A DNA stretch of 64,000 nucleotides from NCBI GenBank assembly GCA_009914755.4, contig CP068257.2:43744001-43808000 (forward strand), read 5' to 3'. Positions 1 to 64,000 of the stretch are shown piece after piece. This DNA is from the human T2T-CHM13v2.0 reference genome, Homo sapiens. The notes beneath the pieces are model-generated. The model was not told the origin of the DNA. It did no database searches and saw nothing but the letters and a program-made list of their open reading frames with translations. Within the stretch, counting starts at the first letter, position 1. The number at the start of each line of letters is the position of its first letter. A program made the translations under genes and the position numbers.

Positions 1-860
1 GGGACCTATGTTTTGGGAGGGGAAGAGTGGGGAGGATCATTTTCTCCTTCATTAATCACAGACACTTGGGTTTATTGTTGTCGACTTTCTCTGACATGTG
101 TTGGAGCCAATATTTATTTGTTAAAGGAAAACCAGCAGTAAAACATTTGCTTTGTTACAAAATAAAAGCCACATTCCAGGGAAGTATACAAAGGGCTTCG
201 CACACTGAGATGCCGCTCCCTGCCACGGGAGGCTGGACGACTGCACGGGAGAAAATTCCAGCCAGCCCCAGGCTCTTTGTGATTCTTCCTCTAAAGACTG
301 AAAGGAAGAAGCAATCTTCATTAACAAACAAACAAACCAAAGAGGGGAGCCGACTCTTACTGAAACTTTAAACAGAACCACATGGACCCTCCCAGGCTAG
401 TAATCCAAGTCTCCAATCCACTCACCCAGCCCTGGGGCAACTCGGGTTTCAAGCATAGAATTCTCTGTCACTTCCACCCAATACACAGGGACAAGGGCAC
501 TGCCAGGCTGCTCCCTCCTGGGCCCTCTCTTTGCATGACAAGGCAGTTGTGGTCTGAGACCTGGAGGTCCCGCAAAGCCAGCTCTAGGAGGGCCTGACCC
601 CAAACTCCTCCCCATCCCCGCAGTTCTCCCCCTGCCCTCCCAGCACCTCACCTTTCTTTGGGGCTGGCCAGGGAGGGAGGCCTTGGAGAAGCAGGCAGGT
701 GAGGCCCTGGGTGACCTCTCAGGTGACAGGGAGGCACATTGCACTGCTGTGACCGTGCCACCGCCCTCCTCAGTGACTTACGTGTCAGGGAAAATACTGA
801 GATTCCCCTGATTAGTCCTTTAGCCCAGGGATCACCAGGAACAGAGTCCCTAAACTGGAG

Positions 861-1108
861 GCCTGATTCTTTCTCATCACTGTCCAGAGCTGCTCTCACC
901 AGGGCCACGGTGGCCCCGAGCCGCCTGATTCCTTCTCATCACTGTCCAGAGCCGCTCCCATCAGGGCCAAGGTGGCCCCGAGCCGCCTGATTCCTTCTCA
1001 TCATTGTCCAGAGCCGCTCCCATCAGGGCCAAGGTGGCCCCGAGCCGCCTGATTCCTTCTCATCATTGTCCAGAGCCGCTCCCATCAGGGCCACGGTGGC
1101 CCCGAGCC
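861..1108. repeat. Minisatellite, 62-bp unit x4 (gcctgattccttctcatcactgtccagagccgctcccatcagggccaaggtggccccgagcc)
   Basis: Four near-identical head-to-tail copies are directly visible. The ORFs 739..990 and 1004..1279 show repeating peptide 'APSRLIPSHHCPEPLPSGPRWPRA', which is an artefact of the repeat. Confidence 0.92.
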
Positions 1109-1439
1109 AGCCACAGGAACCCGTCCCACTCTCCTCGGAACCTCCTCCCCAGCCCCCTGGGTATCAGGCTTGGTTTGCACCTTTGTCTCTGCTGCTCCCT
1201 GGTCACAGCGCACGCCCTCCCCATCCGGGGTGCTGTCCCTGCTCCTTCTCTGAACTCCTCTGTCCAGGGGCTGACTTGATTTCCCTGATTGCACCTCCCT
1301 GAGCCCCTCAGATCCAAAAGACCTGAGCCAACCCCTCACCTCTGCCTTGATTCTGGCATCTGCTGGGCCCGCCCCCAGGAGCCACATTCACAGCCTTGGA
1401 CATCCATCCCCACCTTCATGCTGACAGATCCCTAAGGGA

Positions 1440-1605
1440 GGTAAGAAAACTGAGGCACGGGGTGGTCAAATGCCTCAGCCATCAACACCCCACTGGTGGA
1501 TGGGAAGCCAGGGTTTGAGCCCCGGTGAGCCCAGGTGAGCTGGCTCCAGAGCCACTTATCAACGGAGGCTCGAATGTCCCAATCTCAGCACAGGTGGTGA
1601 ATGCT
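1440..1605 (+). mobile_element. MIR (ancient SINE) fragment
   Basis: Resembles the MIR core: 'aactgaggcacgg...agccagggtttgagccc...ctccagagccacttatcaac'. Confidence 0.5.
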
Positions 1606-1792
1606 ATCACGGGGAAGACACCCCTTCCTCTTCCATTTCCTCTGTCTTGATTCAGCCTTCTGGCCAGTTAATGTCAGCGCCGTGGTGCCCATCCCAGAAC
1701 AGAAGCTCCTGCTGATGAATAATTTCCGGCCTCACCGTGACCCAGCCTCTCCCGTGTTTATCTGTATCTATCTGTCATCTACCCCCACCTTA

Positions 1793-2580
1793 CACCCAGC
1801 GTCCGTCCATGCACACACGCTCACCTCGCACCCAGAGTCCGTCCGTGCACACACTCACCTTGCACCCAGAGTCCATCCATGCACACACGCTCATCTCTCA
1901 CCCAGCGTTGGTCCGTGCACACACGCTCACTTCGCACCCAGCATCCGTCCGTGCACACACGCTCACCTCGCACCCAGTGTCCATGCACACACACTCACCT
2001 CGCAACCAGCGTCCATCCATGCACACAGGCTCACCTCGCACCCAGCGTCCGTCCGTGCACACACGCTCACCTCGCACCCAGCGTCCGTCCGTGCACACAC
2101 GCTCACCTCGCACCCAGCGTCCGTCCGTGCACACACGCTCACCTCGCACCCAGCGTCCGTCCGTGCACACACGCTCACCTCGCACCCAGCGTCCGTCCGT
2201 GCACACGCTCACCTCGCACCCAGCGTCCGTCCGTGCACACGCTCACCTCGTACCCAGCGTCCGTCTGTGCACACATGCTCCCCTCGCACCGAGCGTCTGT
2301 CCGTGCACACGCTTACCTCACACCCAGCATCCATCTGTGCACACACGCTCCCCTCGCACCCAGCATCCGTGCACACGCTCACCTCGCACCCAGCATCTGT
2401 CCATGCACACACTCCCCTCGCACCTAGCGTCCGTCCATGCACATACTCACCTTGCACCCAGCATCCATCTGTGCACACACCCTCACCTCGCACCCAGCAT
2501 CTGTCCGTGCACACACGCTCACCTCACACACACTCCCCTCGCACCCAGCGTCCGTCGGTGCACACACGCTCACCTCCCGC
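1793..2580. repeat. Large CA/C-rich minisatellite, ~36-bp unit x ~21 (cacccagcgtccgtccgtgcacacacgctcacctcg)
   Basis: Highly regular tandem array with minor variants (ccatgcac, ctgtgcac). It generates the artefactual 485-aa ORF 1601..3058 and the overlapping repeat-peptide ORFs on both strands. Confidence 0.95.
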
Positions 2581-3248
2581 ACCTCCCGTGGAGGCGGCAT
2601 CCAGGCAGGGAAGCAAGGACACTCTGCGTCCATTCCTCTCTCTAAACACCAAGGCCCCCGCAATCCGAGGAATATATTTGACAGAAACAAGAAAAAAGGA
2701 TGAAAGTGGCCAAGACAAGCCGATCCCTTCTATCTGTTTTCAGGAACATGATTTTGTGGCCCCAAACTCCTTGAAGCCCGATGCTTCCACCTCCCTCCCA
2801 CTCCACTCTCCCCCGACACATCCGTCCAGCTCCCGTTCCTCTTGGGCACCCACCTCTGCCATCTCAGCAGGGTTCCCAGCACCCCCAGGCAAGGCCTGTG
2901 TGTGGCGCTTTACTGGGAGTGCGCTGGGGAAGAGGGAGGCATGGGCTGGAATAACCACAGAGACCGGCCCTGCACAGATAGCAGAAAGGGAAGGGGATGT
3001 GTTGCCCGGCCCACCTCGGCTCACGCAAGACGCTCGGACACTTGGAGACCTGGACTGAAGCAGCCTCCAGGGGAGGAGAGAGGGGTGCCGCTCACCACTG
3101 CCCCCTCCCAAGCCCAGCGTCTAGGTCTGGTTCACCCTCGCGAGGTCGCCTGGCCCATGTCTGGCTACCTGAGCTGGCCACTGCTGAGGCAAAGCCCACC
3201 CGGCTGCTGTTCTGGAAGTGGCTCTGGAAAGCCCAGCTCCTGTGGGTA

Positions 3249-3330
3249 CAGGATCGCTGAGCGCCAGGCATGGGGGCCACAGCCAAGGCAGGATCGCTGA
3301 GCGCCAGGCATGGAGGCCACAGCCAAGGCA
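3249..3330. repeat. Tandem duplication, 40-bp unit x2 (caggatcgctgagcgccaggcatgggggccacagccaagg)
   Basis: Two adjacent copies differing by one base. Confidence 0.9.
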
Positions 3331-5903
3331 GCCGCAGGGGCAGGTGCTGGGCTGTCTAGGAGCAGTGACCAAGCACCCAGAGGAGCCCAACAAGGCCCAG
3401 CACATAAAACCAGCAGCAGAGGCCCAGGAGCCACTTAGCCAGAGAGACACCTGGTGTTCACCCCAGCACGCAGATGGGGAAAGGCTAAAGCACAAAGAAG
3501 CAACTGTGTACAGAGAGCTTCACCCCGAAATCAGAGACAGCCAAAGTCCGCCCAGAGAGGAACTGGTCGGAGTCCTGTCCAGGCCGAAAGGTGGTGGGTG
3601 GGTGCTTTAGGGGCCAGTGGGGAGCGAGGCCGAAGCTATCTCTGTGCAGCTGCCCCCTCACGCTGCTGTGGCCCCAGGGTTTGGTTCAGATGCTGAGTGT
3701 CCGGTGACTTCTAGACACTTCCTTTCCAGTCTCAGGGAACCCACCCCACAAAGCGCCTGCCCCAGGACCTGGGTGGCGCGTCTGTGTCTTCTCAGCATAT
3801 CCGGTTCTTGGAGCAGGGAGACGACCCAGATCCTGCTCTCTGGCTCCTGGCCCGCTGCCCCCAAGCTGTCACCAAGGCAGGTCATGGATGTTCCGTGTCA
3901 TGGCTGCGTGGGCCGTTCGACCACGGCCACACACGCATAGACTGAGGAAGACAGAGCAAGGGGCTGATCGCTGCCAAGCAGTGGATGCCAGTGCACCGTG
4001 ACAAGGAGCCCAGAGCCTTTGGTGGGCGCCTGACTGTGTCTTCAAGTTCCCGGGATCTGTGTGGACAGCTGCCATCCCAGTCGGCCCTTTCTTGGTTTTC
4101 TTGGTTTTCAGAGAAGGGGCGAAGAATAAGGGGGCAGCGTCTTCTCCACCAGAAGACACACCTGCAAAGCTCCATGAAGGCAGGCGCTGGCTGAGGAGGA
4201 AGAAGGAAACAGGTCTCTCAGGAGCCTCTGCCCTTGCAGCCAGGGATGGGCAGGAGGCCAGTGCCTGGTAGGGAGCAGCCTGCGGGTTCAGCTCAGGTGT
4301 AAACAGCATGGTCAGCTGGAAAATGGTCCCCAAATACGCCAGGTCTCAATCCCTGTGGTGCTTGAATGTGACCTTATGTGGCAAATGTGTCTTTGGGGAT
4401 GGGATTGAGTTAGGATCCCGGGATGGGGGTGATCAACTGGGGTCATCCGGGTGGGCCCCAGGTGGCATTGCAAGGTTCGCACAAGACGGAGACTTGACAT
4501 GGAGGAAACCATGGACCACGGAGGCAGAGAGCACCATGAAGAGGCTGTCCACGAAGGTCAGAGCGATGCGGCCGCAAGCCAAGGAGTGCACGGCCGCTGG
4601 GAGCCAAGAGAAGCCAGCAGGACCTTCTCCGGGGCCTCAGAGGGGCCCCTTGGCCTAGTGATGCTGGTTTCAGACTCCTGCCCTCCAGACCGTGAGCATG
4701 CGTTTCCGTTGTTTAAAATCACCAAGGCTGTGGCCATTTGTCACAGCAACCCCAGGAAGTCCACAGAATGGGAAAGGAGACGGGAGAGGAGGATGGCTGG
4801 GCTCAGCTGTCAGGCTGGGCTGTGCGGGGCTCCCTTGGGTGGTGGGGAGGAGCCTCTGAAAGGGAGCTCAGGGAGGGGCTGCCCATGGAGAAAGCACTGG
4901 GTGGAGAAGCTGTCGGTCAATTATCTGGTGATTGCACCTGCCTGTTGCCAGTCACAGTCTTCCTCCAGGAGGGGTCACCGACCACGGGCCACATCCACTC
5001 CTCTCTGCTGCAGGAATCCTGTCCCTGCTAAAGCTGATCCTGGCTTTATCTGCCCTTTGCAGAGGTGTGGGGCTTTGGCCCTCCACTGGGCACCGCACAG
5101 CGTGGGAGCCCCCTCCCCCTGGCCCCTGCGGTGGGGTCGGCTGAAGCACTGGGCTGGTCACTCGGTGGAAAAGGACACAAGTTCCCCTTGGGGCCCAGAG
5201 GCTGCACATCCGTCCTTCCAGGACTGGGCCTAAGGAATTAAATGGCTGTGAAAACAGGGGCACTGTGAGCCCCAGAGTCGGGCCATGTCATCTGAGGATG
5301 ATGGTGGCAACAGCAAAGCTCCAGATGTGGACACAGTCCCTTCACCTACCGGGGCTGCACTTCCTCCGGTGCCACAGCCAGGCCAGGCGCCCTCCCTGAG
5401 GGAATCCGCGGGTCCCGACGGCCTCTGGGGTGAGACACTGGGACGTGCCTGCAGAGCAGCAAACACTCTCTGGGCCTCACACCCTCTTCCCGGCTGCACA
5501 GCGGCACCCCCAGGGGCCTGCCCCTGCTCAAAGCCAGCCCCACCGCCCAAGGTCTGGACCTGCCTGCCCTGCAGGTGGGGCTCAACTTCCTCGGGTTTTC
5601 TGCTCCCAGGTGATTTTCCTCCCTGCAGCCAGGGCTGAGCACCTCGGCCAAGTGGCTCTTTGCTTTAAGAAGAGAGGGAATCTCCCAGCCGCCAGCCCAT
5701 TGAGGCTCCCTGCACAGGACGGGACTCAGCGCCGCGGCGGTGGCATGGCCGTGCCGGGCTGTGCTGTGACCTGAGGCCTCGTCCGTGATGACCACGTCCT
5801 CGCAGAGCCTGGGGGCAGGGCCGGGGGGTGGTCAGATGCGGTGGAGCCTGTGCCCTGTGCATGACCGAAGCCACAAGCATCAAAACAGCTACATTCATGC
5901 TGA

Positions 5904-6212
<309 letters not shown>

Positions 6213-7675
6213 CAAAATTTCTAGGTGAAATAATAAAATAAAATAAAAATAGTGGTCGGAAATCTGTCTCCTGAGACAGAAGTGTCTGATTTTCTATAAC
6301 TCAGTTAAAAGTGGTGCCAATAGAAACGCAGTTACGACGTCAATACCGGAAGGCCAGGAATGCCGCGTGGTGAAGAAAGTGGGTCCAGAGGCCCTCCCTG
6401 ACCTTGGTGTGCTCGGCCTGGACATGCCTGTCACTGTTGATGAACAGCAGGTGCAGATGTGTGTGCCGCCCTGACTGGGGTCTCGGGGAGGCGCGGCGCC
6501 GTCCCACTGCCTAGAACCGGCTGGTGTGTGTTTTTGTTTATCTGCCCACAGCTCCTGGTTGAACAAATTCTCTGGTTTCATTTTTCCCATAACAAAATGA
6601 GCTTTCTCAGTAATGACAAAAGAAAACTTATGTTCTGAGGCACGGAAGCCTCCATAAAGGAGGGGAAAGTGCCCCTTATATTCCAGGGCACCCTTCAGTG
6701 GCCTGGAGGAGCCCTGCCTCCCTGGAGCCGTGCGCTAGGTCGGGCTGTGTGGCTGGGGCAGGCGTGCTTCCCATCCACCCAGCTCCAGCAGCTCCAGCTC
6801 CTGCAGGACGCACATCTGGCCCCATCTGCATTCTCTCACCAAAGCCTTCCACCAGAACCTCCCACCCACTCTGGAGCCCCTTCTCTCCACTGCCAGAGCC
6901 AAGGAGGCGGCCGCAGGAGTCATTCTGGGGGTCAGAAGCTGACCTCTGCTCTATTCCCTCTATTCCTTCGGGGATTTTGTGACCATGGCCAAGTCATGGT
7001 GGCAGGACCTCAGCTCCCCTGTGTGCACCTGGGGTTGGCGTCATAGACCGTCTCCATGGCCTGCCAGCCCCAGTAGGTTTGTAACTGCATCTGAGGCCAC
7101 TCGTGGCTTGATAAAGAAGAAAGAGACAGGCCGAGGGAGGGAGGTGGAGGTGAGGGTGGCGATGAGATGCGTTGGGGAGATGCAGAAGGAGCTAGAGAGG
7201 GAGGTAGTGAGGGGGAGTGGAGCAGGGCAGAAGCTGGGCAGATCCACCCAGCCCAGCACCCCTGCCCAAGGGAGTGCGGGAGCCTGGGTGGGGAAGAAGT
7301 GTGGGAGGAACAGGGGAGACCCTGACTTCATGCCGCTCGCAGGCAGGGCCCTCCCTGTTGGTGAGGGGGTGCTTTTAGGCAGGTGTTCCTGGTCGGGGGA
7401 GGCCAGTCTAGATCAGAAGAGCAGGCTTGACCCCTCCTTGGCCTTTAGCAGTGCCTTGAGGCCGAGTGAGGGTCCTAGGCTGGTGGACGTGGCTCTCAAG
7501 AGGCCTGTGGACTGATTCCACCACACGTGGCTGCCTCTCCGTGAGCCGCACGGGCAGCGTGCTAGGCCTGCGTGCCTCGCCGGAGGGAGGGCTGAGTCGC
7601 ACTGGCTGGGACATGGGAAACACGCCACCCAGCCACGCCAACTCCGAGGCAGACGAATGCCACTTTCTGCATGAT

Positions 7676-7980
7676 ATTTCCCCCAGATGTCCGCATCTTT
7701 CCCCCAGATGTCATCAGTGCCTGCTTCCCTCCCTGTGGAGGGCTCTGAGGGCCGACCCCCAAAGTCCATCTTTCCCCCAGATGTCATCAGTGCCTGCTTC
7801 CCTCCTTGTGGAGGGCTCTGACGGCCGACCCCCAAAGTCCATCTTTCCCCCAGATGTCATCAGTGCCTGCTTCCCTCCCTGTGGAGGGCTCTGAGGGCCG
7901 ACCCCCAAAGTCCATCTTTCCCCCAGATGTCATCAGTACCTGCTTCCCTCCTTGTGGAGGGCTCTGACGGCCGACCCCAG
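7676..7980. repeat. Minisatellite, ~73-bp unit x ~4.2 (ccccagatgtcatcagtgcctgcttccctccctgtggagggctctgagggccgacccccaaagtccatctttc)
   Basis: Visible head-to-tail copies. The ORFs on the minus strand repeating 'MGVGPQSPPQGGKQALMTSGGK' are artefacts. Confidence 0.93.
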
Positions 7981-8470
7981 GGTGGGAGAGGGCCAGCCCC
8001 CCAGCAGCAGGAGCAGTTTAAACTGCGGGTAAGTGTGCTCCAGGGGCCCTGGTTCTGCAGAGCCACACGCCGAGGCTCCTGAGCTATGTGAGGAATCCAG
8101 GGTGCAGCTCACTGCGTGTCGCCCAACTGCCCTGGGAACCGGCACTGCAGGGTCAGGTGCATCCCTTTCCATGTGAGCTCCTGGCCAGCCCAGGCAGACA
8201 GGGGAGGCCACACAGCTTCCAGGCAGGCAGCGGCTGGGCCTGAGCTGGCCCATACCTGCCGGGCTCCTGTCCCACCGGCTGTGTCCAGCCAGCCAGGGCT
8301 GGGGACATACACACCTGAGCTGCTCTCAGGAGCACTTTTACTGGAACCTCGAGGAACCTCAACCTCCTTGTTTCTAGGTTGCAGCTCCATTACGTGCTCT
8401 GCAAGTGAAAGATGCTGAGGTGGACACTAACGTCGGGAGGGAAGCCTAAACATTGACGTCATCTGTGCAA

Positions 8471-8565
8471 AAAGTCAGGAGCATCCACAGGTCCACTCTG
8501 TCCCGGACACGTTCTCAAAGTCAGGAGCATCCACAGATCCACTCTGTCCCGGACACGCTCTCACG
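8471..8565. repeat. Tandem duplication, 46-bp unit x2 (aaagtcaggagcatccacaggtccactctgtcccggacacgttctc)
   Basis: Two adjacent near-identical copies. Confidence 0.88.
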
Positions 8566-9354
8566 CTCTCTCCGGTTTGACTTTGCAATAACACAGCCCA
8601 CGAGGGTCACCGTGACCTTGAAACAGTCCTGGCTACTTTAAAATTAGCTGCCCCTAGGAGCATGGAAGATGATTCATCCCGTGACAAATCTTGCCTTATG
8701 TCTCTTTTAAACACACACATCTGGGTATCAGGCAGCCTCACGGGGGCAGCTTGGTTGTGCTGGAACTCAGCCTCATTGACTCCGGTTTCATGTGCACAGA
8801 AACTGACTTTGAAACTTGCAGGAAGAGGCTGTCCTGGAAGAAGCTGCAGCCTGCAGAGACGGCCCTGGGCTTCCTGCATCGCTCCCTTCCTGCCACGGGG
8901 CTGTGCCAGGAGCTTCCATGCAGCTCTCACACACAAGGCAGGTCCCCAGCTGGCTCTCTGCAGAGCCTGACCTGAGGCACCCATTCGATGAGAGCAGGTT
9001 CTCTCAGTGTAGAACCCAGACCAGCAGAAGCCGCATCACGGGGACGCTTCAGAGACGCACTGCTCAGCCCAGAACTGCCAGGCCTGGCAGCCGGGGTGCG
9101 GGGACCCTGGGACCCTGATGTTGTGTGAGTTCAGGAAAAACAGCGTTGCCTTCCTGAATGCTGTTCCATTTACTTCTAGCTCCTACGTGTTTCTTCAAGT
9201 AAAACACAGTCGAGCCTCATTATTCATGGGCAAATTTGCCTACTTACTGGCATTTACCCTAACCCAGATTCAATACTCAGGGCACCTCCACGGTCATTGG
9301 TGGACGTCACAGCGTCACAGCAATGAGACGTGAGTTTCCTGACACGGTGTCTGG

Positions 9355-9475
9355 GCGGGGGCAGAACGAGCCATGCTTTGGTGTCTCGTTTGTGTGTGCG
9401 TGAGTGTGTGAATGTGGGAGTATGTGAGTGTGTGTTCATGTGTGTGTTCGTAAGCGTGTTCTCACCTCAACACTA
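9355..9475. repeat. Imperfect GT/TG-rich simple repeat (gtgtgtgcgtgagtgtgtgaatgtgggagtatgtgagtgtgtg...)
   Basis: Low-complexity (GT)n-like tract with interruptions. Confidence 0.8.
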
Positions 9476-10508
9476 ACAACCCTGACTGGCATGTGATGGC
9501 AGCCTCATGGGGCTCCAAGCCCATGTGTATGGGCTCCCTGTCTGTGCTGGAAGGTTCTACAGCAAAAATCAGCCCCTGCTCACCAGAGGCAAACTGAGCA
9601 TGAAAGGAAATGAAAGACGTGAACTTTAATGCCTCTCATGTGCCGGGAGAACGAGGTCACACAGCAAATCACGGCTCTTGGGAATCAGGATGTGTTTGAA
9701 AACTTCAGGGGCTCTGAGCCCTCATGAACCCAACTGATGGGCAAGCAGCCCAGGCCCAGGCTGGAGATGGGGATGGGGCTGGCCATGGTCCCTGCCAGGA
9801 GCTGGAAGCCACTCCCGCCCCTCCTGCTCTCTCCATGTCCACTGGACACTGTCCCTGGTCCTGGGAGAAGAGGGAAGGCCTCTCAGCCTCCACTGGAGGG
9901 ACTGCTGGGCGAGCCTGATCTACACCACAGCACTCCCCACCACAGGAGCGACTTCACTGACCCCAAGGGGGACACTTCCCTTAAAAGGATCATCCCACAC
10001 TGACCCTTGTCTTGGGAATCCCAAGTCGGAGGTCACGTCAGAGGCAGGAATCCAGGCTCAGGGACATCTGCCCTGTCCCCAGAGGTCTTTGTTGTCCGAA
10101 GCCCTGCATTCTCTGGCTCTAAGGAATTCTGAAGCTATTTTGGACACTGCAGCCCTTCCCAGGGTGGCCAGAAGAGGACAGGCAGGCTTGCTTGGGGTGG
10201 GAGGAAGCCGTGGTCCACACTGGAGCATAGAAACCAGCCCTGTAAGCCACCCTGCTGGCCTCACAGGTTGTAGGGAGCAAAGGCCGTGTTGAAGCCCAGG
10301 AGCCCCTCAGGAAGGAAACCCCTCAGACTAGGGAACATGGGGAGTGGGCAGCCACTCCTCCCCACCCTCAGGCCCATAAGCTGCACTCCCCACAGTCCCC
10401 AGGTTCATCCACAGGGAGGCCCCAGCAGGAAGGCAGGGCCAGGGCGCAGGGCGAGGTCGGGGGAATGGACTCCCCTGGGTTTCTCCCTGCCGATCGCTGT
10501 AGTGGTTG

Positions 10509-11010
10509 AGTCCTCCACTGAGCACAGCCACTCCTGTAGGCTTACCCCGCTGCAGCTCGCTCTCGGATCCTAATAAACAAGTGAGTCCTCCACTGAGCAC
10601 GGCCACTCCTGTAGGCTCACCCCACTGGAGCTCACTCTCGGACTCTAATAAACAAGTGAGTCCTCCACTGAGCACGGCCACTCCTGTAGGCTCACCCCAC
10701 TGGAGCTCACTCTCGGACTCTAATAAACAAGTGAGTCCTCCACTGAGCACGGCCACTCCTGTAGGCTCACCCCACTGGAGCTCGCTCTCGGACTCTAATA
10801 AACAAGTGAGTCCTCCACTGAGCACGGCCACTCCTGTAGGCTCACCCCACTGGAGCTCGCTCTCGGACTCTAATAAACAAGTGAGTCCTCCACTGAGCAC
10901 GGCCACTCCTGTAGCCTCGCCCTGCTGAACCACTCCTGTAGGCTCACCCCCACTGGACCACTACTGTAGGCTCACCCTGCTGGAGCACCCTCTCGGACTC
11001 TAATAAATGA
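10509..11010. repeat. Minisatellite, 75-bp unit x ~6.5; every unit carries AATAAA (…ctcaccccactggagctcactctcggactctaataaacaagtgagtcctccactgagcacggccactcctgtaggc…)
   Basis: Regular tandem copies. It generates the repeat-peptide ORFs 10506..10928 (+) and 10328..10933 (-). Degenerate units continue to about 11010. Confidence 0.93.
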
Positions 11011-11204
11011 GTTAGTAGCCCTGGGCACTGTACGTCCTGTGTTGAGTTCCACAAACCCTGCCTTTGCCTTTGTAAATCATCTCCTTTTTAAAGTCTTCAC
11101 AGAGTATCAATTCTGACTATGCCCTCTGCTTCTTTGTGTGTCATGTTTTTGAAATCTTTTCCAAACACACCCTCTAAAAGAGAGCCACTTACCATTTTTT
11201 TCTT

Positions 11205-11508
<304 letters not shown>

Positions 11509-13337
11509 ACATTTTCTAACTAGAATTTACGGTTTTGTTTTTGACATTTAAATCCTTAATCCACTGGGAGTTACTTTCATCTTTTTCCATATGGACAACT
11601 ATTTTTTTCTAGCTCTACTGATTGATAGGTTTCCCCTGTTTCCACCAACCTGCAAAGCCATTGGTTCCACCCACACAAAAATTTGTTCCTGAGTTCTCTG
11701 TCCAATCCTGGTGCCCGTCTGTTTTTCCAGGCAAAAATCTCACATCACTTCCACTGCTATAATTTCTTAACAATCCCAACATGTGGTGGAAAAATCTCCC
11801 TCCCTCTTCAGAAGTGTCCTAGCTATTCCTGTTTTTTTAGTCTTCCATATGCATTTTAGAATAATCACATCAATTCTCACGGAACACCTTTTTGGGATTT
11901 TGTTTGGACGTCCCCCAACCCCTGTCCCTGCCTGGCCATGCTGGGGAGACGCCCACCTTCTCCAGGGGCTTCGCCGTAAGGGACAGGCCTGACACCAGGA
12001 TTCTCCAAGAACTGCCTGCGTCTCTTCCTGCTGAGCACTCACCTCACCGAAACCACAACAGGTAACGAACTCGGCCGCTGGTTCCTGCCCCGGGTCTCGC
12101 CAGTGGGGGCCCAGTGCTTCTGTTCACCAGCACCAGGGGCCTGGCCCACATCCCAGACAGCAAGGTGGGAGGACACAGAGGGGCTCTGCCTGCAGAGGCC
12201 TTCCAAACCCTGCCCACCTGTGCCCCCCGGGTGGGCTGGCCAGGTCCCCTCCACTCATTCCACAGCCCGCAGCAGGTGACTTCGGGCTGGCAGCTGGTTG
12301 GGGAGGCTGCCTTTTTACCGTGCCCTGAGTGAGTTAAGGCTGAAGGCTGCTGCCCGGGGATCTCTGCGCCGACTTGCAGCAGCACACAGAGGGCTCCGTG
12401 TGGCTCTAAGGTGGGCAGGGAGAGCCAGTGGCAAGCTCAGAAGACTTCCAGAACCGCCGGCCCGTGGCAGCGGGAGTCGGCTGCGAGGCTGTCCCAAGGC
12501 CGGGTGTCCTGCAGGGCTGGGCAAAGGGCACGCTGGCCTCTGCCTCCCCTCACGGGGCCGGGCAACACCCTGGATCTTTCCCTTTTCCTTCATTTACAGA
12601 AACCCCTTGAGGGAGGCGAAGGTGGAGAGAAGAGCCAGACAGGAGACAGGAAAAGGGGAGGCAGATGGCGGGGGCGGGGGCAGGACAGGAGCTCAGAGGG
12701 AAGAGGGGGACCACCGTGGGGAGGGCAGGACGGAGAGGAGAGGGGCTGGGTGGGTGGGGCTGCAGCGTGAGGCCCCCACGACCACTGCCTTCCCAGGCTC
12801 GCCCCCCAGCCCCTTCACCTGCGTCCTGGACGTGACAGTCCTAGCTCTTCCCACCCCGGCCCTCCCAGCACCCCCAGGCCTCCTCCCACAAGTTGAGGGG
12901 CCAGAAACGCCACGTGTCCCCTTCACCGGCACCTGAAGGCAGAGCAGGGGAGTTGGGTCTGGACGAGCCTCTTCACTGAGAACATCCCCAGAAAGCTCAA
13001 CTTCATCGTAAAAATTCATCCACATTTGTAGTCCTGGTCTTAAGGTTTTTTATTGACTTTGCTTACCGTAAGATACACCACGCATCCACAAGTGTGTGTG
13101 TGATGTGTTTGCGTGGTTTACAGAATAACATAAAAACCATCCGAAACACACCACTGTCCACAAGCTGAGTCTGAGGCCAGGCTCCCAGGCAAGGAGGTGG
13201 TCCCTGGTGGCACGGGCAGGGTGCGTGGAGACGGGGACCCAGAGGATGCACGGGAAAAACATGCCTTTATGGTTCAGTTACCTCCCACCGGGTCCCTCCC
13301 ACAACATGCGGGGATTATGGGAGGCACAATTCGAGAT

Positions 13338-13479
13338 GAGATTCGGGTGGGGACAAACCACATCACCTGGCTACCTACTACTGTACCACGCATACCCGGC
13401 CAAGATGAGATTCGGGTGGGGACACAGCCAAGCCACATCACCTGGCTACCTACTACTGTACCACGCATACCCGGCCAGG
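13338..13479. repeat. Tandem duplication, ~66–76-bp unit x2 (gagattcgggtggggaca...cacatcacctggctacctactactgtaccacgcatacccggcca)
   Basis: Two adjacent copies. The second has a 10-bp insertion (cagccaagc). Confidence 0.9.
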
Positions 13480-13529
13480 GAAACCCCCACCCGAGGGTGC
13501 AGACTGAACTAACTAGTGCTTGAACTGTC

Positions 13530-14100
13530 ATGAATCATGTTTATTGACAGAGAATTGGCATACAACAAGCTGCACATCAGTGTCCATTTGACATGAGTTG
13601 ACATCTGTGTGTACCCACGAATCCACTGCCACCATACAGGCAGTGAACAGACCCACTTCTCAGGGTTCCTTGTGTCCTCTGTCCTGTCCTCCACAGCCAC
13701 TCCCAGTCCCGACCCCAGGCAACCATTGATCTATTTTCTGTCACATAGGTTGGTTTGCATTTGCTGGAATCTTACGTGAACACAATCCTGCAGTTCACAC
13801 CTTTTGGTCTGGCTTCTTTTCCTTGGCACAAGCTCTGTGCTGTTTGCCTGTGTTGTGGCCCACACTGAGTTCACTGCGTTCTACTCCTGAGTGCCCTCCG
13901 TGGGAGAGGAGCTCCGGGCTGGCTGATACACTCGCCTCCTGACAGGAGCTTGCTTTGCCTCCAGTTTGCAGCCCTCACAAACAAGGCCGCTATGAACATG
14001 TGGCTTCAGGTCTTGATGCGGATGACTGAGGACCTGAATATCTGGATCACGAGACAGGTGTGTGTTTAACTTTTTAGCAAGCGGCAAAACTGTTTTTCAG
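13530..14100 (-). mobile_element. Ancient LINE-1-derived fragment (antisense 3' region family)
   Basis: Matches the abundant mammalian repeat family: '...acatcagtgtccatttgacatgagttg...ccaggcaaccattgatctattttctgtc...gctatgaacatg'. This is assigned from memory of the consensus, not a search. Confidence 0.45.
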
Positions 14101-14284
14101 AAGGGTCGTCCTACTGCGGAAGTGAGTGGCCTTCCCTGAGTTTCCAGTCGGTGCTGGGAGTTCCCTGAGTTTCCGCACTCAGGGCCGGGAGTTCTAGCTG
14201 CTCCACACCTTTGACGACTCTTGCTACAGTCGGTCTTGTAAATTGTAACCTTTCCAGGGCCCCAGGATGAGAGAGTCTTTCGTT

Positions 14285-14410
14285 CCCCTTTTCACAGATG
14301 AGGAAACAGAGTCACAGAGAGGCTGAGGAATGTTCCCGAAGTCACAAACCCGGCGAGTCCTGGAGTCAGGCCTCGAGCTCTGAGCCGGGCGGAAACTCAG
14401 TGGGGGTCTC
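14285..14410 (+). mobile_element. MIR fragment
   Basis: 'ttcacagatgaggaaacagagtcacagagaggctgagg...ttcccgaagtcacaaa...agtcctggagtcagg' is the classic MIR core. Confidence 0.6.
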
Positions 14411-15547
14411 CGGAAAAGGCCTGAGCCACAGGCGCCACTCCCTACGGCTGAGGCTACAAAGCCTGCGGCACCCCCACAGCTGCTCCACAAATGGCTCCCA
14501 GAAGTGCTGACTCCCCGGTCCTTAATGGTTGGAGGCCCTGAAGTCGGAGGCCTGGTCTGAGCCGCCTCCGAGGAGGCAGAGCCCCTGCGTCCAGGTGGGG
14601 GCTGCTGGGCCTGTGGGCAGAGGGGGTGTCATGGGGCCCATGGGTGAGGAGCCACTGCCATGGGAAGGAGGCCGCCTGGCCGCTGGGTCACCCTCACGCT
14701 CACAGTGAGCTGGGCTTTGTCTTGCCTAGAGGAACAGGAAAAGGAGCTGTGTTGGTTTCCAGTCACAGTGTGGGGAGAGAAGCCCATGAAATCCCCTGGA
14801 TATGGCTCACAGAGCCAAGAGTAAGTTGCAAAAAGGTGCAGTGCCTGGGCCCCATGGCTGAGTCCTTACTCGCATGCTTGCCAGCGCATTGCTCCCGGCA
14901 CGAGGCCGCCCGCCTGCAGCAGGCCCGCAGGGGCACGGTGGGTCTCCGCCCGCTCCTCATGCCTTGAGCGCGTCATCCTTCCCGGGGTTCACGGCCTCTG
15001 ACAGCCAGACCTCAACACGGCCAGCACGGTGTGCATGGTGTGCACGCCTCCTGCGCCGGGGCCACCAGAGTGGGCTCTCACCGGAGGAGAAAGACAGTCG
15101 GGGAGAGCAGCGCTGTCTGTCACGCTTTGTCACGCTTTGCCGGTGTCATCTGAGAAGTGGTGCAGGGGACAAGGGGGGCGTGACAGGACTGGTCCTGCGG
15201 TAGAGACCCTCTGGGGTGGTGTTCCTGGAACTCTCCCGAAGCCTCTCTTGTTGACATGCATGCCCCACTGAGGAGGGCACACAGCAGAGCTGAGTTATAC
15301 CCACACCCTGCAATCAAACATGCCCCACATCACACCTGGAGTCACGCAGACCCCAGGCAGCCTGCACAAAATGCCAAACAAGAAAAAACTGCAAGAAAAC
15401 CACCGCCACACGCCTTTCTAGAACATGCAACCTAAGGATCAAATCCCACAACCAAAGGTGCACAGAGAGGTGTTGGGGAGAGGACAAGGGCAGCCTCCAC
15501 ACTAGAGGACAGAGTGGGGCTGGCATGGCAGCCGCAGGGACACAGCA

Positions 15548-15790
15548 GGCTGTGGGGCCGGGGGCTGAGCCTGGGTGGCAGCCGGCTGTGGGGCCGGGGG
15601 CTGAGCCTGGGTGGCAGCCGGCTGTGGGGCCAGGGGCTGAGCCTGGGTGGCAGCCGGCTGTGGGGCCGGGGGCTGAGCCTGGGTGTCAGTCGGCTGTGGG
15701 GTCGGGGGCTGAGCCGGGGTCACAGTCGGCTGTGGGGTCGGGGGCTGAGCCTGGGTCGCAGTCGGCTGTGGGGTCGGGGGCTGAGCAGGC
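15548..15790. repeat. Minisatellite, 36-bp unit x ~6.7 (ggctgtggggccgggggctgagcctgggtggcagcc)
   Basis: Regular G-rich tandem copies. Generates the repeat ORFs 15514..15798, 15525..16019 and 15502..15837 (-). Confidence 0.93.
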
Positions 15791-15984
15791 ACTCTTAGGC
15801 CGTCTACCTCCGAACCCAGCTCTTCCCTTGTGGCCATGCAGGCTTGGGGAAAATGGCCTCCTCTCTGTGAACCCGGTCTCTGAAATGGGATCAGACCCCG
15901 GCCTACACTCTCTCTACCTCGGCTCCTGTCCGATTTCTGAGGTTCAGTGGATTGTCAGGTTGGATCCCCCCAGCTGGTTCAGGA

Positions 15985-16085
15985 GGCAAACACTGTTATT
16001 ACTGCCATTTTTCAGATGAGAACCAGCTCATGAGATCAGAGGGGCGAGCATCTGCCAAGGTCCTCCCTGGCAAGTGGACATGGGC
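15985..16085 (+). mobile_element. MIR fragment
   Basis: 'ctgccatttttcagatgagaaccagctcatgagatcagagg...gccaaggtc' resembles MIR 'ccccattttacagatgaggaaactgaggctcagagagg..gcccaaggtc'. Confidence 0.5.
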
Positions 16086-16399
16086 CAGGCAGGACGGCTG
16101 CAGAAGCTGAGTGTGCCTCTCCCGCTTCACCACCCCTCGGTGTGAACTCCCTATCTATGAATTTAGAGGATGTCCTGGGTGGGTTCCCTGGAGACTCGAG
16201 CCTGAGGAAAGGGTTAAGTGCAAGAGCTTCGTGGGGACTGTGATCCAGGGAGCAGGCGGAGAGCAGAGCAGGGGACAGGCAGGGTGATGACGAGATGGAG
16301 CCCTGAGCTGACCGGCCTGGGGACCACTGGGTGTCCCATCCTCTTTCTAACATCGAAAGCTCTGCTCTTCACCCTTGGGCTTCACTGAGGGAACGAAGG

Positions 16400-16890
16400 G
16401 GCGCTCACGTTTATGGAGACTCTTTCCAATCCCTTGGTAGAAGTTTATCCTTTTGATGAAGTTGTTTGCGCACCTTTCAAGGCTCACTGCGGGCATTTCA
16501 TGTTTCGTGACTATCGTGAAGACATTTTTTCTATCATACTATATTAGTTATTGTTGATGTATAAGAAAACTATTGGTTTGTTTTGATGTTCACCTTGCCC
16601 ATGCCCATCATCCCCAACTTTTATTTATTCTGATACCTTTGCAGAGTTCTGACTGATTTCTCTTGGAATTTCTAGAGGGACAACGCTGTCATCTGCAAAT
16701 AACTCAACATGCTTATTCTCCATCTCATTCCTTATCTGATCACATCATCTAGGATCTCGAGAAGTATCAAGTGTTTATTCTTATCAAATTTTATCATTTT
16801 CTTTTTGGTGATTTTAAAAGGAATGCAAAATATTTCACAATCTATTTTCAATATTTGGGAGATGACTTTTATGAAGTTAAGAATGCATGC
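16400..16890 (-). mobile_element. Degenerate LINE-1 ORF2-derived fragment (antisense)
   Basis: AT-rich. Contains the L1 antisense motif 'tctagagggacaacgctgtcatctgcaaata', also seen at about 19240. A 77-bp block (16726-16802) is repeated at 17433-17511. Confidence 0.45.
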
Positions 16891-16891
16891 T

Positions 16892-17200
16892 GGCCAGGCA
16901 CGGTGGCTCACACCTATAATCCCAGCATTTTGGGAGGCTGAGGTGGGCAGGTCACTCGAGCCCAGGAGTTCAAGACCAGCCTGGGCAGCATGGAGAAACC
17001 CTATCTCTACAAAAAATACAAAAATTAGCTGGGCATGGTGGCACGTGCCTGTAGTCCCAGCTACTCAGGAGGCTGAGGCAAGAGGATTGCTTGGGCCCAG
17101 GAATTCAAGGTTGCAGTGAGCCATGATTACAGCATCGCACTCCAGCCTGGGTGACAGTGAGACCCTATCTCAAAAAAGAAAAGAAAAGGAAGAAAAGAAA
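16892..17200 (+). mobile_element. Alu SINE (sense) with A-rich tail
   Basis: 'ggccaggcacggtggctcacacctataatcccagcattttgggaggctgagg ... gcactccagcctgggtgacagtgagaccctatctcaaaaaagaaaagaaaagg'. Confidence 0.95.
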
Positions 17201-17494
17201 GCATGCTTTGCCCCATAGCAAAAGAGTTTTTATCATCAAGTGTTGAATTTTATTGAACATCTTGGAATTTATTGATGCATCCCATGGCTTTCTGTTCTGA
17301 TAAAGCAGTGACTTGTGGTCGCTGATGTCCTAATATTGACCCATCTTTATATTTCTGAATGTGATGGGATTCTGAGCCTCTGTATTTCTAGGGGAGACTA
17401 GTCTCTGTGTGATGTATGACGAATCAGAAAATTCATTCCTTATCTGATCACATCATCTAGGATCTCAAGAAGTATCAAATGTTTATTCTTATGA

Positions 17495-17864
<370 letters not shown>

Positions 17865-20039
17865 TGACCACTAAACAGTAAGGGTTTTGTGTGCATGGGA
17901 TCATCGACTGTGTGCACTTAGGCATCTGTCTCCTCCCACGCAACCGTGACATTTGTGAGGCTCAGCCCTGCTGTCACACCTTCCTCCTCATTGCCGAAGG
18001 TCACCACATTGTGTTAAACAACCACCGTCTCCATTTGACTGCTGAGGGACACTGGGCTATTTCTGGTTCAGACTGTGATGAACGGTGCTGCTGTGAAGGT
18101 TCCTGGACAGGTGTTTTTAGAACATGTGTGGTGGGGCGCATTCCCAAGAGAGGACTTCTTGTCAGATGCATGCATGCTCCACTTTATCAGAGAGGCCACT
18201 TCTCCAAAGAGACTGTACAATTTATGCTCCCACCAGCAGCATGGGGACGCTTCGCCCGGTTCTTATCCCCTCCAAGAGCTGGTGTTGTCCGTTGTGTTCT
18301 TTTTAGCGGATTCTGGGAGATGAGTAAAAGATTAACGTAACCTTCTCTCATCAATATGGACAAGTTAATACTGGTTTAACTTTCTAGCTATGTTTCCCTG
18401 AAAATCTAATCAAGGCAGAATGTTACCCAGGACGTGACCCCTGATGGGCGCATTGCACCTAAATTTGCAGGTCTTTGCAGGCACTAGAAATATCTGCTGG
18501 GGGCACCCTTGATTTCGGTTGCCCGGGTGCAGTGACCTGCTCCTGGGCATGTTCCTTGATGCGTGCTGCACCGACCCCTCTGGAGCTGAACTAGAGATGG
18601 AACTGTAGGCCAGGGTTGTTTCACCCATCCATATGGATCTTGCTCTCCCATATTCCAGCTGCCACTTGATGGGAGAGGGGGAGAGGGGCCAGAGAAGAGG
18701 AGGCACCTTTGCTGAAAATCAATTGATCATATACACACGAATCTATTTCTGGATTCTATTCTGTTGTATTGGTTTATATTTGTTTCCTTTTGCAAACTGC
18801 ACTATTTTGATGACTGCAGCTTTATAATAAAATATTGAAGACAGGGAGTAGCATTCTCCAACTCGTTCTTCCTTTTTCAACCTTGTTTTGGCTATTCTTG
18901 TTCCTTTGTGTTTTTATACAGAGTTTGTAATCAGCTTGCTAATAGTTACCAAAAAGCTGCTAGCATGTAGATTGTAATTGTGTTGTATTTATACATAATT
19001 TAGGGACAATTGACATCTTCACAACATTGAAACTTCTGATCAAGAATCTTCCGAGTCTTCATATTCCCTGCTGTGGTAAGTATTGCTTTTTGTTTCATTT
19101 CTAATTTTTCATCGCTAGTATATAGAAACACAGCCAGTTGTTCTGTGTTGCCCTTATGTCCTGCAACCTTGCTAAACTCACTTATTAATTCTAAAAGTTT
19201 GTGTATAGTCTCCTTAGGATTTCCTACAGACAATCATGTCATGCGTGATTAGTCCTTTTTTATTTCTTCTTTTCCAATCTGTACCCCTTTATTTCTTGTT
19301 CTTGCCTAATTAAACTAAGATCTCCCATGCAATACTGTATAGAAATGGTGAAAGCAGCATCCTTCTTTTGTTCCTTACCTTGGGAGAAAGATTTCGTTTT
19401 ACAATATTAAGTATAAAATTATGCTCTTTACCAGGCTGAGAAAATACCCTTCTATTCCTAACTTCCTGAACTTTTTAAAGAATGGGCGTTTAATTTTGCT
19501 ATATTATTTTTCTGTAGATGTGTATTTTTTGTAGGGAGATGATCCCATGACTTTTTTCAGTTATTCTACTAATAGAGTGAATTATATTGACTGACTTTTG
19601 AATGTTAAACCAACCTTGCATCCCTGAGATGGTACCTGCTGGTCAGGATTGTGACGATCCTTTCTCTGCAGTACTGGGTTTTCTTTGCTAACATTTTGTC
19701 AAGGATTTTTGCAGGATATTGATCTGCAGTTTTCTTTTCTTGCAGTGTCTCTGTCTGGTATCAGAGTAATAGAGGCCTCACGAAATGAATTGGGAAGTTT
19801 CCCTTTCTCCTCTGTGTTCTAAAAGAGCTTCTGTAATTTGCAATTATTCCTTCAATAAATATTTTATAATATTTACCAGTGAAGACATCTGGGCTAGGGG
19901 TTTTCCTCCTAAATGGCTTTTAATTGAGTTTAATTTATTCAACAGACATGGAGCTATTCAGTTTTTAAAATTAAAATTGTTCACAAATGGTATTTTATAA
20001 ATTCTCTATTTTCATAAGTAGCATTTATTACCCTTTTTA

Positions 20040-20195
20040 TTTTTTAAGAGACAGGGTCTCACTCTGTCACCCTGGCTGGAGTGCAGTGGCGTGATCATAG
20101 CTCTCTGTAACCTTGAACTCCTGGGCTCAGACAATCGTCCCGCCTTGGCCTCCCAAAGTTCTGGTATTGCTGGCGTGAGACTCTGAGCCTGGCCC
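20040..20195 (-). mobile_element. Truncated Alu / free Alu-monomer-like fragment (antisense)
   Basis: 'tttaagagacagggtctcactctgtcaccctggctggagtgcagtggcgtgatcatagctc...gccttggcctcccaaagttctggtattgctggcgtgag' is about 155 bp, one arm only. Confidence 0.8.
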
Positions 20196-20291
20196 ATCTT
20201 TTTAATATCTGTAGGATCTTTCTTTCTTCTATTTTTTCATTCTTGATATTGGAAATTTACATCAGTACCCTTTAAAAAAAAATCAGTCTGG

Positions 20292-20583
<292 letters not shown>

Positions 20584-21625
20584 TCAGTCCAGACAGAATT
20601 TCCAGAAGACAAAACAAAACAAAAAAACAGCAGCTTTTGGCTTCAGTAATTTTTCTCTACTGTTTTGGTCTGCTTCCTATTTTTCATTAATTTCAGTTCT
20701 GATATTTATTATTTCCTTTCTTCTGTTTACTTTGTGCTTAATTTGCTTTTTTCCTGGCTTCTTCAGTTGGAGGCTCAGGTCGTGTCTTTGTGCTCCTTCT
20801 TTTCCGCATTTAGTGCTATAAATTTCCCATTAAGCGCTGCATTAGCTTTTCCCCAGAAATTTGGATATGCTGTTATTTTCAATTAACTAAACAAAGTTTT
20901 AATTGTCTCCCAAGAGTCATACAATTTATTGAGAAATGTGTTGTTTAAAATTTCAAAATATGTTGGGATTTTCCAGATAACTATTTTTTACTTCTTGCTT
21001 AACTCTGTTATGCCCTAAAAGCATACTTTGTAGGATTTGTGTTTTTAAAAATTTGTTAAGATATATCTTATGGCCCAGGATATGGTCTATCTTGGTGACG
21101 TCCATGCACATTTGAGAAGAATGTTCTAAGCTGTTGCTGGGTGGTGTGTTCTATGAACATCAATCAGCTCTAGGTGCTGGATAGTGTTGCTCATGCCCTC
21201 TGCATCATTACTGATTTTTCTGTCCATGTGTCTGACAATTACCGAGAGAAGAGAGATGAAGTCTTAAAGCATAACTGGGGATCTGTCTATTTCTCTTTCC
21301 AGTTCGATGGGTTTTTCTTCATGGGGTTTGAAGCCCTGTTGTTTGGTACATGCTCATTTATGACTGTGATGTCTTCTTGGAGCCCTGACCCTCATTATGA
21401 TGCAAAGTCCCTCATCATCCATGTGGATGCTCCTTCTAGATCTACATCTACATCCTCGTAGATGTTGAAATCTATTTGTCAGAGATGAAGCAGCGACTCC
21501 ACCTTTCTTTTGACTAGTGCTTGAATGGTGTATTATGTTTAACTCTATATATGCCTTTAGATTCAAAGTGCATTTCTTGTAGCCACGATGTAGTTGAATC
21601 CTGCTTTTTAAAATCCAATATGACA

Positions 21626-21940
21626 GGTCAGGCGTGGTGGCTCACGCCTGTAATCCCAGCACTTTGGGAGGCGGAGGCGGGCAGATCACGAGGTCAGGAG
21701 ATCAAAACCATCCTGGCTAACACAGTGAAATCCTGTCTCTACTAGAAATACAAAAATATCAGCCAGGCATGGTGGTGAGCGCCTGTAGTCCCAGCTACTC
21801 AGGAGGGTGAGGCAGGAGAATGGTGTGAACCCGGGAGGCAGAGCTTGCCGTGAGCCGAGATGGCGCCACTGCACTCCAGCCTGGGAGACAGCGCGACTCT
21901 GTCTCAAAAAAATAAAAAAATAAAAATAAAATAAATAAAA
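21626..21940 (+). mobile_element. Alu SINE (sense) with (AAATA)n-like tail
   Basis: 'ggtcaggcgtggtggctcacgcctgtaatcccagcactttgggaggcggaggcgggcagatcacgaggtcaggagatcaaaaccatc ... gtctcaaaaaaataaaaaaataaaaataaaataaataaaa'. Confidence 0.95.
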
Positions 21941-22624
21941 TCCAATCTGACAATCTATCTTTTAACTGGTATGGCTAGACCATCCACATTTAATAGATTA
22001 TTGATACAATTGGATTTTAAGCTACCATTTTGTCACGTGTTTTCTATTTGTTACATGTTTTTTGCTTCTTTTGCTCGCTTTTCTGCCTTCTCTTGGTTAA
22101 CTGAGCATTACTTTATCATTCCATTTTATGTCCTCTTGTCCTATAACTTATACCTCTGTTAGAAAATTGTACTCACTGTCCTAGGGTTAAGTCTTAAATT
22201 AATCAAAGTTTACCTTCGGATAGTATGAGACTGCTTCACGTATAGTGTAAGGACCCCACAGCAGTATTTTCCCAACAATTTCTTCCATGCTCTGTGAATT
22301 ATCATCACATGGTTTACCTTGGAGCATGTTATCAACACAATACAACACTACCATTTTCCCTTTAGATAGTTGGCATTTGCAGCAATTACAATTTTTAATT
22401 ATTTCTTCCATTTCTATACTCTATTACTCTTCATGTCTGAAGGAAATAATGTATACAGTGGTCCAATTCCAAGACAAAGTGCCTTGAATTGGCTTAGGTC
22501 AGCAAACTGCAGAAGAAACAGGATATCCTAGGCCCCTGCTCGGATAGCCAACACCTGCTTCTTGGCCTCCCCCTTCCCCCCTTAATTTTTAAAAGTTATT
22601 TTCACTAGTAAAGAATTCTGAATC

Positions 22625-22947
<323 letters not shown>

Positions 22948-25304
22948 TCAGTACTTGAAAGCCATCCCTCCATCATCATCCACCTTGCATAGTGTCTGCA
23001 GATAGTTCTGCTGTGCTTCTTATCTTGGTTCTTCTCGCGTCTCATGTGTCCCTCTCCCTCCCTTCTCCTCCCAGTTCCTTTAGAGAGTTTCTGCATGTCT
23101 TTTTCCCCAGCTGCTTGAATATGCACAGGTTTCTGTGCTTTTTTTTTGTTTCTGTTCTATTTTGTTTGTTTTACTTTTTTGCTGTTTTACCTGATGGATG
23201 TTGTCTGAGTTTCTTTAATCTGTGCTTTGATGTCTGTCATTGATTTTGGAAAATTATTGACCATTATTTCTTCAAATATTCCTTGTCCACCCCCTCACCA
23301 TCTGTGATTCCAATTGTATTATGTTACACTACTTGAGATCGTATTGTAATCCCTCGGAAACACGCTCTATGTTTTTCCTCTTATCTCTTTGGTTTTCCAT
23401 TTGGATGATTTCTATAGAGCTATTTTCAAATTCATGGATTTCTTTGGCTAAGTCAAGTTTACTGACAAGCTTCTCAAAGCCATTTTTCATCTCTTTTACT
23501 GTGTTTTCATTTTTAGCATTTTCATTTTGTTCTTTCTCACAGTTTCTATCTCTTTTCAAGACAGCATATTATTTTAAGCAAAGAAATGGAAATAAGCTAA
23601 GTCTCATGAATGGTGGAAGAATTGACAAATAAGCTAAGTCTCATTAATTTTAGGGAGACTTAGCTAGTTTCATTCAATCATTTATGTAAATGTGTTCATC
23701 CTGGCATAGAAAGAGCTAGAACAGAAATTGAGCTTTAAAAGCAAGTTTCAAAACCATGGATATTATCTCATGTATGCTTTGTTTTTAAAATTCCACAAAG
23801 CAACATAATATTTCTAGAGTAACAAATATCTACAAAATGCATTTTGTAAAACAGCCTGGAAGGAAAACCCACAGAAGATGATAAGGGTTCGGTTTGGCAG
23901 GAGGCAGGGTTGGGACTCCAGCTTTACTGGTCACATGTGGAGTTTTTACAGTGAGGTTGTGTCCTGTGTGAGCTATGTGTCTTCAGACAACTCACCCTGT
24001 GATTGGGTGGATGATGCGGCAGAGAAGGGAGCACAAAGGGCCCTGGCAGGTGCAGGTGGAGGCAGGGCTGAGGCCAGGTCTGCTCTATGTCAAGAGGAGT
24101 GCAGCCTCTCACAAAAGCTGAACAATTCCTAGGCTCCTGCGCACTGCGGGTTGTAACCACGGCCCGGGCAGCTCCTCTGAGCCTGAGTGCAGCCCCTTCC
24201 CTGTCTGTACCACCTCTCCCTGCAAACCCATCAACCCCATCCCAGGCCCCACCTGCCCAGGAAGCAAGACAGACACCTGTGGTGCAGGCCCCAGACTTGA
24301 GGAATCTGCTACCGCTTCTTAGAACCCAGACACGGTCCTAAGCCTGCTCCACCTGCTCCACCCCAGGACCTCTGCCGGAGCTGCCCTCGGTCCTGGATGC
24401 TCTCTCCTCCCTGCGCACCCCACAGCCCATTCCTCCACAGCCCATGAGCCCTCCCCTGGTCCCTGCAATGAGCCACGGCCACTCCCCTGCTCCCCACACC
24501 TGTGCTCCAAGGCCCCCCAGGGACCTGGCACGTCCGTCTCTTTGGGGGCACTGGTTTGAGCCTGCCCCTACCAGAGGGCACAGAGCCTCCAGGACCCTGG
24601 TGGAGGGACAAACAGGGCCGAGCAGAGCTCCATGTGGACGCTGGGCGCTGCCCTCAGAGCACCTGCAGGCGTCTGTGCAGAAGGGCCCGGGAGGAGGTAA
24701 GGCGAATGGAGAGACTTTTGGTCTTATTTTCTACGTGTGTTTCTGCATTTTCTGTTGATTTTTCTGTGGTTATCACATATTACTCGTGTCTACAAAGGAA
24801 ACAATACAACTCTAATAGAAAGAGGGGATGCTACAGAGCCTATGGGGACACAGCCATGAGGCCAAGGTAAGGCCCCAAGTGAAACGAATGAGCAAAAAGA
24901 GTTCGTACAGCTACCAGGTAAGCAGTCACATGTGTTTCATAGTAGCTGTGTCTCCTACTGATCACACCCCCATAGTCCCCAAAGGTGGAGAGTGGGGCAG
25001 GAGAGAGGTAGGCCAACTCAGGCCACAGGTGGGCTGGCACCCGCCCTGCCCCAGCCCCTCCCTCCTGGGAGCCGCAGACAGGCCCCCAGGGCAGTGCATC
25101 AGGCCACACCTGCAGAGACCTGCTTCCCCTGGCAGCAGGCACCTGCCCTGACGGAAGACTTAGGAATGGGTTGGGTTGGGTGGAAGTGGTGCCCCAGGGC
25201 AGGTGAGATGGAAGAGGTGAAAGAGACCTGCACTGCAGGGTTAATGGACAGGGGCCAGACAGACCAGGAGCCTCGGGAGGAGAAGCCACCAGGACCCAGG
25301 ACAC

Positions 25305-25510
25305 ATGAACACCCCTGACACACACTCACACGCACACAGGCTGACACACATGCACACACTGTACATAGTTACAGAAACACACACATGCACACACACAGCA
25401 CAGAGAGACATGCACACACATGCACACAAGGTACGGTCACAGACACACACACAGCAGACACACAGACACACCCACTGCACTGCAGAGACACCACCAAACC
25501 CTGATAGACA
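25305..25510. repeat. Imperfect CA-rich simple repeat (cacacgcacacaggctgacacacatgcacacactg...)
   Basis: Low-complexity (CA)n-derived tract. The ORFs on both strands here are artefacts. Confidence 0.8.
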
Positions 25511-26499
25511 CACACAGACTCACTCCTCCATCCACCTGAGAAACAAAAGTTTTGCAGAAGTGTGCGATGACCACTTCTACTCTATGCTGTTCTCCTTAAT
25601 CTTTTTATTTTTAAAAAATGTGGGTCATAATCCTTTACATTGATTTCCTTCCTCACAGTGCACCGCAAGCACTCAGGGAAGGACTCCAGGTTTGAAGGCA
25701 GATGCTGGTCGGGACCCGACCAGGTGGCTGGGCGGGAAGAGGTGAGATCGGGCAGGATTGGGCCTGGGAAGGCTGAGGCAGGCAGGGATGATGCCAGCAG
25801 AGGAGAATCCCAAGCAGGCCCCGCGGCTGCGGCTGGAGAGCTCCAGGGGCGGAGAGGAGGTGGGAGGCAGCAGTCAGGTTGGGAGGACCCTGGCAAGCAA
25901 GCCCAGAGAGGAGGGCCGGGAGGGCCGGGCACTAGAAGTGTGAAGTCACTGCTGCCTCCTGGGGCTGCTTCAGAGGATGGGTGGGGCCACGTGTGGGGAG
26001 ATCAGGGAGACTGGAGACTACGCTGTTTGGTCCAGGCATAGGAGATGAGCCCTGGCCGGGAAGGGACAGTGTGGATGGGCCAGGCGGAATCAGAGGGTTT
26101 CAGAGAAAGCCGTCAAGCCAGTGCCATGAGTTTCGCGCACACGAGGAGGGAGCAGGCTGGGGGGTGTTGCTGGTGTGAGGGCTCTCTGGTTGCAGGGAGC
26201 GGTCCGGTCGGGTGGGGGCACAGCTGCCAGGAGGAAAGCGCCCAGGGCCTGCAGGTGGGGCTCAGGATGCTGGCCCTGAAGAAATAGAAACAGGGTTTTC
26301 ACCTGGGAGGGAGGAGGAGCCTGGGAACTGGGGAGGAAGAGGCTCTGCTGGGCCGCGCCCTGGGAACAGGGGGACCTGGGGACAGATCTGGCCCTCGCAC
26401 GCCCCTCCTGTCTCGCGTCCGTCCCTCCGTGCAGCCGGGGCAGGACCCTGCAGGGGCCTTGCGGGCCGGAGGTGCCGGCTTCCTCCTCCGTCCCGTCCC

Positions 26500-26987
26500 C
26501 CCCGCGGTGACTCTATTCAAATCTCCCCCCTTCCCGCTGCCCCACCGGACTCAGGGGCTGGGGTCGTAGCCCGGCGGGCAGCGGTGTTCACCTTCCGCAT
26601 AAACCTGGGCTTCCTCGCGGGGCAGCCCCCGGGCCCTGTGCTGGGTCGCAGCCTCGGGCGGTTCCCTCGGGGCGGGACGTGTCCCCGTCCGTCCTCGCCC
26701 GTCCCCGCCGCCCCCGGGTCCCGGCCCGCCCCGTCCTCGCAGCCGCAGGTCCGCTGCGGCGCCCGCCCCCCTCTCCCCTCCCCGGGCCTTGCCCTGCTCG
26801 TCGCTCCGCCCCCTGCCCGGCCCCTGCCCGGCCCCGCCCCGCGCCCGCCCCCTGCCCGCGCCCGCCCCGCCCCCTGCCCGCCCCCTGCCCGGCCTCCCAG
26901 CGGCGGCGGCTGCAGCGCGGCGGTCCGAGCGGGTGCACCGCGGCGGAGGAGGCAGCATCCCGCGGCGCTGACGGTCCTGGGGAGAGC
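26500..26987 (+). promoter_or_regulatory. Putative CpG-island promoter / 5'UTR region upstream of the ATG
   Basis: A cluster of Sp1-like GC boxes at 26790-26900 ('gccccgccccgcgcccgcccc...'). A CATAAA element at about 26597. The ATG at 26988 is in strong Kozak context ('gagagcATGGcg'). The TSS is not determinable from sequence alone. Confidence 0.5.
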
Positions 26988-26998
26988 ATGGCGCCGAG
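26988..26998 (+). CDS. First coding exon (3' end shown): ATG GCG CCG AG | gtgagg. Start codon plus 11 nt, then a consensus splice donor. Product: secreted/membrane protein N-terminus (signal peptide), gene not identified.
   Basis: Kozak-consensus ATG followed 11 nt later by AG|GTGAGG. After splicing, the reading frame continues without a stop into a hydrophobic signal-peptide core in the next exon. The exon's 5' boundary is unknown. Confidence 0.5.
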
Positions 26999-27115
26999 GT
27001 GAGGCCGGGGCTGCGGGCAGGGGTTGGGGGACGCCAAGATGCGGCTGCGGGGGTCCCGGGGGTCCCGGGGCTCGGCCGGGTCCTGCGGGGGTCGCGGGGG
27101 TCCTGCGGGGTCTGA

Positions 27116-27919
<804 letters not shown>

Positions 27920-28139
27920 TAACCGGGGCCTCCTGCCTCCAGCCAGCCCAGCAGAGGCCCGGGGGAGGCGGCGGGGACGCGGACCCCAGGGGAGCCCCGC
28001 CCAAAGGGCCTGGGTGCCTTGTCGCGGGTGGAATCCCACCCGGGGGTCCACGCAGCCAGCGCCTGCCTCCGACTCGACTCCACACCTGCTTGCTACAGCG
28101 GGTGAGGAAGCAGGAAAGGGGGAGGGAGGGATGTCGTCT

Positions 28140-28620
28140 GGATTCCTGTAATAATTTGTTTCATTGTTTCCAATCGACTTAGTCACCAGGTTAAATAGTA
28201 GCATAGACCTTTCAAAAAAGTAGCTAGCTTATAAGTAGATGTATTGAAAACACCTGCTTGTTGAGTCGTAGACAATTCCTCATTTACTGTGTGAACTCTA
28301 GGGGGTGAAACACGGGCGGAGAGCGGCTGTGAGCTCACGCGGCTCCATCCCCACAGCGGCCCAGGGTCACTCGGGGCCATTAATCAGGCCGCAGAGCTGC
28401 CCTCTGAGCCGGGCCGCCAGCGCCCACAGGGCCCAGACCAGGGCTCCCTGGGCGGGATGTTTTAAATCGCACAGGGACAAAGGAAAGGAAAGACGCTGGG
28501 GCCCAAGCCCGAGCTTATGAAACGTTATCAAGGAGGAGATGTAAAAGGTGATGGTTTTTTTGCCTTTGAATAGAAAAAACAAAAACTGTTAACGCGAGCT
28601 TTGGTGAGATGCAATCTTGA
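28140..28620. promoter_or_regulatory. Unique AT-rich non-repetitive element immediately 3' of the CpG island; candidate intronic conserved enhancer
   Basis: Abrupt compositional switch. Contains homeodomain/TAAT-type motifs ('taataatttgtttcattgtttccaatcgacttagtcacc', 'cattaatcaggccgcagagctgcc', 'tttaaatcgcacagggacaaagg'). No repeat-family resemblance. Confidence 0.3.
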
Positions 28621-30367
28621 GATCTAAGAGTGGGGTGTAAAGTCAGTGCAGGCCTCAGCAGGGAAAGTTACGGTTGGCCAAATGGGCTGTGCGTTCCTCT
28701 TCTGTCCCGGGCCTGCCCCAGCCTCAAGCACTCTGGGGCAGGAAGGCCCCTTGGAGGTGTCTAATGGAATGTGGAAGGCGGGTGGCCAGGAGGCTGAAGC
28801 GGAAGCAGGCCCAGAGAGGGGTCTGCATGCTGCCCACACACCCCTCCCCCAGCCCGGAGAGAACTCAGGCTCCAGGCCACCCGCAGCCCGGGTTCCAGTC
28901 CTTGCAGGACCAAGTCCCCCTGAAATGGGAAAACAGTCGCCCCCTTTAGGGGTTATTGGAGAAGAGCTAATGTGTCTGAAATGCTGACTCTGGCGAGGGT
29001 TTCAGTTGTTCTCAAAACTTAAAAAGCACCCTTGAGAGTTGAAGGCCTGAGGCCCAGTTTGCTGATTTGCACATTTTTTTCTGGCCAAGAATGATGCATC
29101 TTTCCATGTCTCTGTGCTACACTTGATCCCTAGAAAAGTCTTTTGCTTTTTTGTGTCAGGATTGGTCACTGTGATGCTGAGGTTCTTGAATGGTGTTTGT
29201 GCCTTTCCCTGTAATCAGGAACCTGGGCTCAGTGGTCACTTGGCCGCTTGGTTGCCACCCAGCTGTGTGAGGTGCCGCAGTCTTACCTGCAATCTCTCCT
29301 CTGGTGGATTTGTGTGTGCGAAACAGCCGTGACCCCCAAGAGGTGCTTGTAGTCAGTGCTTCAGAGTCAGAGTGGAGCTGAGGAAGAGGACTGTGTCACC
29401 GGGGCAGTTGCTGATGCCCATGGCCACGCCAGGAGCCTGGTCTCATGAGTCTCCTTGTCTCTGAGCCTCTCCTACACTCCACCATGGCATCAAGCTCTAC
29501 CCCTGCCTCCCTGCAGCCCCCAGAAGATGCATGTCCTGCCCCTGCTCACCACTAGGACCTCCTCCTGTCTGGTGGTCAGCACAGAGCCCAGTGATGTGGG
29601 TACAAGGCAGGGTCCCTGCGCCTCACTTCCCACTCCCTCTGAAGCCCTGCAGGGATTGGGCTTCAGTGACCTGGGTTCCGTGGGTGTGGCTCACCCCAGG
29701 GCACACGGCGCCTAGGTAACGAGAGACCCTCCCGCGTAGAAGGTGGTCTTGTTTCTGGGCTCACCCACTGGGGAGTCTTCAGGATTCAGATGCAAGGACT
29801 TTGGAAGATAGTTTTGAATTTCAGCAAAACTTGTTTTTCAGGGCACTCCTGTTTTCCTGTAAATGAAAGCAGAGCAGGGGAAGTCCTCTGTAGGAAAACC
29901 TAGAAGGAGTGAACTGCCCTGCTCCAGAGTGCAGGCGCCAGACACTGGGGGCCAGTCCGGGAGAGCCCCACTTCACCTGCTGCTGCTCCATTTAAAAGTG
30001 CAAGGCACATGCATACACGGGCATGCACAATTGTGCACACAGGTGCACATTCCCAGTCACGCGAAGTGCAGGGGCACAACTGTGTACATGCACACACACA
30101 CAAAAGTGCACATGTGTGTGCACACACATGCCCCCCGCAGGCGTGTGATTCTCACAGTCATGCTGCATCCACACAAAGTCTTCCTCCCTCAGAGTGCCTT
30201 GTTCTGTCTTCACCTGGATTGTTGAAAAGGCTGGGGGCTGGGTTCTTTGGGCCCCGGGAGTGCCAGGGGATCCTGTGGTATGATCAACAGCACCACCGCC
30301 CTGGGAGCAGCTCCTGATTGCTGGGAACAGACAGTAGGGGCTGGGCTGGGGTAGAAGCTGCAGCCTG

Positions 30368-30510
30368 CAGGCAGCCCAGAGAGAGGGGCCCCCACAACAC
30401 CCTCCCCAGCCCCCGCTGATTGTGTGGGGGCAGGGAGTATGCAGGCAGCTCGGAGAGAGGGGCCCCCACAACACCCTCCCACCCCCGCTCACTGTGTTGG
30501 GGGAGGGGTG
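30368..30510. repeat. Tandem duplication, ~72-bp unit x2 (gcaggcagcccagagagaggggcccccacaacaccctcccc...)
   Basis: Two adjacent copies at about 90% identity. Confidence 0.85.
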
Positions 30511-33289
30511 CCTGCTTCTGCTCAGGAAGGAGACCCGGCTGGGTCTGGCTGTGGAGCGTATGTTGGAGACCTGAGGCCACCCTGGAACTCTCCAGGTGAA
30601 GCCTAGGGATCCAAAGAACCTCACAGCTGTGGGGGATGGAGTGGGGCAACACCTGAAACCTCCAGCAAGTCTCTTCCTCTCTCAGCCCCAGGCCTGCAGA
30701 GGAGGGTGTGCCAGCCAACTGGGCCTTTGTGCCGGCACTGGCTCCCCACCAGTGCTCAGGGGTCAGGTGCAGAGGCTGGCAGGGACAAAGCTGGCTGTGG
30801 CTGAGCACAGCCCCCAGGCTGGGGCTGTGTCTGGAGGGGCTGGCCATGGCCCTCACCCCACCCCCGGCATGGGGCACTGGACCATGCAGAGAAGGGACCA
30901 CCCCAGTGCCTGCCAGGGCCAGTCAGAGCTGCCACCCTCCAGGCTGTCTGTTAGCAGGTGCCTGTCAGAGAACAAGACGACAGGCCTGGCCAGGCCCAAC
31001 CCCACAGCGAGATTTCAGCGGCTGGCCAGTGGCAGACGGCGCAGGGTCTGAGACAGATATTCCCTCGTATGGTGCTGTGCAGGGCAGGGGCAGAATCCTG
31101 GGAAACTAAAATGCATGTTGGGCGCCCTTATACGATGATGATATTTGGTACATTTTGAAATACTGTGGCCCATGAAGATCCTGAAAGCAGTTTGGGGCAC
31201 TGTGGGGTGTTCTGTGGCCTCTGGGCTTGGGTGCTCCTCTTATCCAAGGCCTCCCAGGCCTGGGAGTTTGGGGTCTAAGGCCCTTTTCAAGGCCCAGGCA
31301 CCTGCCCAGAATGACTGGGCAGCTGAGACCCGCCTGCTGGGAGCCTTGCCAGGGCCAGCACTGGGCGGTCACAGGCCAGAGCCCTGCACCAGGCGGTCAT
31401 AGGCCAGGACCTGTCCAAGGCAGCGGAGTGCCAGGCAAGTGAAGCCCTGCCATCTGGTGCCTGAGCGCAGACCCTGCTCCACGGCCAGTGGCTGTCACCA
31501 GCCTTGCTGCCTCAGTTTCCCCTCCTTAACCCCGGGGCGGGAGTGGCTGCTTCCTCTAGGGGTTCTGTGAGCGGCCGCTGGCAATTGTGTAAAAGCCACA
31601 TACCACACACTGGATCTTTGTGCCAGATCCCGTGTCACGTGAGGAGACAGCCAGCCCAGGCAGGGAGCTGATCTGTGTTGTCCCCTGGCGCTGCCCGGGG
31701 CCACAGAGAGTGAGGGAGCGGTGCTTACCGGCCCTGGCGGTAACGTTTTAGATGGCGAGTTTAGGCCTCTGCAGAAGGGCTGTCAGGAGGAGCTTTTGAT
31801 CACGGATGCGCTGAGTCAGATGAAATGTGGAGGCTGCAGGGGAAGTGTCTGTGCCCCGTGCCTGCAGGAGCACGCCTTCCCCCCGCAGCTCCTCCGGCGC
31901 GGGCAGGCCCCGGCACGGCCTTTCTGGCTTCTTCCACAGGAGCCGTGGAAAGGGGAATTATTCTCAAGCCCCTGCATCTTTCTGGCACTTTCTGGCATTT
32001 CATGGTGGCAGATGGGGTCACCTCGCCACCTCGGGGCTGATCCCCTGTGGGGCCCCTCGTTCCCACAGGAGCCTTGTGATGGGCAGGGCAGGCACCAGCA
32101 CCAGGCTGGGTGGCGGTTTGGCTCTCACCACGCCGGCTTCCAGAAGGCCAGCAGGCTTGCGAGTGGGCACACGCTGGTGCTGGGGCCGGGCACTGGTGGG
32201 GGGTCAAGGGCTGACCCCTGCGGGGACCCCTGCAGACAGACACTGGGCCAGAGCCACAGGCAGGAAGGCCAATGGGAACGGCAGGAGGAGGGAGCGTGAT
32301 TGGTTACGGTGGCGGAGCTCGCACCCACCCCCGCAGCCGTTTGTTCGTTTGCTCATTTATTTTTGGTCTGAAGTCCATGCTTTTGTATTTCCCCACCGTT
32401 CCGTTGAGCAGCTTCAACATTTGCCGCAGTTAGGCCTCTCTGGAATCTGTGCTTAGAGATTGTGAGACAGGGTCAAGTTTCAGCAGCTCGGACTCCTCTG
32501 TCTGCAGAGAACCTGCCAGCACAGCTGCTCCTGGGGGCAGGAGAGGCACTGTCTGTTTTGGGGTGACGTGAGCTGATGGGAAAGCCAGGCTGGACATAGC
32601 TCCTGGGCCGGCAGCCCATCTTGGTGGCGGCTTCACGCCGTCTGGCATCTCCGGTCCTGGAGCATGAGGGCTCAGGAAGAGCCTCTGATTCGGCTGCTCT
32701 GGAGGCCTCGTCTGGACACACCTGGGCAGGCCCGAGTCCACACACCCTATGGCCTCAGGAACCGAGAGAGACCTTCCTTCCATGTTTCAACTTAGACAAC
32801 AGGAGACTTTGTTTTGGGAGGAATCACTCAATTCAGGTGGACGCTGCAGCTGGGCGGGACATCTGGCCTCTCCCTGTGGCAGGGAGGGGCATGGGAGAGA
32901 CAGGGGTAGTGTCCCAGGAACTCCGTGGGCCTGTGGCGAAGTCCCAGCCCTGCAGCTGCCAGTGCAGGGTGTTATCCAGGGGCAGGACATCGTCTGCAGT
33001 GGCTCTGCCTTCCCCGATGCCAGGTGACCCCATGGAGCCAGTGTCTGTGACCTCTTCCATGCTGGGGCTAAAGAGGCCAGCAGGATTGGGGGCTGGCATT
33101 AGTGGAGAACCTCAGAGCCCAGGGCTGTGGGCTGATGGGTGGCGAGGCCCCCGCCAGCTGCTTGGGGATAGCCCAGCCACTGTTCTTGGTCCACCCGGCC
33201 TTTGATTCCTTTTTCCTGTGTGCATTTTTGAGCACCTTCTGTGTGCGAGAGGCCGTGCCTGCCCGAGAAGAGAAGGAAACACCACAATG

Positions 33290-33480
33290 AGCCTCGGACA
33301 CCCACAGTCTGAAGGGCCCGGAGTAAGCCTCAGACGCCCACAGTCTGGAGGGCCCGGCGCTGTGAACGAGCAGTCACAGGGAACAGCGTGCCCTTATCGC
33401 TGACACAGGCTCTGGAGGGCCCGGCGCTGTGAGTGAGCAGTCATAGGGAACAGTGCACCCTTATCGCTGACACAGGCGAG
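33290..33480. repeat. Tandem repeat, ~67-bp unit x ~2.7 (tctggagggcccggcgctgtgaacgagcagtcacagggaacagcgtgcccttatcgctgacacaggc)
   Basis: Two full copies plus a partial upstream copy ('acagtctgaagggcccggag'). Confidence 0.88.
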
Positions 33481-33757
33481 GGCTTCGTCTTCTCACAGCT
33501 CTTATCTTGGGTGTCACCCCAGCCAGAGTCAGGGCTGATGGCGGGGGGTGGGGGGGGGCAGGCTGTGGTCAGGGACCTGCAGGAGAGGGGAGGGCCTCGC
33601 TTCTGATGGGCGACGTTCATTTACACACAGCTCTGCGGCCCAAACGGCCAGGCTGGATCCTGTCTTTTAAAAACCTTGCTAATTTGGTTGATGGAAAATA
33701 TCATCTCAGAGTTCTGTTTTGTGAGTCCCCATTGCCATGCGGGCAAACATTTTCATC

Positions 33758-33865
33758 CACTAAGGGGCCGTCGTGTTTCTCTGGGAACGTGGCGTTCACC
33801 GTGTGGGTGAACTTTTTCACGCACTAAGGGGCCGTCGTGCTTCTCTGGGAATGCCGGGTTTGTGG
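33758..33865. repeat. Tandem duplication, ~66-bp unit x ~1.6 (cactaaggggccgtcgtgtttctctgggaacgtggcgttcaccgtgtgggtgaactttttcacg)
   Basis: Adjacent near-identical copies. Confidence 0.85.
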
Positions 33866-33922
33866 CTCGTGCCCACTGCCCTGCAGGTGCATTCTCTTTC
33901 CCCGTAGCTTTTTGTCTGTTGA

Positions 33923-34378
<456 letters not shown>

Positions 34379-35814
34379 TAGAGATGGCACCCTGGAGTGG
34401 CCAGCAGAGCTCAGGGGCCTGCGGCCCAGGCACACAGACAATGGAGCTGGCCCTGCCACTTTGCTCATCTGTGGTGCAGGTCTGCTGAGGGGCCGTGAGG
34501 GTCCTGCAAGTGAAGGTGCTTGAGGCCTCAGTGCCTGTGGGGAGGCCACGTGGCACCTGTCAGCTGTTAGCGTCTTGACTCTGCCTTTGTGGATATGGAA
34601 TTAGAGATGCTTCTCACAGTAGTGGCTAAACTGTCAGGAAGCCTGGCCGTCATCTATGGTCCTCTTTGCCCTCATGGGTGGGATGCCGCCTAGTGTGATG
34701 GCTGAGAGCTCAGGCTGTGACCCTGAGTGTGTGTGGCCACGGGCAGGCTGCTCACCCTCTCCGTGTCTTGGTCTCTAATCTGTGCCTGGGGATGGTGGAG
34801 CGTCATGGGGCCATACAGGAAGGATGGGACATCACACATCGGCTTCCTGGGGTGTGTCCTGCTGACAGCCCTCTGAGGCCAGCCGGTCCTGAGGCTCTAG
34901 GGGGGACGCCACAGTGGAGAGAGGGCTCCATCCCCACCCTTAGGGCAGAGCCCCGTAGGAGGGACTGGTTTGCAACGTGAGTAAAATGGGTCCCCGTGAG
35001 CAGACACAGCTTTTGTGCTGCTTCTTACTGAGCCCCGCGCTGTGCCTGCTGAACTGAAAGATGTGTATTAGAGAGGGCAGCCATTCCCACCTCCTCCAGC
35101 CGCGCTACGTGTCCGCAGGCCAGGGCGCCTGCACCATGACAGGCTTCAACGCCCCTGTCGCGGGGACCCAGGGAACACCTGTCTCCTCCACTTGCTGGAT
35201 TTGTGACTGGGCGGCAAACATTTTCTAAAGTCTCCCGCTACGACCCCTCGGCTGTCAGGAGACTTCTGAGAAAGCCGGGCCTCTTTTGCCCCAGCGAGGA
35301 GCTTTCTTGTGAAGAGGCAGTTCCCGGAGGGAGGCGTCTGTGCTTTGTAAAGTTTAGCCTCATGTGCTGCCTCTGAGGAGGAGTTCAGAGAACATCCGCT
35401 TCCTTTCTGTTATCATCTCAGCCTTCCAGCCAGAAAGAAGGAAGCGTCCATGGATCCCGTCCACGCTAACCTTGGGGTCCCTCTGCCAGCCCTGCACATC
35501 CTTGTCCCTGGGCACTGAGGGAAGCAAAGGCCCCGCCAGCCATGCCCAGCACTTGTGCCTTTGCAGAGGCTAGAGGCAGGGTAGAGGATGGAGAGGGTTT
35601 AAAAGGCAGGTTCCCAGGAAATTCCCTAGGTGTGGGATTGGAGGGGTGCTGAGGGAGGTGGCGGACCCTCAGGGGCAGGAGCCTTATGGAGTGAGCTGGT
35701 CCATGGAGCTGGGAGGCGTCTTCTAGTATAAATTCTCATTTCAGCTAAACAGCTTGCCCTCTCCAAGCCCGTGTGCACCTGAACCATCTCTGCTCTCTGA
35801 GCCTTGGTCCCTTG

Positions 35815-35875
35815 GAGGAGCAGGAGGAGGTGGAGGAGGAGGATCGGGAGGAGGAGGGGGAGGCCCTTTCTGTAT
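35815..35875. repeat. (GGA)n/(GAG)n purine-rich triplet tract
   Basis: 'ggaggagcaggaggaggtggaggaggaggatcgggaggaggagggggagg'. Confidence 0.85.
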
Positions 35876-38094
35876 TGGATGCACCGCCTGGCCCCAGGCC
35901 CTCCTGCCCAGCCTTGTGGCTCTGGCCGTCAATCAGCTCCCTTCTCCTGGCTTTGCTGCTGCCCTGCCTCTTGCTAGGAGGCCATGGTGTGCCTGTGCCT
36001 GGCAGGCAGTGTTGCTGCTGACCTCTCATCTGTTTTGGGTCCCCAAATCTCAGCCCTGTCTCCCTTTCGGGGGCACATCTTGATGCGGGGTCTCTGATCC
36101 CCTCGGGGCAGCAGGACATCCCTGTTTTCCAGCTGAAATGAGACTTCACCCCCAAAGGAATGGGCTCCAGTGCGACCTACTCAGGTTGTTAGTCACACGT
36201 TTCTATTGTGAAAATGACTGAGAATGTTGTGGGAGGTTTGGAAACCAGGAAGACCACCTGTCCCAATTCAGCCTTTCCTGTCATCACAGGGGACGTCTGG
36301 CATTTTAACAGACCTGGGCGGCCTCCTGCAGACAAGGCTCGGACCCTGCGGCCGACTCTGCCCCAGGCCTGGCCCCTGCTGATGGCCATGCTCCGGGCAT
36401 GTGGCCTGAGGGCCTCACGGACAGCCAGCCTCCCAGACCAGAAAACAGCCCTGCCCGCCAGTGAGAGGGCAGACAGATGGACACTAATGTCCCCGAACCT
36501 AAGAAACAAAACCCAAAACCCTCATTTATGCTTCCACTTCCGATCACACGCATAGAAGGCCGAATACTGACCCCGAGCTGACCACCCCGGCCTGTGGGAC
36601 CCGTGAGTATGGCCTGTGTGTGGGATGAGGCTCAGGATCAGGTGCAGATGACCCTGGATTATCAGGTGGGCCCCGCGTCATTACGAGGGTCCTTATAGAG
36701 AAGGGGCAGGACAGGGAGAGGAGGGGATGATGGAGATGGAGCCGCTGGGGAGGGCATGAGAAGACCAGGAAGTGGGTTCCCCCTGGAGCCTCCAGAGGAC
36801 CCCTGCGGGCACCGTGACTTCTGACTTCCAGTCTCCTGAGCTCTGAGGGATGCCTGTGTTGCTTTAAGACACTGACTGACTTGTCCCAGCAGCCAGAGGT
36901 GACAGTGCGGCGTGGTGTTGGTTCACCGAAGGGGTGGCATTAGTGACCATGGGAATAAGGGCCTCTCACCTGCGAAGGGCCACTCCGTGGGGCAGGAAGT
37001 CTTGGATGTGTGCCGGCTTCAGCAGGACCCTCAAGGCTGCTGGGGGTCAGAATATGAGCACTTCCTGCACACCCAGGGCCACCCCAGGCTGCAGGCTTTG
37101 TGGAGACTTAAAGATGAGTCCTCGGCCTTCGGAATCTCCTGACTCAATGGAACCTCTGGTCTTCAGGTCCCCAGGATGACCTCCCAACAGGCCCAGGGCA
37201 GCAGCCAGGAGCTGGACACCCGGGGCTCAGAGCTCAGGACCGGCTGCCACGGGTGGGGCAGGAGGAGGGGCAGGACCATGCGCAGGGGCGGCGGAGCGGG
37301 GCTGTGAATGGAGCCCCCCTTCCGGAAGATGGATGCAGGTGGGAACCAGCGTGGTGTGGAGTTGAGAGCGGGGGTGCGGCAGGCGGCCGGGGCAGGCCCC
37401 GGACGGGAAAGTGCAGGCGGTGCCATTGATCAGACCCTGGCTGGGGGCCTGGGGTTCACGCCTTGCCTGGCCTTCAGAGAGGTGCGAGCTCTACTTTTGG
37501 AGAATGAGGCAAAGGCGCAGAAGCACTCCCGGAAAGTGCCATCCAGCCCAGTGCCTGGCGCTGCAGCCGGGTGGAGCCCCAGGTGGTGCTCACGCAGCCA
37601 GGCGGGCATGGTGTGTTGGGGGTTTTCATAAAGAAAAGCTGACCAGGCACGTGCCAAGCAGGCCCTCAGCCCTGAGGGTACTTGCCGGGGGCCGGGAGAG
37701 TGTGGGCCCCCGCTTATCCAGAACACTGCGTGGGCCCTCGGCTATCTGGAATGCCTTGCCGGGCCTTTCAATTATCCAGAACACACAGCCAGACCCCTTC
37801 TGTTATCCGGACTGCCCAGCAACACCGGGCAGGTATGCCTCTGTGACCCTGACCCAGCTGAGTTGGGAACGTGGCCACACCGGCCCTTCCTGTGGGGCCC
37901 GTGAAACCTGTGAATCACGCCTCTCATTGGCATCTGGATCGTGGCTCCCTAGACCCGGCTTTTTAAACCTATTCTTGGGGAATGGGGACCTTCTCTGAGG
38001 TCCATCTTGGTCAGGAGCAGTAGGGCCGGCCAGCCTGGATCTCTGTCCTGCAGCCCACTTTCTGGCCAGGAGACTGGGGCAGCACACATAGTCT

Positions 38095-38235
38095 TGCCAT
38101 GCCCAGTGTCCTTTGTGAACTGGGGCCGGTGTGGGGGTGGCCGGGGCACAGTCTCCCCACGCCTGGTGTCCTTTGTGAACTGGGGGTGGTGTGGGGACCG
38201 CGAGGCTCCGCACTGGTGTGGGGGTGGCCGGGGCA
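38095..38235. repeat. Tandem duplication, ~65-bp unit x2 (gtcctttgtgaactggggccggtgtgggggtggccggggcacagtctccccacgcctggt)
   Basis: Adjacent diverged copies. They generate the paired ORFs 38007..38327 and 38099..38281. Confidence 0.85.
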
Positions 38236-38274
38236 GGGCGGTGTTTGCTTGGATTCAGAAATCCAGGCCCCTAG

Positions 38275-38430
38275 GTGTTGAACCTGAGGACAGTGTGCTC
38301 TCCTGGGCCTCGGTCCGTCCTCTGTGACCTGGTCACCCAGCATCTCTTAGATTTCCTCTGAGGACAGTGTGCTCTCCTGGACCGCGGTCCGTCCTCTGTG
38401 ACCTGGTCACCCGGCATCTCTTAGATTCCA
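38275..38430. repeat. Tandem duplication, ~78-bp unit x2 (ctgaggacagtgtgctctcctgggcctcggtccgtcctctgtgacctggtcacccagcatctcttagatt)
   Basis: Two adjacent near-identical copies. Confidence 0.9.
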
Positions 38431-38617
38431 GCTTAGGCTCAGCAGGTGCTAAATATTATTCAGATTGGAGCTGCATGCTGACTAGCACACAGTTTCTAGT
38501 TGAACTCCAGAGGTGCAGCCTCGACTCTCCCACTTGATTGGAAGCAGCACAGCTCACTTTGCCTGGGTCTTTTATCCCCAGCCCCAGCGCCCGCCCCTGA
38601 CAACTCTTCCCTTCCCT

Positions 38618-38672
38618 CGTTCTGCATATGCTCGTTCTGCATATCCTCGTTCTGCATTTCCTCGTCTGAATT
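38618..38672. repeat. 15-bp tandem repeat x ~3.5 (cgttctgcatatgct / cgttctgcatatcct / cgttctgcatttcct)
   Basis: Direct repeats. ORF 38500..38766 shows 'FCICSFCISSFCISS'. Confidence 0.9.
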
Positions 38673-40436
38673 GCAAGCTGGTCTTGCTCTCGAGAGAGTG
38701 ACAGTGCTTTCAGTGTCAGGTATGTTTTCTTGTTCCGTGAGTTTTCAGATATTTGGAAGCAGCTAATTTGATCTTTACCCTTCTGTTTTCAGCAGAAATA
38801 ATTCTAGTTCCCTAAGTTATTTTTGTTAAAGGGCTTTTCTGACTGTCGGTGTTCTTGGTTGCTTTTGGTTGTGGCGGGTTGCTGTTTAGATAATGTGTGT
38901 TTTGGGAAATGATCTTCCCAAAGGTGGTGCTGGGATCCCGGAGAGCCCGCCCAGATTCCCCAGGAGCAGCTCCTACCCTCACTGCCAGACCCTGCTGGTT
39001 TTTGTATTTCACGTGGACTCACCTCCTGGCTTGTCAGGGCCTTGTGGGATTCTTAGCCTCTTAATGGATACGAATGGCACCGGCTTGCCTTACCTCCTTC
39101 TGGCGCTTGCTTCTCTGTGCTTGTGGGCTGTTCCACTGTAGTCTCTGGATTGGCCCCCGAACGTGCCTGCCTGCTGTGCAGGGATCCCTGGGTTCCCCGG
39201 GGCTTGGGGCCCTTTCACCTGCAGGTTCCCTGTCCTGCGGTCTGTGGCTTGCTCAGTGTCCTCAGGTGTCCTCTTCCGACTCGAGGGTCTCACGGGTGCC
39301 CCCGCCCTGCCTGGCCCAGCTGCCCTCTCTGTGGCATTTCTAGGACCGCGGTCTCTCTGGCATTCTGTGTGCCAACTTCTGCTCCCTCCAGCTCCCTGAT
39401 GGGCTTTTCAGCACATCCCAGGACCTGTGCACCAGGCCTGTTAATAACAACAGACTGTGGGGTGACCGCTCTCGGCCGGGGGATGTGGTTTGGCCCAAAT
39501 CCTCTGCATCCGTTGTTGTAGCCACTGTGGTCTGGGCAGAGCTGGGCCCTCCATCCTGGGTGCCACTCCCGTGAAGTGGTGAAGGAGGTGCTGCTCTGTG
39601 GAAAACGCTAAGGGTGGGGAGAATTGCACCGTAGGGAAGAGAGAAAAGGGGGTTCTGGCCTCCAACCTCCTTCCCCAGGCCCCACCCACAGCGCAGCTGG
39701 CAGCACTCTGTGTCTCCGGCCTCTTCCATCTCCCCAGACCCGTCTTTCCTGGGAGGTGGCCTTGGCATGGCCAGTCCTGCTGCCGCAGGAACCGAGAAGG
39801 GCAGGTGCCTGTTCGTTAACGTGTGCCGCCCCCGGAGCGCTGGCTGTGAGTGGGGGCGCCTGGCGTGGGGCTGGACGGCCAGGGCCTGCTGTCTAGATGT
39901 GCAGTGACAAGACCCTTCCCTTCCAGGGGAGCCGGCTCTGACTCCGAGCTCTTTGTGGGCTGCATCTGCAGATTGAGGACAGCGCTGAGCGGAGCTGGCC
40001 GGGTGCTCATCCCTGGTGGGGGCAGAGGGGTCTGCATCCCGGCCCCCGGCTGCCGAAGTGGTAGGGTGGGCGTGCCCTTCCCACGCCTGCCCGCCAGCAT
40101 CGCTGAGGGTCCCCGAGCTGGGGAGGGATGTCTCTGGCAGGGCAGCTCAGTGCTGGGCTCATTCTTCCCACGTCAAGGCAGCCGTCCCTTCTTGGTGGTT
40201 TCCCTTGCTTTGTGGCAGGAGCTGGTGGCCTGGGAACAGCTGCCGGGTGTTTAGATGAATTCCCGGGCTGGCTCTGGGGCGGCGCTTGCCCGGTCACTTG
40301 TCTGCTGCGATCACTGCAGAGGCTGCCTCCTTGCTGAGCCTCAGGGTGCTCACCGGCGGTTCCCACCTGCTCTGCACAGCCCGCCTCGTGCACCTGCTGA
40401 CCCCACCGTGTCCACAGCCCGCCCTCCTTGGCTCAC

Positions 40437-40612
40437 ATCTCTTCCTGGGGTCTCAGGGAAGCGGCACCTCCTCAGGGGCCTCCCAGCCACCTCACGTCAC
40501 TTCCTGGGGTCTCAGGGAAGCGGCACCTCCTCAGGGGCCTCCCAGCCACCTCACGTCACTTCCTGGGGTCTCAGGGAAGCGGCACCTCCTCAGGGGCCTC
40601 CAAGGCTGTCTC
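40437..40612. repeat. Minisatellite, ~60-bp unit x3 (cttcctggggtctcagggaagcggcacctcctcaggggcctcccagccacctcacgtcac)
   Basis: Three head-to-tail copies. Several + ORFs repeat 'HLLRGLPATSRHFLGSQGSGTSSGAS'. Confidence 0.93.
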
Positions 40613-40959
40613 TGCTTTAGCATCGGGTTCCCGGGTCCCTCCCACCCCGACCTCCTGTGCCTGCGGCCCTGCGAGGCGTGATGGCCAATACACACCCTCT
40701 AGAGGGGCTTGTGTCATGTGGAACCAGCCAGACCCCCCGGACGGCTTGCAGGCAGGGAGATGGAGAAGCAACCCCTCCATGGGGCAGACAGTGCCATAGT
40801 CTTCACCGCCTCAGTCTGGGGGCATCAGGGCTGCAGGTCAGCTCTTCCCTGTCTTCAGTAAAGGATGGACGCGAGGACCAGGGTCCCCAGTGTCAGTGGC
40901 GGGTCAGGGATGCCAAAGTGCTGAGCAGAAGTTGGCCAGCCCTTGCCAGAGGCTCTGGA

Positions 40960-41250
40960 GCTGGGCCCTGACACACGATGCCGTGTGTAGTGACATGCAA
41001 TTCCATGTAGTGACGTGATTCCGTGTAGTAAGGCGATGCCGTGTGTGGTGACGTGCAGTTCCGTGTAGTGACGTGATGCCGTGTGTGGTGACATGCAGTT
41101 CCGTGTAGTGACGTGATGCCGGGTAGTGACGTGATGCCGTGTAGTGACGCAATGCCGTGTAGTTACATGATGCTGTGTGTAGTGATGCGCGATGCCGTGT
41201 GTGGTGACACGATGCCGTGTGTGGTGACACTTAATGTCATGTAGTGACAC
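40960..41250. repeat. Complex tandem repeat built from 'ccgtgtagtgacgtgatg'-type subunits (variable 18–47 bp)
   Basis: Many iterations of 'gtgacgtgatgccgtgt(g)tag'. The minus-strand ORFs repeat 'HVTTRH'. Confidence 0.88.
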
Positions 41251-43804
41251 GCTCGCAGGATCGCCAAGGCCAGGCTGGCTCCAAAGGCTTGGGTCCGGCT
41301 TCCTGGGGCCACTGGGTGCTCTCTGAGGCCGCCCATCACTGTTCGGGCCCTGGGGTGGGAGCTGGGCTGCAAAGTGGCCTGGACTTTATGTCCTGCCAGG
41401 TACAGTGTTTCCCTCAGCAGATTTATCAGGCGTTTTGGGTGTAAATGCCAGGAAGCCTGGCTGGCGCTGAAGGACCCTCCTCAAAGCCACGGATGGGCAC
41501 CATGCTTAGGGGAGGACCTGGGGCCACTTGGTTGCATTGTGAAATTTTCATGATTTTTAAACAGTTTTATTTTTTAAAATTACTGAAGTCCAACAGGAGC
41601 ATTATTCAGCATTTGAGGCCCCAGCCAGTACAGCGCTGCCTGGAATAAAAAGTAAAATGTCCCCCGGAACCCCAGCCCTCAGTTCTCCCTCCCTGGACCC
41701 CCCTCCTGAGAATCTTCTCACAACCTTGGCTTACTGACTCCACATTACGGCCGTGTCCCCGCTCTGTGGCCCGGTGGACGCAGGTAGCTTTGACTCAAAA
41801 CAGGAATTTGTTTCCATCCTTTCACGGTCACAAATAATAAAAAGCAGCTTCTGGACAACAATGAAGTTGAGATAAATACCAGGACCAGACCGGCCACGGG
41901 AGCCGTGGGTGAGCCGAGGGTCCCCCTCAGGACCCCTGCATCCTGCCTGAGTGTGCAGCAGCTCCCCCCGACAGGAGCGTCAGGGCCGGTCTCCTCCGAG
42001 TCTCCTGGCAGAGGCGTTGCTGTCGCAGCTGGCACTGTGCATGGCTGGCAGCAGAAGTCTGTGCTTGGCAGCCCTCGACACCTGCTGGATGTGTTTGCAG
42101 GGCTGGGCAGGCACCTGTCCCACGGCCCAGCCCCGAGGGTCTCGTGGCACCAGCCTGGCAGGACGGGCAGCAGGGAGTTAACGGGAGCCACTGCGAGGAC
42201 ACTGTGATCTCAGAGCTGCGTCATCGCTGATGGAAGAGGTGACGTCCCCTCCACAGAAAGCGCCTTTGTGGGCGACCCTGGCTCGTCCCCCTGCAGCCCC
42301 CACGCAGGTAGTGGGCTGCCCTCTCCCTCTCCCGGAGTCCCCTCGGGGCACCGAGAACAGACCCCTCCTTCATCCCTGCTGTCAGCTCATGACACCGGAC
42401 AATTTGGGTCCCAATTATATCTAGAGAACCAGGGGAAAGGTCACGTTGTCTAGACATTAATCCAGCACTGTGGCATTTTTTCCTGGGCCTGTATCCTGGC
42501 AACAGGAGGGCGAGTGGGGGCCCCAGCTCCTCCCCTCCTCAGAACCTTCTGGGGCTGGAGGTGTGGCATGTGCAGGGAAGGCAGCCTGGAGAAGGCGGTG
42601 CCCTTGGGCTGGGCCTGCAGTGGGCAGCCATGCAGGACTCCATGGGAGGAGAAACCACAGCTCTCGGCTGTGCTGGGGTGGGGTGAACAGTGGCGGGGAA
42701 CCTTGGGGAGCTGTGGATGGCCCAACCTCATTGGAAGCTGTGCGTGGCCAAGCTCAGGCACCTGCTCTGCCTCTCCCAGTCCTGCCTGTGTCTGTCCTGG
42801 TCACGGATTCCTACCTCTGTCCCAGGAGGGTGTGAGGACAGTCTGTGCCACTCACCCGTGTCTGCTCCGAGCCAGGAGACTCTGGCCACCCCCACCCCAC
42901 CCAGCCCTGCCTCGAGGTCCTGCACTGGTCCCTGCCCGGTACCGGGTCAGCTGGTGCCTGCCTGTCCTGCCCTGCACTCCTCAGGCTCCTCAAGGACAGA
43001 CGGACAGACAGGCACTCTAGAGAAGGGACCTTGGCCAGACGGCTTTGCCGCCCCCACCCCCATAGGTGCTTGCTTTGAGCCCCTTGCAAAGGTGAAGCCA
43101 GATCTGGGATCCCAGGGCCTGGTGCGGCTGGACATGGGAGGAGGGCCACGGTCACGCTTGCACGGGGCAGAGACTCCCAGAACCACAGGCCTCAGGAGAG
43201 CTGGGAAGGGAAGGAGAGGGCACTGCGGTGCCTGGAGAGCCAGAGTCCGCCCGTGTGGAAGTGTTGGGGGCTGTGTTGCAGTGACAGCCCTGGCGTCTCA
43301 GGAGCGGAGCAGGACACCGCGTTTCTGGCTGTGCAAGGCTCCACGCGGGTCAGCAGCCCATCCTGGCTTGTCATGCTGTTAATTAGATTGGAAAACCTCG
43401 GCCTTCCATTTCTTAAATTGCTCACTCCTGCAGTCCTCTTCTCTTGCCTGCAGGCCTGGAAGGTGTGGAGCGGGTCAGGTGGCTGGCAGGTTGCCAGGAA
43501 GGAAGCTCACACTGTTTCAGGGTTGGCCGGGTACTTGCCGTGCCTGCCTGGCACAGAGACCCTCATTCCTGCCACCTCCCAGGCAGTAGGCAGCCAGGTG
43601 GACCACCGAGTGGAGAGAACCTTTGAACACCTCAGCACCTGAGGCTCAGGGCCCTGTGACAGGACACAGCCCGGGGTCCCCCAGGGCCAGTTGCACCCCT
43701 CTGGAATTCCTGAGCACTGTGACTGTGACCTGTGTCATATGTGCGGCCTCTCAGCTTGCAACCCTCCATTCCTGCCTGTGGTGTGGTGCCATCTTCACCC
43801 CATT

Positions 43805-44045
43805 CCATGCCAACACACTCACACAGACACACGCTCGGGCCGATACGCACACATGGCTGTCACACACACAGGTTCACAGACACACAGGCTCACGCACACA
43901 CAGGTTCACATATACACAGCTCACACAAGCTCTCACACACACACGTTCACACACACAGGCTCACACATACAGGTTCACATACACATGGCTCACACACATG
44001 GGCTCACACACACACACACACATGCAGGCACACACAGGCTCACTG
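43805..44045. repeat. Imperfect CA-rich tandem repeat (~cacacacaggctcacacatacaggttcaca)
   Basis: Low-complexity 'cacaca..ggctcaca / ggttcaca' iterations. The ORFs on + repeat 'THTGSHTH'. Confidence 0.85.
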
Positions 44046-44116
44046 TGAGGTTTAATCTCAGCAAAGTCTGAGCACCTGGACTTGGCTCAGGGACCCTGGC
44101 ACACCCGCTTGCTCTC

Positions 44117-44200
44117 TGTCTGTAGAGGGGCAGGAGGCCCTGGGTTTGGTGGGCTCTGTCTGTAGAGGGGCAGGAGGCCCTGGGCTTGGTGGGCAGGCAT
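44117..44200. repeat. Tandem duplication, 42-bp unit x2 (ctgtctgtagaggggcaggaggccctgggtttggtgggctct)
   Basis: Two adjacent copies. Confidence 0.88.
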
Positions 44201-44545
44201 TTGGAGTGCGATGGCGGGGCCTCGCCTGTGGGCACTGAGGGTCTCACCTCTTCCTGCAGCTTTTGAAGGGATGGGAGGCTCCAGGATAGAGTTGCAGGAC
44301 AGAATAGATGGCAGAAGCCAGGAGCCGGGGCCTTTGCGTGGCTGCCTGGCCTGACGCACCTCGCGCCGTGCCAGGACCCGGGCAGGGCAGCAAAAGGCAT
44401 CTGTGAGTCGCCGTCCTGTGCGGGTCTCAGGGCACAGTGGGTGGCACGGGCTCTCCCAGCCGTCGGTTGGTGAAAAACGGGGCCTCCGCCCAGCACCCTG
44501 CCAAGGAAAGGGGAGGTAGCGGCCCCAGGTCAGGCCACTGGGTGA

Positions 44546-44949
<404 letters not shown>

Positions 44950-45084
44950 GAAGTGGTTTTAATGTCCCCACTTTTGACCACTTCTCCTTCTCCATAGGGC
45001 AAATCAAGCTTGGAAATGGTGTCCTGGAGCTTAAGGGAGTTGGAAACCATGGCTTATGTTCCATGGTGACATGGTTCTTGAGGG

Positions 45085-45170
45085 TTAGCTGGTCCAGTTC
45101 CCGCGTGTTGGCCGGTCTGGTCCCTGAGTGTTGGCTGGTCCACTTCCTGAGCGTTGGCCAGCTGCCCTTG
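45085..45170. repeat. 21-bp tandem repeat x ~3.5 (ctggtccagttcccgcgtgttggc / ggtctggtccctgagtgttggc...)
   Basis: Direct repeats of 'tggtccNNttccNgNgtgttggcc'. Confidence 0.8.
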
Positions 45171-47794
45171 CTGTGCTGGGGTACATTCCCCGAGCTTCCA
45201 CAGTTTCCCTTTCCTTGCTGCTGTATTCAGTGATTTGCAGAGAGAAAGGCGTGGAGCTCCACAAGCACCTCGGACGGCAGCAGGACCCTCCCAAAGCTGT
45301 GTCCACACACAGCTGGGCGCCCGCCCCCCGCCCCCCGCCCCCCGGAGGGCCCGGCTCCAAGGGTCATATGAGTGGATCTGGAGGTCGGCCTCTCTTGAAT
45401 CCCAGCCTCCTCGGGGTCAGCCCAGGTTGTCCCCACCCCCACCTGAGTTACTGCGGAACCAAGGGGCTCATGGCCATTGAGTGACTCCAGTTAATGCTGA
45501 ATTAGGTACCTCAGGCTTGAGTCAAATATTAACAGAGGAGGCCGGCCAGAGCTCCCCAGTGTTTGGAGGATAGCTTGGTTTTCTCCCTGAGTGCATTGCC
45601 CATACCGGGTGGAGGCAGTTCCGTCCTGCAGACTCCGTGGTTCTGAGTTGGAGCCCTTACTGGCCAGTTTAAGACCCTCTTGGAGCAGGGTTCTGCAGTG
45701 TCCTGGGGGCAGAGGCCTGACGCACTCAGCTGCTCGCCCAGGGCCCTCCTGTTGGGCATTTGGATTTGGAATCTGAGGCTGTAGGAGCAGCTGCCTCCCA
45801 GTGAATTCTGATGCACAGACAGGGGCCTGTCCTGCCAGCAGGTCCTGCAGACGGAGCCGGGCCAGGGTGCTGGGCAGTGCTGCGGGGCCCTGGTGGAAAC
45901 AGTCCCTGCAGAGGGTCCCGGGCACTGGTGCTGGGGGGAGGGTAGGGCTTAAGGAGGCCTCATGTCGGGACCCTGGCAGGCCACCCCACCTCCCGCAGTG
46001 CCCGGTCCGCCATCCACAGTGACACAGGGACACCTTCTCAGGTGGAGGAGGTGGCAGTCACGGCAATTCAGGAGCAAACCCAGGCTTCCTGTGCCTCTGT
46101 GGTGGGCCCTGGTGGTGTTGGCAGGCCCAGGGCACAGGCAGGCTCAGGGCTCTGCTGGGGAGCAGTGGGAGGCCCTCTCTGCAGGGCGGAGAGCCAGGTG
46201 AGGAGGTGTGTGGCGCAGGTAAACACGCCTGGAGCGCAGCTCTGCTGTGGGTTAGCCGTGGGTCTCTGGGCGAGGGTTCCCGGGATACAGACACCTGCCC
46301 CAAGGTGCCCCACAGAGGATGACCCCCAGGGCAGCCGTGCCTGAGCCTGCGTGGTCACCTCCCACAGTGCCAAGGCGCTCCCCCAAGGCCCCTGCGGCCC
46401 ACCTGACCAGTGGAGAACTCGCGAGCACTCGGCCAGTGGTGCCTCCAATTTGCAGCCTCCAATCCCTGGTCAGAGGTGTGACCTGACCCTGGACCAGAGC
46501 GCTGGGCCAGGTCCTGGTGGCTTCTGCCCTTCAGCTTGGAAGCTCCTGAAAACCGGCTCCCTTCCGGGGCAGCCCTTGGCCCCCACTGACCCTCCCTCAG
46601 TCCTAGGTGTGCAGTGGCGTGGGGACCCTGGGAGGCCCGTGGCGCAGCCCCTTCCCGCCTCCTGCCCGTCGGTTTCCATTGCTCAGGCACTGCCTCGCCC
46701 GCGCCTCTTTCTCCCAGACCTGAGCCACCGCTGCCAGGATCCTTCCCCAGCTGGTTTTCCTTCTCTTTGATGTGTTTCCACTGAGGGTCCAAACCGGTCC
46801 AGGCGCGGGTTCCAGAACTTTCTTCAGATCTCTCGCACCTGAAAATTTCCTCTGTAGCCATTCGCAGGAGGTTTCTCAGATGCCCCGGGCTCGGGGGCCA
46901 GTCAGTCTCATGAGGACGGGGTGGGTCTGACTTGTGGCATCGCGGCCTCTCCATCGGTGCTGCTGGGCCTGTGAGCCAATGGGTGGGCAGCACCACCCAC
47001 CGCCTCCTTCCTCACACCAGTCTTGGGCTGCGCAGAGCCCCAGCCATGTGTGTGCTGAGTGCAGTGTGACCGCGTCCGCCCGTCTCCCCGGACACGCCTG
47101 TTGGAGCCCCGGCCGTGTGTGTGTGTGTGCTGTGAGTGCAGTGTGACCGCGTCCACCTGTCTCCCTGGACACGCCTGTCAGAGCCCCAGACTGGGCTCCC
47201 CTGGAGGACCCTGGTGCTGACACAGAGTCAGCGGGTCCCTGGGGTCCCTGCAACTGTCCCCCAAGAGGTGTGCATGGAGGTGGACCCCCTGCCTCACCCT
47301 CGGGTGGCCCAAGGCCTCTGAAAACCGTCACGGCAGGGGTCACAACCCCACTCACCCACACCCTCCTGCATGAACACTGCACAGCTACCTCCCGTGGGCT
47401 GCCCTGTGAGGTGTGGAGCTGGGCTGCAGACTTGCACAAGGTGGGGTCCTGTGTCTGGAGTCAGAGGGTCCCTCTCGTCGTCCAGCCTCCCCGGCTCCTC
47501 AGGGGGAGGTTCGGGGCCTTTGGTCTCTGGACTTGGGCAGCAGAAAGGAAACATCCCTGGGGGCCTGTGGTGACCCCCATCCTCCCCAGGGTGGTCTGGC
47601 AGGGGACACTGTTTTCCAAAGCAAAGCCAGAGCGCCAAGGGCTCTCGGGATTCACGAGATCCACATTTATCCCAAGTTAGAACAGCACATCTGTGCGTGC
47701 AAACTTCATTCTGACTTCGGCCGGCTGTCCTTCTTGCCCAAAGCACCGTGAGGCCTCATCCCTGCATCCCTGTTGCTTCTTTCATGTGGGATGA

Positions 47795-48649
<855 letters not shown>

Positions 48650-50289
48650 TGAGGGGTCTGGGAGGGAGGCCTTGGAGGGTACCCATGCTGCTGGGACTGA
48701 TGCTCCCCGCGGTGGAAGGAGCTGCCTCTTGAACAGCAGGGGGCTGAGCAGAGGGGAGGGGATGCGGGGGTGCCGTGCACACAGGTGCTCTCAGGACGCA
48801 GGGGCTTCTCAGCCCTGCTGTCCCAGGGCTGCACTCCAGCAGGGCAGACTCCTGAGGTGCAGACACCCCAGCTTCACGCTCACACTTCTGGAAGGCGATG
48901 TCTGTGCGTTTGCTTTCTGCTGCAGTTTAAAAAGCCGGGCTCTCTCCGGAGCGTGTGTAGGGCCTGGTCACTGGAATATCTGGACTCAGTGTTAATGGCA
49001 GCCACGCTGGGGGCTGGGCCCAGCTTTCTGTTCTCCGTGTGGGTGCCATATCCACCTCCATCGCAGCCCTTTCTCTCTCGACCTTTTAAATCACAGTGTC
49101 ACCTCCCCCTGCTGTCCTGCCAGTGGCCCCTGGAGGCTTCTCCCCACCCCTTTCTTCTGGGGCAATTCTTAAGGCTGGCATTGAATCAGGAGGCCAGATG
49201 TGGCCCCTAGTAACTCACCAGCAGTCCCTGAGGCTTCTGGCTCCCCTGGCCCACCAGCCTCCCATGTCTGCCTCAGGCCTCTTGACCCGCCTGGCACTGA
49301 CCAGACTGTGTGCCCGGGTGCCGTGCCCATGGGCTCCGCCTCCCCCAGGCAGGCCCCCTCTTGCTCCGCGGCCACCCCTGCTCTTGACCTCACACCTCTG
49401 CGGTGTGTCTGGACACACCAGCACCACGGCGGGCGGGGAGCGGAATTCTCCAGGTGGGGTGGGCAGGCCGGCGGGTGTTGAGGTCTCTGTGCATGCTTGT
49501 GCGTACCCTGGACTTTGCCGTGAGGGGTGGCCAGTGCTCTGGGTGCCTTTGCCAGACAACTGGTCTGCCGGGCCGAGCATTCATGCTGGTCGCCATCACG
49601 TGACTCCCATGCGCCCTGGCCCTGGGGTTGGGTCTGCAGGACTGAGAACCAGCGGAAGGGGGGCGAGGCCTCGGGAATGCGCCGGCAACTGGCGATGAGC
49701 TCAGGCCTGACTAATGAGCCCAGGTGACTCATACACCCGGGGCCTGGATGAGTCTGACTGGGTCAGGACTTCCCTGCTTGTTCTGTCCTGGGAGATGTTG
49801 TCCCTGGCCCTGCAGAGCCGGGAGGACACGAGGCCTCCTGGGTCACAGCCAACGCAGCCTACTCCTGCCCACTGCTCGCGCCGGCCAAGGCCCGTCGGCA
49901 CCACCTCCTCCATGAAGCCTTCCTGACTGCCCCCATCCCTCTGTGGGCAGCTCGAGTGTGCATCTTGAGTGCTGTGCAGGTTGGGGTCCGGCGCTCCTGC
50001 AGGCAGGCGGCGTCTGGGCCTGGGGGCTCTCAGAGTTTGAGGAGCGTGTGGTGAGGGTGGCCTCGGGCCTCAAAGACGCAGCGCTGTGGGAACCGGGAGA
50101 CTGGCTGAGCCCGCTCTGAGGAAGGTGGGGCCAGGGGCACCCTCAGCTGACCCGGCGTGCAGGGGTGACCAGCCAGGCGTGGCCAAGGATGGGGTCTCTG
50201 GGATCAGGAGACTTCAGTAGCAGCCAGGACCGAGGCCACCAGTTTCCACCCTGGCATTTTCCATCTTTTGAAGGACTGGAAACGATTGG

Positions 50290-51036
<747 letters not shown>

Positions 51037-51710
51037 GAGACTACAGCTTTCTTTAACTGCATCCCTGGAGGGATCTGAGAGTCTCTTTCCCTGTCTCCTT
51101 TCCTTTGGAAAACATTTCAGCCAGGGCTCCCCAAGATGAAAGGCCAGAGTCCCAGGCATGGGCGTTGCAGGTGCACAGTTGCCACGGGGAGCTGTGGGTG
51201 ATGGTCGCTGTCAGCGATGGCTGCTGCAGGTCCCTGTGAGGAAGGGGCAGTGCCCACAGCAGGAGGAGAGGGAGTCAGCGGACGTTGATTGGCAGTGCCC
51301 GCCCATTCCATCATTCAGTCACCCACTGTGCACCCAGCACCCAGGCTCGGCTGCATAGAACATGGCCCAGGAAGGCTCCACTTCCTGTCTCCTCTTCTCC
51401 CCTCTCCAGTCTCATGATGGGGCTGGAGGCATCTTCTAGTTTTGAGTTCTGAGCTAATGAACATGCTCATGAGCAGGCGGCAGGATCCCAGGACGGTGGA
51501 GCTGGGAGCCTGACTGCGGGTGACGGACAGGCTCTGGCAGCCCCTGTCAGCATCCTCTCCAGGGCATGTGAAAGCCAGTGTGTCCTCAGCTGCCAGTGCC
51601 CCCTCCCCACCTCCTCTGGGCCCATGTGCACGGGACCTGGGCTCCCCCAACCAAGCCTGCCCGCCTTGGTTCAGCAGAACGGCTCCTGTCTCTACAGCGG
51701 TGCCAGGCCA

Positions 51711-52135
51711 GGAGTGCTGTGTCTGTGAAGCGGGGTCATGGTTTTGGGGCCCTCATCTCCCTCGCGCCCTCTCATTGGGGACCCCCCGTCTCCCTAGCGC
51801 CCTCTCGTCCTCTCCTGCATGTGCTGTGTCTGTGAAGCGGGGTCATGGTTTTGGGGCCCCCCGTCTCCCTAGCGTTCTCTCGCCCTCTCCAGCATGTGAA
51901 GTGGGGTCATGGTTTGGGGGCCCCCATCTCCCTAGCGCCCTCTCGTTGGGGACCCCCCGTCTCCCTAGCGCCCTCTCGCCCTCGCCTGCATGTGCTGTGT
52001 CCATGAAGTGGGGTCATGGTTTGGGGGCCCCCTATCTTTCTAGCACCCTCTCGCCCTCTCCTGTATGTGAAGTGGGGTCATGGTTTGGGGGCCGCCATCT
52101 TTCTAGCGCCCTCTCGCCTTCTCCTGAGCGTGTGG
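51711..52135. repeat. Complex minisatellite, ~75-bp core with ~107-bp higher-order variants, ~5 units (gtgaagcggggtcatggttttggggcccccgtctccctagcgccctctcgccctctcc…)
   Basis: Repeating 'ggggtcatggtttgggggcc...tctccctagcgccctctcg' blocks. ORF 51520..52158 shows 'KRGHGFGAP...LAPSRPLL' repeats. Confidence 0.9.
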
Positions 52136-53184
52136 AACTCTGTGGTGGTCAGAGCTAAGGTTCTGAATAGGTCGAAGCACCTCCCCGGTGCCTCTCACCC
52201 TGAATGCTCTGGGAGGACACAGCCTTTTCATAGGCTACGACTGACATGGCAGGAGGGGCCTGCCTGCCACCCGGGTCCTCTGCTGCCTGCTGCTTGCTGG
52301 GGAGGGGGCTCGAGACTGGGATCCTGGGCTTCTGCTCCAGCTGTGCCCAAGGGAGCTGCTGAGGAGGGACCGGGTGGGGCATCCACTCTGGGCAGGTTCA
52401 GGGTCATTCTTGGTGACCCCGGGTCCGGTTACAAAGGCTGATGGAGCGCGTGGGTGGCTGCCTAAGTCTCTGGAAGCCCAAGAATGTGGAGATGGCGCGT
52501 CTCGGCCCGGGGTCTCGTGGCTGGTCTGGGAGAACTTGCCTTTATTTCTAGGCAGGAGGCTGCACTGCAAGGGAGCGTCAGTGGCCCGGCTGGCTTTCCC
52601 CGGCCCTCAGCCCGCACTCGTCCACCAAAGCAAGCTCCTTTGTGGGGCTGCCCTGGGAAGCCGGGATCACGAGGCTCTGCCGGCCGTGGTCACCCCATGA
52701 GGCAGGGTCAGCTCGGGAGCAAGGCGGATCAGATGGAACAGAACACGTAGACCACCTCGCCCGCCCTTAGTCAGCTGGGCCATTGAAAATCAAGTCCGTA
52801 GAAAGACCTAGAAATAAGTCCCGGGGTGCCCTTGCCTGTTGACGGGCGGGCCGAGCAGGACTGTTCTCAGGCAGGCACTGGTCTCTTGGCTTCCAGGTGG
52901 TTTGTTTGCTGGTTTGAGGCTGGGGGTGACGCTCCTGTGCGGGAGGAGGTCGCATTCCATTCATAGCGGCTTATCTGGGCTGTCAGGCAGGCCTGGGAGG
53001 GAGCCTGCCTCTGTGCTCTCCAAGGGTGGGCGACGGACAGACAGGGTGTCCCACCCCTTCTGGGCCAAGGACAGAGGGTCAGTGTTTGCAGAGACCTGGG
53101 GAGGCCCAGGTGACCTCCACCGAGCACCTGCTGTGTGCAGGGCCAGTGCTGGCTGCAGAGACAGCGGAGCGTGTGTGGACCCGG

Positions 53185-53420
53185 CGGCCCAGGGGAGGGG
53201 GGCAGGCAGGACCCGGCGGCCCAGGGGAGGGGGGCAGGCAGGACCCGGCGGCCCAGGGGAGGTGGGCAGGCAGGACCCGGCGGCCCAGGGGAGGGGGGCA
53301 GGCAGGACCCGGCGGCCCAGGGGAGGGGGCAGGCAGGACCCGGCGGCCCAGGGGAGGGGGGCAGGCAGGACTCGGCGGCCCAGGGGAGGGGGGCAGGCAG
53401 GACCAGGCGGCCCTGGGGGT
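53185..53420. repeat. G-rich minisatellite, 31-bp unit x ~7.5 (ggacccggcggcccaggggaggggggcaggca)
   Basis: Highly regular. It generates the ORFs 52839..53585, 53026..53442 and 53135..53503 with 'GGGQAGPGGPGE' repeats. Confidence 0.95.
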
Positions 53421-55849
53421 CAGGGGTGGAGGCCAGGCCTAGACGGCCCACAGGAGGGTGGACTCATTCTGACCGATTCCTGGAAGCCCCCGGAAAGTGG
53501 TGATGTTCTGGAGGGCCCAGCAGACCCCAAGGCCCCCAAGACAATCCCAGCTGGCTCTCTGCGGCTCTCGGTGTCTGCCATTTGAGACAATTTGGGCACA
53601 GGCAGGGCAGGCCGTCGCGGACGGTCTAAGCCGCGCGCATTGGTGGGGGCAGCAGAGCCCCTGCTCTCAGCTCCTCGGGGTACAGCGGGGGTACCAGGCG
53701 GGTGAGTGGGTGGGTGGTCACTGCTCCTGCCAAGGGCAGCCCTGGTTTGGTTTGCACTTGCTGCCCTGGTGACGGCTGCTCTCATTCCTGCCCCATTGCT
53801 AACAAGGGTGTCATAAGCTACTTTCCCGGCCCACATCCTATTAAGCCCATGGAGACCCTCCCACAGCTGAGCCTGCTGTGGGCTGCAGGCCCTGGGCGGT
53901 GCCCACCTCGGTCCCCACTGGCCTCCTTCCAGCACTTTAGAGCAGACACAGGTTGGAGATAAGGAAAGTTCCAGAGCACAGACTGGAACAAGCCCCAGGC
54001 CTCTCCCTGCCCCAGCAGGGCCTCCCTGGATTTGGGGGACAGGTGCCCTCATGGGGGGTCCTGAAGGTCAGAGCTGGGGCTGGGGCTGGGCTGGCGGAGG
54101 TGGCCTTGGCGGAGGCCACATTCCAGGGTCTCAGTGAGAGTCTGTGGCAGGCAGCCTTGCAGATGCCGCTGAGGGACCCCCCACTTCATGTTGTGGGTGA
54201 TGTGGTCCATTGATTGCCTCCAGGTTTAAATCAGGTGGATATTTACCTAGCGGCCTCCTCTCCCTCTGCACAGGGCCTGGAGTGGGATGGACTGGGGTGC
54301 TCAGCTGGAGGCTCTGCAGACACAGCCCCCTGGGCTATGCAGGCCCTGCTGGGAGCCACATTGCCATTTTTCATCACCCACTTTTTGGGTGAGAACCCCC
54401 TCGAGTCCTAACATCTGCCGCATCTCAGAGCCTGTGGCTCCAGTCAGAGCGTCTGGACCATACTGCTGGGGTCAGAGCGCGGCAGGACAATGGCCAGTTT
54501 CTGTGTGATTGCTGGCGGGAATCTTGAGCCATTCCGTGGGTCCGTGGGCTGGGATCTGGAAGCTTCCTTGAAATGTCTCTGGGCACGTGGCTCTGTGGGT
54601 CAGGGTGGGACATGGCCCCGTAGCAGGCTGTCCTACAGCAAAAGCCTGCTCTGTGAGCCAGCCCTGTGCAGGCCTCCCTCGGTACAGCCGGGAGGGGCCT
54701 CACCCTCCACCCACAGAAATCAAGGCTGCAGAAGACAGATGCCTGTGCCAACCCCTCCGGCAGAGTTATGCCAAATGTCCCACTAAATTCACCCCTCTAG
54801 GGAGAGGTGCCTCCTGCATCTACTTTTCCTAGAATAAGTATGAGAAACCCCAAATAGGTTCTAGAAAAAACAGCAGTGTACACAGATGTTAATCCTCTTC
54901 GAAACTTGACTGAGTCATTTAGCCAAAGAAAACAGCAACAATGGCTTCATTTCGAGAGGGTCACGGACACCCTTTCATGTTTGATTCCTTCTGACCTTGT
55001 GAGTTTATAGAAGGACAAGGAGAGAGGGACGTGCTGGGTTTGTTCAGATGTGGACAGAAAGTTTGGATGATAGGACAGAACATTTAGTTCAATCTTTCCA
55101 CTTATGGCTCTTAAAAGCCCTTTATTTTTATAGGTAACATGCTTTAAACAAACTTTAAAATTTGAGGTTGCTAGTACCCATTGTGTGTGGATTGGACCAG
55201 CTCCATGAGAGTGGAGCCCGGGAGCCTCTCTGGTCGTCTTTGTGTGCGTCTGTGCCTGTGCCTGGTAGTAGTTCTGTCTGGAAGGTGAGCAGGGCCACAG
55301 AGCACCAAGAAAATACCAGGGACTTTGCAGGTCTCGGGTGGATTCAGGTTGATCCAACAGATGCCGGCCCAGGGCCTGCAAGGAGGCTCCTTTCGCGTGG
55401 CTGCCGTGGCCCCTGTGAGCTGGGCTTGTCCTATGAGAAGAGCTCCTGCAAGAACACCTTTTGAAGTCACCCCTGGGGGAGATGAGCTGGATGGCATTTG
55501 GAGCCCCCAGCAGCTCACATTCCTGAGCTCTTGGTCCCATGTGGGATTCGATAATTTTCTTTACACTGACAGGCAGCATCTCTTTGGCCAGCCGTGTGAC
55601 TGTTGGGTCATGTGTCTTCTCTGTGCCTCAGTTTTTCTCCCCTGCAAATGGGTTCACTGAAAGCACTGGCCAGGGGAGGGGCTGTGGCATGGCATGACAG
55701 GCTGAGGGGCACTGAGCAGGTGCCAGGAGCCAGGTGGTGTCAGGTGAGCCCCCCAGGAACCCCAGTTTTTGTGCACGGTGGGAAAGAGACCATCAGGGGC
55801 GGAGGGGAATGAACACCCACCCTTTGGGGGCTCAGGTGCCAAACAGATG

Positions 55850-56035
55850 TGTGTGCAGGTGCATGAGCCAGGTGTGTGAGCAGGTGCATGGGCCAGGTGT
55901 GTGAGCAGGTGCATGGGCCAGATGTGTGAGCAGGTGCATGGGCCAGGTGTGTGAGCAGGTGCATGGGCCAGGTGTGTGAGCAGGTGCATGGGCCAGATGT
56001 GTGAGCAGGTGCATGGGCCAGGTGTGTGAGCAGAC
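55850..56035. repeat. Minisatellite, ~25-bp unit x ~7 (caggtgcatgggccaggtgtgtgag)
   Basis: Regular copies. The minus ORFs repeat 'HLLTHLAHAPAHTPGPCTCSHIWPM'. Confidence 0.93.
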
Positions 56036-57117
56036 ACTTCCTGTGCAAGCCTGTGCTCCTGTGGCTCATGGGTGCATGATCCAGAAACCCAGAGGCAGTG
56101 GCTTCACCGGGGTTGGTGATATTCAAGCTCTTGCAGGAGGGGGTTGTGGCAGGGCAGGACAGAAGCATCTGACCAGAGGGTGCAGGGCCACAGCATTTCT
56201 GCCCTCGGGGACAGGCGGCCCGTGCTGGGACGGGCGCAGGAGCTCCTGAAACCTCTGTTCTCAGTTCAGAAACCAGGTACCTTTCCCATCTGACCCCCCA
56301 GGCAGCCATTAACAGGTCCAGGTGAGAGAGTCTGTGCATGAGACCTACTTTCCTTGCTCTCTCCGGGGGGGTTTGCAGCAGTTCTGAGCATCAGGCCAGA
56401 GGCTGGGACTCCCTGCCTGAGTCGGGGTGAGGGCTTCCCGTGGCTCTGTGAGCTTCAGAGGCTTGGCATGTACAAGCAGGGCTGTTACAACAGCCTTTAA
56501 AAAATCATGGAGAAGAACCCAGTGCATCTTCTCCTCAGAGGGTGGCAGAGGCTGAATGAATTTGCATCTGGACGTTCCACTTCCACCTCCTTCCTAACCA
56601 AAGACTGTATATGCAGGTGGTTCGTGGATGTATCTGGGCTGACTGGCAGTGGGGAGATGGGGGCTCCCCCACGTCTTGGCGGGGGTCCCGGTGGGTTGCA
56701 GCCCCCAGAGCCGGGCTTCCCGGAAAGGGGCATCGCTTCTCTCTTTTGGGCTGTGCTGGGGTCTCTCTGGTGAGGGGTGACCCAGGGCCTTTGAACAGCC
56801 GGTCCTAGACCAGGCCCTGGTTCCTGTGATGCTGACAGGCTGTGGCTTGAGAGCCTGGGTCAGGAAAGCCCAGTCAGAGGGGAAGCCGGGGGCTGGTTCT
56901 GACCCTGCATGGTTTCCTGAGGGACGTGCTCAGTGGGATTTGTCCCTGGAGCACCAAGGGCTGAAGGAAAGCCACTGCCCTGCTTTCTCGCAGCCCTGGT
57001 CCCCATTCTTCTGTGGGTGCAGGTGGGGATGGTGGGGTGAACCCGCCCTCCTGGGGACAGATATAGGGATGCCGGGATGCCGCACTGCAGGTGTGAGTCC
57101 TGGGAAGTGGGTAGGGG

Positions 57118-57250
57118 GTCGATGGGAGGAAGAGAGGAAGGTGGGGTGGGGGCGGGAGGAGAGAAGAGGAAGAAGGGGGTGGGGGGAGGGAGGAAGGAAG
57201 AGGAGGAAGGTGGGGTGGGGGTGGGCGGAGGGAGGAGGAGGAAGTGGGGG
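57118..57250. repeat. Purine-rich (G/A, few T) low-complexity tract
   Basis: 'ggaagagaggaaggtggggtgggggcgggaggagagaagaggaagaagggggtggggggagggaggaaggaagaggaggaagg...'. Confidence 0.85.
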
Positions 57251-58544
57251 CGTCCCCATCAGAGACCTCCTGCAGACCTCCAGCTGTTTGGTCCATGGGT
57301 GGGTTGGTTAGGTCTGGGTTCAGAAGCCCCTTCAGTGTAGGTGCTCAGCTGGGCCATGGAGTCCTGGCCTTCCCTCTGAGCACAGACCCACCGGGAATGG
57401 GCAGCCCGTTCTTAGTGACCCTGGGGGCTGGGGAGCACCCACCCTCTGAGCCCCAGCTCGGCCTCCATGTGTCAGGTGGGAGGCACGGGCAGGGCCAGGC
57501 TGTGGGAGTCCGGGAGGGAGTCAGAGGTTGGCTGGGGCAGAGGTGGGGTCAGGGAGCAGGAAGTGAGCGTTTGCCCACTGGGGTAGACGCTGGGTGGATG
57601 GGGAGCTGGGAGTCCTATAGGGTGAAGGGTCTGCCGTGGGCTGAGGCATGTTGGGGCATCCCGAGTACCTATGGGCCCCTTGGACGTCCCCCCGGCGCTC
57701 CCTGGCACAGGTCTGCTCGGAGGGTGTCGGCCTCCTCTGCATTCAGGATCGTGGGTCTGTCAATTGGGACACCTATGAACAAATGCTCTTCCCATCAGTA
57801 ACTCCGTGTGCCCCTCTCTTGAGCCCCTGTGAGATGCACCCTGGGGTCCCAGCCTCACCCACTATCCTTCACAGCAGAGCTGTGGGTCCATGGCCCAGGC
57901 AGGGTGGCCAATTCCTGCCCACTGCAGTCGGCAAGGGGGACACTGGGGCCTCAGGCTCATCTTCTGGGTGCGTTTATAAAGCCAGCACAATGTGCAGCGT
58001 TTGCAGACAGTATCCTCTGTGAGCAAGAGCATGTTTAAAGGGGGCTCATTTGAAACCCTACCTACAGGGCTGCCATCCCTCTGGTGAATGCCCACGTGGG
58101 TGACAGTGATTCTAGCCCTTGATTTCCTTGAGCTGATGGTGGGCCCCTGGGCTGAGGAGACCCTCAGCCAGGAGGTCCCAGGCCCAGGGATGAGTGAGCT
58201 GTACAGCAGTGTCACAGCAAAGCAGCCACCCTCACCCGGGGCCCATCCAGCGTGTGCAGTGGGCAGAAGCCTGCGTGAGCTGGGCAGGGACGAGGGACTG
58301 TGCCGCCGCCCCATTGTGAATCTGTGTTCATTTTCCTGACTTCCTTCATTTCTTGTGATTTTAAAGCTGGGGAGTGGAGATTCTACTTCCTGCTCTATCT
58401 GGAAGGAGAGGGCTTTCGGTTCGGCAAAAAAGTCGTCTTTGTGGGCGCCTGTGCCTCAGGCCACGTGGAGGCCACATGGAACTCCCATTGGGGAGGGGAC
58501 CATGGGACTGGATGGCGGGAAAGTGCCCCACCCCTGCAGCCCTG

Positions 58545-58905
58545 GAACTGTGGCTGGGGTGGGGCTGAGGCTGGGGGAGGGGGTCTGGTGGGGAGGGAGC
58601 TGAGGCTGCTCAGGGGACTGCTGGTGGGGGGCCCTAGAAGGAGGGAGCCGTGGCTGTGGGGTCCCTGATGGGAGGGAGATGTGGCTTGGCGGGGAAGCTG
58701 TGGAGGGAGGGAGCTGTGGCTACTGGGGAGCTGTGGCTGGGGGAGTGCCGTGCCTGGGGGTCTGTGACTGGGGAGTTGCTGGCTGGGGGGCAGCCATGGC
58801 TGGGGGAACCCTGGCTAGGGAGGGGCTGGCTAGGGGCGAGCCGGGCTGCGCGGGGCCCTGGCTGGGGAGCAGCTGGCTGTGGCAGGAGCTGTGGCTGGGG
58901 CTTCT
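58545..58905. repeat. Degenerate G-rich tandem repeat (gctgtggctgggg / ggagggagctgaggctg variants)
   Basis: Multiple iterations of 'ggctgggg(g)ag..gctgtg'. The translated 'LAGGQPWLGEPWLGRGWLG' is an artefact. Confidence 0.75.
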
Positions 58906-58994
58906 GCTGTCTGCATCCGTTCCTGTACATAGTGAAGGTGGGTTCTATTGCCAAGGTTCTGCAGGTGAGGGTGTGTGCTGTTCACACCACAGCA

Positions 58995-60195
58995 TCACAC
59001 AGGCACTCTCCTGCACACACACACTCACACACACACTCAGACACACAGGCACTCTCCTGCACACACACTCACACTCAGACACAGGCACTCTCCTGCACAC
59101 ACACTCACACTCACAGACACACAGGCACTCTCCTGCACACACACACACAGACACAGGCACTCTCCTGTACACACACACTCACACACTCAGACACACAGGC
59201 ACTCTCCTGCACACACACACACTCACACAGGCACTCTCCTGCACACACACACACACTCAGACACACAGGCACTCTCCTGCGCGCACACACACACACTCAG
59301 ACACACAGGCACTCTCCTGCACACACACACTCACACTCAGACACACAGGCACTCTCCTGCACACACACACTCACTCACAGACAGACACACAGGCACTCTC
59401 CTGCACACACTCACACTCACAGACAGGCACTCTCCTGCACACACTCACACTCACAGACAGGCACTCTCCTGCACACACTCACACTCACACACAGGCACTC
59501 TCCTGCACACACACACTCAGACACACAGGCACTCTCCTGCACACACACACTCACACTCAGACACAGGCACTCTCCTGCACACACACACACACAGACACAG
59601 GCACTCTCCTGTACACACACACACTCACACACTCAGACACACAGGCACTCTCCTGCACACACACACACTCACACAGGCACTCTCCTGCACACACACACAC
59701 TCAGACACACAGGCACTCTCCTGCACACACACACACACACACAGGCACTCTCCTGCACACACACTCACACTCAGACACACAGGCACTCTCCTGCACACAC
59801 ACACACTCACTCACACACAGACACACAGGCACTCTCCTGCACACACTCACACTCACACTCAGACAAGCACTCTCCTGCACACACTCACACTCACACTCAG
59901 ACACACAGGCACTCTCCTGCACACACACTCACTCAGACACAGGCACTCTCCTGCATACACACACTCACACTCAGACACACAGGCACTCTCCTGCACACAC
60001 ACACTCACACACTCAGACACACAGGCACTCTCCTGCACACACACACACTCACACACTCAGACACACAGGCACTCTCCTGCACACACACACACTCAGACAC
60101 ACAGGCACTCTCCTGCACACACACACACTCACACACTCACTCAGACACACAGGCACTCTCCTGCACACACACACACTCACACACTCAGACCCTCA
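58995..60195. repeat. Large CA/C-rich minisatellite, ~40-bp unit x ~30 (acacacaggcactctcctgcacacacacactcacactcag), about 1.2 kb
   Basis: Very regular array with variable (ca)n/(ctca) spacers. It generates the 608-, 584- and 483-aa artefact ORFs (58650..60476, 58679..60433, 58975..60426) and the cysteine-rich minus-strand artefacts. Confidence 0.96.
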
Positions 60196-62249
60196 CACTC
60201 CAGGGCTGGGCAGGGGACCCCGGACCTGGCCTCTGGAGCTCATCCCTGGGTGCCTGGGCAGGGAGTGCCGGTCACACTGTGCACCCATCCTTGTTTTCTC
60301 GATGTTGGGTTTACTTTTCCTGCCGGCTGCACGGCCTGCCCTTCTCAGGGCTTTGGGCTACTCTGCAGGGCTGGTGTTCAGGGCAGGAAAGGGGAAGGGG
60401 CAGTGGAGAGGGAGTGTGTGCTGTAGAGGCTAAGACCCCATTTGCACTGAGCCCTTCCATGGCTGTTCAACTCTGACGGGAGTCCACTGAGGCTCAGGAC
60501 GCCTCTGCAGGGTGCCAGGGCCACGCAAGCTCCACAGCACGTGGACAAAGGCGCATCTAATCCTTGCAGGCAGAGTGGCTTATTAGACACGTTAGCAGGT
60601 CTGTCTGTGCAGCCGGAAGGAAGAAAGTGAAGTTAGATGCCCACATGTGACTTGGCATCCAGAGGCACATTCCAGATGGCGACCCGGGGCTCCCTGGTGT
60701 GGTCTGGGGGCCGGTGGGGGCCGAGGGGCTGCTGTGGGTCTGTGTGGAGATGGATACCGAAAGCCACAGGACGTGCTTAGGGACTTGCATGGCAATTTGG
60801 CAGGGCCGTTCCCAGCGCAAAGAAAGGCTGTCGGAGGTGCAGGCCACGCTCATCACCCGCATCTGACCCCACCAGGCATCCCACAAATGTGACCCTTATG
60901 TGTCTGTTAAAAACTACACTTAACGTTTTTTAATTCGAGAAAACCTATCTGTTGCTGTTATGTACAGTGCTGTAATCAGCAAACGTGTTCCTTGGTCATT
61001 TCCGCAACAGAACACAGTGGGAGGGGCCTGCTCTTCCGCAGCACCCCAGGCAGGCCTGGACCGCCCGAGTGGCCGTGGTCCAGGGGCGCGGAGGGCGCAG
61101 CGCGTTCCGTTTCGGCTCCTCTGGTGCGTGCCTCGTGTGCGTGTGAGCAGAGGCCGTGTGGATGCCGGGCGCCCGCCGGTCACGGGCTGGTGGGCAGAGA
61201 GGTCATGACCTTTTACTTTCTAGGCCTTTACGTATCGCAACGTGTGCGTTACGTTCATCATAAAAACGTCCGACGAAACCAAGAGCAAAGTGAACTTCTT
61301 GGTGAAAGTTGCCATTGGGACTTCGGTGCCTGCTGAGAAATGCCTGGGCCTCTGGCTCCCCCTGGCGGCCGGTCCCTGGCTTGACGGAAGCGCGTCGCGC
61401 GGGCTCCAGACGTCCTGGGCCAAGTCCTGTGCGCGGGGCCTCCGGGTCTGCGAGCTGCGGCCGTGTTCAGAGCGTGTTTTGCCCGGAGCTGCTGCCAGCC
61501 TGGGCGGCTTTGGGCGCGTGCAGCAAGCAGGGTTTGGATTTGGAAGTGCAGCTCGTCCTGGCGCCAAGCACAGAGCCTGGCCTCTAAGATGCTCGAGAAA
61601 TGCCGCTCTCTGCGCCCCTGAGTGCTCAGTGCGAGCCTGTGAAGTCCATTACAGTCTCCGGCTGTGAATGTAGCAAGGAGTGGGAACTAGGCCTGGGAGA
61701 TGGGAGTGTTTGTCTGATGACTTCCTGAGCGAAAGCAAACTGGGAAATCTCGGGCTGCGCGCTGGTGCCCCGACTCCGCACCTCCTACCCCTTCTGTGGG
61801 GCCAGCACCCAGAAAGCGCCAGCGGAGGCTGGCAGGCCGTGGGCCGCATGGGCGGAGGGGCCGGTCCTCCGATGATGGGGCAAACGTCTCCGGCCTAGCC
61901 CCCGACGCTCGGGGATGTAAGGGCAAGGGCTGCGGGGTCGGAACGTCGGCTGTGGCTGTGGCTGTGTGACTGCTCCGCACCAGCTCAGCTTCCTCACCTG
62001 TGCACACAGGCTCCCGCTGGAATTTGCTGCGTTCTCCAAGCTCTGCAAGATTCAGAAGCAGAGGCCTCCCTGGGCTCTCACAGCCCCTTAGCTTCTTGCC
62101 CACCCACGGAGAGGGTCCAGAGCTGCCCCTTGCTGTCTGTGAGGAAAGCGGGTGCTTCAGGCCTGCCAGGGGTCCACTGGGAGTTGCTGGGTGGGCTCCT
62201 CAGGCCCTGCCCAGGGCTGACCCCTGGCTCCAGGTCCTGGGCCTCCGTG

Positions 62250-62617
62250 CCATGTTCCCCGCAAGCAGTCGGGGCCTGCTGGGGTTTGAGCCACGTTCCC
62301 CGGAAGCAGTCGGGGCCTGCTGGGGTTTGAGCCACGTTCCCCGGAAGCAGTCGGGGCCTGCTGGGGTTTGAGCCACGTTCCCCGGAAGCAGTCGGGGCCT
62401 GCTGGGGTTTGAGCCACGTTCCCCGGAAGCAGTCGGGGCCTGCTGGGGTTTGAGCCACGTTCCCCGGAAGCAGTCGGGGCCTGCTGGGGTTTGAGCCACG
62501 TTCCCCGGAAGCAGCTGGGGCCTGCTGGGGTTTGAGCCACGTTCCCCGGAAGCAGTCGGGGCCTGCTGGGGTTTGAACCACGTTCCCCGGAAGCAGTCAG
62601 GGCCTGCGGGGGTTTAT
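62250..62617. repeat. Minisatellite, 41-bp unit x ~9 (gagccacgttccccggaagcagtcggggcctgctggggttt); each unit contains an ETS-type CCGGAAGC core
   Basis: Nine head-to-tail copies, the first and last variant. It generates the ORFs 62078..62581 (-) and 62000..62371 (+) with repeating peptides. Confidence 0.95.
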
Positions 62618-64000
62618 GTCACACCCTGGCTGCACGTGGGGATCGTGTCTAAGCTTTTTGGAAATGTCGATGCCGGACTCCGCCCCAGACCTGGAGCTAG
62701 GAACTGGCCCCTGGCCGTGGGCCCAGGCAGGGTGAGGTTTCCCAGCACCCTGGGTGATCTGAACTTGGGAGCAGGGCTGGAACCTGGGGGCAAGATCAGC
62801 ACTTCTAGGACGTTATCGTGCGTGGGAACCACGGGACGCTCACTCATAGGAGGCTCAGCAGTTCTCTCGCTGTGCCGAGGCTGATGGAGACCTCACTGCT
62901 TGCCCCCGGGATGCAAACCCCGGGGACACCCGCCTTTCCGCTCCAAGCTCTGCCCACCGCCTCACATGGCCCTGGGAATTACAACAGACTTTCCCATCTC
63001 CCCACTATGGGCGGAATCTGCTGCAGCTGCCCAGACCTGGGGTCTTGCAGGTTCTGGACACCACAGCTCCCCTACACACAGAGGCTGCTCCTGCGTGGCC
63101 CTGGTCCCTCACCTCTACTTCTGGCACACGCTCCTCCACCTGCTGCCCTTCAGGGTTCATCGAGGTCTTATTTTGGTTCTGTACTGGGAGAGGGGGAAGC
63201 AATGGGGCAAGACGCTGCCCCTACTGTCCCCAGAAGATGAGGGACAGCACAGATGCCCAGGTAGAGTTTTCCTGTGTTAAATCATAAAACCCCCACATGC
63301 CCATCCCAGGTGCCCCACCTGCCCCAGCAGCTGCCTCCAGGCCTCGGGACGCTTGAACCCACCTCGAGGGCTGCCAGCTCCTGGCCTGGAGGTGCCCCCA
63401 CCGGGTCCTCCAGTCCTGCTGCCCGGTGGCTCTGGCCATGGTTCCCGTCCCGGGCTGTTCATGTTCCCCCTGCTCCTCTCCGTGATCTGCCATCTCTGCT
63501 TCACCAGCCGGCGCCTTCTACAGAACACGGCCGTGAGCTTCCCATGTTCTGCCGCTGGCTCTTCACGCCAACAGGTCTCCTCTGAGCAGGGCCAGCTTAT
63601 GGCATGGCGCCGGGTCAGCTCTCACCTGTCCCCCTCAGACGCCCACCTCTGATATGCAACTATTTCCAGCAGAAAATGTCCCATGTCCTTAAAGGATGGA
63701 GCACGCTGCTGGGAACACGGCTCTCTCCATAAAGGAGGGACTCCCCATGCCACTCCCAAGGCCACGGGAGGCCGCCCTCAGCACAGGGTCCATGGGGTCT
63801 CGGGGTCTCCCTGCCAAAGCACAGGCCTGGTGACCCCCTGGGACCCTCACTCCAGGGAGAGGACTGTGCATCTTGTGTGCTTCTCACAATCACTGTGTGG
63901 GGTTCAGCCCAGGGGAGGTCACCTCGCCCTCATCCACGCAGTCCTGCGGGGAGGCCCATTTGCCCTGACTGCACAGTCCTGCAGCTCGGCTGTGCCCTTG

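What the first reader, a model, noticed from the sequence alone, without database searches (positions are those of the whole stretch)
1..64000. Exceptional minisatellite density (over 25 independent GC-rich VNTR-type arrays in 64 kb) marks a subtelomere-like, recombination-prone domain
Outside the L1/Alu island almost every few kilobases carries a different tandem array with 31–75-bp units, for example at 861, 1793, 7676, 10509, 15548, 40437, 51711, 53185, 55850, 58995 and 62250. This architecture is characteristic of human subtelomeric and pericentromeric-proximal GC-rich isochores, which are hotspots for meiotic recombination, VNTR polymorphism and assembly errors. Array copy numbers here are probably polymorphic and may differ from the reference. 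It also means all long ORFs in these regions are artefacts.
Basis: partly seen in the sequence, partly recalled or inferred. Interest (0 to 1): 0.5.

Follow-up and report, generated by a model that had tools for sequence, protein, structure and literature searches.

The report
Minisatellite-dense 5′ end of COL18A1
The window really is packed with unrelated GC-rich minisatellites, about nine times the genome average, but it is the start of the collagen XVIII gene (COL18A1) in distal 21q22.3, where such density is a well-documented, ordinary property of the last few megabases of human chromosome arms.

Summary
Tandem Repeats Finder gives 38 separate arrays covering 11.2% of the window, against about 3 arrays in composition-matched shuffles.

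"Over 25" depends on the threshold. There are 35 arrays with unit ≥10 bp, 24 with score ≥100, and 18 by the usual VNTR definition (unit ≥10 bp, tract ≥100 bp). The genome mean by that definition is about 2 per 64 kb. The arrays are unrelated to one another and, apart from the promoter GC-box array, have no counterpart in the orthologous cat locus.

The locus is the 5′ end of COL18A1: about 27 kb upstream, a CpG-island promoter, exons 1–2 (the short-isoform signal peptide) and 37 kb of intron 2. COL18A1 lies in 21q22.3, about 1.3 Mb from the telomere by my recollection. The cat ortholog lies 1.26 Mb from a scaffold end.

"Subtelomere-like" therefore holds in the broad sense (last 5 Mb) but not the strict one: there are no TTAGGG tracts, and the region is a unique-copy gene colinear with cat. 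Polymorphism and recombination could not be tested.

The long ORFs are chance products of GC-richness. This is a known phenomenon of low interest.

The parts
861..1108 (.). minisatellite, 62 bp × 4.0 copies, 96% match, GC 0.64
   Evidence: TRF
1786..2587 (.). minisatellite, 36 bp × 21 copies with 104/140-bp higher-order periods, 84% match, C-rich on + strand
   Evidence: TRF; GC skew −0.49
3249..3331 (.). two-copy tandem duplication, 40 bp, 97% match
   Evidence: TRF
7694..7978 (.). minisatellite, 73 bp × 3.9 copies, 96% match
   Evidence: TRF; unit identity to consensus 0.95–1.0
8471..8563 (.). two-copy tandem duplication, 46 bp, 95% match
   Evidence: TRF
10507..10982 (.). minisatellite, 75 bp × 5.5 copies, 97% match, plus a degenerate 28-bp tail
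   Evidence: TRF
13334..13477 (.). two-copy tandem duplication, 75 bp, 92% match
   Evidence: TRF
15543..15786 (.). minisatellite, 36 bp × 6.8 copies, 94% match, GC 0.77, G-rich on + strand
   Evidence: TRF
16300..24400 (.). AT-rich block (GC 0.39–0.47) with 6 Alus and one L1 ORF2-like fragment (19099–19203, − strand); no array of at least 100 bp; partly colinear with cat
26200..28100 (+). CpG island and COL18A1 promoter 1 (GC 0.76)
   Evidence: alignment to cat L001 9837–11002
26806..26891 (.). GC-box (CCCGCCC-type) tandem array just upstream of exon 1; the only array with a positional counterpart in cat
26988..26998 (+). COL18A1 exon 1 coding part (ATGGCGCCGAG, 11 nt); GT donor at 26999–27000
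   Evidence: sequence; cat fragment P0001 83% identical; fits the published c.12-2A>T numbering (PMC2671584)
27136..27230 (+). COL18A1 exon 2 (95 nt), the rest of the short-isoform signal peptide; AG acceptor at 27134–27135, so the Knobloch c.12-2A site is 27134
27231..64000 (+). COL18A1 intron 2, incomplete; exon 3 is extrapolated to lie about 14 kb beyond the window end
   Evidence: colinearity with cat as far as 56.8 kb; next cat exon at L001:50371 carries DUF959 + Fz
33344..33477 (.). two-copy tandem duplication, 67 bp, 91% match
   Evidence: TRF
38284..38427 (.). two-copy tandem duplication, 74 bp, 95% match
   Evidence: TRF
40432..40601 (.). minisatellite, 59 bp × 2.9 copies, 98% match
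   Evidence: TRF
40976..41230 (.). degenerate minisatellite, 18–20 bp unit with 40/58-bp higher-order periods, 74–80% match
   Evidence: TRF
43848..44036 (.). CA-rich compound minisatellite, 14/69 bp periods
   Evidence: TRF; compositional similarity to 58995
44114..44194 (.). two-copy tandem duplication, 40 bp, 97% match; contains GGGCAGGAGG twice
45072..45159 (.). weak minisatellite, 23/46 bp periods
   Evidence: TRF
47047..47187 (.). two-copy tandem duplication, 77 bp, 89% match
   Evidence: TRF
51724..52126 (.). 171 bp × 2.3 copies with internal 33/63-bp periodicity, 89% match
   Evidence: TRF
53177..53418 (.). minisatellite, 32 bp × 7.6 copies, 96% match, GC 0.83, purine-rich on + strand
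   Evidence: TRF
55844..56033 (.). minisatellite, 25 bp × 7.6 copies, 95% match, no CpG
   Evidence: TRF
57103..57249 (.). G/A-rich minisatellite, 34 bp × 3.6–4.3 copies; 90% purine; contains G4 motifs
58687..58900 (.). degenerate minisatellite, 17/47 bp periods
   Evidence: TRF
58995..60191 (.). largest array: about 30 copies of a 34–40-bp unit (CA-run + CAGGCACTCTCCTG), about 80% match, 15% indels
   Evidence: TRF
62249..62615 (.). minisatellite, 41 bp × 9.0 copies, 97% match; six of the nine units identical to the consensus

Best explanation
The window is unique-copy primate (human-type) DNA from the 5′ end of COL18A1 in distal 21q22.3. It comprises about 27 kb of upstream sequence, the CpG-island promoter 1, exons 1–2 and most of the roughly 50-kb intron 2.

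The dense minisatellites are a regional by-product, not a system. In the GC-rich, recombination-active last few megabases of chromosome arms, short local tandem duplications of 25–77 bp arise repeatedly. Here at least 7 such events are still at two copies. Some of them are then expanded and homogenised by replication slippage and by recombination-associated repair (unequal sister or allelic exchange, gene conversion or SDSA at double-strand breaks).

Each array is born from its own local sequence, turns over quickly (it is absent from cat), and carries no coding function.

Shown here: the arrays, their independence, their excess over chance and over the genome mean, the gene identity, and the lack of conservation. 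Inferred: the birth and expansion mechanism, the high recombination rate, and copy-number polymorphism.
For: Array density:
- 38 arrays covering 11.2% of the window, against 3.0 arrays in local shuffles.
- 18 VNTR-class regions against about 2.0 expected per 64 kb. The expectation comes from 89,893 merged regions across the autosomes (numbers in 10.1101/2020.12.16.423078; computed).

Independence and turnover:
- The units are mutually unrelated.
- No array except the promoter GC-box array has a positional counterpart in the colinear cat locus. The cat locus has only about 5 VNTR-class arrays in 60 kb.
- Unit identity is 94–98% in nine arrays, higher than the 76–90% identity of the window's Alus to the consensus. 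This points to recent growth or ongoing homogenisation.
- Higher-order periods (36/104/140 at 1786; 34/40/78/116 at 58995) show multi-unit exchanges.

Locus identity:
- Exons 1 and 2 encode [35 protein letters not shown], which is 83% identical to the cat fragment P0001.
- The 11-nt coding part of exon 1 fits the published short-isoform-only mutation c.12-2A>T in intron 1 (PMC2671584).
- The next exon in cat, about 40 kb downstream, carries DUF959 (E = 5e-52) and Fz (E = 4e-17), the N-terminal architecture of the collagen XVIII long isoform.
- PMC2671584 places COL18A1 at 21q22.3. The cat ortholog lies 1.26–1.32 Mb from the end of a 157.7-Mb scaffold.

Literature: VNTRs with GC >60% and unit >15 bp are 21-fold enriched within 5 Mb of chromosome arm ends (PMC7608644).
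Against: - No second human haplotype could be examined, so polymorphism is unproven. Scans of public contigs found no human allele.
- The recombination rate was not measured.
- PRDM9-type 13-mers are only about 2-fold enriched (16 against 7.6 expected), and only one lies inside an array.
- The Jeffreys-type core is enriched (9 against 2.5 expected), but occurs in only one array, as 2 of the 9 matches.
- Only 8 of the 54 G4 motifs fall inside arrays. No single sequence driver therefore explains the arrays.
- The distance to the telomere (about 1.3 Mb) rests on my memory of the coordinates plus the cat position, not on a mapping done here.
- A transposon origin for some units could not be excluded, because no repeat library was available.
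Confidence: 0.85

Rival explanations
1. This is a true structural subtelomere: a patchwork of inter-chromosomal segmental duplications and subtelomeric repeat families lying next to the telomere.
For: The sequence is GC-rich and array-dense.
Against: - There are no TTAGGG-like tracts, even allowing one mismatch.
- The region holds a single-copy gene promoter and exons.
- It is colinear over 40 kb with the cat ortholog, including conserved non-coding blocks.
- The arrays are unrelated to each other rather than members of a shared family.
- The gene lies more than 1 Mb from the chromosome end.
Confidence: 0.03
2. The arrays derive from transposable elements, for example SVA VNTR regions or the internal repeats of LTR or DNA elements, so the density reflects element insertions rather than local duplication.
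For: - Two weak TRF loci are Alu A-tails (21908, 44783).
- A metagenome contig (L002) carries about 3 units that are 95% similar to the 58995 array but has unrelated flanks. At least that motif therefore exists elsewhere.
- The 75-bp unit at 10507 contains AATAAA.
Against: - There is no SVA hexamer array.
- None of the strong arrays overlaps an Alu.
- The units are all different from each other, which is not expected from one element family.
- Several arrays are simple two-copy duplications of local sequence.
Confidence: 0.07
3. The arrays are selected regulatory elements (transcription-factor-site clusters or VNTR 'tuning knobs') that control COL18A1 promoter choice or neighbouring genes.
For: - The GC-box array at 26806–26891 sits in the promoter and is conserved in position in cat.
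- The literature reports thousands of VNTRs whose copy number correlates with expression or methylation (10.1101/2020.12.16.423078).
Against: - Apart from the promoter array, no array is conserved in cat. The blocks that are conserved in intron 2 lie between the arrays, not in them.
- No paper in the library links a COL18A1 VNTR to expression.
Confidence: 0.05

Closest known systems
GC-rich, long-unit VNTR enrichment in the terminal 5 Mb of human chromosome arms (Linthorst et al. 2020, PMC7608644; earlier minisatellite mapping by Royle, Amarger and Vergnaud, cited from memory)
   Same: - Unit sizes above 15 bp.
- GC above 60% in 12 of the 18 VNTR-class arrays.
- Roughly 9-fold excess over the genome mean.
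- Intronic or intergenic location in a gene of distal 21q22.3.
- Arrays unrelated to one another.
   Different: Nothing qualitative. COL18A1 is not among the outlier genes named in that paper (PTPRN2, DLGAP2), and it does not appear in the two supplementary files held as text. Polymorphism of these particular arrays was not shown here.
Classical hypervariable minisatellites (Jeffreys core-type, e.g. MS32, CEB1)
   Same: Tandem GC-rich units of 25–77 bp. Many have marked strand asymmetry (GC skew up to 0.94). They lie distally on the chromosome.
   Different: Only one array contains the GGGCAGGANG core. Most arrays have few copies (2–9). Germline instability and polarity could not be assessed from a single haplotype.
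Structural subtelomeres (Mefford & Trask 2002; Riethman 2004, cited via PMC7608644's reference list)
   Same: High GC content and an abundance of tandem repeats.
   Different: No TTAGGG islands. The region is a unique-copy gene with conserved synteny, and lies more than 1 Mb from the chromosome end.

Membership tests
Minisatellite / VNTR | Head-to-tail repeats with units of about 10–100 bp | tested here: met
   35 TRF arrays have period ≥10 bp. 18 have a tract ≥100 bp.
Minisatellite / VNTR | More arrays than composition alone would give | tested here: met
   38 arrays against a mean of 3.0 (maximum 6) in 30 local dinucleotide shuffles.
Minisatellite / VNTR | Copy number varies among individuals | not testable with these tools
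   No human haplotype collection is available. Public contig scans returned no allele of this locus.
Terminal-5-Mb GC-rich VNTR domain (sensu PMC7608644) | Lies within 5 Mb of a chromosome arm end | tested here: met
   The test is indirect. The locus is identified as the COL18A1 5′ end, and COL18A1 is at 21q22.3 (PMC2671584). The cat ortholog is 1.26 Mb from a scaffold end. The figure of about 1.3 Mb from 21qter is from memory.
Terminal-5-Mb GC-rich VNTR domain (sensu PMC7608644) | Arrays predominantly have GC >60% and unit >15 bp | tested here: met
   12 of the 18 VNTR-class arrays meet both criteria.
Terminal-5-Mb GC-rich VNTR domain (sensu PMC7608644) | Elevated meiotic recombination | not testable with these tools
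   Only a proxy is available. The PRDM9 13-mer occurs 16 times against 7.6 expected, and 1 of 100 shuffles reaches 16.
Structural subtelomere (duplicated subtelomeric repeats) | Interstitial (TTAGGG)n-like tracts or subtelomeric repeat families | tested here: not met
   TTAGGGTTAGGG has 0 matches with up to 1 mismatch.
Structural subtelomere (duplicated subtelomeric repeats) | Sequence shared among several chromosome ends | not testable with these tools
   No human genome was available to search. The unique gene and the colinearity with cat argue against it.
COL18A1 promoter 1 / exons 1–2 / intron 2 | Exon 1 carries 11 coding nucleotides and exon 2 begins at c.12 (short-isoform signal peptide) | tested here: met
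   The sequence reads ATGGCGCCGAG|GT at 26988–27000 and AG|G at 27134–27136. This matches the c.12-2A>T intron 1 numbering in PMC2671584. The cat exon pair has the same structure.
COL18A1 promoter 1 / exons 1–2 / intron 2 | Followed, after a large intron, by an exon 3 that encodes the DUF959 and frizzled domains | tested here: met
   Shown in the cat ortholog, which is colinear with the window: DUF959 E = 5.5e-52 and Fz E = 3.8e-17. Human exon 3 itself lies beyond the end of the window.
SVA-derived VNTR | (CCCTCT)n hexamer plus Alu-like flank next to the VNTR | tested here: not met
   No hexamer array is present with up to 2 mismatches.

The most novel reading that the evidence does not exclude
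The twelve or so arrays inside COL18A1 intron 2, which separates the two promoters, might be length-polymorphic modulators of promoter choice (short against long/frizzled isoforms). They could act, for example, through array-length-dependent methylation or R-loop or G4 formation on the transcribed strand. That would make this a cluster of expression VNTRs for a gene involved in Knobloch syndrome and endostatin production.
Probability: 0.07. Interest if true: 0.4.

Novelty: already known. Interest (0 to 1): 0.15.

Why it matters
Mainly as a caution for annotation. In windows like this one, long ORFs and repeat-rich stretches are non-coding noise, while the real gene content (an 11-nt and a 95-nt coding exon behind a CpG island) is easy to miss. 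The arrays are plausible sites of structural variation and short-read mis-mapping around a disease gene (COL18A1, Knobloch syndrome). The regional phenomenon itself is well described and gives no new biology.

Tried and rejected
- **Rfam:** a gathering-threshold scan of the whole window found no hits.
- **Protein database search with the exon 1–2 peptide:** this returned only a 36-aa cat fragment and no named human protein. The gene had to be identified through the cat locus, Pfam and the literature.
- **Pfam on 10 ORFs:** no hits. The set comprised 8 long ORFs and 2 L1-like ORFs, so the L1 call rests on one 35-aa match to an ORF2 sequence I recalled from memory.
- **Translation of the human–cat conserved blocks:** no open frames, so no further exons were found in the window.
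- **Search for other human alleles of the arrays:** metagenome and GTDB contig collections gave nothing for the 41-bp unit or in GTDB genomes. One metagenome contig (L002) carries a similar motif but has unrelated flanks. The polymorphism test therefore failed for lack of data.
- **Literature search for COL18A1-specific VNTRs:** only incidental co-mentions turned up. The supplements of three VNTR papers were either not held or did not mention the gene. The Denoeud/Vergnaud 2003 paper is not held. A search for the signal peptide string found nothing.
- **Common sequence driver:** the PRDM9 motif, the Jeffreys core and G4 motifs were each considered and rejected, because most copies lie outside the arrays.

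Full report
**1. Checking the observation**

Tandem Repeats Finder over the whole window returns 70 rows. These merge into 38 non-overlapping arrays covering 7,164 bp, or 11.2% of the sequence. Thirty dinucleotide-preserving shuffles, done in 1-kb blocks so that local composition is kept, give a mean of 3.0 arrays (maximum 6) and 1.3 arrays with score ≥100. The excess is therefore real.

The number of arrays depends on the definition:

| Definition | Arrays |
|---|---|
| Period ≥10 bp | 35 |
| Score ≥100 | 24 |
| Score ≥100 and ≥2.5 copies | 13 |
| UCSC TRF parameters, motif ≥10 bp, tract ≥100 bp, merged | 18 |
| Of those 18, GC >60% and unit >15 bp | 12 |

Four TRF loci are CpG-island low complexity or lie in a coding exon (26806, 27048, 27163, 27513). 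Two are Alu A-tails (21908, 44783). "Over 25" is therefore the generous end of a defensible range of 18–35.

**2. How exceptional is the density?**

A preprint (10.1101/2020.12.16.423078) reports 886,954 autosomal rows in the UCSC Simple Repeats track. Filtering to motif ≥10 bp and tract ≥100 bp and merging leaves 89,893 regions. It also states that tandem repeats span about 3% of the genome.

Scaled to 64 kb, that is about 19.7 rows and 2.0 regions. With the same TRF parameters the window has 56 rows and 18 regions, and 10.1% of it is covered. This is roughly 3-fold for all tandem repeats and 9-fold for VNTR-class arrays.

That is high for the genome but within what is reported for distal chromosome arms. 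There, VNTRs are 7.1-fold enriched, and GC-rich VNTRs with long units are 21-fold enriched, within 5 Mb of arm ends (PMC7608644).

**3. Independence and structure of the arrays**

- An all-against-all comparison of consensus units finds no relationship, apart from compositional similarity of about 67–70% among three CA-rich arrays (25344, 43848, 58995). Each array arose from its own local sequence.
- At least seven strong arrays are simple two-copy duplications of 40–77 bp at 89–97% identity: 3249, 8471, 13334, 33344, 38284, 44114 and 47047. Others have 3–9 copies. Two are large: 1786–2587 with about 21 copies, and 58995–60191 with about 30 copies.
- Higher-order periods (36/104/140 and 34/40/78/116) indicate exchanges of several units at once.
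- Unit identity to the consensus is 0.92–1.0 in most clean arrays. This is higher than the 76–90% identity of the window's Alus to an Alu consensus, which argues for recent growth or ongoing homogenisation.
- Strand skews are often strong but not consistent in direction.
- No shared driver motif emerged:
  - The PRDM9-type 13-mer occurs 16 times against 7.6 expected, and only one copy lies inside an array.
  - GGGCAGGANG occurs 9 times against 2.5 expected, with two copies in one array.
  - G4 motifs are abundant (26 on the + strand, 28 on the − strand), but only 8 lie in arrays.

**4. What the locus is**

The window is 57.9% GC overall. It has one AT-rich block at 16.3–24.4 kb and a CpG island at 26–28 kb with GC 0.76.

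The CpG island contains ATGGCGCCGAG|GT at 26988–27000. After a 135-bp intron there is an AG acceptor and a 95-nt exon at 27136–27230. Together these encode [35 protein letters not shown], a signal peptide.

The only database relative is a 36-aa cat fragment, P0001, which is 83% identical. Its genomic locus (L001) has the same two-exon structure. L001 is colinear with the window from 16.3 to 56.8 kb.

About 40 kb downstream in cat, the next gene model starts with an exon whose translation carries Pfam DUF959 (E = 5.5e-52) and a frizzled domain (E = 3.8e-17). This is the distinctive N-terminal architecture of the long isoform of collagen XVIII.

The literature states the following (PMC2671584):
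- COL18A1 is at 21q22.3 and has 43 exons.
- A second promoter lies upstream of exon 3.
- The Knobloch-syndrome mutation c.12-2A>T in intron 1 affects only the short isoform.

An exon 1 with exactly 11 coding nucleotides, as found here, puts c.12-2 at the acceptor A at window position 27134. That fits exactly.

I therefore identify the window as about 27 kb of upstream sequence, COL18A1 promoter 1, exons 1–2, and about 37 kb of intron 2. Twelve Alus show that it is primate DNA. Extrapolating from the cat colinearity places exon 3 about 14 kb beyond the window end. That agrees with my recollection that the two promoters are about 50 kb apart.

**5. Testing "subtelomere-like"**

From memory, the COL18A1 start is about 1.3 Mb from the 21q telomere. 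The cat ortholog is 1.26–1.32 Mb from the end of a 157.7-Mb scaffold. The locus therefore falls in the operational "subtelomeric" class used in the VNTR literature, the last 5 Mb of an arm.

It is not a structural subtelomere:
- There are no TTAGGG-like tracts.
- The region is a unique gene.
- It is colinear with a carnivore genome and includes conserved non-coding blocks.

The "pericentromeric" alternative in the finding is not relevant. Copy-number polymorphism, recombination rate and assembly problems could not be tested. Attempts to find other human alleles in public contig collections returned nothing usable.

**6. Turnover**

None of the human arrays has a positional counterpart in the cat locus, except the promoter GC-box array (26806–26891, matching cat 9787–9925) and a pseudo-array inside coding exon 2.

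The cat's 60 kb holds 21 TRF loci covering 5.9%. Of that, 1.3 kb is a (CATC)n microsatellite, and only about 5 loci are VNTR-class arrays.

The regional tendency to form arrays is therefore shared, but the arrays themselves are lineage-specific and more numerous in the primate sequence. The blocks that are conserved lie between arrays, not within them. This argues against selected function for most arrays.

**7. Long ORFs**

The window has 105 ORFs of ≥120 aa, against 91.6 ± 7.8 in shuffles. The longest is 608 aa, within the shuffle range (mean of the longest 441 aa, maximum 698 aa). The four longest lie in the two big arrays, but 64 of the 105 touch no array.

Ten ORFs were scanned against Pfam, and none has a hit. 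They included the three longest that overlap arrays, five other long ORFs and two L1-like ORFs.

The statement also hides the fact that real coding sequence is present. ORF 27119–27922 contains exon 2 in frame and then reads on into the intron.

**8. Most likely mechanism**

This part is inferred. Local tandem duplications arise often in this GC-rich distal domain. Some of them then expand and are homogenised by replication slippage and by recombination-linked repair (unequal exchange, gene conversion or SDSA).

The evidence here that fits this model:
- many two-copy "births";
- a few expanded arrays with higher-order periods;
- high within-array identity;
- mutual unrelatedness of the arrays;
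- absence from cat.

Rivals are listed with their evidence in the rival explanations: a structural subtelomere, transposon-derived arrays, and selected regulatory arrays. None is favoured. The transposon rival could not be fully tested because no repeat library was available. No SVA hexamers were found.

**9. Verdict**

The regional interpretation is right in the broad sense and is already well documented. The claims about polymorphism and recombination remain untested. The notable omission is the gene. Novelty: already known. Interest: low.

Noticed in passing
window 26988-26998 and 27136-27230 (+); CpG island 26200-28100: These are real coding exons 1 and 2 of the COL18A1 short isoform (its signal peptide), behind a CpG-island promoter.
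   Followed up: yes
window 26806-26891; L001 9787-9925: A tandem array of CCCGCCC-type GC boxes (94% GC) lies about 100–180 bp upstream of the ATG. It is the only array with a positional counterpart in cat. It is probably a cluster of Sp1-type promoter sites rather than a neutral minisatellite.
   Followed up: partly
window 28889-29226, 29770-29942, 31771-31840, 52386-52555, 52858-53007, 54841-55077: These blocks in intron 2 are 75–84% identical to cat and colinear with it. All six reading frames are closed, so they are candidate enhancers or other conserved non-coding elements lying between the arrays.
   Followed up: partly
window 16300-24400: The 'L1/Alu island' holds 6 Alus but only one detectable L1 ORF2-like fragment (19099–19203, − strand). 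Parts of it (16302–16841 and 20682–23845) align colinearly with cat. Much of the AT-rich block is therefore ancient sequence shared with carnivores, not primate-specific insertions.
   Followed up: partly
L002 (ERZ1033957 contig NODE-11312, 1034 bp) 546-760: A metagenome contig carries about three units that are 95% similar to the 58995–60191 array, but its flanks do not match the window. The same CA-run + CAGGCACTCTCCTG motif therefore exists at another locus or in another species, presumably as host contamination of the metagenome.
   Followed up: partly
L001 10001-50197 and 50371 onward: The cat genome annotation splits COL18A1. Exons 1–2 are called as a separate 36-aa 'hypothetical protein' whose gene range spans 40 kb. 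A 1,514-aa model starts at exon 3.
   Followed up: partly
L001 54992-56321: There is a 1.33-kb (CATC)n microsatellite in the cat locus, downstream of the DUF959/Fz exon. It has no counterpart in the part of the human locus covered by the window.
   Followed up: no
window, whole: There are 54 canonical G-quadruplex motifs (26 on the + strand, 28 on the − strand), about 0.84 per kb. Four consecutive ones lie on the − strand inside the promoter GC-box array (26809–26898).
   Followed up: partly
window 5922-6209, 11222-11508, 34030-34323, 44634-44949, 47952-48240, 50755-51036: Six further Alus lie outside the AT-rich block, so Alus are not confined to the 'island'. None interrupts a strong array, and no strong array interrupts an Alu.
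   Followed up: yes
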